From: Chiloscyllium plagiosum
Taxonomy: Eukaryota
Reading direction: 5' to 3'
Assembly: GCF_004010195.1 (NCBI RefSeq)
Contig: NC_057718.1
Location: forward strand, 40,192,101 to 40,256,100
Length of the DNA: 64,000 nt
In this document: positions 1-64,000 of the stretch, one piece after another
Numbering within the stretch: position 1 is the first letter of the stretch
How the letters are laid out: each line of letters begins with the position of its first letter
Made by a program: the position numbers and the translations under genes
Notes under the pieces: generated by a model
The model's database searches: none
What the model saw: the letters and a program-made list of their open reading frames with translations, nothing else
What the model was told of the DNA's origin: nothing

Positions 1-2479
1 TCTGAACATATTACAAAACCTTTGTATAAAATAGCACTGATCAAGTAGTAGAAAACGTAATAGTATTTGACAAATGGAAAGTGTCACAATTAATCAAAGT
101 CTGCATCTCCCTCCAGCCTATCAGTTGATTTAAAATATTACTAACCCAGGACTCTCTCTCACAAGTGTTGAATATGACTTTGAATGTTATACCAATCTTT
201 ACTATGGACAAAACTCGGAGGAAACAATAAATCATTCTGGGTCAGTGAAATGGCTGATCCTTTGGTCCTCAAAACTTACAACTGACTTTCCACTGTGAGT
301 AAATTAATTGACATAGATCAATCATTTACAAGAATGATACCAGGAATAAGAGATTTTAGATACAAAAAAGTAGAGAAATTGGCTTACTGACCTTGGAGCA
401 GAGAAGATTAAGAAGTGACCTTACTGAAGTGCTCAAAATTATGAACAAAGACACAGAAAAAAAATCTTGTATGCACTTGTTCAATATTTTAAACAACCAA
501 AACAGATAAATATAACATATTAAAAGATATAAACCACAAAGCCTGTACACACGTCTTGCTCTCTCTTCAATAAGATTAAATTATTTAATTTGAGAAATTA
601 CTTCATACCACCAACAGCACCTTCCTAAACCACAATTTCTAAAATCTTGAAAAACAAAGACAGCAGACATATGGGAACACCAACACCTGCAAGTTTATTT
701 ACAAGTTATGTACCATCCTTACTTGGAATTACTCCATTCTTTCACTAAGTCAAAATCTTCAAACTCCTTTCTTAATAGCATGGTGGCTGTGCCTACACCA
801 GATACATTGCAGGGACTGAGGCACCATGCTCTCAAGGGCAATGAGGAATGGGCAACAAAATACTTGTGTGAAGTGCACACCCCGTCAAAGAACCTTTGTA
901 AAATTGAAAGAAGGGTCATAAAGGAGATGGGGATGGTGGGGTGGGGGTTTACAGAGAGAGGGATTTCCAAAACATCAAACAGCTAAATGAGATTATAACA
1001 CTGGAGTGTTTAAGAAGGTAGGAAGCAGTGAGGCCAAAGACTTCAAATACAGGGTGAAGAAAATGAAGTTTCAGAGCTGACAGCTAAGGTACATAGTGAG
1101 GACCACAGTAATAAGCCAGCAACATGTGGGATAGAAGATAGAGTCAACACAGTGAGGTTGAAGGACTGGGAAGTGGGTATGAGAAGTATCTTTGTAGGGA
1201 GATTTATTAAAAAAAGACAAAAGTGGGACTGAGGTTGTGGTGGGGTAGCATGGGCAGAACATTAGCATTAAGAGGAAGCAGCAAAGCTAGCCTAACAGAT
1301 CAACATTACCTTGATAGCAAAATTGTGTTTCTTGCACTTTTTGTCAGAAGGGAGGTTTAAGAAAGTTTCTGACATTGGAGGAAATAGACTATAGATTATC
1401 TTTACTCCCCAAGTGATCCTGATGTAGTGGGTAATTTTGGAAGAGGCTGAAAGCAAGTAAATTTGCCTTGGCGCAGCCAGATGTGGCAATGGGTTACCAA
1501 CGCAATAAAAACATTACATTTATTCAAGTTTACACCACTTGGACTTCAAAGAGCAAAGATGGAGTTGAAGGAGTGGAATGAGTAAGATGGGGGAAACAGC
1601 AAAGATTTTGATTGGGATAACAGAATGGCAAGAAATAGCCAAGCAAATGAACAGCTTTGAATTATCATAGTATGTGATAGGCCAAAGGCTAGAAGTTATG
1701 AGTTTTGAAACTCAAATATAAGTAGCTGGATTGAGGAGCAAACTTCCTTTTTGTAAACAAAGGGCAAATATAAAGGATGTGTGCTGTAAAGGTACAAGTA
1801 GAGGTAGTAAGAGATACAAAGAATGGTCAGAAATAGTCTTAACCAAACATCTTAACCAACCATGGAGAGTACAGAAATGCATCAGTAGATGTTTTTCAAG
1901 TTGGATGTGCAAGTGTTGGAATGTGGTAGTTTGTGGAGTAGTGTACTAAACAAAGTGAGCCACTAGCAACGACAGCAAGCTTTCAGATTATGAAAAAAAT
2001 TGTGTCATGGAAGAGATTAACTTTGAGATGATACACTGGCAACAACAATTGACTGTGAGGGACAGCACGTGAGATGGTGTAGCTAACAACTAAGGTATTA
2101 AACTAGATGGTGTAAAGCTGGAAGGAAGATTTCATATAAGCTCCCCAGCAGTCTCCTCTCCAGATACTCAGCAATGGCCAAGAGTTCCACCCTCAACTCT
2201 GTGGGAGTTCAAGCCGAGAAAGGTAAAGCAGCACCTGGGTAGGACACATGCAGCATGTCTGGGCCCTCTAGCCACAAACACACTCTGCCCAAAACTCTAA
2301 GGCCTATAAGGTTCCATTATAGGGAACACTCCTTCCACCTCTTCTGCAGGCACGTAGATGCTGGGGGTGGGGGGGGGGGGGGGGGAATGGGGGTGGGTGG
2401 GAGGGATCAACCATTAAGCTGCACTTGCAGCTGGGATAATACAGAAGATGCTGGTTTTAGCGACACTTCATCATTCACA

Positions 2480-4935
2480 GTCAGTGAGAAATTATTTCAC
2501 GCAACTATACTATTTCTATTTGCCTGTGTTTGGCCCCATCCCTCCAAACATTTTTAATCCATGCATCTGCCCAAACTCTTTTAAATGTTTTTGCCTCCAC
2601 CACTTCCACTAGCAGCTCATTCCACCCTCTGTGTTAAAAAGTCACCTATCAGATCAGACCTCTTAAATCTTTCCCCTCTCACCTTAAACCTACGCCCTCT
2701 GGTTTTGGACTCCTCTGCCTGGGGAAAAGACCTTGGTTATTCACTTTATCTATGCACATCATGATTTTATAAACTTCTATAAGTTTGCCCTTCAGCCTCC
2801 TACACTCCACGGAAAAAAGTCCCAGCCTATCTAGTTTGTCCTAATAACTCAAATCCTCCAGTCTTAGTAACATCCTTGTAAATCTTTGTTGTACCCTTTC
2901 CAGTTTAATAACATCCCTCCTACAGCAAGGTGACCAAAACTGTTGACAGTACTTCCAAATGTGGCCTGACCAACGTCTTGTACAACCACAACTTGACCTC
3001 TGAAATCCTGTACTCGATTCTCTGACTGATGAAGGCAAGCGTGCCAAACACCACCTTCACCCCCGTCTACTTTCAAGGAACTATGTACCTGCAGCCCTGG
3101 GTCTCTCTACTTGACAGCATTCCTCAGAGCCCTACTGTCAAGTGTGGAAGTCCTGCCCTTTCTGATTAGATTAGATTCCCTACAGTATGGAAATAGGTCC
3201 TTCGGCCCAACAAGTCCACATCGACCCTCACAGAGTAAACCACCCAGACCCATTCCCCTACATTTACTCCTGATTAATGCACCTATCACTATAGGCAATT
3301 TAGCATGGCTAATTCACCTAACCTGCACATCTTTGGACTGTGGGAGGAAATCGGAGAATCTGGAGGAAACCCACTCAGACACGGGGAGAATGTGCAAACT
3401 CCACACAGACAGTCGCCAGAGGCTGGAATCGAACTAGGGTCCCTGGCGCTGTGAGGCAGCTGTGCTAACCACTGAGCCACCATGCCACCCCCTTTTTTTT
3501 CTAATATTAAGAAAGGACATTAAAGTGTTTGTCTTACCAAAATACGACACCTCACATTTATCTAAATTAAATTTCATCTGCCATCCCTCAGCATCAAGAT
3601 TCCATTGTACTCTTAGATAATCTTCTTCACTGTCCACTGCAGCACTAATTTTGGTGTCATTGGCAAACTTACTAATCATATCTCTTATTTTCTCATCCAA
3701 ATTGTTTATGTAAATGACAAACAACAATGGACCCAGCAACGATCCTGGCGGCATACCACTGGTCACAGGCCTCCAGTCCAAACAACAACTTTCTACCACT
3801 ACTCTGTCTCCTACGATTAAGCCAATTTTGAATCTAACTTGCCAGTTCTCCCCAGATTTAACCTACTAACCAGCCTACTATGCGGAACCTTGTTGAAGGT
3901 CTTGTCCATGTAAGACAATGTCTATCTCTCTCCCTTCTATCTTCTTGGTCATCTGTTCAAAGAACTCAATGAATTATGAAAGACAAGATTTCTTATACAC
4001 AAAACCATGCTGACTATTCCTGATTAGTGCTTGCCTTTCCAAGTGCATGTAAATCCGGTTTCTCAGAATTCACTCCAGCAACTTGCTGATCCCCAATGTG
4101 AGGCTCACCAGTCTATAGTTCCCTGGCTTTTCTTTGCAGTCATTCTTAAATGGAATAGTGTAGGTGGGATGGGCTTCAGATTAGTGTGACAGGGTGGCGC
4201 AATATCGAGGGCCGAAGGGCCTATACTGCGCTTTAATGTTCTATGTTAAATAATAGCACCACATTAGCCACCCCCCAGTTTTATGGCACTTCATCCATAG
4301 CTGTCGATGAAACAGATATCTCTGCTTCAGGCCACACAATTTCTGCCCTGGTTCCCACAATGTCCTGGGACACACTTGATCAGGCCCTTGGGATTTATCT
4401 ACCTTTTTGCATTTTAAGACCTCCAGCCCCTTCTCTTCTGTAATGTGGACTCTTCAAGATATCGCTGTTTTTCCCAAGTTCCCTAGTTTCCACGTCTTTC
4501 TCCATAGGAAATACTGATACAAAATATTCGTTTAGGATCCCACCCATCTCCTGTGGTTCCACACATAGACAACCCCATTTATCTTTAAGGGGGCCCTATT
4601 CTCTCCTTAGTTACTCTTTGTACTTGGAGAATTCATTGGATTCTCCTTAAGCTTATTTACCAAAGCTATCTCATGTCCCCTTTTCGCTCTCCTGATTACC
4701 CTCTTAAATGTACCTATACACGACTATACTCAAGAGTTTCGCTTGAACCCAGCTGTCTATAACCTGACATATGCCGCCTCCTTTTTCTTGACCGAAGCCT
4801 CAATATCACACCCAGTGTTGCCTACTCTTGCTCTTCATACTAACAAGAACATGCTGTCCCTGAACTAGTTATCTTGCTTTTGAAAGTCTCCCACCTGCCA
4901 GATGCCTTTACCTGCAAACAGCCTCACCCAATCAA
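2480..4935 (-). mobile_element. Degenerate CR1-clade LINE ORF2 (RT) and 3' end, interrupted by a SINE
   Basis: SGMPPGSLLGPLLFVIYINNLD...SKFANDTK, QFWSP, LERVQQRFTRM; stops and frameshifts; boundaries approximate. Confidence 0.85.
3164..3490 (-). mobile_element. tRNA-derived SINE (HE1-like shark SINE) inserted in a CR1
   Basis: Minus-strand head GGTGGCTCAGTGGTTAGCAC (box A) and AGTTCGATTCC (box B); CR1-like 3' tail ending in TCTAA repeats. Confidence 0.85.
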
Positions 4936-6780
4936 TTTAACATTTAATAAGAACAATCAGATGATTCAGAGCAACCAGTCTAAGCACCAAGCTCGTGCCC
5001 CAGCTTATTGGCTGCTGTCACCTCTTGGATTTATATGTGGGCTCTGTTCCAGCTCCCACCTCAGTGGGGGAATAAAGCCAAGCTCAGTTTGTGAATCATC
5101 TGTGGGAGCTGTCAAAGCTGTCCTGTAGGTCAAGGAAGGAGGTGACTGTCAAGCTTCAAAGTTGCTGGTCTGCTGTGGGAATGGAGGGCAACCTCCATCA
5201 TGTCCAGGTGGTTCCTGAATTGGTGGCAGTTTATCGAGGGGATGCTGTCAGGTGGACAGAGCTCTGGCTGGTGGTCTTGGGTGTGGTGGGTGGAGGCGCC
5301 CCTGATGCAGCTTTCTGGCAGTGCTGTAACATCAGGAAAGGCCACAGGTTGAAAAGGGAGAGATTGTGCCAAAATGGCATCAATAGAGTCAGGTATTGTA
5401 AGTCACTGCCATAAATAATATTAACCTTAAACTTGTGAAGCTCGAGATTTCCAGTCTTAATTACCTCATGACGATAAAATGATATAACATTATAAGTTCA
5501 GAATATCTGTACAGTACAGTATAAATTGCAAATGATCTACTATACTGGCCTCAACATGCACCACATATTGCAATGAAAATAAAAAGAAAATATGTACCGA
5601 TTGATCAGAGTATTTTTAAAAAATCAGATAATTTAGCAAAAGAGTTTCATAGTTCACATACATTCAAATTATCAGACTAAAATGTTAAGTTTTAAAATGA
5701 TGTATGGCTATGAAGTCTAATTGGTGCTAGGCAGGGCCATAAAAGAGGAAAGACAACAATTTAACTCTGCCACCCTCAAACAAAAAAAATCTCAAGTCAA
5801 ATTTAATGTGTACTATGAACTGTGGTGTCAGATTACAATATGAAATGATATTGCGATTGAATATTAACCAAATGTTTCAAAATGGTGTGCTGAAACAATT
5901 TAATACTTTTCAATGGTGCTTTTTCTGTTTGCAGGGGTCCTTTCTGGAATGTTGACAGGTTTTAAATTTCCACACGTTGACTTTTGGGTAATTTTTATGA
6001 TATTTTTGATAGATCTAGTGCGATGTCATTTACTCCTCTTTAGATGCCTGTAAGATAATCATTTAAGCTAACTATGTCTGTGCTCCTTTCCTTTTATATT
6101 CAATCAAGCTATCTAGCAAATAACTTTTGCGTAATTTACAAGGAAGTTGCACAGGATTTCCTTTCAATAGTTTGCACAGCAGTTTGAAATTTTACAGTTC
6201 CTCTTGTAATGCGTATGAGACCATCACCTCTTCAGATTACTAACCTTTTTTAAAATTTCCTTAGTCAGGAGCTGGTCCAAAGGTAGAGTCCACCAACAGT
6301 CACTACCGTGTTCTTTCAACAGTTTGATAAGATGATTCCCTGTGTATCTGTGTGGGAAGTTACACCTGATTAGACAATTCATAGTCATATTGACAAACAA
6401 CAGTGAAGTTCAGTTCTTAAAATAAGCATTCCATGATTTCCAATATCAGTGGTCTGTCTTTCCTTTTTGGGGGTGAAGAGGGAGATTAGACTAGATATAA
6501 CAAAGTAGTTTATAAAAATGACCACAATGCAATGCATTTGTAATAAATTCTGTATGAAAGCAATAGCTACTTAAACTCTGATGATTAAAGTCACTATTTC
6601 TCAGCAAACGATGAAAAAACTCACAGCGTCCGTCATTTCCTGATAAAAAGCAGCTGTATTTATAAAAGTCAAGCTGCAACTCCTTAAAACACTGTGGATG
6701 ATGTTTTAATATATTAAATTTTAAAAAATACTAATAAAAACAAAGAAGCAGAAAAAATCTTGGCATGTCTAGCAATATTG

Positions 6781-7292
6781 TCATACAGCACAGAAACAGA
6801 TCCTTCTGTCCAACTTGTCTATGCTGACCAAGTTTCCCAAACTAAACTAGCCTCACTTGCCTGTATTTGACCCATATCACATCTAATCCTTTCTTATTCA
6901 TGTACTTGTCCAGATGTCTTTTAGGTGCCTGTAACTGCATCTACCACTTCCCCTGGCAATTCATTCTAAACTGGAGCAGGAAAATCATTCCTGATGAAGG
7001 GCTTTTACCCAAAACATTGATTTTCCTGCTCATCGAATGCTGCCTGACCTGCTGTGCTTTTCCAGCACCATTCTAATCTAGACTCTGGTTTCCAGCATCT
7101 GCAGTTCTTGTTTTTACCTAATTCATTCCACACTCGAATCAACCAGTGTGTGAAAAAGATCCCTCTCAAGTCCCTTTTAAATCTTAATCCCCTCACCTTA
7201 AAAATATGCCCTCTAGTTTTGAACTCCCCTACCCTCCATTCCCTGTATCTAAGCCCCTCATGATTTTGCAAATCTTTGGAGAGAAAACAACA
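6781..7292 (-). mobile_element. CR1 3' fragment split by a Penelope-like insertion
   Basis: KTRGHIFKVRGLRFKRDLRGIFFTHWLIRVWNEL. Confidence 0.75.
6967..7119 (+). mobile_element. Penelope-like terminal remnant with decayed hammerhead, inserted in a CR1 3' fragment
   Basis: CATTC-CTGATGA-A-GGGC-TTTT-ACCC-AAAAC; 9-bp TSD AATTCATTC (6958-6966, 7120-7128). Confidence 0.72.
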
Positions 7293-7318
7293 GTTAATGC
7301 TTGGGATCCAATGGGACT

Positions 7319-7981
7319 GTTGTGGTTCTGTTCGCCGAGCTGGGAACTTGTGTTGCAGACGTTTCCTCCCCTGTCTAGGTGATATCCTCAGTGCTTGGGA
7401 TGTCATGTTGCTTGTCATCTGCGTGTGTGGCTACTAAGGATAGCTGGTCGTGTCGTTTCGTGGCTAGTTGGTGTTCATTGCTGTGGATCGTTAGCTGTCT
7501 TCCTGTTTGTCCTATGTAGTGTCCCAGTCCTTGCATGGGATTTTGTACACTACATTGGTTTTGCTCATGCTGGGTATCGGGTATCGACACGACCAGCTAT
7601 CCTTAGTAGCCACACACGCAGATGACAAGCAACATGAGTTCAACTGGGACAACACTACTATTATAGGACAAGCCAAACAGAGAACAGCCAGGGAATTCCT
7701 AGAGGCATGGCACTCATCCACAGATTCAATCAATAAGCACATCGACCTGGACCCAATATACCGACCACTGCAACGGACAGCTGGAACTGACAACCAGAAG
7801 CGGCAGAGACAAACCACTGTAAATGCCGAAGGAAACATCACAGAAGCGCTTCACAGGAGGCTCCCAAGCACTGAAGATGTCACCTAGACAGGGAACGAAA
7901 TGTCTGCAACACAAATTCCCAGCTCGGTGAACAGAACCACAATGAGCACCCAAGCTACAAATCTTCTCACAAACTTGGAAC
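7319..7981. mobile_element. Penelope-like element fragment: GIY-YIG endonuclease C-terminus with inverted 5' part and two hammerhead-bearing termini
   Basis: Minus strand SKTNVVYKIPCKD / HYIGQTGRQL; plus strand RHDQLSLVATH...REFLEAWHS; 7319-7400 is the reverse complement of 7862-7942; TSD ATCCAATG(G/T)GACT (7306-7318, 7982-7994); hammerhead-like motifs at 7355-7394(-) and 7868-7907(+). Confidence 0.88.
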
Positions 7982-10574
7982 ATCCAATGTGACTCTCTAG
8001 AACTGTTCCAAAGGAGAGTCATATTGGATTCAAAATGTTAATGTTGATTCTCTCCCCACAGAAGTTGCTAGGCTGGAGTAGTTTTTTACTCTTATTTAAA
8101 TTTTAGTGAATGATTGCTGAATTGATTGAAATATAGGGCCGATTTTAACTATCTGTAAGTGAATACACTTTGAGTTTAAATATCACCTATAGTGTTATTT
8201 TGGTGAGTTTTGCCAGCACTGTTTTTTTTATTTCAGATTTCCAGAGTCTGCAGTATTTTATTTTTATTTGTTTCTTCGTTTTCAATGCAATAAGATAAGT
8301 AATGGAATGAGAGAGAAACAAATATACATTTTACTTAATAATGTATTTAAAGCATTGCCCTGAATGTGATTAACATTAACTACACACTAAAACAGGAACA
8401 CAAAATAAATCAAAAGGAGAAGAATATTGTTCTTCTGACCAAGAATGATTTTTCCACTCCTTCCAAATTCCCTTGCATAAAATGCCCCTTTGCTTCCTCA
8501 ATTTTAAGGTTAACAAAAAGTGGCGTAACTTTGTATACCTCAAGGCATGAAAGTCAATCATTACAAATAAAGTTTTTAAGGACATTTAAACCGCTTGTGA
8601 CTATATCAATGAGAAAATAAAGCCATCTATAAGCCCACAGTAATGACATAACTTCATAACATGGATGTACATCTTATTTCTGAAACAACTGCATTATTTC
8701 ATTCACTGACAAATGTGTAGTCATGACCCTCCTCTATCGGCTGCTCAATTTCTCTTTCGATTTTGCCCCCTTTCCCTCCATCTGAATAGCTGCCTAACTA
8801 GCCAAAATAGTAAAAGTTACAAATATTTATTTTGTTGTATTTATTTAATTCTACACCTGTAATTGTTTTCAAATTTATTCATTTGAAAGGAAAAACTAGC
8901 TACTTTCACTGTGAAAAATCCACTTACTTTTCAGTTTGGTCAATCATGTAACAATTTACTGAAATGGAATTACATATCAAAGATATTATTTCAAATGACT
9001 CTCTTTGAAATATTTGAAACTCATGCTAGCTACACTGGGTATACAAAGTAACTTTATTAAATATTTGCAGTCTGGGTAATCATTAACTCACATTTATTAA
9101 CTTCACATCAGCCAAGGTCCATAGTACTTTTTAAAGAAAATACAAAAGTGAAATTTATTTTCCACTGCTTTCCATTTGATGCAAAATCTCCAAGCAATGT
9201 TTGCAGCTAAAGAAGAAATACAGCTGTATTGTATTTTCTCACTTCTCAGAATGAGGGCATCAGTGGAAAGCCCAGCAATTGTTGTCCATCCCTAGCAGAG
9301 ATGAGTGATTCGGTATAATTTGCAAGAAGGTTGGGACGGCAGCCATGGATCAACCACGATAGTCAAATAAAGGCCAGGTGAGGCAAAAACAAGTTTTATT
9401 CCTTACATTAGAGAATATGTTTTTTTAAATGACAAACAACAACTTCATGGTCACTTTTACTGATGTCAGCTACTTTATTTCCTGATTTCTTTTCAAATTA
9501 AGTTCAAAATCTCAGCCTGCTATGGTAAGATTTAAGTTCGTGCCCTCTGAAGTATGGACACTAAGTTTTGAAGTAAATTTTCTTTAAATGCAAGATGTAT
9601 TATTAGAGTTCAATTGACTAGATATTGTCACAATGTTGATAAAATCAGTTTGTAGCAGGTAAGGAGTCTGTTGCATAAGCATTTAAGTGCTTATACATCC
9701 ATTGTTTAAAAGCAGTCATGATAATGTAACTGCACTATAAAACTTGAAAGCAGTGTTTTGACTCTTAGCACAAATATTCCAAACCAAAGTTTTACAAAGC
9801 TGCAAAACCATGAAAGATAAACTATTGAAATGTATTAGAACTGATACAGCACACACTTCAGCAAAATGCAAGTTTATGTAGCCAAAAAATTAATCTTTTT
9901 GATTTAAGCAAAGAGCTGATCAGAAAAAAACACGGCTGTACGGGCACAGATCTAGGCGGAGTTCTAGCATTACATGACTTGCACTTGGTTTCAACAGCAA
10001 AGTGAATGATGTAATGCAGCGACCATGACACCAGCCAATGAGTTTATAGATTGATATTGACTGAGCAGAATGCTTATCTACTCTGGTAGAAACATTGCTG
10101 CAATAAACTGATGACTTGCAGATGGAAGTTGGAAGTAAAGTACTTATGGCCTTCCTCATGAATATCTTTTAAGGACCAAGAGTAGATCCAGACAGACAAG
10201 ATAAATTTTCAACAACGACGTGCTGCTTCTTCCTCCCCTGTTAAAGTGGATACACTAGTCACTAAGCAATCCGTTCTTCTGAAACAAGTAAGTTCTGTGA
10301 AAATTTCAAAGAACTGATCTTATTGCATGTGACAAGTATTTCATTTGTATATATTGAAAGAGAATGATTTCCAATGAATTTGAGGGTAAGCCTGTATTTC
10401 TAAATTCAAGAGATGTGTGAAGATCCCAGTATATACTATGGTCAGACTGTAAGTTACTTTTCAGATACCGCTGCTAACTATAGAACAAAAAAATACTTCT
10501 TCAACATTTCTTTGATTGTAAGGATTCTTTGCCTTACCTATTAAAAACAAATATATCATATAATAGTTCTAATA

Positions 10575-10790
10575 ATAAGTAAAGTTGCCACAGTCCTACC
10601 AGACAATAGGGTTGCCCTTTCAATAGAGAGAGACGATTGGTGCTACTTTAACCTGAGGTTCACCACACCTCAGGCAAGGGGAGAGGTTGAGAAGAGCACT
10701 TCATGGTAACCTCAGCCATGTGAAAATTGAACCCATGTTAGTGAAATTACTTTGCACCACAAACTGGCCAGCCATCTACTGAGCTAATCA
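10575..10790 (-). mobile_element. Second tRNA-derived SINE family (another copy at 47546-47735, plus strand)
   Basis: TTAGCTCAGT box A, GGGTTCAATT box B, and shared TGAGGTTAC(C/T)ATGAA body in both copies. Confidence 0.6.
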
Positions 10791-11858
10791 CCATTATAAT
10801 AATGGTGCTTCATAAAATAGAAAAAAAACTGCGTTGATGTACGTACTACTAGTTTTAATTTTACCATAACATATTAAAACTCCCAAATGCCAGTAAGAAA
10901 AGTTAAAGGGTTGATGATGTGTTAGATTAATTGCATTTTAATGGTATCACTTATATACCCTTTTATAGAAGAATTCATTGATTTCATTATACATATCCTG
11001 GCATGTATCAAGCTAAAAAATAGCTCAACAAACACTTCGTTCGAAACATCATGTGCATTGTTTGATCACGTAGGGCTTAAAATTCCCTCCCATGATTGTA
11101 ACACATTATCATGGAATGTGTTATTCTAAAGAATTAATTTTACTCCTTAGTTTGTTTAAGTAAAAATCTAGTTACTATTTGAAGAAACAGCTCAACTCAC
11201 TACCAGCAAATTCTTGAATCTCTTATCAAAGATTGGTACTGTTATATCAATCAGCTAACAATGCTTGTCCCTCTCTTGTTCCAGTTTTCACAGCTTAGTA
11301 TCAAACTTGGCTTTTAATGTCCCTGAAATATGAATCACCACATCCAGACTGTAGGAACTTTCATCACCATTGACGCAAATTTCTTTCTGGGATCTATTTC
11401 ATTTATTTTGCTGAACTGTTTTTACATTTGAACTTGGGTCTGATTATCTGACATTATAGTCATATTTAAGACTTACTATCTGTGAAAAAGATGTGGCTGT
11501 ATAATTTTATTTTCTCTGGGGTCTCAATTGAGATTCTTATTCAAAAAAGTTTCTCCTATTACTCCAAGTCATTCAGGATGCCATCCAAACATGTTAAAAC
11601 CAAATGTGTGATGGACAGTCAAATGAAAAGGCTAACAACTTTGCAAAGTATTCTTGTCCCTTTTATCAATGACTTGTTACAAATTACCATTTTCTACAAA
11701 TAAATATGTATGATAAATGATAATCTGTTTTAAACTGTTGATAACACTGTGTTTCTGTCATAGTTCAGCTTCAACAACAAAAGGAACAAATTCTTTGTCA
11801 TGATTGTGGAAGATTAAATTCACCTTGAAAAAAACTTTTAGGAAAACAAGAGAACAGC

Positions 11859-11938
11859 AGTGTGCATCAGGTGTAACAGCAACTCCATTTGGACGGAACT
11901 GGCTTCCAGTGGAGCTGCTGTTACTTTCGATGGGCACT
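11859..11938 (+). ncRNA. MIR194: pre-miR-194 hairpin; mature 5p 11872-11893, star about 11906-11927
   Basis: TGTAACAGCAACTCCATTTGGA differs by 1 nt from canonical UGUAACAGCAACUCCAUGUGGA; complementary arm CCAGTGGAGCTGCTGTTACTTT; basal stem AGTGTGCATC/GATGGGCACT. Confidence 0.95.
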
Positions 11939-12027
11939 AACATATCAAGGATCCCTTCCCTATTGAAGACACACTGTTTCTAGTCATTAACTGACCTAAT
12001 AATGTTGTTGATTTTCTATGAGGTTCA

Positions 12028-12113
12028 GGTGTACAGGAGTATGACCTATGAATTGACAGCCAGTGCAATTACAGATTTGCCTGTCAGTTCTATAGGCCAC
12101 TATCCTGTCCACT
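12028..12113 (+). ncRNA. MIR192/MIR215: pre-miR-192/215 family hairpin; mature 5p 12041-12061, star about 12080-12101
   Basis: ATGACCTATGAATTGACAGCC; complementary arm CCTGTCAGTTCTATAGGCCACT; basal stem GTGTACAGGA/TCCTGTCCAC; 90 nt downstream of miR-194. Confidence 0.95.
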
Positions 12114-14719
12114 ACAATTATACGAAGGTTAAATCCACACTTTGGGAACACAACTTATGTCTCTACTTTCTAAAATATATAAAGTAGAGATCTGAATTTA
12201 TTCCACTATAACAGTTCAAATGAACTTCTGTTCTTTTGCATTTTAAAAAAAACATGTTTGTAACTATTATTCCAACTACCTTGCAACGTGTTATTACAAA
12301 TATGTACTTCACAGTAATAAAACATGTAAACCAAAATTTTGCTTTTTGAATAATTCTCACAATAAATATGCAGCTAATATGATAAAGGGTATAACTTCCA
12401 AACTTGCAGATCAAGATTTTTCTTCAAAAAGGATTTGGAATAATGTCTCATTCTTCATGTTTCATATTTTAGCAATCTTGGACAGACAAGTATTTGAACA
12501 TATGCAAAATACAATTTTAAAAAGTACTATTTAAGTAGCAACTACACATATCAAAATTTACTGAAACTATAAAGTTAATATATCACTACTACACTTTCCA
12601 AAATGGTTGGTTTCTGTGCAAGTAATATTTTTGCTTCACTTTTAAATTGAATTAATTATTTTTCAAGTTCCAAATTTGTCCTGCTCACTTATGGAACAGT
12701 AATGAAAGCTTCTGAAAAATGGCTCATCTGTTTTGGCTCTAAAAGTACACTAGAGAACTTAAATAATGCTAAAAAGAGATATTTTGCTTTGTATTCAGTA
12801 GGACAAATGTAAAAATGCCAAATTTCAAACAATTTGTATTGCAGGATAACTGCAAAGTGCTGAATAGTTGGAAAGTTAACGATGATTGATTAAGGTGTTG
12901 ACATGGAGGAAGCAGTGGGATACTTTAGGGTCCACAAGCTCCTGAGTATTTCAAAAACGACACAGGTTTGAACATATTCTTCATATTGGCAGAGAACAGG
13001 TCCCTTTGTACAAACCTATGTCACTTCTCGCAAGTATAATTGAGCAATTTTACAAATAGGATTGAATATCCAGGACTGGCTGTCACTAGCTGACTCGAGA
13101 ACTTATAAGTCAGGTTGCTCACAAACATTTCCAAATTTCAGCTGAAAATTCATAATTAAGGATGGTTCCTGCATCTGGTACCACCTAACAATGAAGTTTG
13201 CCACAAGGGCTATTATAGTTCAAAGATAAAATTCATATAATGAGGTGTGGCTTCATGTCACTGGAGGAAATGTCACCACTTTAAGTTGCGGGACACTGCT
13301 GAGTTTCCTTGCTGAGTAATCTCCAATAATACAATCCATCGAAAGCCCTTTAGTAGTCACAAGGAATTAAGATACATTTAGGTGGTATAATAGCCTTGCA
13401 CATTGAAAGTGACAAATAATCAGTTTTTACAAAGATATTTTAAGACATGACTTTATCTAAACTGAACATTTAGAAGAAAAACAGCATATTAGTTAAATAT
13501 CTTAAAATCACTACCAAATCTATTGAAATCTTACAATACAATGACAAATTTCCTCATTTTACATCTTTACTGAGAACATTTGCCAGGAATTCTCAAGTCT
13601 AGAAATCAAAATAATGAATAGTATGATTTTCAAGAGCAAGTTTTATTTGACCAATCTCTGATTTATTTGAAGAGGTAACAGAACAGACAAGGGTAGAATA
13701 GCAGATTCAATTCATCTGGAATTTCAGAGGGCCTTGCATAAAATATTAGATAAAACACTAATGGACAAGATCAGAGCAAGTGGAAACACGGAACAAACAA
13801 ATTGTTAGCTAGTTGGTTGCAGGCAAAAAGCAGACAGTAGAAGCAAAGGATAGCTGTTCAGAAGATAGATGCGCACCACAAGGATCAGTGCTCATCAAGG
13901 CAAGTGTTGCTGTGAAGAGCAGAGGACAGTTTTGTGTTAAAACCAATAAAATGCTTACAAAAATACTCAAAAATAAAAATGAGGTGAGACGTTTGGAGCT
14001 TTAAGGTACAAGGATTGCCATCGGGCCTTCCTGAAATATTCGGATAAAGTGGAATGATTTTTAAGCTCACACGAGGTTTTAACTTAACACGGCTGGATGA
14101 AAGGAGTCTACTAAAAACCTGGAGTAATTTTGAGCTTTTCCTGTAATGATTCACGTCTGCCAGAAGAATGGTGCGAGCAAAAGGGGTTGCAGATCCCCTC
14201 AATAACATGTATTCCTGAAATGAAGGCATAGTCAAAGGGAATGGTTTTGGGAAGGTATACAGATTGGTACTGAAACAAGGAAAGAAGTTACAAGGTACAT
14301 GGGCTTGATGTTGGTCAAGCATCTGTTCATAAACGATTAAAGAATAAATATCAGACATGTTGGAGTAAAAGATGCTGTGCACAGAGTCATGAAAGTTAGA
14401 TAAGAATAACTATGGAAGAACAAGTGAGGCAATGATGATATCTGAAGACAAGGCTAAGGATTTAAACACTATTTCTTTCCCACAAAGAGAACCAGTGGAG
14501 ATTTGCAGAATTCTGAAGTCATTAATTACGTACATAACGGTTATAAATGCAAAGGTTGTACTGTGTAGCCCAATAAAGTTATTTTTTCCATTGCATGTCA
14601 AGGATTTCTTGAATGTAGATCCTTGCTAGACAGCAGAAGATAGACTGATGAGGTAGTTAATTTTAAAAAACATGACAGCTAATTACAGGTCAATTGCAAT
14701 ATCATCTGTCAGAAATAAT

Positions 14720-15029
14720 ATAAATAAGGAAGATGGCGCCAATTTTCAGGATTAAGTGAGAAAGATTTACAAGTAACTAGCACACATTTCATAAACAAAA
14801 ACAGATGTTGCTGGAAAAGCTCAACAGGTCTGGCAGCTTCTGTGAAGGGAAATCAGATCTGGGGAAGGGTCACCGGACCCAAAACGTTAACACTGATTTC
14901 TCTTCACAGATGCTGCCAGACCTGTTAAGCTTTTCCAGCAACATCTGTTTCTGTTTATGAAATGTGTGCTAGTTACTTGTAAATCTTTCTCACTTAATCC
15001 TGAAAATTAGCACTATCTTCCTTATTTAT
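14720..15029. repeat. 310-bp inverted repeat centred on a Penelope-like terminus
   Basis: 137-bp arms 14720-14856 / 14893-15029 with 7 mismatches by my count; loop holds CTGGGGA-A-GGGTC-ACCG-GACCC-AAAACGTT. Confidence 0.9.
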
Positions 15030-16056
15030 TGGGGTTTTTTTAGTTCTTATTTAATAAACACTTCAAATCGAATGATAAGAGCTCAAAAACCTCAGAATTC
15101 ATGGAAAAGGTCAGCAAACCCAATACGTAGAGGATTTGCAATGCAGAAAGGATGTTGGGACTTTGGAAAAGCTTTTGACAAAAATATTACAGGGCACAAT
15201 TAAGGGAATTGAAAAGTGGGCTAAAAACTGGTTAGATAAAAGTAAGAGTAGGAGATAAAAACAAAAACAAATTTCTGCAGAAGCTGGGATTCTGAAATAA
15301 AACCAGAAATGACCTAAAATACTCAGCAGGTCCCTGCCAGTTACAAAGAGTGTTTAAAGAATGGTAGGAAGTAAATAATGCCGATTCAAACTGTTCAATT
15401 CCTGGTATTGTGCTGCTCAGCTGGAATTATTTGCTTGAAGGCTAAATAGCAAAATGGACTGTTTGGTCTGAATAGCTTATATGTGTCGTGATTTCTATAT
15501 ATTTTTGTTCACTGACAAAGCTAGAAACTGTGACCTTAGAGAAAAGTTAAAGAGTGTTCATGATAGTTATAATTTGTATCTGCAATCACAGCCCACAAGA
15601 CAGAAATTTCAAGAACAAATCTGCAAACAATTTAATATAGAGGTAAATAAACTTATGAAGTTTTTCTAAATTCAAAACTTTTAATGTATCTCAAAGGATT
15701 AGAGAATGCATTTCCCAATTAACCAAACCCAATGACCTCCACTTTTTTCCATAGCCACGTAGAATGTTAGTCATGACAAAGAGCGGATTGCACGATGACT
15801 GATCAAAGTCCCACAAAAGCAATCCAACAGCGTCCATGTATTAATGCACAGACAGATCTCGGTTAGATAACAAGATTACCTGTCCAATTGTAACATTTCA
15901 AAGCTTAGATTACCTTGTAATAATGTTTCCACTTTTGATTTGTTTTAACATGTCAGAATGCCATGGTGCTTCACATAACACATTAACTTTTGAACAGCAA
16001 TGAGGGTCATATAGGCACATGCACTTAACAAGTGAAAACAAGAACGATGGATTTGA

Positions 16057-16164
16057 AAATCAGAAACCAAAACAGAAATTGCTGGAAAGACTCAGAAGGT
16101 CTGGCAGCATCTGTGAAGAGAAATCAGAGTTAACATATCAGTTCCAGGGACCCTTCTTCAGAAC
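16057..16164 (-). mobile_element. Penelope-like terminal remnant with decayed hammerhead
   Basis: Minus strand GTT-CTGAAGA-A-GGGTC-CCTG-GAACT-GATATGTT-AAC plus the shared GATGCTGCCAGACC tail. Confidence 0.65.
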
Positions 16165-17187
16165 GGTTTGGAAAACTGTTGGCAGCAGGTGAAGTGTTAC
16201 ACCTACACAACAGAGTAAAATTGTCTTAAGTATTAACTTCAGAAGAACATTCATCTACATTTCCATTAGCAAACTTTCCTTTATTTCATATTATTAGTCC
16301 TTAACACGACTAAGTCCAAGAGAGGGATGAGAAACAGAAAAATAATTGGACCAGTTTAAAACAGAGATGTGTATAACAAATACAAGACATGGCAGTGAAA
16401 GGTTATCTGAATAATGGAAGTCAGAAAGATTTTAAAGTCAAGTCTGAAGCTATTTTCTGTAATGAGAACACAGGAGTTCCAACGTTAACATGGAGATTGA
16501 ATGAATGAGTAGTTTTAAAGAAAAAAAAGAGATCATCCAACTAAGTTCATGAATATTTTTATGGAAGAAACTGTAATTAATTCGACAGGCTTGCTACATC
16601 TCAAAGATGTTATGTTTCCACGATGACAAAACTTGAGTTTTTTTCTGCATTTGGAGTCAGGATAAATAAAGTCCAATATGAATCTAACACACCTCTGATT
16701 TATGGCATAGTGTGTCATTTTGTATTGCAAATGCAAACCTTCTCATTAAAAACAAATTCAGTTGTGAAATTTGAGATTGGAAAGTCTGATAACTTTTGTT
16801 TACCTATGGTGTGAAGAGATTTGTTTGCTCCTATCCATTGTTCTTTAAGTAACTACATAAAGGCAGAACATCTCACACGTTTTGTACATTCATTCATTTA
16901 ACTGCATCTATAAACATTACTTTTTTGAAGGATTTCTGCTAGATTTTGCACTGAACTTTGACATGATTCAATAAATTTTAACTGGAGAATTCTATTTTGT
17001 CATTTGTGATTTTTCAAATAGCTGATTGAAATTTGAGTCAACATATCTGCTACGGGGATGTCCCATCCCTGTTTAGTCCACCCAATCTAGTACATTGCCT
17101 GTTTCAAACCCCCTGTGAACAACTCAACTGAAGAGAAATTCATAGAACAGAAACAGACAAAAATAGCTAATCTACAATGTATTCTTT

Positions 17188-17424
17188 ACATTTACCTCGA
17201 CTAATGCATCTAACCCACACATTCCTGAACACTATGGACAATTTTGCATGGCCAATTCACCTAACGTGCAGATATTTTTGGATCATGGGAGGAAACCAGC
17301 GCACCCGGAGGAAACACATGTAGACAGAAGGTGCAAACACCACACAGTCGCAAGAGGCGGAATCGAACCTAGGTCCCTGGTACTGTAAGGCAGCAGTGCG
17401 AACCAATGAGCCACCATGCTGCCC
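17188..17424 (-). mobile_element. HE1-like SINE, 3' truncated
   Basis: Same head and body as 3164-3490. Confidence 0.8.
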
Positions 17425-17956
17425 ATGTAGTTCTTTGTTTGAATAATCAAGTTTAGAAATACCAAAGGCAAGAATAAGACATTAAGAGGAAACTTGTGGA
17501 TAGGGTTTATTTACATTTCTGCAAGATATGTAACAATGTGCCACACCAGAAGTTAAATGCACAAAATGGTGTTGAAAGCAACAGATTAGAATGGATAGAG
17601 GATTGGCTAGCTGATAGGAAACAGAGACGGCACAACAGAATCATTTAGGGTTTGTGGGATGTAATGTGTGGAAATGCTGCAGGGATAGGGGTTGGGGCCT
17701 CAACTATTTATAATCTACAACAGTAAGAAGGGACAGAATGTATGGTTGTTACATTTGCAGAAGTCACAAAGATAGGTAGCAAGTAATTTGTGAAGACACA
17801 AGGTGACTGAAAAGGTACAGATTAGGTGAGTAGGCAAAAATATTGGCAGATGATGCATGTGGGAAAATGTGAATTTGTCTACTTTAGCAGGAAGAATGGA
17901 AACACAGCATATTATTAATAGAGAGAAATTGCAGAACTCCAAGATACAAAGTGCCT

Positions 17957-19387
17957 TCTTATTAACCTGTTGTTTATGGATAAGATGAGGACAGTTATGG
18001 ACCACTGCCGGAACTCCATTGTCATTAGTACAGTCAAGGCCTGGAGGGTAATGTGTCAGAGTGAGGGTTGCTTATGCAAGACTTCTCCGCTTACGCCTAT
18101 AGTTGGCATGCCAGGGTTCCGACCAGGGATGATGGACTCAGGGTTCAAACTATGGGCAGGGAGAGGAGTTTCTAGTTTGGGAGACTTGTTCAAAGGAGAG
18201 GTTATGATGTCTTTTGAGCAACTGAGCCACAAATATGGGTTGCCCAGCAGAGACCTTTTCCATTTTTTTCAGATTAGGGATTTCATCCAGAAGAAGACTA
18301 TGCTTCTCACTAAGCCCTATAAGCCTGATATAGAGAGGTAGTTGCTACGTTCGACAAGCACCCTTTCGGTTAATGCCCTCTATCTCCTGCTGGGTGGCAG
18401 GGCCTGGCAGGATATTAACTGGTTATGTGAGATTTGGGAGAAAGAGCTAGGAGTGAAGATCTCTTCTGAAACATGGGAGAACGCTCGAAAGATCTCAATC
18501 TGTAATAGGACATGCGCTATGGAGTTAAAAGTTCTGCATAGGATTCTTCTGGCACCAGACCATCTGGCAAAGTTTAAAAAAGGGGCATCTTCAGTGTGCC
18601 CCAAATAAGTGTAGGTACTCTTACCCATTGCTTCTGGACATGCCACAGGCTCCATATGTATTGGGGTGCTGTGGCGGGTGAGATAGGGAGGGTATTGAGG
18701 GCTGAAGTCAAAGTAGACCCGATATCTCTCCTCTTAGGTCTACTGGATTTACCATCTTTAGACAGGAGAAACTATTTAATATTCTTGCATACTGTGCACG
18801 GAAGAATATTCTGATGAACTGGGTGTCTGACAAGCCGTCGGGCTTGCTGGGATGGCAGAAATTAATTATGGAACACATTCCCTTGGACTTTTATTTACAA
18901 ACCTGGTGCACCACAGAACAGACCATTTTTATAAAACATGGCAGCCCTACTTGAGTTATTTGGATATAGATTTGTCAGTTATCTTAACTAGGGCATTTGT
19001 TTAACCAGGATGGTTAGGTTTGTCAAGCCCTGGGCCCTGAGGGGGTCTTCTGAGTTAATACGGGTGTATATATCTATATATCTATACTATGGTCCTGTTC
19101 CTTTGTTTGGAAGCTTTGTGCCGAGCATAGCTGTTATGTATTCTGTGGTTTGTTTTTGCTTTTCCTTCATTTTTTTGATCTTCTAGTTATTTATTAGTGT
19201 TGCTTTGCACAGTGTTAGGGTTTGTTTTGTATTATAGGGTAGGTTAGTAGTTAGTAGACAGTAGTTGTATTGGAATTTGTGGTTTTTTCCCTTTTTATTA
19301 TACTGATATTTGTTATTGATTGTATTTTTCAATAATTTTGTTTGTAAAGTTAAAAAAATTTGCTAATAAATAGATTGACAAAAAAAG
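17957..19387 (+). mobile_element. L1/Tx1-clade LINE 3' fragment (ORF2 C-terminus with CCHC knuckle, T-rich 3' UTR, AATAAA, short poly-A)
   Basis: KYGLPSRDLFHFFQIRDFI, WEKELG, KVLHR...CPK...GTLTHCFWTC; AATAAA near 19365 followed by an A-run. Confidence 0.75.
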
Positions 19388-21660
19388 TGTATAAGTCCTG
19401 CTAAGATTTGCAGCACCTGCTAAAATGCAGCACCTCACGTTTATCTAAATTAAACTCCATCTGCCACTTCTCAGCCCGTTGGCGCATCTGATCAAAATCC
19501 CATTGTAATCTGAGGTAACCTTCTTCGCTGTCCACTACACCTCCAATTTTGGTGTCATCTGCAAACTTACTAACTGTACCTCTTATGCGCACACCCAAAT
19601 CATTTATATGAATGAGGAAAAGTAGTGGACCCAGCACCGATCCTTGTGGCACTTCACGGGTCATAGGCTTCCAGTCTGAAAAACAACCCTGCACCACCAC
19701 CCTCTGTCTTCTATCTTTGAGTTAGTTCTGTATCCAAATGGCTAGTTCGCCCTGTCACTCCATGAGATCTAACCTTGCTAACCAGTCTTCCATGGGGAGC
19801 CTTGTTGAATGCCTTACTGAAGTCCATATAGATCATGTCCACCGTTCTGCCCTCGTCAATCCTCTTTGTCACTTCTTCAAAAAATTCATCTACTGAATTA
19901 TCAACGATCTTTTGAATTTCCACACTATCCTCACAGTTTACAAAGTTCCATGTTTGAATTGTCCACAAACTCTGAAGATGTCCCCTGGACACCAAGATCT
20001 AAAATGTTTACTTCCCAAGAAAAATAATAATATCGATCCGTTGGGAACTTCATCAGAAACTTTCTTCTAGTCTGATAATATTTATTAGTCATTATTTGCT
20101 GTTTCCAGTCACTCAATTTTGCTACTGTCCTTTTTATTGCATGAGCTCTGACTTTGCTCACTAGTCTGTTGACACAATACAATAACCGAACACCTCTGCA
20201 AGTCCACATACACCTCATCAACAGTATTTTCATCAATACTGTCTGTTACCTCTTCAAAAGAAATTCCAACAAATCAGTTAAACATGACTTTCCCCAAAGA
20301 AATCCATGCATGCACTCTTTAATCAACCCACACTCATCCATGTTACTGTTAATTCTACGTTGAGCTATTGTTTCTAGTTTTTCCACCAAAGGTTAATCTG
20401 ACTGATCTATAAATGCTGGGCTTATCCTTGCACTCTTCTTTATATTAGGTATAATGTTTGCAATTTTCCAATCCTCAGTCCAAAGGAAGACTGAAAAAAG
20501 TAATCAGAACCTCAACAATTTCCATTCTCACTTCCTTCAGCATCCTTTGATGCATCTCATGCAATCAGTGCCATGTCAACTTTAAGCATCAACTGTTTAT
20601 CCAATACCCCTCCTCATCAATTTTGAACACCTCTGGTAAATAAATTTTCATACTTCCATGGTCTCAGTAAAGAGGAAACAAAGTAGTCATTTAATACCTC
20701 AGCATCCACATGAAATTGTCTTTTTCAGATCCTTAATAGGCTTCACTTCTTTTACCAATCTTTTACGGAGGACGACTTTGGGATTCCCTTTAGTGTTTGC
20801 TGCCAATCTCTTTTCATTCTCGGTCTTTGGTAGTCTGGCTCTTATCGTGTTTTCTACCCGATATCTGTCAGAAGCACATCTTTTTGCTATCTTTTGTTTT
20901 AATTTCTGTATCTGCTTGCCATTCCTGGGAGTTCTGCATTTGTGTGCCCTATCTTTCCCTTTTCAGGGATATGCCTTGAATCGGATAGAACCATCAATCT
21001 TTGAAGGCAGCTCATTGTTTAGCTGTTTGGTCCCAGTCTAATCGGCCCAGTTCCATCATCTCATTGAAGTCAGCACTCCCCCAGTTAATTATTCTCACGC
21101 TGATTGTTCATTGTTCCTTTCCTCCATCATCCTAAACCTTATGACACAATGATCACTGATTCTTAAATGCTCCCTCACTGACAAAATGATCTACTTGGCC
21201 CACCTCATTCCCAAGAACCAAGTCTAGCAATGCCACCTGGCTCATTAAAATGGATACATTACTGTACAAAATTCTACTGAACACAATCTAGGAATTCCTC
21301 CCCTTCTTTAGTCTTTAAATTATACAAATGTAAACTGGAATGGTTGGAGTGTAAAATTCCAAATCATAACTATTCTACAATGTTTGCACTTCACTGTAAT
21401 TTCCTTGCAGCTTTGTTCCTCTACACACCCTCGACTAGTTGGTGGCCTATAGAGTATGCCAGGTAATCCTTTTTTTAATTTAGATTTAGCCAAATAAATT
21501 CTGTCCTTGAAACCTTTAGACATGCTTTCTCCAATGCTTTTCTTAACCATAACCATCACCCCACCTCCTTTCTTCTTTTCCTACCTTCCCTGAACCCCTG
21601 TATATCAAGGAATATTGGCCACTGCGTCTTGCTCTTTCTTCAGCTAGGTCTCTGTTAAAG
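19388..21660 (-). mobile_element. CR1 RT fragments (younger piece about 19388-19888 joined to an older, decayed copy)
   Basis: YMDFSKAFNKAPHGRL, VPQGSVLGPLLFLIHINDL, SKFADDTK; boundaries approximate. Confidence 0.82.
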
Positions 21661-21689
21661 CAACATCATTATATGCAGCTACATCCAGT

Positions 21690-23290
21690 CAGAATGTTCA
21701 GATCCCATGAAAACAATCAACTCACTGGAGAGGGCAGCTCCACAAATATACCCATCGTTAAGCATGAGGTTGCCCAGCTCATGAATACTGAGTGTATGAT
21801 TTATCTTGGCTCATCCAGATGTAACCAGATAGACGCTAATCTTCAGCCAATACAAAGCACCAAACAATGCAAAGATTATGGGCCCTGATAACATTCCAGC
21901 AATGTTACTAAAGACATGCTCCAGAATCTGCTGTACCCAATACAGCTACAACACTGGCATTCCCTAACCAAATGGAAAATTGCCCAGGTATGCTCTGTAC
22001 AGAGAAAACAGGACAAATCCAACATAGCTAACTACCAAACCATCAGTCTACTCTTAATAATCAGTAAAGTAATGGAAGGTGTCATCAGCTATCAAGCAGT
22101 TTCTGCTCAGAATAACCTGCTCAGTGACACCCAGTTTGGGTTCTGCCAGAGCCACTGAGCTCCTGGCCTCATAATAGGCTCGGTTTAAATCTGGACAAAA
22201 TAGCTGAATTGCAGAAGGAAGGTAAAGTGACTGCCCTTGACATCAAAGGCACATTTGACCAAGCCTGGTATCAAAGAAGCCCTAGCAAAGCTGGAATCAA
22301 TGGAAATCAGGGCTAAGTTCTCTGCTCGTTAATGTCATACCTGGCAGGTAGGAAGATGATTGTGGTTTTTCGAGGTCAGTCATCTCAGCTCTGCAGGGAG
22401 TTCCTCAGGACGGTATTCTAGGCCCAACCATCTTCAGCTGCTTCCCTCCATCATAAGGTCAGAATTGGGAAGGCTTGCTGATGATTGCACAAATGTTCAG
22501 CACCAGTCACAACTCCTCAGATAATGAAGCAGTTCATGTATAAATGCAGCAAGACCTGGACAATATCTGGGCTGACAAGTAACATTTGTGTCACACAACT
22601 GCCAGACAATGACCATATTCTACCAGACAGAATAAACTTGACATCCAGTAGTGTTAGTATCACTGAATCTCTAACCATCAAAATCCTCAGGGTTGCCATT
22701 GAACAGAAACAAAACTGGACTAACCATATAAATACTGTGGCGACTAGAACTGATCAGAGGCTAGGAATCCTGCAGCAAGTGTCTCACCTCTTGACTCCTC
22801 AAAGCCTGACAACAATGTATAAGTCATTATGGTGATGGAATTATCCTCATTTGCCTAGCTAAGTCCAGCTCCAACATCACCAACCAGGGTAAAATAAGCA
22901 CACTTTATTAACACCACATCCCTTCACCATAAATGCTCAGTAGCAGCAATGTGTACCCTCTGTAGACGCTTTGCAGGGATTCACCTAAAACTTCTTAGAC
23001 AACACCTTCCAAAACTACAACCATTCCCACCTAAAAATACAAAGGCAGCAGCTTCCTGGGAACACCACCACCTGCATGCTCCCCTCTAAACTTCTCACTT
23101 TGAAAAATATCACTATTCCTTTAGTAACACAGGTTTAAATTCTCAAATTCCCTCCCTAGCAACATTATGAGTCTACCAACCAGCACATGGACTGCAGAAG
23201 TTCAAAAAGACAGCTCACCACCACCTTAAGAGCAACTAGGGATGGGCAATAAATATTGGTTCAGCCAGCGATAGCCACATTCCATGAATG
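21690..23290 (+). mobile_element. Degenerate CR1/L2-group LINE with 3' tail
   Basis: KWKIAQVCSVQRKQDKSNIANYQTISLL..ISKVMEG, QFGF; the same family recurs at 27750-30410(-), with tail fragments near 610-870 and 24755-24920. Confidence 0.75.
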
Positions 23291-24255
23291 AATACTTTTA
23301 TTAAAAAGAAATCCACATTCCATTCTGCATCTGTAACTCACTAATCATATTCACTATACTCTATACATTCATACACACAGAACCCAGTCATATACATAAC
23401 CTTGACTTAGTACTAGAACAGAGAAAGTGAAGTTAGATTAAAGGAGAAATTAAAGCATTCCATCTGCCTCTCTAGTATTTTGTGCACCTTAGTTAGTTAC
23501 CCTTTTCTGAGATGCTCTCCTGGTTCCCTCAACCCTGATTTAATTTAAACATTAACAAAGTACCCCACAAGAAAATCCATCCTGGCTCTGTTCAGGTGCA
23601 GTCCCTCTGGGTTTGTACAGGTGCCATCTCCTTCACATCCAGTCCCAATGTCCTAGGAACCTAAACTCCGATCTTTGGCATAATATTTCCAGCTAAGGGT
23701 TAAACTATTTTGTCTTCACATTTCTCATTTGCATGAAGTACTAGAAGGAATCCAGAGATTGTTACTTTTAAGGTGTTGCTCGCTAGTCTTCTAAATTAGC
23801 TTCCTAAATTCTGATTCTAGGACCACATCCCCTTTCTACCTATGCTGTTAGTACCAATATAGACCAATATATATGTTCTTTCTTTGCTGTGCACAATTGA
23901 CCATGAATGATGACACAGACTTAGCTATTGCTGCTCTCCTCTGAAGAGACTGGCGCATTTCTTTCCCTAAATGACTTAATGAACCAGATGATAATAGTCA
24001 TGCTCACCATTACTGATGGCCAGGTTTATAGTTGAGATTTATTAATTGAATTTAAATGCAATTAACTGCTATAGTGGGATTGGAACCTATGTCTTAGGCC
24101 TAATGATTACTCGTTCAATGATATTACCTCTATGCCACCATCTCCCCAAACATTCTAAAAGGCAAGGTAAACAAGTATAAATGTTCATGTTCCTACTTTT
24201 GTCGATTATTGCAAGCTGTCACAGAAACATATTTATGAATTTAAAAGCATCTTAC

Positions 24256-24416
24256 TTGTTTATAAGCGGCTCTGCAGTTTCTTTGTGATAGAAAACAGGA
24301 ATGGGTACCCCCCAGCACCGCTGTCTTGAAATGCACCAATATGTCCGCCTGTCCAACATGGCAAGCATACTGTTCATTGCTGAATGTGGAATCAGTTTTA
24401 CTTTCTTTAATAACTC
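24256..24416 (-). CDS. IARS2: IARS2 exon 12 (last exon found; gene continues beyond the left edge)
   Basis: [53 protein letters not shown]+AA|gtaaga; 161 nt; WCISRQRxWGVPIP motif. Confidence 0.97.
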
Positions 24417-26367
24417 CTAAAGCACAGGAACAAAACATCTTATTTTAGTACTAAGAATATTGACAAAATTGAAAATTACTCCATTAAAAAAAATCAAATG
24501 AAACAGAGAAAATGTCGAGTGATATCTTCAGTTCAAACAATACTTCTATTTTTATTTTAAAAAAAACACATTCCAGCTGTCAGCTTTCTCACCAATGCCT
24601 CAACATGGAAAGGCATTGGTCAGATTCTTACAACCGAAATAAAAATAAAACCGACAGTACTTCCCCAGCAGGTGCACTGTTGCATCTTGCTGATAGTCTT
24701 GGCACTGAACTTAACACAACATGGACTCAGGATCCTTACTCACTGGCACCTCACTAAATTATATTACTTCATTGTTACAGGATCAACATCCTGGAATGCT
24801 CTTCCATGCAATACTGTAGGTATACTTGCACATGACTGCCTGCAGCTCATGACTAAGTATTAAAAGGCATGAATGTGCAATAAACACTGGCATTGCCAGA
24901 GATGTTCAGATCCCATGAAAAGATAAATTTAAAAAGACAGCAGAAAAAAAAATAGAGTTTGTGCACTCAGTAATGCGTCATTTCTTTAGAAATAGCGTGA
25001 TTAAATAACCTCCTTGGCTCTGAAATCTGATTCCTTCAAAAGCTGAAGTTTTAGAGAATGTTTTAAAACTATTTCTTTATCTCCCTTTATCCCAGTTGCT
25101 CCTGATATTTATTTCATTTTCTTTTCTGATTCACATTTCTCTATGAATCCCATTTGAAACTTCCTGTTTTATATTCAGGTCTTAATGGAGATCCTTCATT
25201 CGGGATTACTGAAAAGCCTTGCTGCTTCTGTTATTGGTCACAAATGCCGGAGAGGTGCTGCACTGGGTCAGGTGCCAGATTACCGACCCACTCACTCAAA
25301 AAGTAATGAAAAAATGGTCAATAACTGCTCGAGGTGAGCACTCTTACTTTGCCACTGACTGCAAAATCCTGACACCATACTGCAAATTCTTTTACCTGTT
25401 GCGTAAATAGAAAAATGCCAATTTGTTGAGGTAGAACTAACTTTGCATGCTTACAAATAATGAAAAAGCATGGCTTTCTTGCTTTACAAATGAGAACAAA
25501 TCAGTCCATTATCTATTCCAATTCGCCTTTCAACATTTAATCTTTTTCTAATTCACATTAATACTTTTCATCACGGAACCAAAAAACATTAAATTGTTGA
25601 ATTTAATATATTTGTAAAAATACAACTGAATCTACATTACTCACACCTGACAGAGTGATATACCATTCTTCAAGGAAAGACCATGGGATATTGGAGCACA
25701 ACTCGGCCGTTCAGCCCATCGAGTCTGCTCTGCCATTTGATCATGGCTGATATGCCTCTCAACTTCATTCCCCTGCCTTCTCTTTTCAATCTTTGATCCC
25801 CTTACTAATGGAGAAATTATCTTTGACTATCTTAAATACATCAATGACTTGGACTCCACAGCCCTCTGCGGCAATGAGTTTCACAGAGTCATTCTGGCTG
25901 AAGAAATTCCTCCTCCTCTCATTTCTAAAGGGTTCTAAAGGGAAAACGATGTTAGATCAAATTTCAAAACAGCAGCGTCTCTTTAAAGCTACAAATTATA
26001 CAAGTATACCCTCACATTAAGGACAATTTCACTGCTGAAACAAAAGGATAAACCTGCAAATATACACCATGTCATTCAATAACTTCAATGGGAACAAATA
26101 GCAATAATGGGCTCAAGCTTTAAAACTAGAGAATTTAACAAGTTAATTTGCTTTCAAAGAATGATAACTGACTCAAACGTTTATCCAGCATTGTAGCGCT
26201 TGTTTATGATTTGGTGAAGAAATTTCAGAAAATGCAAAGAACTTACAAGTTTCAAATGGATGGCATGAAATACTTGATTCTATGCAATTTGTCATCTTTA
26301 ATTGCAATTGCGGTGAGCAACTGGAGCATACAAACACTTACATTTCTGTCAATTTAGTATTTTCTAC

Positions 26368-26460
26368 GTTCTGATGAAAGATCATTGGCTTGAAACATTT
26401 TGGTTCCCTCTCCACAGATGCTGGGAGATCTGCTATTTCCAATATTTGGTGTTTTTATTA
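26368..26460 (+). mobile_element. Old Penelope-like terminal remnant
   Basis: GTT-CTGATGA-AAGATCATTGGCTT-GAAAC followed by CTCTCCACAGATGCTG. Confidence 0.55.
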
Positions 26461-28184
26461 CTTGTATTTTTTACTGCTCTTTCAAATAAGAAATATGCAC
26501 GCTTAGGCAGCATGTAAGATAAAGCACACATTGGTCTACAGTATATTAAATTTTAAAAATAAGAATTTGACAACCTATATTCAATGTAGGCAATAGCACA
26601 CTCAGATGGCATTACAGTGTTACTGCAATTGCCCAACCAGCAATTGTTTATTCATTTACACAATACAATTTACTTCCAAATAAAAAATACCATTTAAAAA
26701 AAGTGCATTCTTTTGTACAATATTGCACAAATCAAGATAAGCTAAGGCCAGAGCTACATAATTGTGTTCTGATACATTTAATCCTCACAAAACTGACAAA
26801 CAGAAAAATGCCATAAATTAATTCTAATCACAAATCTCAAACTGCAAATAAAAGCTTAAAACGTACATGGGATATATGTTTAAAGACTGACCAGTACATT
26901 ATAGAATTACACAGCACAGAAGTCATTCAATCCATTTCATTATTTAGTCTTAGATGGCAAAAGGCACTCAAAATAGTAACTGACGCTTCTTAAACAATAC
27001 TGTACAGTGAGTATAACTGTACTCCTGTTACAGCTGAGAAACAGGAAGCTTGGCCCAACAAGTTCAAGTGTTGTTTATGTCCCCAAAAAACTCCTCCCAA
27101 AGGCTTTCATCTAAAGTCATTAACATACCCTCTTAGTTCTTTCTCCCTTGAATGCTTAAGTCACTTCCCCTTAAATGCATATACGCATCAGTAAATGCCA
27201 TTGTCATTTCTTCCCTCGGTTGTTTTGATGCATATGAATGCAATCCATACAGTCTACGCCCTTTATGTTTGATGAATTCAGTCATCCTATCCCTTTCAAT
27301 ACTAAACATCATTATGCCATTTTGTTTTGTATAATGTCATGTCCACCATCTAAAACTTTCTGGAAGTACTCAGTTATTGAATATTCCACTAAGACTTGAG
27401 GGTTTATTATGTACATCTTTAATTGGCCCCCTCTGATTTTCTTTTCTTCTTTATGATTGTAGAATACTTGCCTCTCTTTTAATTTTCCTTAGTAATTTAG
27501 TTTTGCTGTTACTCTTTGGCCTCCTAATTTGATTTTTGGCTTCTATCCTAACCTGGTCATACTCCTTTCGTTATCCTCCCCTTCATATTTATGCACACCT
27601 TTTCTCTTTATTTTAAAATTGAACTGGTATTTTGATTTCATTAATGAGTTTTTGCACTGCAGTTGCATGGGTTTCTCGTGGACTCTACTGATTTCAGTTT
27701 TAAATGTCTCTGATTATTTCCAATTTCATTCTCAGTAAGTTTTTATTTCTCAAATGTCTGTGGGACATGAGCATCACTAGTTGCCCTTGAGAAGGTGGTG
27801 ACGAGCTATTTTCTTGAACCGCCACAGTCCAACCTACTGTGGGTTGACCCGCAATGCCAATAGGGAGGGAATTCCAGGATTTTGACTCAGTGACAGTGAA
27901 GAAACGGTGATATATTTTCAAATCATGGCCATGAGAGGCTTGGAAGGGAACTCGAAGGTGGTGGTATTCCCATGTATCTACCACCCTTGTACATCTAGAT
28001 GGAAGTGGCCATAGGTTTGGAAGATGCTATCGGAAGATCTTTGGTGAATTTCTGCACTGCATCTTGTAGATAATACACACTGCTGCTGCATAGCATCAGT
28101 ACTGAAGGAGCAGATGTGGTGCCAATCAAGTGGGCTGCTGTGTCCTAGCTTCTTGAGTGTTGTTGGAGTTGCACTTACCCAGGC

Positions 28185-28960
28185 TGTAATGAAGCTGCTC
28201 CTTTATTAAAGTTATGCTGTCCTTTTTGCTTTTTTTCCAGAGGGTTTGTAAACAACACAGACTCTGAAACGTCTGGTTTGAAGATTTTTAGAGATAATTT
28301 GATAATAGCTAACAGATACTGCCTCAGGCAGGAGTCTTTCAAGTTTTAAAAAAATTTGGACAATAAAAGGAGAGTGGCCAGTCCTCCCAGTTCGGCTTTT
28401 CACTGGTTTGGTTTTTAATAGTACAGAGGAACCTCAATTATCTGGCCGAATTTCTGAATTTCAGATTATCCTCACAAGATGTCAAGGTCCCAATGCTTGA
28501 CTAAACTGTGTTATCTGGCATTCGATTATAACGAACAAAATACTTCCCGCCTGTGTTGTTTGGATAATCAATGTTCCTCTGTATTGGGGAAAAAGCTGCT
28601 GGATCCAAAGAAGCAGGTCCAGGCTGGGACTCTCTCTGACTTCTGTTCTGTAAGAACCTGTGTTTGATTTTACCCTTATTGCCAAGGGATGTGTATGGAC
28701 TTTGTTGAAAGTATTTGGAACAGCATCATTAAGTTGGAAGATTTGTTGGGTTTTCAGAGAGATTAAATTATTCTGTATTATGTTGTTTGCATTTCATTCA
28801 GTAATGTTGTGAATAAATTATGTTTTGTTTAGAACTAGTGCTTTGACCAGCGACATTTCTCCTGGAATATCCACTTTACACCTGGTTATAACACCTAGCA
28901 AAGTTAGGATCTGGACTACCTTCTTGAAATGTTCTGCGGGGTCTGGTCTGGTTCACAATA
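28185..28960. mobile_element. Probable solo LTR (4-bp TSD, Gypsy-like)
   Basis: Termini TGTAATG...CACAATA; TSD AGGC (28181-28184, 28961-28964); homologous end to end with 36181-37103. Confidence 0.65.
28424..28581. mobile_element. MITE of Tc1/mariner-pogo type
   Basis: TA-CAGAGGAACCTCAATTATC ... GATAATCAATGTTCCTCTG-TA: terminal inverted repeats with TA TSD; absent from the sister LTR. Confidence 0.75.
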
Positions 28961-30069
28961 AGGCAATAGGGCAGTATTCCATCACACCTCTGATTTGTGC
29001 CTTGTAGATGATGGACAGGCTTTGGGGAGTCAGGAGGTGAGTTACTCATTACAATATTCCTAGCCTCTGACTTGCTCTTGTACCCACTGTGTCATGTGGA
29101 GAGTTCAGTTGAATTCTTGGTCAACAGTAAACCCGATATTGATAGTGGGGATTTCTAAAACGGTAACACCATTGAATGTCATGGGACGGTGGTTAGACTG
29201 TCTCTGATTGGTAATGGTCAAAGCTTGACATTTGTATGGTGTGAACGTAGCTTGCCACTTGTCTGTCCAAGCCGGGATGCTGACCAGTCTTAGTGCATTT
29301 GAACATGGACTGCTTCAGTATCTGAGGGGTTGTGACTGATACTGAATATTGTGTAATCAGTGAACATCCCCACTTCTGACCTTAAGATGGAGGGAAAGTC
29401 ATTGGTGAAGCAGCTGAAGACCGTTGAGTCTAAGACACAATCCTGAGGAACTCCTGCAGAGATATCCCAGAACTGAGATGACTAACCTCCAACAACCATG
29501 ACTATCTTCCTATGTGCCAGGTATGACTCCAACCATTACAGAGTTGACCCCATGAAACCCAGTTTTGCTAGGACTCCTTGTTACCACACTCAGTCAAATG
29601 CAGCCTTAGTTGTCACTCTCAGCTGACCTCTGGAAGTCAGCTCTTTTGTCCATACTTGAACCATGGCTGTAATGAGGTCAGGAGCTGAGTGGTCCTATAC
29701 AGAATCTAAACTGGGCTTCACTGAGCAGGTTATTTCTGAGCAAGTGTGACTTGATAACACTGTTGATGACATCTTCCATCAATTTACTAATGATTGAGAA
29801 TATACTGTTGGAGATGTTTAATTGACTGGGTTGGATTTGTCCTGCTTTTTATATACAGGACATATCTGCATAATTTTTCACATTGTCGAATAGATGCCAG
29901 TGTTGTAACTTTCTGGAAGAGCTTGGTTAGGGAAGCATCAAGGCCAGCAGCACACAACTTCAGTATTGTTGCTGGAATGTTGTCAGGACCCTTAGCCTTT
30001 GCAGTATCCAGTGTCTCCAACTGTTTCTTGATATCACATGGAGTGAATTGAATTGGCTGAAGTAGGTAT

Positions 30070-30224
30070 TTAGGCGAGAATGAGGACTGCAGATGCTAGA
30101 GATTAGAGTCGCGAGTGTGGTGCCAGAAAAGTACAGCAGGTCAGGCAGAATCCGAGGAGCAGGAAAATCCTGCTCCTCAGATGCTGCCTGACCTGCTGTG
30201 CTTTTCCAGCACCACACTCTTGAA
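30070..30224. mobile_element. Fold-back Penelope-like tail remnant, hammerhead core deleted, inserted in a LINE
   Basis: Hairpin centred on GAGGAGCAGGA-AAA-TCCTGCTCCTC; TSD TGAAGTA(G/T)GTAT (30058-30069, 30225-30236). Confidence 0.72.
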
Positions 30225-30804
30225 TGAAGTATGTATCTGTAATGCTGGGAACCACTGGTGGAGGCCAAGATAGATCATCCACTCAGTATTTCTGGTTTGA
30301 AGATTGCGCAAAAACATCAGCCTTATCTTTTGCACTGATGTGCTAGATCCTTTGGTCATTAAAGATGAGGATCAGCCTTCTCCAATGAGTTATTTAATTG
30401 TTCACCACCATTAAGAGACAGATGATAGCACAGATATAAAGTTATGTCACCTTTGTAAGTTTTCATAAAAGAAAGATTAGAAACTCAGTTCAGATTCAGG
30501 GTAGGATGCAGAGATGTTACCAATGTTCCTTTTCACTCCTTTAAAGTCAGCTTTGCCTCTAATATGCATGCATTCATTTTAGTATTTGTCTTACTTTGCC
30601 TTCAAGAGGAGAAGAAATTTGGAAGGAAAATATACAATTATAGCTTCAGTAACTTCTAAAGTATGTTAAAACAAAGAAAGTTTTGGCCAGCTCAACAGAA
30701 AAAAATGACAATAGCTGATAACATGTAGTTAGAATTTTTACACGTTAATATATGGCAAAATTACAAGCATTACCAATTTAAGTTGTCATTAGAAAAGAAT
30801 TTAC

Positions 30805-30956
30805 CTGAGCTCTGTCCTTGATACTTGCAGTATCGATAAACCACTGTTTGCTGGCGCGTATAATTACTGGCTTCTTTGTTCTCCAGTCATACGGGTAACT
30901 GTGTCTTACGTTGTCCTCTTTCAATAACATGTTTGCTCCATGCAACATTTGAATGA
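30805..30956 (-). CDS. IARS2: IARS2 exon 11
   Basis: (V)[50 protein letters not shown]; 152 nt, phase 1-0. Confidence 0.97.
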
Positions 30957-32307
30957 CTAATGAAATTCAGAAATTAAAATCCATTAAGACTGTATAAAGA
31001 CTATCACCTATTTAGAAAACATGGCACAGTTTCCAAGGAAAATAAATTGAAAACTAAAGCAATGTTAATAATACTCATCATTATAACGACAAAACACTTG
31101 GTCAAATTAAGCTATGATGAATTAAATAATGGCAAGAGCATGCTTTACTATAGTTTATCCACATAAAGCAGTGGTATAACTCACAAGAAACTAGAATCTG
31201 CAATTACGTGGCAGCTAAAAAGCAACTCCACACCAGTGCAACTTCTCAACTGTATCTTAAATTTCACATTTCACTGAGCTGCTGGAATAAAGCTGATATC
31301 ATGATATGCTATGAGTTGCTTCAAACTAAACATATTATTTTGATTGCAGGTCTTCAATTGTTTTCAAGGACTGGTCAGTTTATAACACTTATTAATTTCC
31401 AACAGCACACCAAATAGAGAGTGATGCTTGCTGGCTCCGAAAATTAGAACAAATACAATTCTAAAAATTTTAACTATGTAAATATGCCAGTTAATGCTTC
31501 AATGTGCTTTCATACTTGGACAATTCATTACACAGAAATTTGTAATTATATCAAAGAAGAATTAAGCACAGATTGGGGATTGCCTTGCAGGAAGAGGAAT
31601 ACATCAAATCCAATAGCAATCTCTCTGAACAAAACTTGCACACTCATCCATCAGCTAGATGTCAGTCATCTGCCTTTCTCAGGATGGACACAATGGATGG
31701 TTGAACAAGACAAAGCAGTGAGAAAACAAAGCTAAATTAAAATCAGAATTAGGAGTTTTTGATTTTATTTTCACCAAATTTCTCCCTTCTACTCTTTCAG
31801 GATTTGATTTTTCCCTGATTTACTATTGTTGGCTTTATAATTACTAGGTAACATCAAACAGCTCAACCACATGGCTATTATTCATATGGCAAATCGCACC
31901 AAGAAGCACCAGCAGGATGTGCAATGACAGTGGACATTACACAATTTTCCTCATCTTTCTCCTTACATATCTACTCTTCAAAAGAGTGGTTGTTGGCCGT
32001 TAAATTACAATTTAGACAAACCAAACATTGTGCAATATTAATGAATGCGCTTTCTTAATCAAAATTCTTGCATAGGCATCAGAAGTATAATCTCCAATTG
32101 ATTTTGCCCTAAACAAAAGATATTAAAGCCACTTATTGTTTCTTCAACCACTTCAGCTGAGTTCAGCTAAGCAAATCTAAAGCAAGGATTAAATGTTGAA
32201 CATTACTCGTCACCACAATTCAGCTACTAACATCCAAACCCAATAAATCATTGGGAGAACAATCTAAACAAGATTTCCAAAAATTCTCCAGCAGAGGTAT
32301 TACTAAC

Positions 32308-32398
32308 CTGTTTCATTTCCTTCATTAAGGACATACTTGTTTTGAAGCTCTAATCCAGCCGCTTCAGTGAAAAAGCCATTTTCATCCACTAAACAGTC
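32308..32398 (-). CDS. IARS2: IARS2 exon 10
   Basis: [30 protein letters not shown]+G|gttagt; 91 nt. Confidence 0.95.
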
Positions 32399-33360
32399 CT
32401 AAATAGTGAAAACCAAACTAATTAAAACTGCAGCAATTGTGAATATAATGCACCATCCAGGACGAGACATGGCAAAATTTTCACCAATTATAGAGTGGGT
32501 AGACTGAAACTATTACCTTTGGTACCTGCCACAAATACGGTTTCTCAACTACTGACTTCAGCATCCCTCTAGATGACTATATGAGACTAGACGAGATTGG
32601 TTGGCACTTCCACATCCTACCTGAATCTGAACTCAGTCACCTTTTTTTTTAAAGACACAAAGATGACACAATTTTATGTGAATACTATTGTCTGCCCCCA
32701 CCAAGCCTCAATCCATCTGCAGCTGTAACCCTCATTCATGCTTTTATTACTTCCAGACTCGAAATACTTTCCCAACCAGAATCACATTCTCCACTCTTTG
32801 TAAACTTAAGCTTATCCAAATAGTATTCAGAAACTATTCCCTCCAATTGGAGAATCTAGTATGAAGAAAAAGGTCGAGTTAGGCCTTTCAGGAAAAAAAA
32901 TAGAAAACTCTGACACACAAAGGTTTGAAATGCGCTTCCACAAATGGGAGTAGATGCTAGATCAAGTGTAAATTTTAAGTTAGAAATGATTGCTTTTTGT
33001 TTACCAATATTATTAAAGAGATATGGGGCAACAGCAGAGAATATGAAGGCAGGTTTCAGTTCAGTCATGATTTCATTAAATGGCAGAACAAAATAGCAGG
33101 TTCAATGGATTAAATAGCCAGCTCCTGTCCCTATGCCATATTCTAATCCACAGCAACCTATTTACCCATTACCACTGCCCTTGCTGGCCTACACTAACTA
33201 TGTAAATAAAGGCTGTTGTTGTGGTATATACACTTCTCCCAACCTGACTTTAATCAATGCATTGTTGTTAGAATCACAGCGTTTAGGTGGTCACCATTTG
33301 GCTCATTATACATGTACTAGCATTATTAGGCATTTGAGTACATATTAATCTGTAACTTAC

Positions 33361-33530
33361 AACAGAGAGTTTGTGGTGGGAAGCAACACTGTAATCTTCC
33401 ATTCCATGAGCTGGGGCAGTATGGACCAATCCTGTCCCTTTAACCATTGTGACATGGTTCGCAGGCAAAAGCTGGGATTCCCTTCCAGGAATTACGGGAT
33501 GTCTACAGACTCCACCTTTTAAATCAGAAC
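33361..33530 (-). CDS. IARS2: IARS2 exon 9 (editing domain GTGLVH/APAHG motif)
   Basis: (G)[11 protein letters not shown]...[26 protein letters not shown]|gtaagt; 170 nt, phase 1-0. Confidence 0.97.
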
Positions 33531-34030
33531 CTATACCAGGAGAAGTAATAACATAACTGCATAAAGAGTTATGAAGGATTCAAAATGTATCAAACTCCAT
33601 ACAATGAAAGCCATTCTGTTTTTTGGTAGTAGATAATCTAATTTGATTTTAATATATAATGCAACTCATCTCTATATTCTATGCATAATGAGGAAAGGAA
33701 AAGAATTCAGCCACGTTCTCTCATCTGGTCATCAGTCAGCGAGCTCTGCTGAAAGCCGATTTATGTAGACTTCAAGGCTTGACTAGAATACTTCTCGAAA
33801 AGCCTCTTAATACATTCATTGTCCAGGCCTGTAAACTTGTCACCTGAACAAAGTCTTAGAAGTATATTCTTGCACATGAAACCATGGCCCAATAATAAAT
33901 CCAACATTTAGGACATAGATACAAAAGTAAAAATTGGAGATGGGATAGAATTTAGAAAACCTTATAAAGTGCTATAACTTTCAATGAAATAAAGAACAAC
34001 TCAAGATAAATCTACTTTAATTTCTCTTGC

Positions 34031-34146
34031 CTGTGACTGTCTGAAGAATTTCAAACTGAGCGTCCAGGATTGTTGCTGTAGATTCTACACATTCTGTACC
34101 TAGAAGGTAGAGTTCCTCTGTATTTAAGCACTTCACTAGAGAATAC
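34031..34146 (-). CDS. IARS2: IARS2 exon 8 (ends at a GC donor)
   Basis: (E)YSLVKCLNTEELYLLGTECVESTATILDAQFEILQTVT+G|gcaaga; 116 nt, phase 2-1, matches the phase of exon 9. Confidence 0.85.
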
Positions 34147-34897
34147 CTGCATTCAGAAACAGCGCAGCGTGTTAGGAATTGACTGACATTTTTAACTGCG
34201 GAATTTGATATCCAAATTTCACCATGATAAAACAAGAAAATGAGCTATCTTCCAGTTTTCGAATACAACTTGACAGTTACTAATGTCATCTGTACTGTGA
34301 GAAACCTCACCTTTACATGACAACAGTTAATTGTGTTAAACTACAAATTGTATGTTTCAAATGTACTGAAAATTGTAATACAGTATATTAAAATATCAAT
34401 GTTCAAGTTGCAAAGAAAAGTTATCATACTTTTAAAGCTATCATTTCTCAAGACAGTACAAAATGTTCATAGAAATCTTCAACTTCATTACACCAAAATC
34501 TACACATTCATTTCAACTTAAGGGAAAATTTTAGGGCTTTAGATTCTTCCCTGCCAAGTTACTTAATAGTGGTGGAAAGTATCTGTGGGTTCATGGTTAC
34601 ACTTTATTCAAAAGCTCCATTTGTGCGAAAACACAATAGTACCTTGGCTTAAAAATTTAAATCAATATCAGACATGGAACACAATAATTTCTTTCTCCTA
34701 AAGAAGCATCTTCTTCACAAAGAACTACAAAGTCAAACTGCATTCAGAGGATCAGGTCATTCAAAACTTAATTGATGTTTGATCAGACAATTTTGATTAC
34801 ATTTTGGACACTTCTTGGCTGGAGGTAAAAGCAAATAATGTCATTCAAGGAGGCACCTTATTCTAATGTGGAACTTATAAGTAACATCAGAACTTAC

Positions 34898-34988
34898 TCA
34901 GCATTTGGCATATAACAAACTGCCTGGTTAGCTGGAATTGTCCAAGGCTGGGTTGTCCAGATTAATGCATGAACAGAGGATGCATCCC
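34898..34988 (-). CDS. IARS2: IARS2 exon 7 (editing domain WTTxPWT motif)
   Basis: (G)[29 protein letters not shown]+GA|gtaagt; 91 nt, phase 1-2. Confidence 0.96.
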
Positions 34989-36180
34989 CTGAAAGATAAA
35001 ATAGTTATTTTCCAACTATTGCAAAGTAAAAAGACAAACTTTTTTTTACAACCTGACGTTCATATTATTGATGCATCAAGTCAAATATTACTTTTTTTAC
35101 TGAAAGCATCTTTCTGAAATCTATCAACTTATCAAATGCATTCTATTATTCTTCAGAGCTGTGGACATAACTGTCTTGTTGAAAGAAAACATAAAATAAC
35201 CTAAAGACATTAACCAATGAGCCCATACTTATCATATTTCACTTATTTCCATTAATCACATTAAGTAACTAGCACATATCTGTAAATAGAGTATCACAAG
35301 ATACTTGCCTCTTCCCATAAAACCATAAGTAGCAGGAACAAGAGTAGGCCATTCAGCCCCTTGAGCCTGCACCACCATTCAATAGAATCATGGCTGATTC
35401 AACATTCTTCATAGTCACTTTCCTGCATTTTCCCCTTAACCTTTGATTTCCCTACTTATCAAGAACCTATCAATCTTAGCCTGAAATATACACAAGGACA
35501 TTGCCCCACAGCTCCCTCTGGGTAGGACTTCCTTTTATTCTGGTCCTAAACACTAGGAGAACCATCCTCTCAGCAATTATCCTGTCAAGCCCCTTAAGAA
35601 TCCTATATGTTTCAATGAGATCACTTCCCATTCTTCTAAACTCCAGTGAGTAGAGTCCCAATCTGTTTCGCCTTTGCTCATAAGCTAATCCCCCCTCAGA
35701 CAAGGGAGCCTAGTGAACATTCTCTGAACTGTCTCCAATGAAATTACATCTTTCCCTAAATAAGGGACCAAAACTGCTAACAGTATTCCAGATGTGTAGT
35801 CTCACCAGCACCTTGTACAGTTGCTCTAAGACTTCCCTACTCTTATACTCTAACTTACTTGAAATAAGGGCCAACATTCCATTAGCCTTCCTGATTATCT
35901 GCTGCACCTGTGTGGTAGATTTATGTGTTTCAATTACAAGTAACCCCAGTCTCTTTGTGTTACAGCTTTCTGCAATTTTTGTCCATTTAAATTATATTCT
36001 GTTCTTTTGTTCTCCTTTCCAAAATGAACAATTTCATATTTTACCACATTATACTCTATTTGACACCTTTTCAATCACATACAAAACCTATCAATATCTC
36101 TCTGCAGACTGTTTGTATCCCTCTGACAACCTGACTTTCCATCTATTTTTGCATTGTCTGCAGATTTGGCAACAGTACAT

Positions 36181-37103
36181 TGTGATGATGCTGCCCCTTT
36201 TACAAGGTTATGTTGTCCTTGTTTTTTTTAAATCAAGCGGGGTTGTAAAGGCAGAGGTCCCTTTATGTCTGGAAATGCCTACTTTATAAACAATGGCAGG
36301 GGAGTGACCAATTCTCCCAGTTCAGTTTTTTTTTCCTAGTTTGGTTTAGTTTTAGCAAGCAATGAGAAACTGCTGGGGACCTAGAGGAGCAGCTGCAGTG
36401 AAAACAGGTTGCATGCTTCAACAGAGGTCTTGCCTAAACCTTCTCTCTGAAAACTGTCCTGCCGTAAGAACCTGGGTTGAATTTACCTTTAGCCAAGGGG
36501 TGTGTTTATGGGATGTTGCAGGAATTGGAACAGCGTTATTAAGCCAACCAACAAAATATCACCACTTATCAAGTAAGTTAAGTTATTCTAAATGCTGCTT
36601 TCTTTTGATCGTGGTTCATCCGAACAAAAAGAATTTACAGCCCAGGAACAGGCCCTTCGGCCCCCCAAGCCTGAGTCGATCCAAATGTACCGTCTAAACC
36701 TGTAATTCAATTCCTAAGCATTTGTATCCCTCTGCTCCCCACCTACTCATGCATTTGTCCAGACGCATCTTAAATGAATCTACCGTGCCTGCCTCTACCA
36801 CCTCTGCTGGCAATGCGTTCCAAACGTCCCCCACCCTCTGTGTGAAGTAGTTGCCACATGTATCCCCCTTAAACTTTCCACCTCTCACCTTGAAAGCATG
36901 ACCTCTTGTTATTGAATCTTTCACCCTGGGAAAAAACTTATCTCTATCAAATATGTTTAAATAAATTCTGTTTTGTTTGAAACAAAGTGGTTTGACCAGC
37001 TGCATCACTCCTGAAATATCTACTTTACATATCCTATAAAATAGGTTAGGTTCTGGGCTATCTTCTTAAAATGTTTTGAGGGGGTCTGACCTGGTCCATA
37101 ATA
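36181..37103. mobile_element. Probable solo LTR of the same family, containing a CR1 3' insertion (about 36622-36948, minus)
   Basis: Termini TGTGATG...CATAATA; TSD ACAT (36177-36180, 37104-37107). Confidence 0.65.
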
Positions 37104-37226
37104 ACATTCATTTCCTTATTCCAAGTCATTAATACATATTGTAAACTATTGGAGTCCCAGCACTGATCTCTGTGGAACACACTGGTTGTAGGTCACCAAC
37201 TTGAAAAATAAACTTTTATCTTCACT

Positions 37227-37434
37227 AAATAAAAACCGAAAGAACTGCGGATGCTGTAAATCAGAAACAAAACAGAAATTGCTAGAAAAGCTCAGCATCT
37301 GGCAGCATCTGAGAAGAGAAACTAGAGTTAACGTTTCGGGTCAAGGGACCCTTCCTCAGAAAGGTTAACTCTGATCTCTTTCCACGGATGCTGCCAGACC
37401 TGCTGAGTTTTTCCAGCAATTTCTGTTTTTGCCC
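37227..37434. mobile_element. Fold-back Penelope-like remnant inserted in a CR1
   Basis: Inverted arms around a hammerhead core; imperfect 12-bp TSD TTTATCTTCACT / TTTATCCCCACT (37215-37226, 37435-37446). Confidence 0.75.
37327..37361 (-). ncRNA. Minimal hammerhead motif with intact core and GUU triplet
   Basis: Minus strand TT-CTGAGGA-A-GGGTC-CCTT-GACCC-GAAAC-GTT-AAC; perfect 5-bp stem II; stem I truncated to 2 bp. Confidence 0.7.
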
Positions 37435-39841
37435 TTTATCCCCACTTGTTGTTTCCTGCCATTAGCCAATTGTCTGTCCATACCAATGTACTACCTCCAA
37501 ACACCATGGGCTCTTATCTTAAGACTTAACCTTTTGTGAGGTATCTGATTGAATGTCTCCTGGAAGACCAAATACAACACATCTATAGGTCCCCTTCTAT
37601 GCACTCTGATTCAGACTTCCTGGAAACATTCTAACAGACACGATTTCCCTTTCATGAAGCCAATCTGCCTCTGCTTGATTAGATTAAGGTTTGCCAAATA
37701 TTTTGCTATTACTTCCTTAAAATTGATTCTAATATTTTTCCAACGATAGATCTTAGGCTAACTGGCTTATAGTTAGTTGCATTTTGCCTCCCCTGCATTT
37801 TGAATAGGCTTGTCACATTAGCAGTTTTACAATTCTCTATCACTTCTCCAGAAACCAAGGATTTACAGCTAATGCATCCACTACTCTGCAGCTACCTATT
37901 TTAGAATTCGAGGATGCCAGGCATCAGATTCACGAGATTTATCTGCCTTTTGCCACAATACATCATCTAATACTACTGCTTTAATAATGGTGATGGCACT
38001 TAATTCTTCCCCTGTAGCCTTAATAATGCTCTTAATGGGATGCTCAAACTATCTTTAAAGACTGGTGTAAAATACTTGTTTAATTTCTGTCATTTCTTTG
38101 TTCCCCATAACCATCTCCTTAAATTCATTTTGTAAGGGGCTGAAGTTTACTTTTATCTCAATCTTCCTTTTATATATGTAAAGAAACTTAATGTCAGTTT
38201 TTATATTCCTCAACACTTTGTCCTCATAGTTTATTTTCTGTCTTTATTAACTTATGAGTTCATCTTTGCTGGATTCTGAACTTATTCCAGCATTTGGGGC
38301 TATCACTGACTTTGGACTCCTTATATACGTTTACTTTCAATTTAATATTCTCCTTAACTTCCAACGATGGTCATGGTTGATTTATCCCTCTCTTAGAATC
38401 TTGACGCCTTACTACTATTTTTGCTGAGAGTCACAAATTACCTTTTAAATCTCTGTCATTGCTTGCTTACTGTCAGTCCTAGTAATGTACCCACCTAGTT
38501 CATTTTAGCTGACTCTATCCTCACTTCATTATAATTCCCTTTATTTAAGTTAAACACAGTTGTTTCTGACCCAAGTTTCTCACTCTTGAACTGAATATTA
38601 AATTCTCCATTATGATCACTACTTCCAATGGTAACTTTTACTGTGTGTTCGTTTGTTAAACTTATTTTATCACCCATTACAAATTCAAGGTAGCCTGCTC
38701 CCTGGGTGGATCCATGAATAGTATTCTCAGAAACTATCCCTGCTGCTCTCTTATGAATTTGTAGTCATAGCTATCCTTCCCAATTTGATTAACCCAATCA
38801 CTATGAAGATTAAAGTCACCCATAATTATTGTTTTATTCTTTGTACATGCTCCTATTACTTGTTGATTTATCTCCTTTCCTACAGAGTGGCTGCTGTTTA
38901 AAGGTCTATTCCTACCAATGTTTTCTTTCCCTTGGTTTTTATTTAAAACCTGCACCCAAATTCATTCTACATTATGCAGGCCTAGATTGCGTCTCGCAAC
39001 TGTCCTCATTTTATCTCTCATTAATAGTGTTACCTCACTCTCTTTTCCATTATTCTTGTCTCTCTGTAAGGTCAAATGTCCTTGTATGTAAAGTTCTCAG
39101 TTTTAATCTCTATGTGGCCATGTTTCCATAATGGTTATAAGATCATATTCATTTACCTCAACCTGCGCAGTCAGTTCCTCTACTTTATTCCGAATGCTTT
39201 GTGCGTAAAGATACAAAGTCTTTAAATTTGTTCTGCTAGTGAATTTCCCTACACTTTTATGGGTGTTTGATGTGATGTGACAATCGCACATTCTGTCCCT
39301 TCTTTTTATTTTCTGATAATAATAAGCCCCATCACTAACGTGCATCCAACCTTCTCCTTTACTTTAGATTTTCTAATTTTCCATGCAACTGAACCCATCC
39401 ACTGTGCCCCTCCTTCCCTCCAAATACTTATATTTCCTTAGCAGAACCTCTTCCTCTTGTTGGTATCTAAGTGGACCACGACAACTGGATCTTTCCACTC
39501 CAACTCCAGATTTTTCTGCAGCTCAGGTCAGATATCCTGAAATTGGGTACCAGGCAGACAACACAGGCTTTTGGATACTTGATCCTGGCCACAGAGAACC
39601 ATGTTTATTCCTCTGACTATACTATGATTACAACCACATTTCTCTTTTCTCCACCAACTAAAACCAGCCCCCACCCTTACATGGCTCCCTATACCATGAT
39701 GCTATGGTGAGTTCTCCTCACACTGTTAATGGCACTATTTGGAAACAGAAGAAAATATATTTTAACTGCTGACAACTATTATGAATCTTTCTCAACAGGC
39801 GAAACTTCAGCTATAAGAAACAGCATCAGCACTATGTTCAT

Positions 39842-40030
39842 TATGTGCAACTCAAAGCAGTCAAACTCAATTTTGATTATGTTTAATATGTCTCACACAC
39901 TTCTCGGAGAAAGTGAGTCTGCAGATGCTGGAGATCAAAGTTGAAACTTTATTGCTGGAACAGCACTATGTGCAACTCAAAGCAGTCAAACTCAATTTTG
40001 ATTATGTTTAATATGTCTCACACACTTCTC
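39842..40030. repeat. 64-bp perfect direct repeat flanking a 55-bp Penelope-like tail fragment
   Basis: 39842-39905 is identical to 39967-40030; insert 39906-39960 GGAGAAAGTGAGTCTGCAGATGCTGGAGATCA resembles the termini at 44146 and 40778. Confidence 0.9.
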
Positions 40031-40375
40031 ACCTTGACAAAGTTAGTAAGAGAGGAATCCTGGCTGATTATTGTCCTCCAAGTCAACAAACATAAAGCAG
40101 AATTTCAGCATCCTTCCAGCAACCAAACAAGTATCAACTAGTGATTTGAACCATTAACACTCATCTTAAGTTAACTGGTGGGACATACAGTTTGTCAAGG
40201 TAACTGATAATTACTGAAGGATTGAAAGCAACTGTTCACTTGCTGTTCAAATGTCAACCTAGATAAAGTAGTATTGTCAGGCTGTTCACTCACAGTATTA
40301 GAAATGCTTAACATATACTTAAAAATGTGTTGCTGGAAAAGTGCAGCAGGTCAGGCAGCATAAAAGGAGAAGGAG

Positions 40376-40411
40376 AATCGACGTTTCGGGCATAAGCCCT
40401 TCTTCAGGAAT
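40376..40411 (-). ncRNA. Minimal type-I hammerhead motif, mirror copy, sense to IARS2 pre-mRNA
   Basis: Exact reverse complement of 40645-40680. Confidence 0.75.
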
Positions 40412-40644
40412 GAGGAGGGTGTGCCAAGCAGGCTAAGATAAAAGGTAGGGAAGAGGGACTTGGGGGACGGGCATTGGGAATGCGATAGGTAGAAGGAGGT
40501 TAAGGTGAGGGTGATAGGCCAGAGACCCCCTCTCCAGCCTATCTCCCTCACCTTAACCTCCTTCTACCTATCGCATTCCCAACGCCCCTCCCCCAAGTCC
40601 CTCCTCCCAATCTTTTATCTTAGCCTGCTTGGCACACCCTCCTC

Positions 40645-40680
40645 ATTCCTGAAGAAGGGCTTATGCCCGAAACGTCGATT
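40645..40680 (+). ncRNA. Minimal type-I hammerhead ribozyme motif (predicted cleavage after 40676)
   Basis: ATTC-CTGAAGA-A-GGGC-TTAT-GCCC-GAAAC-GTC-GATT: core intact, 4-bp stem II, palindromic ACGU stem III, weak stem I. Confidence 0.75.
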
Positions 40681-40951
40681 CTCCTTCTCCTTTGATGCTG
40701 CCTGACCTGCTGCGCTTTTCCAGCAACACATTTTTAAGCTCTGATCCCCAGCATCTGCTGTCCTCACTTTCTCCTTTACTTAACATATAGCCTTTATATA
40801 AAAGGCAGTGCATAACAAAGCACCAACCACTCTCCATTCTACCTATATTTTTCCCTAGATTTGATACACCGTTATTTAATGAGCTGCATCCCCAAGCTGA
40901 ATCTGAGCCAAAACTCCTACAGCGAACAATACTAAATTTGTGACACTCTAC

Positions 40952-41061
40952 CTGATGCTGAAGCTAATTTGGAGGGGACTTTTATGAGAGGAAACTTGAC
41001 ATATGCCGATCGACTAACATGCTGCTGATTGTATTCAAGTTCAGCTTCAGCCAAGGCTGTT
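40952..41061 (-). CDS. IARS2: IARS2 exon 6
   Basis: (R)[36 protein letters not shown]+G; 110 nt, phase 2-1. Confidence 0.96.
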
Positions 41062-41156
41062 CTGCAAAGATAGATGGAAAAAAAAATAACAAACATTGTA
41101 CTCTGTGAAAAATAACTAAAACTTCCAAATTACCAACAATAAAAGAAGTGACAAAC

Positions 41157-41206
41157 CTTGTGGAAGGAGACCAAAATACGGGTTTGTAGTCTTGATAAAT
41201 ATACCC
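41157..41206 (-). CDS. IARS2: IARS2 exon 5
   Basis: GYIYQDYKPVFWSPST+AG; 50 nt, phase 0-2. Confidence 0.95.
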
Positions 41207-41284
41207 CTTAAGGCGAAGAGAAGTAAAATTACCAGATTATCAAGATTTGGACAACACGTGAAACTTACAAGAACAATAAAATAC

Positions 41285-41433
41285 CTCATCAAACATTTTG
41301 TGGAAAACTTCTAACTGTTTAGCTTCATACTGTTTGTCAAATGTATAATAACATTTATCCCAATCAGCCATCACGCCCCATCGAATAAACGCTGCTCGTT
41401 GGCGCTCAATTGTTCTTTCTGCAAATTCTTTGG
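41285..41433 (-). CDS. IARS2: IARS2 exon 4
   Basis: (A)[49 protein letters not shown]; 149 nt, phase 1-0. Confidence 0.96.
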
Positions 41434-42801
41434 CTAGAAGACAAAAATGACATAAAACACATTAAGTTACGAGAAACTTTGGTCTGTTGACTCTCCTGCA
41501 CTCCTCCATACGAAAAGGTTCTAATCAAGGTTGCAAGGAGGTGGGACAGAGAACAGCACCTCCTTCGATCTTAAAAGCTGAAAGTACAAATGCATTTTTG
41601 CTGTGGTCGTTTAAGAGTTAGTATCATTTTGTAGTGATGAGTTTGATACTGTCTCAAAAATAGTTACCATCAAACTCTTATACTTAATTAAGTTTTCTTT
41701 TGTGAGTTCTGCCTGGTGGACCTGCATTTATTGCCCACTCCTAAGATGCTCATGAGAAGTTAAATCAGAAGTTTTGTAACTTAAAATGGAGTGTAGGAAC
41801 GATCACAGTATAACTGTTTTCATTCACTCAAATTTTCCCTGTGTCTGGCCAGTTCCACACCATCTCCGTCCCCAAATTTTAACTCCTGCATTATCATAAG
41901 CATCACAACAGATTAGTATTGAAACCAACTTCCTCAAGAATAAATCTCTGTTGAAGGCATAAGTTAGGGTTCCAGAATTGACAAACATTTCTCAAGAATA
42001 TCAGAGCCTTAACACTCTACTGACACTATGTTGTGCCGCTGATAAATAATTCCTGCAATCAGACATCCTTAAACAGCCAACTAAAATCTGTTAACCCATG
42101 CAAACCGGTTTAAAAAAAATGGCTGACAAAGATCTTAGCTGTTCTCTAACTTTATTGGAGGATTGAGATCGTAACTGAGCTCAGGGCTAATGAAAAGGAA
42201 AGCTGATGCTTTTAATCACTACTCAGAAAATCGAGGCTGGAAATGCATTCATGCACATTAATATGGAAAGCATTAGGTTTGGTTCTGATTCTACCACTGG
42301 TGAAATAGCTAGCCAAAAATAACATTCAAGTTTTATATGGGGGGAAATACCAGATGACCTGCCGTAACTGCGGAACAACACCAGAGAAGATTCAATAGCA
42401 TGAGGAGGAGAACAAAACCTAAGAAAAAACTGAAGCATAGGCAAGTTAGAACTTTCGCACTCCTTCTGTTTTCTTCTCTCTTGTTGTCACATGTAATTAA
42501 CAAAACAAATGGCTTTTGCATTTAACAAATGTTCAAACCAACAATGCGAAAATCTATACATTAGAAATGTACAAGAATAAAATACCCTCCAAGACATAAT
42601 CTGCAATTAAGAAATAAAAATCACATGTACTAAAGCTGGACAGCTAAAGCTGGACAGTTGAAGTTATTTTTACAGCTTAGTTACTGATTTCAAACTATTT
42701 CAAAAAGGTTCAGCTGTAATTATTTGCAATGTTGGTAAATAGGGAGAGAACATCTTCAGATATTTGAATTAACTAATGTTGATGGCATGGAAAAAGTGTA
42801 C

Positions 42802-42961
42802 CTTTTTGTCTGATCTCGATAGGAAAAAGTGTTTTAGCTTCTTCACCACATTCTGCCAATGCTCTAAGTTCAATAGGCAACCCATGACAATCCCAGCCTG
42901 GTACAAAGTGAACTCTGGAGCCTCTCATCAGCTGAAACCTATTAATGATATCCTTCAATAT
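42802..42961 (-). CDS. IARS2: IARS2 exon 3
   Basis: [31 protein letters not shown]...IRQK+G; 160 nt; AG/GT flanks; [11 protein letters not shown] is the IleRS signature. Confidence 0.97.
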
Positions 42962-43150
42962 CTGCAGTTAGGGGAATTAGAAAATAATGACAAGTCATGG
43001 AATAATATTATATCACTTATATAAATATATACTTTATCTCTAAATAAAATTATTCCAAGCACAACACATTATCAAATTATGATTTGTAAATCTCACACAG
43101 AATACGAAGTATCTTAATATGAGGAAAACTGCAAAAAATGTATACGTTTA

Positions 43151-43297
<147 letters not shown>

Positions 43298-43521
43298 CTA
43301 TGAAAACAAGAAATGTCAAGATTTCAATGACTTGCAAAATCTTTCCAATTGACTACACATATAAACTCAAAGGCAACCAATGAATAAGTGTTTATAAGAT
43401 AAACATGAAGGAAAAAATTCTCTATTACTTCATCAATTCTTCAATGTATGGCATGCAGGAATAAATCAAATGTGTTCCTTGTGAGAAATGGTTTAAAAGG
43501 CATGGGACAACTATCGACATA

Positions 43522-43719
43522 TAGGCAGTCTCCCATTTATTAAAGGGTTCCATTCTGAAGTCTGTTGACAAGTCAATTTGTATGCAAGTCAGTACTCAAT
43601 GCACAACAATAAAGAAGTGCCATGCATAAAGTACAGGAAGTATTCAAGTCAGATCATTAAAATTACACCCCTACATGAGGTCACGTTCATAAGTCGGTTT
43701 GTAGATCAGGGACCCCCTG
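43522..43719. mobile_element. Possible decayed Tigger/pogo-like MITE
   Basis: TA-TAGGCAGTCTCC ... GGGACCCCCTG-TA imperfect TIR. Confidence 0.35.
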
Positions 43720-44145
43720 TAATTCAGTCCTAACTTTGTATTTCCATTACAATTCCTATATCCATAGGAATAGAAATTGAAGAAAATCTTTTTCACACTG
43801 GTTATGGTCTGGAATGCATTAACTGAGAATGAGTGATCAAGGCACACTCAAATGCTTAATGGAAGGATTCACAAGGGAATTGGACTTTAGCTGGAAAAAG
43901 AAGAATGCGCATTGTTACAGGGAGAAGGAAGGAAAATGGCACCAGATGTCATGCAGACATTGTAACCAAAGAGCCTCCTTCGCTGTTTTGTCAGTTCTGT
44001 GATTCAGTGTCCACAGCTCTCACTTATGCAGTCAAACAATAGGCAATGCACACCAGCAGTAGCTATACACTAGTACCCCACTTCAACAGATGAACTAAAG
44101 CTCGAGTCTGACATAACTAGCCTTCTATGTGGTCAGTTGGGTGCT

Positions 44146-44370
44146 TGGAGAAAGTGAGGACTGCAGAGTCTGGAGATCAGAGTCAAAAAGTGTTGTGTTG
44201 GAAAAGCACAGTGGGTCAGGCAGCATCCAAGGAGCAGGAGAGGCGATGTTTCAAGCATAAGTTCTTTATCAGGAATGTTGGGGATGAAAAGCTTATGCTT
44301 GAAACGTGGACTCTCCTGCTCCTCAGATGCTGCCTGACCCGCTGTGCTTTTCCAGCACCGCACTTTTTGA
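44146..44370. mobile_element. Fold-back Penelope-like remnant with decayed hammerhead motifs
   Basis: Inverted arms; TSD CAGTTGG(G/A)TGCT (44134-44145, 44371-44382); stem II AAGC-TTAT-GCTT before GAAAC. Confidence 0.78.
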
Positions 44371-45028
44371 CAGTTGGATGCTGCAGATGATCGTAGCTCT
44401 GAAGAGGGACACCAGGGAAATATGTGGTACAACAAGGGCACCACGCTGATGAAGTAGATTGGTAGCCTGACGCTCAAAAAGCAGTGAGACTTCATGGAGG
44501 ACCATCTCAGTCAGCAATGAAAATATGTCATCAAATGGAACAAAATCATAAGAAATAGGGGCTATTCAACCCATCAAGTCTGCTGTGCCATGCAATGAGG
44601 TCATGATAACCCCTCAACTCTATTTCCTGCCTTTTCCCTGTTACTCTTGATTCCCTTGCTGATTAAACATCAGTTTATCTCGTCCTTGAATATACTAAAG
44701 GACAGTGCCCCCTGCAGTAAAGAATTCTACAGACTCATATTCCCACTGCGAGAGGAAATGCCTCCTCATCTCTGCCCCAGCTGTTGCAAAGGGACTTGGG
44801 AGAAGACTCTGCTTTCCCACCTGCCCACAGTAGACAGATCAGTGACACACTCATCTCCCTTTTGGCGTGACTAAACCTCTGGGACCAAGTCAACAGCCTG
44901 GTCGGGCTGAGTGCTGTGGGGCTCTGGCACTTTGCAGAGTGAAGCCCTTGCTGCCAGCCTCACTGACTGACCAATCAGCACTATCCTGGACACTGTTCCC
45001 CTGCCCTCCCCACACCACCCCACTCCTG

Positions 45029-45090
45029 ACTGCCCCTGTCCTGGACACTGACCCTGTCCTGGACACTGACCCTGTCCTGGACACTGCCCC
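45029..45090. repeat. 18-bp minisatellite (about 3.4 copies) at the 5' end of IARS2 intron 1
   Basis: Unit ACTG(A/C)CCCTGTCCTGGAC; extra partial unit near 44984. Confidence 0.85.
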
Positions 45091-45117
45091 GCTCCCACAC
45101 CCCTCACCCTCCCCTAC

Positions 45118-45324
45118 CCTCTGGATCTGCAGCTCCTTTTCCAGCAGCTCCTGGCCGCTCGGTCTCATGGGGAAGTCGGTGCGGGGCAGCAGCACCGTCT
45201 CCCGGTATTTGTTGCTGCTCGCGCTCGAATTCCAGCTGGTGACCGACTGCCGGTACCGGGCGGCGGCATCCCGCAGTTTCCCGGTTAGTGAGGAGCCGCG
45301 GCGGGCTCTCAGCATCACAATCAT
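45118..45324 (-). CDS. IARS2: IARS2 coding exon 1 (Arg-rich putative mitochondrial presequence plus start of mature IleRS)
   Basis: TCCGCC-ATG Kozak context at 45324 in a CpG-rich patch; MIVMLRARRG...KYRETVLLPRTDFPMR...ELQIQR (69 codons); donor AGG|GTAGGG at 45117. A second in-frame ATG lies at 45315. Confidence 0.88.
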
Positions 45325-45480
45325 GGCGGACACTGCGGCCGGTGGGCACCAGGACCCAGCGGCGACCACGCCAGTAGCAACGGCGGCCACCGAGGCTCAG
45401 AACGCGCGTGCCAAAAGCCGCAGCCTGCCTCCTTTCCCCCCCGGAACACCTCAGCAACACCCTCTACCGCCCAGCTGAGT
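45130..45480 (-). promoter_or_regulatory. CpG-rich patch over the IARS2 first exon / probable promoter
   Basis: Dense CpG and high GC in an otherwise AT-rich, CpG-depleted window. Confidence 0.6.
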
Positions 45481-45675
45481 ATCCAACAGCTGTCACTTCA
45501 GGATACACCAAAGAAAATCTTTTAATTGCAAACCAACAGAAAAATCTGGATCTGTCTTTATTTTCTCTCAGCACATGGAGCTTTAAACCAAAAAATATCA
45601 AGCCTATAGAGGCAAAATGTCACAAATCTTCTAGAAGTAGCAACCAGTGCAACAATTTTAATTAACTTTATTTCA

Positions 45676-45804
45676 AAGTCATAAATCAGATGACACTGGC
45701 TTACAGTCCAGCACATTTATTTGAAATCACAAGCTTTTGAAGCGTTGCCCCTTCATCACCTTGCCCACCCCGTCCAACACCGCCACTTCCACATCATGCC
45801 CACC
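45676..45804. mobile_element. Short Penelope-like terminal remnant (AGCT-palindrome family)
   Basis: Perfect 12-bp TSD AACTTTATTTCA (45664-45675, 45805-45816); minus strand TGATGA-A-GGGGC-AAC-GCTTC-AAAAGCTT-GTG; similar to 63215-63646. Confidence 0.65.
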
Positions 45805-45832
45805 AACTTTATTTCAGGTTCATTAAAGGCAT

Positions 45833-46635
45833 AAAAACTGAAAGAACTGTGAATGCTGGAATGCAGAAACAAAAATAGAAATTATAGATGGTGTAATTTC
45901 TATCCATGTACCTCCTTCCTCCTCAGTATCCAAGGACCCAAACACACCTTCAAGGTGGAGCAGTGCTTTAAGTGCACTGCATAATCTAGTCTATTGCATT
46001 TGCTGCTCACAATGTGGTCTCCTCTACATTGGGGAAACAAAAGTTTAGACTGGGTGACTGCTTTGCAGAACACCTAGTTCTGCCCGCAAAAAAGGCCCTG
46101 AGCCTCCACCTGCCTGCCACTTCAATACACCATTGTGTTCTCTGGCCAACATCTCTGTCTCAGGTTTGCTGTAGTGCTCCAGCGAAGGTCAGTGCAAGTT
46201 GGAAGAACAACACCAAATTTTTCGCTTGCGACCCTGTAACCTTCTGGACTCAACAAGTACAATAACTTTAAGGCTTGAACTGCCCCATGTCTTTACTCTA
46301 ACCCCAACACACCAGGCCTTACTGTCACATAGTCTGCCATTGCACACAACCTATTGTTAGCAACTAACAGTCCCCAGTAATAGCTATTTACACTCCGAAC
46401 AAGATCGTTATCCACTCTGTAGTCTGTCCAATTGTTCTTCTTTCTCTTTGGGCTTTATCCCAACCTAGAATTTACTCCTTACCGCCTCATCCAACCCTAT
46501 CTTCTCCATATAAAACAACATTTCCTAGCTACCATCAGTTCTAAGGAAGAGTCACTCAACCTGAAACGTTAACTTTAATTCTCTCCATAGATGCTGCCAG
46601 ACCTGCTGAGCTTTTCCAGCAATTTCTGTTTTTGT
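45833..46635 (+). mobile_element. Penelope-like element 3' fragment: GIY-YIG domain, 3' UTR, decayed hammerhead, short inverted tail at the 5' end
   Basis: NLVYCICCSQCGLLYIGETK (45983-46042), frameshift, then RLGDCFAEHL; AGTT-CTAAGGA...GAAACGTT-AACT at 46537-46574; 14-bp TSD TTCATT(A/C)AAGGCAT (45819-45832, 46636-46649). Confidence 0.88.
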
Positions 46636-46874
46636 TTCATTCAAGGCATGTTTATTATCAGGAATACTGATTAAACAATATTGTCTGGTCAGTTCCAATT
46701 GCCATGTTCACCCGAGCATATCCCTTTTTATGGAAAATGAACAAACTCATCATGACCAATTAAATTTTGCAATTGTCTTTCAAACAACTTTTCCCTTTCT
46801 CTGATACTTTTTAATCTCATTCATTACATTATAAGAATGATTTCCTTGATATTTCTTTTCGAAAGCAGCATCCA

Positions 46875-47326
46875 GATAGAGTCATAGAGATGTATAGCAC
46901 AGAAACAACTTGACCATACCAACCAGATATCCTCGATAAATCTAGTCGCATTTGCCAGCATTTGGCCCGTCCTATTCGTACACCCATCCACATGCCTTTT
47001 AAATCGTTTTATTGAACCAGCCTCCACCACTTCCTGTGGCAACTCACTCCATAAATACACCACCTTCTGTGTGAAGAAGTTGCCCTTTAGGCCCTGTTTA
47101 AATCATTCCCCTCCCACCTTAAACCTTTGCCCTCTAGTTTTGGACTCTCCTTCACTGGGGAAAAGACCTTGTCTATTTGCCCTATCCATGCCCCTCATGA
47201 CTTAATAAACCTCTTATAAGTTTAGCCCTCAGCCTTTGATTCTCTAGGGAAAATAGCCCCAGCCTATTTGCCTCTTCCTACAGCTAAAACTATCCAACCC
47301 TGGCAATATCCTTGCAAATCTTTTCC
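46875..47326 (-). mobile_element. CR1 3' fragment
   Basis: VYLWSELPQEVVEAGSIKRFKRHVD. Confidence 0.8.
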
Positions 47327-48578
47327 TTGGTGAAGATTATAAATCTTTTTAAATTTCCTGGATTCTTCAGGTCAACCTTATATGATTAGTTAGCAACAAT
47401 ACCAAATACAGGAAAGTGATTTTAATGAACACTTTCTATTTGATGGACCATAAGGATTTTCCTTGTGGCTTAGTTATTTATGGAAGCAAAAATAGGTTAC
47501 TCAGCTCCTCAAGTATGTTCTACCAGTATGTTAAGGCATAGGAATTGGTTTAGCTCAGTTAGCTGGATTGTTGGTTTGCAGAGTAGCATGTTGCCAACAG
47601 TATGGGTTCAATTCTCATTACTAGTTTGAGGTTACTATGAAAGACCCTCCTTCTCAGCCTCTCTTCCCTTGTATGAGAGCAGGTAGCCCCCAGATTAAGT
47701 CACCTATCTTTAATGAGAGAACTGGCTATGCAACATATTAGTTCATATCTGATTCTTGCCACCACTTTCTCTGCATCCCTTGATGCCCTGATTCAAAAAA
47801 CTGTTGATCTTAGACTTCAAATTGACCCAGCTTCCACAGCCTCTTGATGTAACTGCTTCCTAAATTCATTCCTAAATGGTCTGGTTCTAATTTTAAGATT
47901 GTTGCCCCCTGTACTTGACTTACCCACCAGACAAAATGATTTATCTGCAAAAACCGTGCTGAGACCACGTAATAACAGTTTTCGACTTGTATGAACAGTG
48001 TCCTTTTATTTTTGTGTCTTTGAAAACTGAATTGCAAGGAGTAAGAACTGCTTTTAAAATTAGGAATTTACAAGGAAGGCTGCCGAATTTCAGAAAATAA
48101 GGATTCCATACTTATTTTGATTGTGGACAGGGCAAGAGAAATGGTTATGTGTGTTTTTTTAATATGGGTAGTTTTCGTATAAAGTGTATTTTGACATTGT
48201 GATTTGGCTGTTATGTCGCTGAAGAATTAGTGAGCAGTATTTTCAAGAATGCTTACCTGTTCACCATTGTGCGATTCCAGTAGTGATTGTTTTGCACACT
48301 TTGTTCTGCGCATGTGCTGATGTCATCTGTCGTCAGAGCATGTGAGAGGTACACTACATTGAGCAGCTTCATCTCAAAAATTAAACGAATGAATGTTCAT
48401 TGCTCTGCCTCTGAAAGTATTCTTGTGTAATTCCTGTACAAGCCTTGTAGAATTCCTGCGGGACTGCATTACTCTTAAGCATACCATTTGCCTTTCTAAT
48501 TTGTTCTAATATTTGCATATCACACAATCTAAACCAACCCCCAAGAAACAGTCAGGAGACAATCAATCACACCCATCT

Positions 48579-48897
48579 GGGGTAGCATGGTACTTAAGTG
48601 GTTAGCACTGCTGCCTCACAGTGCCAGGTACCTGGGTTCCATTCCAGCCCTGTGCAACTGTCTGTGTGCAGTTTGTACATTCTCACTGTGTCTGCATAGG
48701 TTTCCTCCAGGTGCTCCGGTTTCCTCCCACAATGCAAAAACATGGGTTAGGTGAATTTGCCTAGCTAAATTGCCCATAGTGTTCACAGATGTGTAGGTTA
48801 GGCGTATTACCAGGGGTAAATGTAGGAGAATGGGTCCCTTTGGAGGGTCAGTGTGGACTTTTAGGGCTGAAGAGCCTGTTTCCTCTAAGGATTCTAT
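48579..48897 (+). mobile_element. HE1-like SINE
   Basis: GTGGTTAGCACTGCTGCCTCACAG...GGTTCCATTCC head and the same body. Confidence 0.82.
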
Positions 48898-49454
48898 GAA
48901 TTATCACAACTGATCCTGAAGATGATGACCCTCTGTCCCAGCATTAACAAATAATTTTTTTTCAATGTAGTGTTAAATTTACTTTTCTTTTGTTAATAAA
49001 AATGATTTAAATGTTCACTCAGGCTTTGCCAAACTTTGTGTTAGGGTTTTGGCAGACTTTTGAGTGATTGTGAGTGATATTTTTTGCTGGTCTGCCCCGA
49101 CCCCATTTATCCCATAGACCCCGTTATTTATATTAAGCGATTTTCTATGAAATGAAATTTCGCTGGAATGCTAGCAGGCGTTATAGGAGAACTACCTATA
49201 TGCAGACCATCACATTTTCACATTCCAAAGGAATGTTTGTTGCAACAATATCCATTGTATGCATATTGTAAATTGTCTCAGAATATTATTCTGGACAAAA
49301 ACAAGAAAGAGGACACGATGTTCTGGTGATATTAATGCAAAACAATTTCTCGTGTTTGGATCACCCCCAGTTACACTTTACAAACAGTAAGAAGGGGTGG
49401 TCCCACCTTTGTTTTAGGTTTCAGGGGAGTTGTCGATGTGAGTGATTGCTGGTT

Positions 49455-49770
49455 ATATTAGGGCATGCGCGCAGCCGCGGAGTGACAGGCGGCTCGGCTC
49501 TGCACTTGGTAGCTTCCTTGATCTTCTTTCAGCCACTGGGTGGTATATTTTCCTCGATTGTGCAATTTATTTTCTCGTTGCTCTGCTGCAAACCATGTCG
49601 TCCGCGAGTCCGGCTTTTCTGATGCGGCTTATGGCATCGACCTTTTCCATTGCGGAGAAGGCGCAGACCATAGTCCAGCAGGTGATGAGTGGAGGAGACC
49701 TGGGCATTGTGGAGAAGGTGGGTTTGTGCAAGGACAGGCCCGTACTCTGATGTTGTACTTGCTCGACTTC
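49455..49770 (+). promoter_or_regulatory. CpG-enriched patch at the BPNT1 5' end with an NRF1-like GCATGCGC (49463-49470)
   Basis: Local CpG enrichment upstream of and within the first coding exon; motif match by eye only. Confidence 0.45.
49595..49717 (+). CDS. BPNT1: BPNT1 first coding exon
   Basis: [47 protein letters not shown]|gtgggt; 123 nt; in a CpG-rich patch. Confidence 0.93.
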
Positions 49771-50965
49771 AGCAACTGTTGATCAGGGCAGTTACAGATT
49801 TCAGCAACAACTTTCATTTCCCAACTGGAGAAAGTTCAGTTGCGTGCATGTCCGTAATGCTTTATTTTTTTTTCTCTCTTATCTCTATTGTACTTTTGGA
49901 CAGGGTTTTTTTTTACAATCTGTTCCTGCCATGCTTACTGTTATCACACCAGATATTACGATTGTGTTTGGAGTGGCGTTAAATCGAACTTGCATTTACA
50001 TTAACCCCTCATTTACATTTCACACATTAATTTATTTGAAAATGGCAGCACGATTCAATGTGCAGCCTCTCACTTTGTGTAAAATTCCTTAACTGGTTCT
50101 TAGCAAAACAAGTAAAGCAGTGTTGAGTGGTGTCTAATTGCAATTGATCGCTCTTGATTTGATGCAGCTTAGTTTTTTAAACCGGTAATTTAACAGAATT
50201 AAACAAAAAACTTGTTTTTTCCAAGCTAGACCTTGCTCTGACCTTTGGCATGCACCAATACATGCTGTGAAATTCCTTGTACTGTAGATATATGTAGTGA
50301 CAAGCATTCTGGAGTGAATCACTAGATATCCAGTCACCTTGTGTTTTGCTGATAAAGGAGAAAAACATGCGAGAAAAAACAATCGTGCATTATTGCCTCG
50401 GTCTCTACATTTATTTTTGAATTATGTTTTGTTTTCCTGAAGGCCTTCACTCCTTTTAAGATACACTTTTGGGGCACTGATGTGTTTTTCTGCCTAGTGC
50501 CCATTCTGCGTGAGCCTGAACTGTGGTTGGAAGCAGGTTAACCAACTATGGAGGACATAACAGAGGAACCCAGCCTTCCTACCTGATGTCCACAGACTTT
50601 GAATTTTCCTGCAATGAGTGCTGAGTCTAGTTGTAGCTCCTAAGATGCTGCCCTGACTGAGATCAGCAACTTGGTGCAATCAAAGGAATCAATACCTGGG
50701 ACTTTCTGGCTTGTAAGAATAATTTTAAGATGTTTTGAATTATATAGCTTGGGGAGATATCCATTATGTAATGCTGCCTGCCAGTTCTACAACTGCCATA
50801 AAAATACATAACCAAATCTTTGAATTTTTTGTATAATTACATGCTTTACTTCATAATGTATTGCATGTCTAAAGTTCGTAGTAATTTATAAATCTTTGCA
50901 TAGTTATCCAATGGCAAAGTGTAGAATTATTAATATTTGCATAATGTCTGTCATTGGATTGATTT

Positions 50966-51319
50966 AAAAGCAAATTACTGCGGATGCTGGAATCTGAAAC
51001 CAAAAGAGAAAATGCTGGAAACTCTCAGCAGTTCTGGCAGCATCTGTAAGGAGAAAAAAGAGCTGATGTTTCGAGTCTAACTGACCCTTTGTCAAAGCTG
51101 CATTTTCTCTTTTGGTTTCAGATTCCAGCATCCGCAGTTTTTATCCAGTGTTTAACCCACTGCCACCTCTCTTGCAGGAATACCTACCCTGAAGAATTAC
51201 TGCTCTTCTCTCCGACAGAGCTTTGACAAAGGGTCAGTTAGACTCGAAACGTCAGGTCTTTTCTCTCCTTACAGATGCTGCCAGACCTGCTGAGATTTTC
51301 CAGCATTTTCTCTTTTGGT
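50966..51319. mobile_element. Rearranged fold-back Penelope-like remnant with two variant hammerhead motifs
   Basis: Perfect 13-bp TSD ATTGGATTGATTT (50953-50965, 51320-51332); inverted copies of the ...GATGCTGCCAGACCTGCTGAG...TCCAGCA tail. Confidence 0.82.
51217..51259 (+). ncRNA. Hammerhead motif with U3-A8 variant core, sense to BPNT1 pre-mRNA
   Basis: AGAGCT-TTGACAA-A-GGGTC-AGTTA-GACTC-GAAAC-GTC-AGGTCT; second copy on the minus strand at 51059-51099. Confidence 0.7.
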
Positions 51320-52584
51320 ATTGGATTGATTTTCTTGACACTTTATTTTTTATTTCTTTGTGTATATGTAGCAGCCAAGGCTGTTTCAAGCATGTTGCAC
51401 TTGACACTTTGGAAAATTGTTTTCCACGTGAATGAATTTGAGAGTATTTTTAAAAATCTTATTTTTCTTTTGTTCCAGTGGTTGCAGCTTTTCTTGTGGA
51501 ATAAAGTTTTTTTGGGGTTGAAAATGCATCCTATAATGCATGACACCAAGTTTGCAGTATGGCTAATTGGTCAATTCTATGTCTGGCTTTCATTTCTTTG
51601 TATATCATTTCTCATGAGAGATTTACAAATGTTTTCTGCTGGTCATCTGGCAAGTTTTGAAAATTCAGTTACCAAATGGTTATCTGTAAGATTCTTGCTA
51701 GAGAGAGACTGACTTCAAATCTTGCTCCATAGAGTCACATTGAGGCCATAGCTTATAATAACATCAAAATAGTTTGCATGTGAAATATTAGTGGTAATTT
51801 AATTTGTTATCATTGAAAAGTGAGAAAAAAGTCCATGAGGGAAGTGTGTCCTCTAAATTTTTAAAATACTAATAATTGACCTCATTTGATGCTGCAAACA
51901 TAAGTGTATTTTTTTCTATTCAGCCTGTTAAGGGTTGCAATCACATTGCTCTAGAGCAAGTGGGACTTTAACCCAGGTCTCTTAATCCAGAGGTAGGAAC
52001 ATAACCATTGTACCACAAGAGTCCTATATATATTGGAATAATTTGGAGCACCTATTGAGAAATCTTCCCTTTGTTCCACATCATCTGTTTTCTCTCAACA
52101 TAAATGTCGTCCTTCGTGTTTTTGCATAATTTTTGTAAATTTTCTTTGCACCCTTTCCAAGGCTTTGATGTACCTCTGAGTCCTTGTCACTTCTCTAACT
52201 GAGATCTCACAAATAATTTATAAAGGTTTTGCCAGAGTAAGTAAGAAGAAACTGTGTCAACGAGCAGGCAGCTAAATCATAGATTTAAACTAAATGGCAG
52301 AAGAACCAGAGGGGAGCTGGAACAAAATTTTAAAGGAGCGAGTTGTTATAATTAGGAATACTGCCTTAATAGAAATTGGATATATATTTAATTAGGAAAA
52401 TGCAGGGCAATGGGGAAAGAATTGCTGGGGAGAGGAGAAATGAGTTTTGAAAATTTAGCTAATTCAGTTTAATTTCTTTGGTTCAAGTTAGTAACCCGTA
52501 CACATACTGCCCTGTCCCAATAACATGGCGTAGATTGTGAACTTGTATAGGGACTAGCTGTCATGGAACATATTACAAGTAAGT

Positions 52585-52684
52585 AATACAGAAAATGCTG
52601 GAGAAACTCAGCAAGTCAGGCAGCATCTGTGAAAAGAGAAACAAAATTAATATTTCGCATCCAGTCTGACTGTTCTTCAGAACT
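52585..52684 (-). mobile_element. Old Penelope-like terminal remnant about 50 nt upstream of BPNT1 exon 2
   Basis: Minus strand AGTT-CTGAAGA...GAAATATT-AATT plus the shared tail. Confidence 0.6.
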
Positions 52685-52731
52685 CTAGAGACATTTGTTT
52701 ACATTTCAATTTTTTCATATTTCTAACATAG

Positions 52732-52836
52732 ACTGGAGCCAATGATCTACAAACAAAAGCTGATCGATTGGTGCAGATAAGCATCTGTTCATCATTGGCC
52801 CGTAAATTCCCCAAACTAACTATAATTGGAGAGGAG
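52732..52836 (+). CDS. BPNT1: BPNT1 coding exon 2
   Basis: [35 protein letters not shown]|gtaagg; 105 nt. Confidence 0.97.
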
Positions 52837-52983
52837 GTAAGGAATTACAATATCAATAAATGTTTAATTCAATATTTTGTTCTATAGATTTTCTTTTAGT
52901 GTAGTTTCTTGTCGCAAATTTTAGATTGTTTTGATAAGAAAAGATGGCATATTATTTGCCTTTCTTGAGTAACTTTTTTTTAT

Positions 52984-53290
52984 AGATAGATTCCCTACAG
53001 ACTGGAAACATGCCCTTCGGCCCAACAAGTCCACACCAACCTTTTGAAGAGCAACCCACTCAGACCCATTCCCCTACATTTACCCCTGACTAATGCACCT
53101 AACACCACGGGCAATTTAGCAGGGCCAATTCACCTAACCTGCACATCTTTGGACTGTGGGAGGAAACCGGACCACTCAGAGGAAACCTACGCAGACACGT
53201 GGAGAACGTGCAAACTCCACACAGACAGTTGCCCGAGGCGGGAATAGAACCCGGGTCCCTAGCACTGAGGGAACAGTGCTAACCACTGAG
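52984..53290 (-). mobile_element. HE1-like SINE
   Basis: High similarity to 3164-3490. Confidence 0.85.
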
Positions 53291-53409
53291 TCTTGAGAGG
53301 TTAAGTAGATATTGTTGACCTTTTACTTGTTTCCATCCCAACTCCCTTGCACATCCATTCCAGTGAAAGATATATTCATACAAGATCAATGGAAGAACGT
53401 ATGTAGTGA

Positions 53410-56060
53410 GGAAATAAGAGAATGAGTAGGTCATGTCACTCCTCAAGAGGTTGCTGCCAAAATACCACCAACACATTTCTAGCCCCACCAGAGAATCAAA
53501 CATTCTGGATCATTGCCATGCAACCTTCAAAGACACCTGCTGCTTTTATCCCCTGCCCACACTTCAGAAAATCAGAACACAGTGCTGTGTTCATACTCCA
53601 GCTTACAAGCAGAAGCTGAAACGGGAGGACCCTTCACAAAAGGAATTCTCGTCCGAAGCAGTGGAAGACTGTTTCTGGGATTGCTTGACATTGGGAGAAT
53701 GGACTGTGTTCAAGTACTCAGCAGAAAACTAAGATGAGTACGCCAACATCATCACAGACATCATTAGCACATGCATGGAAGACTGCATACATTGGACTTC
53801 AGTAAGGCGTCCAACAAGATTCCCCATGGGAGACTGGTTAGCAAGGTTAGATCTCATGGAATACAGGGAGAACTAGCCACTTGGATACAGAACTGGCTTG
53901 AAGGTAGAAGACAGAGGATGGTGCTGTTTTTCAGGTTGAAGGTCTGTGACCAGTGGAGTGTTACAAGGATTGGTGCTTGGTCCACTACTTTTCTTCATTT
54001 ATATAAATGATTTGGATGTGAGCATAAGAGGTATAGTTAGTAAGTTTCCAGATGACGCCAAAATTGGAGGTGTAGTGGACAGCAAAGAAGGTTACCTCTG
54101 ATTACAACAGGATCTTGATCAGATGGGCCATTGGGTTGAGGAGTGGCAGATGGTGTTTGCTTTAGATAAATGCGAGGTGCTGCATTTTGGGAAAGCAAAT
54201 CTTAGCAGGACTTATATACTTAATGGTAAGGTCCTAGGGAGTGTTGCTGAATAAAGAGACCTTAGAATACAGGTTCATAGCTCCTTATAAGTGGAGTCAC
54301 AGGTAGATAGGATATGAAGAAGGCATTTGGTATGCTTTCCTTTATTAGTTAGAGTATTGAGTACAGGAGTTGGGAGGTCATGTTGCGGCTGTACAGTTCT
54401 TTGTTTAGGCCACTTTTGGAATATTGTATGCAATTCTGGTCTCCTTCCTATTGGAAGGATGTTGTGAAAGTTGAAAGGGTTCAGAAAAGATTAACAAGGA
54501 TGTCACCAGGATTTGAGGATTTGAGCTGTAGGGAGAGGTTGAATAGGCTGGGGCTGTTTTCCCTGGAGTGTCTGAGGCTGAGCGGAGACCTTCCAGAGGT
54601 TTATAAAGTCATGAGGGGCATGGATAGGATAAATAAACAAGGTCTTTTCCTTGGGGAGGGGGAACTAGAGGGCATAGCTTTAGGGTGAGAGGGGAAAGAT
54701 TATAAAAGAGACCTAAGGGGCAATATTTTCACACAGAGGGTGGTACCTATATGGAATGAGCTACCAGAGAAAATGGTGGAGGCTAGTACAATTGTAACAT
54801 TTAAAAGGCATCTGGATGGGTATATGACTAAGGAATGGTTTGGAGGGATATGGGCTTGGTGCTGGCAGGTGGGACTCGATTGGGTTGGGATATTTGCATG
54901 GACGAGTTGGACCGAAGGGTTTGTTTCCGTGCTGTATATCTCTATAAGTCAATCTGAGTGTTCCTCAGCCATAAACATTGGATGAACCTGGAAATCAACT
55001 CCCTTCTGGAGGCTAGATCTGCAGCATTCAAGTCAGATGACCCAGATCAATACAAGAAATCCAGGTGTGATCTCCGCAAAACCATCAGGGATGCTCAGAG
55101 CCAGTTCCGGACTATGTTTGAGGCCTATATCTACCAAACAGACTCCTGTCACACCTATGGCAAGGCCTTAACAACATTATAGGATCCAAAACGAAGCAGA
55201 GCAAGATAGCAGATAAGACCCATCCCTCCCTGACGTGCTCAATGCTTTCTGTGCTCGGTTTGGGCAGAATGCCAGCGGTGTGGTGACGCCTGCCCCAACA
55301 GCCCTGTATATGCCTGTTCCCTCTGTCGCTGCTGTGGACATCAGATCGGTCTTCCTGGGGGTCAACCCAAGGAAAGTGACAGGCCCAGATGGTGTCCCAA
55401 GTTAAGCACTTGGATCCTGTACCGACCGACTGGTGGAGGTATTCACTGGCATCTTCAACCTATCCCTCCGACAAGCCGTTGTCCCAACCTGCTTTATGAA
55501 TATTACTGTCACCCCCATGCTTAAGAAAGCACATACAGTGTGCCTTCATGACTACTGCCCAGTGGTTCTGACCTCCATAATCACGAAGTGCTTTGAGAGG
55601 CTGGTAATGGCCCACATTGACTCGAGCCTCCCAGCCTGCCTTGATCCCCTACAAGTTGCTTACTGATGTAACAGGTTCACAGTGGATGCCATATCCCTAG
55701 CTCTGCACTGGAGCATTATCAAGGACACTTACATCGAACTCCTGCTAGTTGACTACAGCTTTGCCTTCACCACCATTATCACCTCCAGGCTGATCTCAAA
55801 ACTCGACCTTGGTCTCAGCTCTGCTCTCTGCAACTGGATCAACAGACTGGAATCAGTGAAGATAAGTAACCGCACCTCCTCCATGATAACACTCAACACT
55901 GGAGCACCACCCCTTGTATGCCTTGTGCAATGTTACCTGTATGCCTCTGTCTAAATCTTTTGTTCTGTACATCAATGCTTGCTATGATCGGCCTGTACTG
56001 CTCATAAACAAAGATTTTCACTGAATTTCGGTACAAATGACAATAAATAAATAAATCCAT
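53410..56060 (+). mobile_element. Degenerate Rex1/Babar-like LINE split by a CR1 insertion
   Basis: LPKYHQHISSPTRESNILDHC, VFTGIFNLSLRQAVVPTCF, DYCPVVLTSIITKCFERLV, LDPLQVAY, DAISLALH; AATAA-repeat tail. Confidence 0.7.
53789..54946 (+). mobile_element. CR1 RT C-terminal half and 3' UTR nested in the Rex1/Babar-like LINE
   Basis: DFSKASNKIPHGRL, LYSSLFRPLLEYCMQFWSP, WNELPEKMVEA. Confidence 0.88.
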
Positions 56061-56645
56061 CAATCATGTTTACTCAGTCATTCTATATGATCATGGTTGA
56101 TCTAATCTTGGCTTCAATTCCACTTTGTTTCCCATAGCACTTGAATAGCCTATCGTTCAAACAAAATATGTACCTCTGTCTTCAATATATTTAATTATCC
56201 AGCCTCCTCAACTTTCCAGAGGTAGATTCCATACTTTCTCAGAGGTAAAGAATACCTTCTCTGTTTTACATGACTGACTCTTTCTTTGAAGTGATGCAGT
56301 GTAGTTTTAGATACCCTTACAGAGGAAATATCCTTTCAGCAACTTATTTTTCAAGTCCTGTCAGAATTTTGTATGTTTTAGTGAGATCATCTCATTCTTC
56401 TGAACTCTAATGAGTTGAAATCCTGACTCCTCTTACAAGCAATCCTTTCATCCCGCAAAGCAAACTGATTTACAGTCTCTGAAAAGAACTCCAAACTTAA
56501 AGTATGCTCTCACTAACATTATGAATGGGTTTCTAAGCCCCTGGATCTTTGGTCCATTAACAGTGACACTGGTATCCATGCAAATGAATGATGGTGCAAA
56601 TTTCTTGAAGGGATATTTTTATTAATTCCATCATTTTTATTTTAG

Positions 56646-56753
56646 GAATTGCCATCCCAAGATGTAGATGAAGGTTTAATTGAAGCTGGTCAATCAGAAG
56701 AGGTGTTGAAGTATTCCTGTCCAGCTCAGTACAACCACATCAAGGAAGATGAG
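56646..56753 (+). CDS. BPNT1: BPNT1 coding exon 3
   Basis: ELPSQDVDEGLIEAGQSEEVLKYSCPAQYNHIKEDE|gtgaaa; 108 nt. Confidence 0.95.
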
Positions 56754-57985
56754 GTGAAATGTAACTAATTTAAGAAAATGTGAATGATATAGAAGAAGAA
56801 AAGTTAGTTTCTTGCCTTGGCTTAAGACTCTGTTTTAATTTCTGAATATTGTATGTAGATCAGGTTTTGAAAACTGGTACAGGGATTAAGTATTTATTGG
56901 AAGTGAAATCTTTGTATTCAGTTTGAAAGATTCCTGTAAAGGTGGCTGTGGAGTGACATTGACAGATTGCCTCAGCTCTGAGTGGCATTCTGATTGAAGA
57001 TCCAAGGCACGTGATTTCAAAGGAAGGGAAAAATGTGATCTCCCATGTCCTAAATAGAAAATTCCAATACTTGGATAATAATACTTGAATTTAAATTGCA
57101 ATCTCTGATTGTTTCACTCGTTCAATCTGCATGGATCAGATATAGCAGCCAATTGCATTGGGGACCCTGTTGCAATATCGCTGGATGTGTCCACACAGTT
57201 CAGGATATATTGTGGTGTTGAGAATCCGATAGATGAAGCAGTTGGAGTCTTCTGTCCTCTGATAGGAATTACAACACTGCACATGATTGTTTCTGTACTT
57301 CATGTATTCCAGTTCTTGTGGATGGACCCTGGATTTGTTCCACTGAGCAGAAGCTGAGGATGGCGCCTCTGTTTATATTGTGTTTACTTGTGCTGTCAGA
57401 TTTGCTCAAGGACAGTTAACCTACTCAATGTGCCAACTGCTGTACAGATTTAGTAATGTTGGCAAGGATATGGAAACATTTAATTTTACTGTCAATAAGT
57501 TGAAACAAGCTGAAGTGGTTTTGGAACATAAGTGAGTATAAATGGCATCAGTCACCCTACTCTGCTTGGATGGTGTTACCGACCCCAATAATTCCTCTGC
57601 TGGGGTCACTTCCATCAAATCTGGTGGTTGTCTGCCAGATTTTGTTTTTCTCTGTCCCTGGAATTCTCTGCTTTCTCTTGCAAAGGAGTGTGGAGTAGTG
57701 TTAGTAATAGCAAGTGAGGATGTGAACTTCTTTTGCTCATTGTGTCTTAGGTGAAAGTCAAAATTGGGCAGGCCTCAGATGAAGTGCCACACAATGAAAG
57801 TGGTTACAGTGTGATTGAGCACTATCTGTTGCAGAATAGAAATCAGGATTATCATGTGTATATTCCATATGTGCGTATAAATGGCACTGGAAAAATAGCA
57901 GAAATAACAGCTGTGTTGTTAGTTTGTGTATTTCTGTATCTAGAAGAATGCTTATCTAACAGAATAATTTGATATGCTTTCTCAG

Positions 57986-58034
57986 ATCGTGGTTTGGGTC
58001 GATCCACTTGATGGCACAAAGGAATACACCGAAG
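57986..58034 (+). CDS. BPNT1: BPNT1 coding exon 4 (metal-binding DPLDGT motif of the inositol monophosphatase family)
   Basis: IVVWVDPLDGTKEYTE+G|gtaagc; 49 nt. Confidence 0.97.
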
Positions 58035-58602
58035 GTAAGCATATGCTCATTTTAATATCATCTGGGTTCATCTTTTGTATTTTTCATGATGTTATCAAAC
58101 AGAAAGAGAAATGTAAAACCAAGGAAATTATTAGACTCTAAACCACTTGAAGTGGATAGACCTACATTAATGAACTCTTGGATGTTTTATCCAGACTACG
58201 CTCCACCTGAGGGAAAGTTTTGGCTTTTGGGTGCCATAAAATGTCGTCATGTTTCTTCTACCTCTTGTACAATATATGTTGACTGCAAATACTAAATATT
58301 CTATTTTTCAGTTTGGGGTAGAGAAAGGCCAGCAGCTTATCTATTAGAATATTTCTTTTCTTATATCATAATTAAATTAGTTAGTGTTTGCTTTCATGAT
58401 TAAGTCAGATTTGCTGAAACACACTTTGGGTTTGATTTTGTTTCAAGTTACCCCTTGAATTAACTTCTTAAAAAAATTTTATTTTGTTCCATGGTGAATA
58501 TTCCAAGAGCTCTTGGCTAACATGGACAGGTATCTCTTTCAATGAGCAGCTGAATTCACTTTTGATTTTAGGCTTAAACTAATTGAATGTTTTGATCTGC
58601 AG

Positions 58603-58694
58603 GCCTCTTGGATCATGTGACTGTGCTTATTGGAATTGCTTATGATGGTAAAGCAATAGCTGGTGTAATCAATCAGCCATATTACAATTATCAG
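58603..58694 (+). CDS. BPNT1: BPNT1 coding exon 5
   Basis: (G)[30 protein letters not shown]|gtatga; 92 nt, phase 1-0. Confidence 0.97.
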
Positions 58695-58740
58695 GTATGA
58701 TCTTTAAAAAGTGAACTTTTTTTTTCAAATCCAGCTGTTT

Positions 58741-59040
58741 TAGATTAGATTACTTACAGTATGGAAACAAGCCCTTCGGCCCAACAAGTCCACACCGACG
58801 CGCAACCCACCCAGACCCATTCCCCTACGTTTAACCCCTTCACCTAACACTATGGGCAATTTAGCACGGCCAACTCACCTAACCTGCACGTTTTTGGAAT
58901 GTGGGAGGAAACCAGAGCAAACCCACGCAGACACAGGGAGAATGTGCAAACTCTACACAGAGTCGCCTGAGGCGGGAACTGAACCTGGGTCTCTGGTGCT
59001 GTGAGGCAGCAGTGCTAACCACTGTGCCACTGTACCGCCC
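58741..59040 (-). mobile_element. HE1-like SINE
   Basis: High similarity to 3164-3490. Confidence 0.85.
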
Positions 59041-59890
59041 ACTATTTTTGAAGGCTCTTGCCGAGCAAACTGATCATCTCAATAATAGAGCAATGTGATT
59101 GAATGTTATTGAATGCAATTTGGTACTCTTCTTTTTCCATCATAGATAGTGACTTATCGGCATCAGTATCTACTAATGTGTTTGCCACCTTTTTTCACTC
59201 CTGCCATTCACAATCTTTTCACTTGAACGTAGCTGCTCATAAATTATTAAAGTTGCTGAGGCAATTTCATAACAAACTTATTTTGAAAGTTCATCGAGTT
59301 GAGTCATTAACTTTGATTCTCGCTGCATGGATGCTCACTGACCTGTTGTGTTTCCAGCGTCTTCTCTGTATGATTTGGAGCATTAGCTTAATTTTACAGC
59401 TGATTTATGCTCCTAGTCCCAGTTGTGCTGATGAATAGAGAGGAATAAAGAACCAGTGGTCCAAGTCTGATTTAAAGCATTTTTTTATCTGTTGGTGGAA
59501 GCCCAAGACCGATTTATTTTCAGATATTGATATAAAGAACTGACAAAACATCATCAAAAATTATGTTAAACCTTTGACAAGCCTAAAAGTGTGCTATTGT
59601 GTGTAACACACAAGCAGTGATTCATACTTTTGCTTCCTCAAGTCTGAAGAAATAAATTTTACATGGGTCTTTTTGAAGCAGTTTTTGTCCACTACAGCTT
59701 TCTTTTCAGCACATACTGGTTCAAGGAAAAACTGGAGAAAATTGCTTCTTGACTTACTTACATTCAGCATAGTAAATGATTAGAATGTGAAATGAGTGAA
59801 AATTAATTTCAGAAAGAAAATTATATGCCAGAAGAAAAATGCTAATTTTGTGTGTAATGTATTACTTTTGAAAGCATAATTTTCTTTCAG

Positions 59891-60088
59891 GCTGGAGCTG
59901 GTGCTGTTCTTGGTCGGACCATTTGGGGTGTTCTGAATCTTGGAGTGTTTGGAATTCAATTGAAGGAAGTGCCAGAAGGGAAACATATCATCATTACAAC
60001 TCGTTCCCACAGCAGTAGGCTGGTAAATGACTGCGTCTGTGCGATGAACGCTGATGAAGTAATAAGGGTTGGAGGAGCTGGTAACAAG
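59891..60088 (+). CDS. BPNT1: BPNT1 coding exon 6 (gene continues beyond the right edge)
   Basis: [21 protein letters not shown]...[10 protein letters not shown]...[10 protein letters not shown]|gtactt; 198 nt. Confidence 0.97.
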
Positions 60089-61069
60089 GTACTTATTGAA
60101 GCAACATAATATTTAAATAATTTTGAGAATGTCATTTTTAAGTTTTGTTACATAAATTTTACTTCATTTTAACCTTTCTTTGGGCCACAGCGATTAAAGC
60201 ACATGGTCAAAAATCTTGTTCAAAAGTGTAGCTTTCAAGTAGTATATTAAAGGTGGGGGAAAGAGAGGCAGCGATGTCTTTGGAGGAAACTCCAGATCTT
60301 GGGGATTTGGTTGCTGAAGGCATTGGAGTAATTAAAATTGGGAATGTTCAGGAGTCTAGCCTTAGAAGCTCAGAAATCTTGGAAAGTCATGGGTCTGGCC
60401 TTTGTGAAAATTGGAAACGAAAGATCAGAAATTTGAAATAGAGGCAATGTGTGACGAGGAGCTAGTGTAGGTCAATGAACATGAGGATGCTAGGTGAATG
60501 AGTAGCAGGATTGGATGATCTTAAGTTTGTGGAAAGGAGACAATGGCAGATTATCTGGCAGTTGATTAGAATACTCAAGTCCCGAGGTCATTAAATCCAT
60601 GGGTGAGGGTTTCAGCAGCAGATAAGCTGAAGTGGATCAGAGATGGGTGATATTATGAGAGTGGAAATTGGCAGTCCTAGTTATGGCATGGACTTGTGGT
60701 TGAAATATCATCTTGGAATATCAGCTATGCCACTGACATTATAAACAGATGTAAGACAGTTTCCAAGGAGTGGAAGTCGATGGCCTAACAGTTTGTGGCC
60801 TGTACTTTGTGACGTCTTACTTCCCCATGTTTGGATGGTGGATGTTCAGCTCAATACTGGATGACGGCCTGGCAATTTAGAAGCAGTGGAGAGGTCAGGT
60901 GACATAGAGCTGTCAGTATACATGTGGAAGATGATAGGTTTAGGCTTCTGTATTTGAATGGCAACATTTAGATGAGAAACAAATACGCAAAAGATTCTTG
61001 GGGGACATGAGAAGTAACAATTCTGGAGTGGGGAAGAGAAGTCATTGCAGGTGATTTTTCTAATTATAT

Positions 61070-63900
61070 GAAAACTTAAGAACAGGAGTAGGCTATTCAG
61101 CACATTGAGTATACTCAACCATTCAATAAGATCATGGCTGATCTGATTATGGCCATAGATCCACTTGATTCCCTTGCTGATCAGTAATTTGCCGAACGTA
61201 GCCTTGAATATATTCAATGACTCAATTTCCACTGATCTCTGAGATAGAGAATTTCATAGATGATTGATCCTCCTGATCACAGTTTTAAATAATGTCCTCT
61301 TATTTTTAAATTATGCCTCCTAGTTCAAGATTCTCTAGTTAAGGGAAGCATCCGCTCAACATCGATTCTGTCAAACCCCATCAGAATTTTGTATGTTTCA
61401 GTATGAACACCTTCATTACAAATAGAAATAGGCCATTTGGCCTCTTAGGCCTGCTTTGCCATTCACTAAGATCATGGCTGATTTGTTTATATTTTGAATT
61501 CCAAGTTGTCATCTATCGCCCATAATCTTTGATTTTCTTGTCTAGTAAGAATTTGTCTACCTTCAACTTAAAATATTCAGTAATTCCCAGTTCCACCATC
61601 TTACAAGGAGTTCCAGTGTTGCACTCCCTCTGTCCTAAAAGGGTAACCCCAGATTCTTAATCAGCCCCCTAGTTCTGAACTCAGCCACAAGAGGAGATAT
61701 CCCTTCTATGTCCATGTTGTCAACACAAGTAAAGATCTTACACACCAGTCAAGTTTCACCTCACCCTTCTATATGCAATGGAAATAAGCTCAGTCTGTCT
61801 GTTTCCTCATGACAAACCCTGTATTTCAGTTATCACTCCAGTTGAACTTCTCTGATGGGTTGCAACACATTTACAGCCTCCTTTTGTCATGACTCTGAGG
61901 TAGTGCATTGGAAAGCAAGCCTCACTATTTGTGGAATTGTCACAATGTGAAAATCTGATTCATCCATTGAATTGCTTAATTTTACATATCTGTCTAATTT
62001 AGATTATATTTCCTGCTTGCCAGTTTGTTGGAATCTTTCCAATATCCAGTGAATTTTGGAACATTATCAGCAACTACTAGTTGCTAACTAATTAGCCATC
62101 TCTTTTCGGACCCAAGGAGGAAGTCCATCAGGACCTGGGTACTTAGCCTGCAATTCAATTAGTTTGTTCATCACTGCTTTCACTGTGATTGTATTTTCAC
62201 TGAATTCCTGTCTCCAGTTATTACTGGAATGTTTTTGTATCCTCACTGGTGAAGAAGGCAAGATGCTTATAATTTTAGCCACCATTTCCATGTTATCTAC
62301 TACTGACATCCCATTCTTACTCTCAAACTTCTCTTGACTGACTTTCCTTTCCAATACCAGTAGAAATTCTGGCCATCTGTTTTTACATTTTCTAGCTAGC
62401 TTCCTCTCATTTTATAATTTTGTTTCTCCTGATCATTCTCTGCTATTCTTTCTCTGCTGACTAATTATCTGATCTGACCCTCATATTTGTGTAATCATAT
62501 GCTTTTCCTTTAGTTTGATGTTTTCATTTACACCTTTAATTATTTATAGATGATGGATCTTCTGCTTAGAGTTTCTCTTTATGGTAAGAATAATATACTT
62601 ATTCTGGGTTTCCAGAAATATCACTTTAAATGTCTGTCACAAATGATCTAACTTTTAACTTAGTATCTCAGTGTGCTCTTATTAATTCAGGGTTTCACAT
62701 CCATTATTACTTCAATTTATAATTCTAGTCTTAGACCCGCTCTTCTCCCTTCCAAACCGGGTATAAAATTCAATTATGTTTTGATCACTGCTGTCTAGGG
62801 CTGTCTACTCTGACATCATTACTCCTGTTACATTACACAGTGATAATTTCTTACAGCAGCATTTCTGAAACAATCTCGGAAATATTGGTTGAACTCCTCA
62901 AGCAGGCACCTATTTCAAATTTTGCCAGTTTATATGTAGATTACAATTTTTTGTGATTATTGTGTCTTTTTTTTAACACAAGTACTCAATATTTCTTATA
63001 GTATACTTTATCCCACATTGTCGCTACTGTTAGGGGCCTGTTGATCACTCCCACTAATGACAACTTTCCCCTACTAATTCTCATGTCCACAGAAACCAAT
63101 TCTACATCTTGATCTACTTGACCAAGGTGGTCTCTAACCATTGTGCCAGTGGCATCCTTGATTATCAATGCTATCCTTCTACTCTTACTGAGCTTCCTAT
63201 TTTTCTTCAGTGTCTATGATATGGAGGAGCTGGTGTTGGATTGGGATAGACAAAGTTAAAAATCTCACACCAGATTATAGACAAATAGGTTTATTTGAAA
63301 GCACAAGCTTTCGAAGTGCTGCTCTTTCATCAGTAGTTAGTGGGGCAGGATCATAGGACACAGAATTTATAGTAAAAGATCAAAATGTCATGCAACTGAT
63401 TGAACAAATCCAGATTGTTGTTAAATCAATCAAAATCTATATCCCCATTCTAAGTGATTAAAGACTTAACAGCAATCTAGGTTTGTTCAATACATCACAT
63501 CATTTGTATGACACTTTGATCTTTTACTATAAATTCTGTGTCCAATGATCCTGACCCACTAGCTACCAGATGAAGGAGCAGCGCTTGAAAGCTTATAATT
63601 TCAAATAAACCTGTTGGACTATAACCTGATGTTTGTGAGTTTTAACTTCTTCAATGTCATATGTCTCGTAATATTCAGGACCCAATCTATGTCATTTTGC
63701 AGCCCACCTATATCCCTGTAAAGAATGTCAAATGATAGTGCACATTGAAGTAAATAAATATCAATTCATTTAACTTAAGGATACTATGTGCATTCAGATA
63801 CAGAACCTTTAACCTTGTCTTCTCATTATCTTTGTTACATGTAATCTTGACTGCTAGTGTATTGTATTAATAATAGAGATTATTACTGTTGATGTTTCCT
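61070..63900 (-). mobile_element. Highly decayed CR1 fragments
   Basis: KYPGPDGLPPWVRKEMA, VGVINRP; CR1 3' hairpin tails at about 61075-61140 and 61425-61480. Confidence 0.6.
63215..63646. mobile_element. Fold-back Penelope-like remnant with two decayed hammerhead motifs (GAAAGCTT type)
   Basis: Long imperfect inverted arms (about 63253-63425 / 63465-63648); TSD TTCTTCA(G/A)TGTC (63203-63214, 63647-63658); CTGATGA...GAAAGCTT on the minus strand near 63302-63333. Confidence 0.75.
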
Positions 63901-64000
63901 CTTCAGCGTGTTGCTTAGCTGCTCATATTCCCTGAGTAGAACTTCTTTCTAAGTCCTATTTTATTGGTACTTGCATCGCCCATGACAACTGGATCCACCC

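What the first reader, a model, noticed from the sequence alone, without database searches (positions are those of the whole stretch)
6967..63646. Window-wide population of minimal hammerhead ribozyme motifs in about five Penelope-like families, with covarying stems
Seen: at least 12 loci share the layout stemI-CTGANGA-(extra A/T)-stemII-GAAA-NN-T-H-stemI, while the stems differ in sequence yet stay paired. Stem II variants are GGGC/GCCC (40657), AAGC/GCTT (about 44290), GGGTC/GACCC (37338-37351), GGGTC/GACTC (51231) and GAGC/GCTT (about 63575). Stem I variants are GCA/TGC (7868), AGTT/AACT (46537) and AGAGCT/AGCTCT (51059-51259). Stem III has no loop and is a 4-nt palindrome, ACGT in most families and AGCT in another. 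Two loci (7319, 45833) link the motif physically to GIY-YIG coding sequence. Known: Penelope-like elements carry minimal type-I hammerheads thought to cleave as dimers (Cervera and de la Pena 2014). Inference: this genome holds a large, diverse ribozyme-bearing retroelement system that repeat annotation could easily mislabel as SINE. The class is known; whether these shark families are described I cannot tell.
Basis: partly seen in the sequence, partly recalled or inferred. Interest (0 to 1): 0.8.

Follow-up and report, generated by a model that had tools for sequence, protein, structure and literature searches.

The report
Penelope retroelement hammerhead ribozyme relics
The window holds 16 tail-end fragments of Penelope-like jumping genes, each carrying a minimal hammerhead motif that is predicted to cut RNA only when two copies pair; this kind of element is already described, most copies here are worn, and the genome holds an unusually large number of them.

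Summary
The window has 16 loci homologous to minimal type-I hammerheads (min-HHR), in five families. Only 3 keep a fully canonical core (37330-37359, 40380-40407, 40649-40676). A fourth (51223-51253) matches its family's commonest form, which has a U3-A8 core. The rest are decayed, mostly at CpGs.

Genome-wide, intact-box motifs number about 167,700: 139,532, 6,166, 20,839 and 1,151 in four pattern searches, against 585 control matches for the first. Families differ in helix I, helix II, the helix III palindrome (ACGU or AGCU) and the C3-G8 core pair (U3-A8), yet all stay paired.

The motifs lie downstream of GIY-YIG coding remnants. Insertions show the Penelope-like element (PLE) signature: an inverted 5'-truncated twin, 9-15 bp target duplications, and a roughly 36-nt tail on one side only.

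This is the class described by Cervera and de la Pena (2014), and the scan has reached the same reading on other windows of this genome. New here are the genome-wide family counts, the U3-A8 and AGCU shark families, and a sharp clustering of 5' ends 1-6 nt upstream of the ribozyme core. Rfam's hammerhead models miss all copies. RNA reads show no ends at the cleavage site. Cleavage remains inferred.

The parts
6991..7018 (+). F1b min-HHR relic. Box 1 is intact; G12 is changed to A, 16.2 G to A, and one helix II pair is lost. The tail motif follows at 7036-7054.
   Evidence: (40.7 bits)
7358..7391 (-). F4 min-HHR with both boxes intact and the 10.1-11.1 closing pair lost. It is the inverted partner of the copy at 7871-7904.
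7495..7887 (+). Open 130-aa frame, the C-terminal GIY-YIG part of an F4-type PLE ORF. It runs into the hammerhead; the stop codon lies in loop II.
   Evidence: its relative L104 aligns to P0011 across that protein's Pfam GIY-YIG domain
7871..7904 (+). F4 min-HHR with both boxes intact. 15.2 C is changed to U, which breaks the ACGU palindrome, and one helix II pair is lost. Helix I is GCA/UGC.
14859..14888 (+). F2 relic (A6 to G, G12 to A) inside a larger palindrome, 14729-15020.
   Evidence: (19.1 bits)
16132..16161 (-). F2 relic. Box 1 is intact and box 2 is lost.
   Evidence: (16.5 bits)
30113..30219 (.). Fold-back made of two tail ends only (52-nt arms, 90% complementary), with no hammerhead.
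37330..37359 (-). F2 min-HHR with a canonical core (GGGUC/GACCC, ACGU, H17 = U). The copy is cut 4 nt upstream, so the 5' strand of helix I is missing. It sits in fold-back 37269-37429.
40318..40775 (.). Young fold-back insertion of F1a. Arms are 208 nt, 95% complementary, 5 nt apart. The flanks carry an 11-bp target duplication, CTTAACATATA. The right side alone carries the extra tail.
40380..40407 (-). Intact F1a min-HHR on the left arm.
   Evidence: 69.4 bits
40649..40676 (+). Intact F1a min-HHR on the right arm: CUGAAGA-A-GGGC-UUAU-GCCC-GAAACGUC.
   Evidence: 69.4 bits; the exact 30-mer occurs 30,936 times in the genome
44245..44272 (-). F1d relic (G8 to A, 16.2 G to A).
44281..44308 (+). 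F1d relic. Box 1 is cut short and H17 is G. Helix II is AAGC/GCUU.
45920..46324 (+). Broken GIY-YIG coding remnant (3 stops, read with X) of a second PLE type.
   Evidence: no Pfam hit; E=3e-4 to the GIY-YIG motif of P0011
46541..46570 (+). F2 relic (G5 to A) about 220 nt downstream of that remnant. Helix I is AGUU/AACU. The tail follows at 46590-46608.
   Evidence: (32.6 bits)
51065..51095 (-). F5 min-HHR with a U3-A8 core. 16.2 G is changed to A, which breaks the palindrome.
   Evidence: (44 bits)
51223..51253 (+). F5 min-HHR identical to the family's commonest form: UUGACAA-A-GGGUC-AGUUA-GACUC-GAAACGUC. Helix I has one mismatch. The insertion, about 50960-51320, has a 13-bp target duplication, ATTGGATTGATTT, and a long tail on the left side only.
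   Evidence: (42.9 bits)
52649..52680 (-). Heavily worn F2-like relic with a tail at 52609-52627.
   Evidence: (16.3 bits)
63305..63333 (-). F6 relic with both boxes intact, the AGCU palindrome, and helix II weakened.
63567..63594 (+). F6 relic (U4 to A, 3' strand of helix II shortened). It is the inverted partner of the copy at 63305-63333.

Best explanation
These loci are 3'-terminal fragments of several families of endonuclease-bearing Penelope-like retroelements (PLEs), each carrying a minimal type-I hammerhead that is predicted to self-cleave only when two copies pair through the 4-nt palindrome that stands in for helix III.

Shown directly:
- the motif anatomy;
- its conservation and family-level covariation across about 167,700 genomic copies;
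- its place downstream of GIY-YIG coding sequence and about 60-100 nt from the element's 3' end;
- the PLE insertion signature: an inverted 5'-truncated twin, variable target duplications, and a one-sided tail of about 36 nt.

Inferred:
- The insertions were made by target-primed reverse transcription starting at an internal site near the 3' end.
- The ribozyme likely processes PLE transcripts, possibly helped by the element's own protein.
- The short units of about 90-130 nt that start 1-6 nt before the core are likely run-off copies of an RNA whose 5' end lies there.

Most copies in this window are dead relics.
For: Abundance. CTGANGA-N9-16-GAAACGTY gives 139,532 matches against 585 for the reversed control. 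The exact F1a 30-mer gives 30,936 against 0. F4 gives 6,166, F6 20,839 and F5 1,151, each with control 0.

Structure, from the commonest form of each family:
- Helix II: GGGC/GCCC, GAGC/GCU(C/U), GGGUC/GACCC, GGGU/ACCC, GUCACCU/AGGGGAC, GGGUC/GACUC, GGAGC/GCUCC.
- Helix I: AUUC/GA(U/A)U, AGUC/GACU, AGUU/AACU, GCA/UGC, AGCU/AGCU, CAC/GUG.
- Helix III palindrome: ACGU, or AGCU in 98 of the first 100 F6 matches although those two positions were left free.
- Core pair: U3-A8 in 93 of 100 listed F5 matches, C3-A8 in 7, and G8 in none, although Y3 and R8 were allowed.

Prediction borne out. From two worn window copies I predicted the F4 helix II, and it turned out to be the genome's commonest form.

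Formal pair count on 89 model hits. 89.7% of cells are paired against 82.9% in shuffles (0 of 500 reach it). The covariation score is 0.380 against 0.257 (0 of 500). Slid partners pair in at most 50.4% of cells. 4 of 8 pairs change on both sides.

PLE link. GIY-YIG remnants lie upstream of the motif in the window and in L045, L048 and L104. The L104 frame aligns at E=2e-28 to P0011, which has RVT_1 and a GIY-YIG domain above Pfam's cut-off.

Insertion anatomy. It is seen in 30 F1a loci and in the window and matches passages in PMC8557442 and PMC11167929.
Against: No cleavage is shown.
- In raw single-cell poly(A) RNA reads (run X21, about 2% of the run read), 1,097 reads cover the F1a unit in both orientations. 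97% of them run on into unlike flanks, and no pile of read starts or ends lies at GUC|G. This looks like passive co-transcription.
- The monomer fold is no more stable than shuffles (z = -0.24) and forms helix II only.
- Helix I of the commonest family is weak: 2 bp, a U.U mismatch, then 1 bp.
- Direct head-to-tail pairs, which a dimeric ribozyme would need in cis, are rare: 68 at 55-85 nt spacing, against about 31,000 copies.
- Rfam's hammerhead models score nothing.
- Pfam does not recognise the window's own GIY-YIG remnants. The L104 frame reaches only E=0.18.
- Published assays report low activity in vitro (PMC4209133). In one PLE, insertion in vitro did not need the ribozyme (PMC11167929, passages).
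- The covariation count rests on related copies and on an alignment fitted to the model, so independent events are few, at the level of families.
Confidence: 0.85

Rival explanations
1. The hammerhead-shaped module is kept mainly as a structural handle for the element's reverse transcriptase or another protein. On this view it is not a working self-cleaver in vivo, and cleavage is vestigial or incidental.
For: No read ends lie at the cleavage site. Copies are almost never in direct tandem. Helix I is weak in the most successful family. Ribozyme mutants did not affect in vitro insertion in the Anolis element, and no RNA-seq ends were seen at its cut site (PMC11167929). PMC8557442 raises the idea that hammerheads may merely parasitise PLEs.
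Against: The exact catalytic boxes are kept in six families that share little other sequence. The C3-G8 tertiary pair covaries to U3-A8 in F5, and the helix III palindrome covaries from ACGU to AGCU in F6. These are features of the catalytic fold rather than of a generic hairpin.
Confidence: 0.25
2. The commonest copies (F1a, F5) are a separate short non-autonomous element. It would be a SINE-like or retrozyme-like unit of about 90-130 nt that begins at helix I and borrows PLE enzymes, rather than randomly truncated autonomous copies.
For: Of 30 F1a copies, 21 share at most 6 nt of sense sequence upstream of C3, 1 shares 9 nt, and 8 extend at least 43 nt, so the lengths fall into two groups. 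All 12 F5 copies share at most 11 nt upstream. Read depth steps up sharply at about 40645 and is nearly flat to the tail. In fold-backs both arms stop at the same point.
Against: Short and long F1a copies carry the same diagnostic downstream sequence, so they may come from the same master copies. No promoter or RNA 5' end was shown. Tandem arrays typical of retrozymes are rare. This reading is compatible with the main explanation rather than opposed to it.
Confidence: 0.3
3. The hairpin-shaped loci are MITEs, that is, deletion derivatives of a DNA transposon with terminal inverted repeats.
For: Eight regions of the window show inverted arms. Rfam gives sub-threshold plant-miRNA hairpin hits on them.
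Against: Arm junctions differ from copy to copy. Target duplications vary between 9 and 15 bp. One arm alone carries the extra tail. Single-arm copies are common. The same sequence continues upstream into RT/GIY-YIG coding sequence.
Confidence: 0.02

Closest known systems
Minimal hammerheads (min-HHR) in the terminal repeats of metazoan Penelope-like elements (Cervera and de la Pena 2014, PMC4209133; main text read)
   Same: [quoted passage not shown]
   Different: The copy number is far higher than the roughly 4,000 (coelacanth) and 9,000 (Xenopus) reported there. The families are from a shark-type genome, which my searches did not find described. Activity was not tested here.
U3-A8 core variant of Schistosoma Cercyon PLE hammerheads (same paper)
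   Same: The F5 family carries UUGACAA, with U3 and A8 in place of C3 and G8.
   Different: It is in a vertebrate genome, with a different helix II and the tail module shared with F1 and F2. Here it is the fixed state of a family with about 1,150 intact copies.
Insertion units of endonuclease-bearing PLEs: pseudo-LTR, adjacent inverted 5'-truncated copy, 30-40 bp 'tail' (Craig et al. 2021, PMC8557442; Frangieh et al. 2024, PMC11167929; passages read)
   Same: Inverted twin, one-sided tail of about 36 nt, target duplications, and a 3'-end bias.
   Different: Most copies here are stumps of about 90-450 bp. Direct partial tandems (pseudo-LTR, ORF, pseudo-LTR) could not be examined, because the long candidates read N.
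Non-LTR retrozymes of animals (Cervera and de la Pena 2020, PMC7229834; Li et al. 2026 preprint 10.64898/2026.07.22.740005; passages and results read)
   Same: Short non-coding units with a type-I hammerhead that co-occur with PLEs. Up to 120,000 copies are reported in the axolotl.
   Different: Retrozymes are head-to-tail tandem repeats of 150-450 bp with canonical hammerheads that give circular RNAs. Here the units are dispersed, single or inverted, and minimal. Direct tandems are rare (68) and there are none in the window.
Drosophila virilis Penelope hammerhead (PMC4209133)
   Same: A very short helix I (2 bp), as in the commonest shark family F1a.
   Different: The D. virilis motif has a bulge in helix II and a 2-nt helix III insertion, which these lack.

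Membership tests
min-HHR of metazoan PLEs | Catalytic boxes CUGANGA (or the U3-A8 variant) and GAAA at hammerhead spacing | tested here: met
   3 canonical loci and 1 U3-A8 locus in the window. Genome: 139,532 against 585 control.
min-HHR of metazoan PLEs | One unpaired nucleotide between A9 and 10.1, and a G10.1-C11.1 closing pair | tested here: met
   The extra nucleotide is A in F1, F2, F3, F5 and F6, and U in F4. G-C closes helix II in the commonest form of all six families.
min-HHR of metazoan PLEs | No helix III hairpin; 15.1-16.1 form a 4-nt palindrome that allows a dimer | tested here: met
   ACGU in F1-F5. AGCU in 98 of 100 listed F6 matches, with the two middle positions left free.
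min-HHR of metazoan PLEs | Helices I and II kept through compensatory change between families | tested here: met
   Family table. Pair count: 89.7% paired against 82.9% in shuffles, and 4 of 8 pairs changed on both sides. Caveat: the rows are related and the alignment is fitted to the model.
min-HHR of metazoan PLEs | Self-cleavage, as dimers | not testable with these tools
   RNA reads show no ends at the site. No assay was possible.
Endonuclease-bearing Penelope-like elements | [quoted passage not shown] | tested here: inconclusive
   Only C-terminal remnants were seen. Pfam gives nothing for the window pieces and GIY-YIG at E=0.18 for L104. Homologues carry RVT_1, and P0011 also GIY-YIG at 25.9 bits against a 22.6 cut-off. 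L104 aligns to P0011 at E=2e-28, and an adjacent frame aligns to its RT start at E=2e-8. Long frames in the genome read N.
Endonuclease-bearing Penelope-like elements | Insertion unit with an inverted 5'-truncated copy, target duplication, and a 30-40 bp tail on one side | tested here: met
   30 F1a loci. Window: 40318-40775 (11-bp duplication) and about 50960-51320 (13-bp duplication), with one-sided tails.
Endonuclease-bearing Penelope-like elements | Hammerhead in both flanking pseudo-LTRs of a full-length unit | not tested
   No full-length unit could be read.
Rfam hammerhead families (types I, II, III, HH9, HH10) | Score at or near the family's gathering threshold | tested here: not met
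   No hammerhead hit at E<=10 on the whole window, nor on a 71-nt slice around the intact copy.
Non-LTR retrozymes | Head-to-tail tandem arrays of hammerhead-bearing units | tested here: not met
   No such array in the window. The genome has 68 direct pairs at 55-85 nt spacing, against 30,936 exact copies.
MITE | Fixed terminal inverted repeats and a fixed-length target duplication | tested here: not met
   Arm junctions and duplication lengths vary, and the tail is one-sided.

The most novel reading that the evidence does not exclude
The dominant amplified form is not a random stump. It is a defined RNA unit of about 90-130 nt that begins 1-6 nt before the ribozyme core and ends at the tail. 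It would arise when the PLE reverse transcriptase starts internally at the tail and runs off the RNA's 5' end. On this reading the hammerhead-headed unit is a self-contained, PLE-driven, SINE-like element. It has reached more than 10^5 copies, a denser hammerhead load than any I read of in print, and includes a vertebrate family fixed for the U3-A8 core.
Probability: 0.25. Interest if true: 0.55.

Novelty: new member of a known kind. Interest (0 to 1): 0.3.

Why it matters
Family-level covariation. It adds independent support, from a cartilaginous-fish genome, that the minimal hammerhead fold is under selection in PLEs. The C3-G8 to U3-A8 switch and the ACGU to AGCU switch in the palindrome are consistent with the catalytic fold and with the dimer model.

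Annotation. Roughly 167,700 intact-box motifs in 3.56 Gb are invisible to Rfam, and short units may be filed as SINEs or hairpins. Gene models can also absorb PLE pieces: one named kinase isoform is 94% identical to the PLE frame over 58% of the query.

Open question. The sharp 5' boundary in two families gives a testable handle on how PLE RNAs begin and how the reverse transcriptase ends.

Nothing here changes the known picture of the class.

Tried and rejected
- DNA similarity search of the own genome with the F1a unit found nothing, because very common words are skipped. I used patterns instead.
- Rfam at gathering and at E<=10 gave no hammerhead. The only hits on the fold-backs were sub-threshold hairpin miRNA families.
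- Pfam on 25 window frames gave only an RVT_1 at 3434-3862(-), which is not PLE-like, and a weak Arc_MA hit.
- Pfam and NCBIfam on the GIY-YIG remnants gave nothing or sub-threshold hits.
- Long 'open frames' reported by the protein search proved to be runs of N: L103, L107, L108, and parts of L099, L102 and L106. I did not look for other routes to those stretches, so full-length architecture and pseudo-LTR pairs remain unseen.
- The look-up of sequencing runs listed no RNA holder. The contig rows are only guessed to be RNA.
- Run X22 laid 0 reads, which is no test.
- MAFFT misaligned F6 by one column. The model was therefore built without F4 and F6 and does not detect them.
- Chance was rejected by the control counts. 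The MITE reading was rejected as set out under rival explanations.
- Supplementary figures of PMC4209133, which hold species lists and alignments, were not opened. They may include cartilaginous fishes.

Full report
Setting. The window is vertebrate DNA: mir-194 and mir-192 lie at 11858-12108. It sits at contig 9, 40,192,101-40,256,100, of a 3.56-Gb genome.

Noticed in passing
window 11858-12108 (+): The mir-194 and mir-192 precursor pair scores above Rfam's gathering thresholds (75.2 and 78.6 bits). The window therefore lies in a conserved vertebrate miRNA cluster locus.
   Followed up: no
window 14690-15040: The palindrome around the F2 relic extends at least 65 nt beyond the element's tails into what looks like flanking DNA (128-nt arms, 95% complementary). 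The fold-back here includes more than the retroelement.
   Followed up: partly
L111:1477-1626; L113:1468-1571; other places listed: Rare short head-to-tail arrays of hammerhead-containing units (49 nt x 3.0, 27 nt x 3.9, and arrays with units of about 44-54 nt). These are the only natural contexts seen in which two sense ribozymes sit side by side.
   Followed up: partly
proteins P0001, P0002, P0007-P0009: Outside sharks, the closest named relatives of the F4 PLE frame are flatworm proteins (Opisthorchis, Clonorchis, Sparganum, Dicrocoelium) at about 45-51% identity. This could reflect sampling or horizontal transfer. It was not analysed.
   Followed up: no
protein P0003: A Chiloscyllium punctatum entry named as a MAP3K7 isoform is 94% identical to the PLE frame over 58% of the query. 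It is probably a gene model that has absorbed a retroelement piece.
   Followed up: no
window 3434-3862 (-): A reverse-transcriptase frame (RVT_1, 30.6 bits) shows no similarity to the PLE reverse transcriptase. It is probably a LINE remnant.
   Followed up: partly
window 46824-47102 (-): A weak, sub-threshold Arc_MA (gag-like) hit at E=0.0017, just downstream of the PLE 3' end.
   Followed up: no
L104:2686-3303 (-): One open frame joins the end of a Neptune-type GIY-YIG domain directly to the start of a PLE reverse transcriptase (YGLPKVHK...). This looks like one PLE inserted next to or into another.
   Followed up: no
runs X1-X20: Near-identical 31-nt words of the F1a unit are held by runs under four coded organism labels in 8 studies. 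The family is likely shared by several related species.
   Followed up: no

Follow-up and report, generated by a model that had tools for sequence, protein, structure and literature searches.

Two hammerhead-like motifs lie in a small insertion within the window, by which we mean the whole 64,000-nucleotide stretch of Chiloscyllium plagiosum DNA analysed here, and both have U3-A8 in the catalytic core in place of C3-G8. The question raised by this locus is whether the double change reflects selection for ribozyme function in the parent element or a chance pair of substitutions. With moderate confidence, we favour the former. The two motifs are damaged copies of a minimal hammerhead that heads the terminal repeat of an abundant Penelope-like element (PLE) family, and the parent core would have changed from C3-G8 to U3-A8, likely under selection for a ribozyme that works only as a dimer.

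The insertion was 354 bp long (50966-51319), with an exact 13-bp duplication on both sides (50953-50965 on the left and 51320-51332 on the right), which confirmed that the element is bounded by a target-site duplication (TSD). Its layout was mapped on L128, a near full-length copy. An inverted complete pseudo-LTR (pLTR) occupied 50966-51099 on the minus strand, running from +1, the first base of stem I at 51099, to the end of a tail of ~33 nt, with 94% identity over 135 nt to the 3′ pLTR of L128. It was followed on the plus strand by an element fragment (51100-51218) made up of the 3′ part of a pLTR, the tail, and ~80 nt from the start of the body, abutting the next pLTR; over 124 nt, this fragment had 89.5% identity with the 5′ portion of L128, and the same sequence was present 3′ of the pLTR in L020. 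The last part was a direct pLTR without tail (51219-51319, plus strand), which ended at the inner 3′ end site (+101).

The minimal hammerhead of the minus strand was located at 51061-51099, with U3 at 51095, A8 at 51090, and the predicted cut after 51065. That of the plus strand was located at 51219-51257, with the 5′ strand of stem I at 51219-51222, U3 at 51223, A8 at 51228, stem II at 51231-51245, the ACGU palindrome at 51249-51252, and the predicted cut after 51253. As the sequence-only reading had stated, both copies read TTGACAA-A-GGGTC-AGTTA-GACTC-GAAAC (51223-51250 on the plus strand, 51095-51068 on the minus strand), and its claim of one lesion per copy held as well, since each copy differed from the intact family copy L160 by exactly one change over 41 nt. 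The change in the minus copy was G16.2>A at 51067, a CpG change that turned GUC into AUC, and the change in the plus copy was C>G at 51256 on the 3′ strand of stem I. The 6-bp stem I that had been assembled from the two copies was rejected. The parent stem is a 4-bp palindrome, AGCU/AGCU, and the extra AG before AGCT in the plus copy does not belong to it because it is the end of the joined body fragment, as the same sequence in L020 showed; copies that keep the UTR have a T-run there, with T at -1 in 55/62.

The insertion lies in an intron of BPNT1, between two plus-strand coding exons with approximate boundaries of 49595-49717 (phmmer E=3e-6 to 3'(2'),5'-bisphosphate nucleotidase, PDB 1jp4) and 52732-52836 (phmmer E=2e-13 to PDB 1jp4), and its plus copy is on the strand of BPNT1. 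In the host pre-mRNA, the sense and antisense copies, each of them damaged, were predicted to fold together into a single long hairpin (-199.6 kcal/mol, z=-23), so that they are very likely inert passengers of the intron. Elsewhere in the window, the mir-194 and mir-192/215 precursor cluster identified by Rfam (11858-11937 and 12033-12108, plus strand) marked the DNA as vertebrate. At least nine further PLE pLTR stubs, several of them arranged as inverted pairs, were also observed in the window and belonged to two C3-G8 families, named B and C (7037-7105, 14793-14956, 16058-16129, 30126-30211, 37240-37429, 40331-40725, 44196-44357, 46547-46639, and 52590-52644).

Judged by the sequence of longer copies, the motif of the U3-A8 family (family A) is the opening of the pLTR of a PLE that is putatively of the Neptune type. 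Besides this pLTR and a 3′ UTR, the near full-length copies L128 and L139 contained a broken reverse transcriptase (RT) ORF, a CX4CXXC linker, and a GIY-YIG domain. In L139, the linker read CNRKRCNTC and the GIY-YIG domain VYCI...LYIGET, with a match to Pfam PF01541 at E=5e-4 and 20.7 bits, below the curated cut-off of 22.6 bits. The PLE-type RT motifs DKG and YIDD were read in L128, and the Atlas neighbours (0.93-0.97) carried RVT_1 or HTH_animal. The RT of the element gave no match in Pfam or PDB, and the assignment to Neptune rests on the linker and the vertebrate host. The organization of the copies was also that of Neptune-type elements, with pLTRs, an optional tail of 30-40 nt, an inverted 5′ copy, and a TSD. 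An inverted arm preceded 87/211 copies with an intact +1. Twelve of the 62 copies with host-like upstream DNA had a resolved TSD, and their 3′ ends were at +96 to +104 (8/12), +133 to +135 (3/12), or +148 (1/12), which gave two 3′ end sites ~33 nt apart. Non-LTR retrozymes, which are head-to-tail units of 170-400 nt running from cut site to cut site with no ORF, were rejected as the parent, as the copies here are dispersed pLTR stubs and ORF fragments starting at stem I and not at the cut site.

Two further observations were made on the structure of the copies. A pLTR followed by an ORF fragment of variable length and a second pLTR restarting at stem I was seen in L130, L132, L134, L136, L140, L143, and L146, as well as at 51100-51219 of the window; this layout is consistent with template jumps once the enzyme reaches the 5′ end of the RNA. 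In L128 (1750-1200, minus strand; reference positions ~2400-2840), the zinc-linker region was expanded to a ~41-bp tandem array that ran into an assembly gap.

U3-A8 is the state of the master element and the consensus of family A, and TTGACAA is not private to this locus. Genome-wide, the exact 28-mer was found 1,499 times with U3-A8 and only 4 times with C3-G8; both single-change forms were rare against U3-A8 (82 for C3-A8 and 12 for U3-G8), and the reversed-sequence control gave 0 matches. When stem I was required to be intact and CpG decay was allowed, U3 was present in 1,905 copies and C3 in 28 (26 C3-A8 and 2 C3-G8), a level of C3 expected from neutral decay. Moreover, 13/26 of these C3-A8 copies and 1/2 of these C3-G8 copies had U3 in the inverted arm of their own insertion, so that C3 in them was secondary, having arisen at or after insertion. 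A sample of 95 copies, selected solely on a downstream 39-mer and taken from the first 100 listed of its 2,262 matches, contained 66 that span the core, and 61 of these were U3-A8. In the control families, the first 100 of 323 matches to family C were 86 C3-G8, 8 U3-G8, 6 C3-A8, and 0 U3-A8, and family B was C3-G8 in 48/51 copies and U3-A8 in none. Family A comprised about two thousand near-identical copies in the genome and was uniform, 25/28 copies being 2.4-5.7% from the majority. Public data under two other organism labels also carried the family with its 5′ edge, and positions 3 and 8 were unchanged among the matches listed (40 rows, with 74 more beyond them).

A C3-A8 intermediate subfamily was considered and rejected, since 13/26 copies have U3 in the inverted arm and, of 20 C3-A8 loci inspected among the 82, only 3 keep an intact AGCT before C, which indicated that the count of 82 was inflated by junctions. 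Separate U3-A8 subfamilies with other loops were rejected too, the 91 matches being mostly single loop changes within the same family. The C3-A8 copies with intact stem I in the set L297-L324 were concentrated at head-to-head inversion junctions, and in 15/28 the core was reached by an adjacent inverted arm, which would fit a change of the base beside the tip of the AGCT palindrome during fold-back integration or hairpin repair.

Structurally, the parent motif combines the 4-bp stem I with a helix II of 5 bp (GGGUC/GACUC), which contains one G-U pair and G10.1-C11.1 and is preceded by an unpaired A after A9. Stem III (GAAAC-GUC) has no loop, a feature that the sequence-only reading had passed over, and its ACGU palindrome is its own reverse complement; a single motif therefore cannot close the active junction. 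The majority core of the family consists of U3-A8, G12, A13, A14, A15.1, and the N-U-H triplet GUC. In the predicted monomer fold, G5-A6-C7 paired with the GUC triplet to give an inactive shape (-10.0 vs -8.5 kcal/mol). The motif possesses the features of the minimal type I hammerhead (min-HHR), namely a core with a Watson-Crick 3-8 pair, a helix I of 4-5 bp, a helix II, and a palindromic helix III, and it is located as a min-HHR is, in pLTRs flanking the RT-EN ORF and sense to this ORF (L128, L139, and L127). The features of canonical monomer-active hammerheads, a closed helix III, contacts between loops I and II, and an Rfam match, were absent. In terms of sequence and predicted fold, the motif is a minimal hammerhead of the dimer type and is likely to be self-cutting. 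The expectation that searches of the CUGANGA type would miss it was borne out in that the Rfam hammerhead models found none in the window at the gathering score and none in L160, L147, and L079 at E<=10, but the C3-G8 relatives were missed equally, which attributes the miss to the minimal fold and not to U3-A8.

The 5′ ends of the copies clustered at the motif. Among the 95 sampled copies, 60 started within -8 to 0 of the core (29 of them precisely at the opening A of stem I), 13 extended into the UTR, 19 started inside the motif, and 3 started at the cut site. Upstream of this edge, TATAAA started at -31 in three family A copies and at -33 in a fourth, and TATA-like hexamers were present at -29 to -34 in six relatives, giving a total of 10 copies in four sequence groups; the TATA-like box lying 29-34 nt 5′ of stem I was noted in L160 (1621-1652), L016, L128, L072, L079, L085, L092, and L093. 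Several C3-G8 relatives had TCAGTT, an initiator-like word, at the first base of stem I. The TATA spacing and the pile-up of copy ends suggest that transcription begins at stem I and that genomic copies are templated by uncut RNA. No signature of a cap-derived extra G was found at the 5′ junctions (G at -1 in 13/62, and in 1/12 TSD-resolved copies), and so the putative start site rests on the TATA spacing and the end pile-up. The C3-G8 families behaved alike: 40/81 copies of family B started at stem I and 2 at the cut, and in family C, whose sample of 18 includes two family A stubs, 6/18 started at stem I and 1 at the cut. Since the C3-G8 families show the same pattern, the use of uncut template neither proves nor disproves the activity of U3-A8.

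Data from other sources were also compared with this edge. Loose ends at the first base of stem I were found in 63 and 12 public contigs under two organism labels and in 17 RNA reads. In one polyA single-cell run, 366 reads were placed with no pile of ends, the library being of a type that cannot show cleavage ends, and in a second run none were placed. RNA reads over the 3′ UTR of L160 (1380-1620, run X17) were almost all from one strand (depth 8-43 vs 0-1), unlike those over the pLTR, and may reflect transcription of the element itself in that organism.

The direction of the swap was indicated by the relatives of family A. The other hammerhead families in the genome are C3-G8, and their stems I and II differ in a paired fashion, as read by eye and with no summary statistics from a cross-family alignment that left out an unrelated row and a one-base-shifted row. 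Between families, stems I and II covary and the core and both CpGs are kept; the same two CpGs had decayed in 23/65 and 31/65 inserted copies. A very close sister insertion was found as three segmental duplicates (L147, L148, and L149, at 7.256 Mb of contig C49 and on two unplaced contigs), which were 91-92% alike including their flanks. On an otherwise family A background, L147 is C3-G8 and L148 is C3-A8, the latter as predicted by CpG decay of G8. L147 and L148 shared 9 differences from the family A majority in 230 columns (L149 was outside that alignment). Polarity was read from 25 columns in which at least 4/5 outgroup copies agree against family A; the sister had the outgroup base at -1 and 3 in both L147 and L148, at 8 and in one UTR column in L147 alone, and in none of the other 21 columns. 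The three duplicates are thus a candidate relic of the pre-swap parent, and because the related families and this very close sister are C3-G8, U3-A8 is probably derived from C3-G8 in a compensatory manner. The simplest reading of these columns would place the swap on a very short branch that immediately preceded the amplification of family A.

The weight of this evidence is set by the history of a single master. The earlier caveat that the two local copies are not independent extends to the whole family, as the high counts stem from the copying of one master and amount to a single evolutionary event. Of the two changes, G8>A occurred at a CpG and hence was cheap. With that cheap change taken as given, C3>T would be expected among 2-9 other changes in ~230 columns with a probability of 0.006-0.027, a rough and post hoc figure, and this one-event estimate favours selection as judged from sequence. 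The short time since the C3-G8 sister (9 differences/230 columns) could mean that the rest of the motif is intact merely for lack of decay time, and the C3-G8 state of the sister could also be mimicked by a short tract converted from a C3-G8 family. An endonuclease tree for the sister gave a star (23 rows, bootstrap not settled; L175 and L197 had two matches each, of which the later one was kept). The proposal of selection for ribozyme function in the parent is supported by the U3-A8 consensus and by the polarity, which fits a compensatory change, and is weakened by the single event behind the counts, the ease of G8>A at a CpG, and the origin of the genomic copies from uncut RNA.

In the explanation that we favour, the 3′ UTR of an upstream copy would supply the TATA promoter, and transcription would begin with the first A of stem I. 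A hammerhead on its own would be inactive, and two of them, either the 5′ repeat and the 3′ repeat of a single RNA or one from each of two RNAs, would pair via their ACGU palindromes and, perhaps aided by the protein of the element, cut after GUC at +35. The reverse transcriptase would start at either internal site (+~100 or +~134) and copy uncut RNA back to +1, where it would jump or fold back to produce an inverted-plus-direct insertion such as that in the window. Most likely the swap would have begun with CpG decay of G8>A and been rescued by C3>U, the order being conjectural. A bolder version can be entertained only tentatively: a compensatory core swap would have been almost caught in the act, with the C3-G8 ancestor surviving as one insertion and U3-A8 having made thousands of copies, and with a ribozyme at +1 of a TATA-driven transcript whose dimer-only cut strips the cap and the first 35 bases, thereby acting as a switch between RNA that is copied (uncut) and RNA that is processed or translated.

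The double change could also have arisen in a dead ribozyme, an explanation that we regard as unlikely but worth weighing, in which the hammerhead was dispensable, G8>A occurred at the CpG, C3>T arose on that short branch by coincidence, and a single master was then copied. Copying from uncut RNA (60/95 starts at stem I and 3/95 at the cut site) speaks for it, as do the dispensability of cleavage for insertion of an anole element in vitro (PMC11167929), the success of Naiad PLEs without canonical hammerheads (PMC8557442), and a third C>T on the same branch, at -1, which has no pairing role. The uncut-template pattern, however, is common to the C3-G8 families B and C and is not peculiar to family A, Schistosoma PLEs have the same swap (PMC4209133), and the second change among ~230 columns would have had to strike the partner base with the pairing-restoring letter, for which the estimate given above is low.

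It is also conceivable, but quite improbable, that retention of the motif reflects a non-catalytic role, as an initiator or 5′ structure or as a fold recognised by the protein of the element, with the 3-8 pair serving for shape. The start of the motif at the inferred +1 behind a TATA-like box, the inactive monomer shape predicted above, and the room left by Cervera and de la Pena for functions besides cleavage (PMC4209133) agree with such a role; the 3-8 pair, G12, A13, A14, and the N-U-H triplet, however, are features of a catalytic core and are all kept across families, and the related anole motif cuts with protein and requires the 3-8 pair (PMC11167929). Somewhat less improbable, yet still doubtful, is the idea that the 5′ pile-up marks not a transcription start but either a splice acceptor or a stop of the reverse transcriptase at the U-run, which would alter the processing model and leave the identity of the motif as it is. 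Directly at stem I, a pyrimidine tract does precede an AG, an intron of Drosophila Penelope ends at the 5′ end of helix I (PMC4209133), and the cap-G signature was missing. Against this, the upstream junctions are heterogeneous (host DNA, inverted arms, and many body positions) rather than one exon, the copies retain the AG that splicing would remove (29/95 end exactly at that A), T at -1 is rare outside UTR-bearing copies (15/149), and the end position is unchanged in families that lack a long U-run. The compensatory swap in a dimer-only hammerhead remains the reading that we prefer.

U3-A8 in PLE hammerheads is already in print (2014), and family A is a clean new example and not a new mechanism. 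That U3-A8 is a tolerated natural variant, as the sequence-only reading had it, is borne out by Schistosoma PLEs (PMC4209133) and by natural U3-A8 hammerheads stated to be active in vitro, with citation of Przybilski and Hammann 2007 (Perreault 2011, PMC3088659). The latter show the same core covariation and are not known to be tied to PLEs; the motif of family A has no closed helix III and requires a partner. Minimal PLE hammerheads are reported to be inactive as monomers and to cut weakly as dimers (PMC4209133). PLE hammerheads are nearly universal, yet they cut poorly and are dispensable for insertion in vitro. A dated and polarised compensatory core change would provide independent sequence evidence for selection on catalysis in the master lineage; the local insertion itself is very likely inert.

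For the anole Poseidon element PAc, hammerhead cleavage was unneeded for insertion in vitro, and no RNA-seq reads ended at the cut site (Frangieh et al. 2024, PMC11167929). PAc resembles family A in its pLTR hammerhead, in two internal 3′ end sites bounding a tail, and in uncut RNA as the main template; the uncut template proposed here fits the anole finding that the main substrate is RNA that has not been processed, and the 3′ ends of the family (+96 to +104 and +133 to +135) match the two internal RT start sites of the anole element (PMC11167929). PAc differs in being C3-G8, in belonging to the Poseidon clade, in having an ORF that starts inside the hammerhead, and in having a measured, protein-assisted activity (PMC11167929). 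With the Neptune EN+ PLEs (Arkhipova 2006, via Craig et al. 2021, PMC8557442), family A shares the DKG RT, a CX2-5CXXC linker, a C-terminal GIY-YIG, partial tandems, an adjacent inverted copy, and a 30-40 nt tail, and the inverted-plus-direct layout with this optional tail is a described PLE pattern (PMC8557442, PMC3846280). The TATA box 31 nt upstream of the hammerhead sets it apart from the Neptune PLEs described there (PMC8557442); Drosophila Penelope was reported to be TATA-less (PMC2377424), and a rotifer pLTR has a putative TATA and initiator (PMC3846280).

The closest counterpart is the Cercyon PLE of Schistosoma mansoni, whose hammerheads are U3-A8 with ~1,300 matches (Cervera and de la Pena 2014, PMC4209133; two rows in the supplement). 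Both have a type I minimal motif in the pLTR with U3-A8, a 4-bp helix I, an unpaired base between 9 and 10.1, G10.1-C11.1, and a palindromic loop-less helix III, and in Cercyon, as here, copies are mostly solo, with pairs on opposite strands 100-700 bp apart (PMC4209133). In the 2014 alignment, the 11 vertebrate rows were all C3-G8, and none was a cartilaginous fish (PMC4209133). The literature search, partial in coverage and hence a weak blank, found no report of the motif in sharks or of U3-A8 in vertebrate PLEs. Unlike Cercyon, family A is a Neptune-type element of a vertebrate host with a 5-bp helix II, it is very uniform compared with the heterogeneous Schistosoma set (PMC4209133), and a near-identical C3-G8 sister survives beside it. 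New in this work are an example from a vertebrate, a C3-G8 sister that has survived, and the spacing of the TATA box, and the family offers a natural C3-G8 and U3-A8 pair, otherwise identical across the motif, with which a simple direct comparison is possible.
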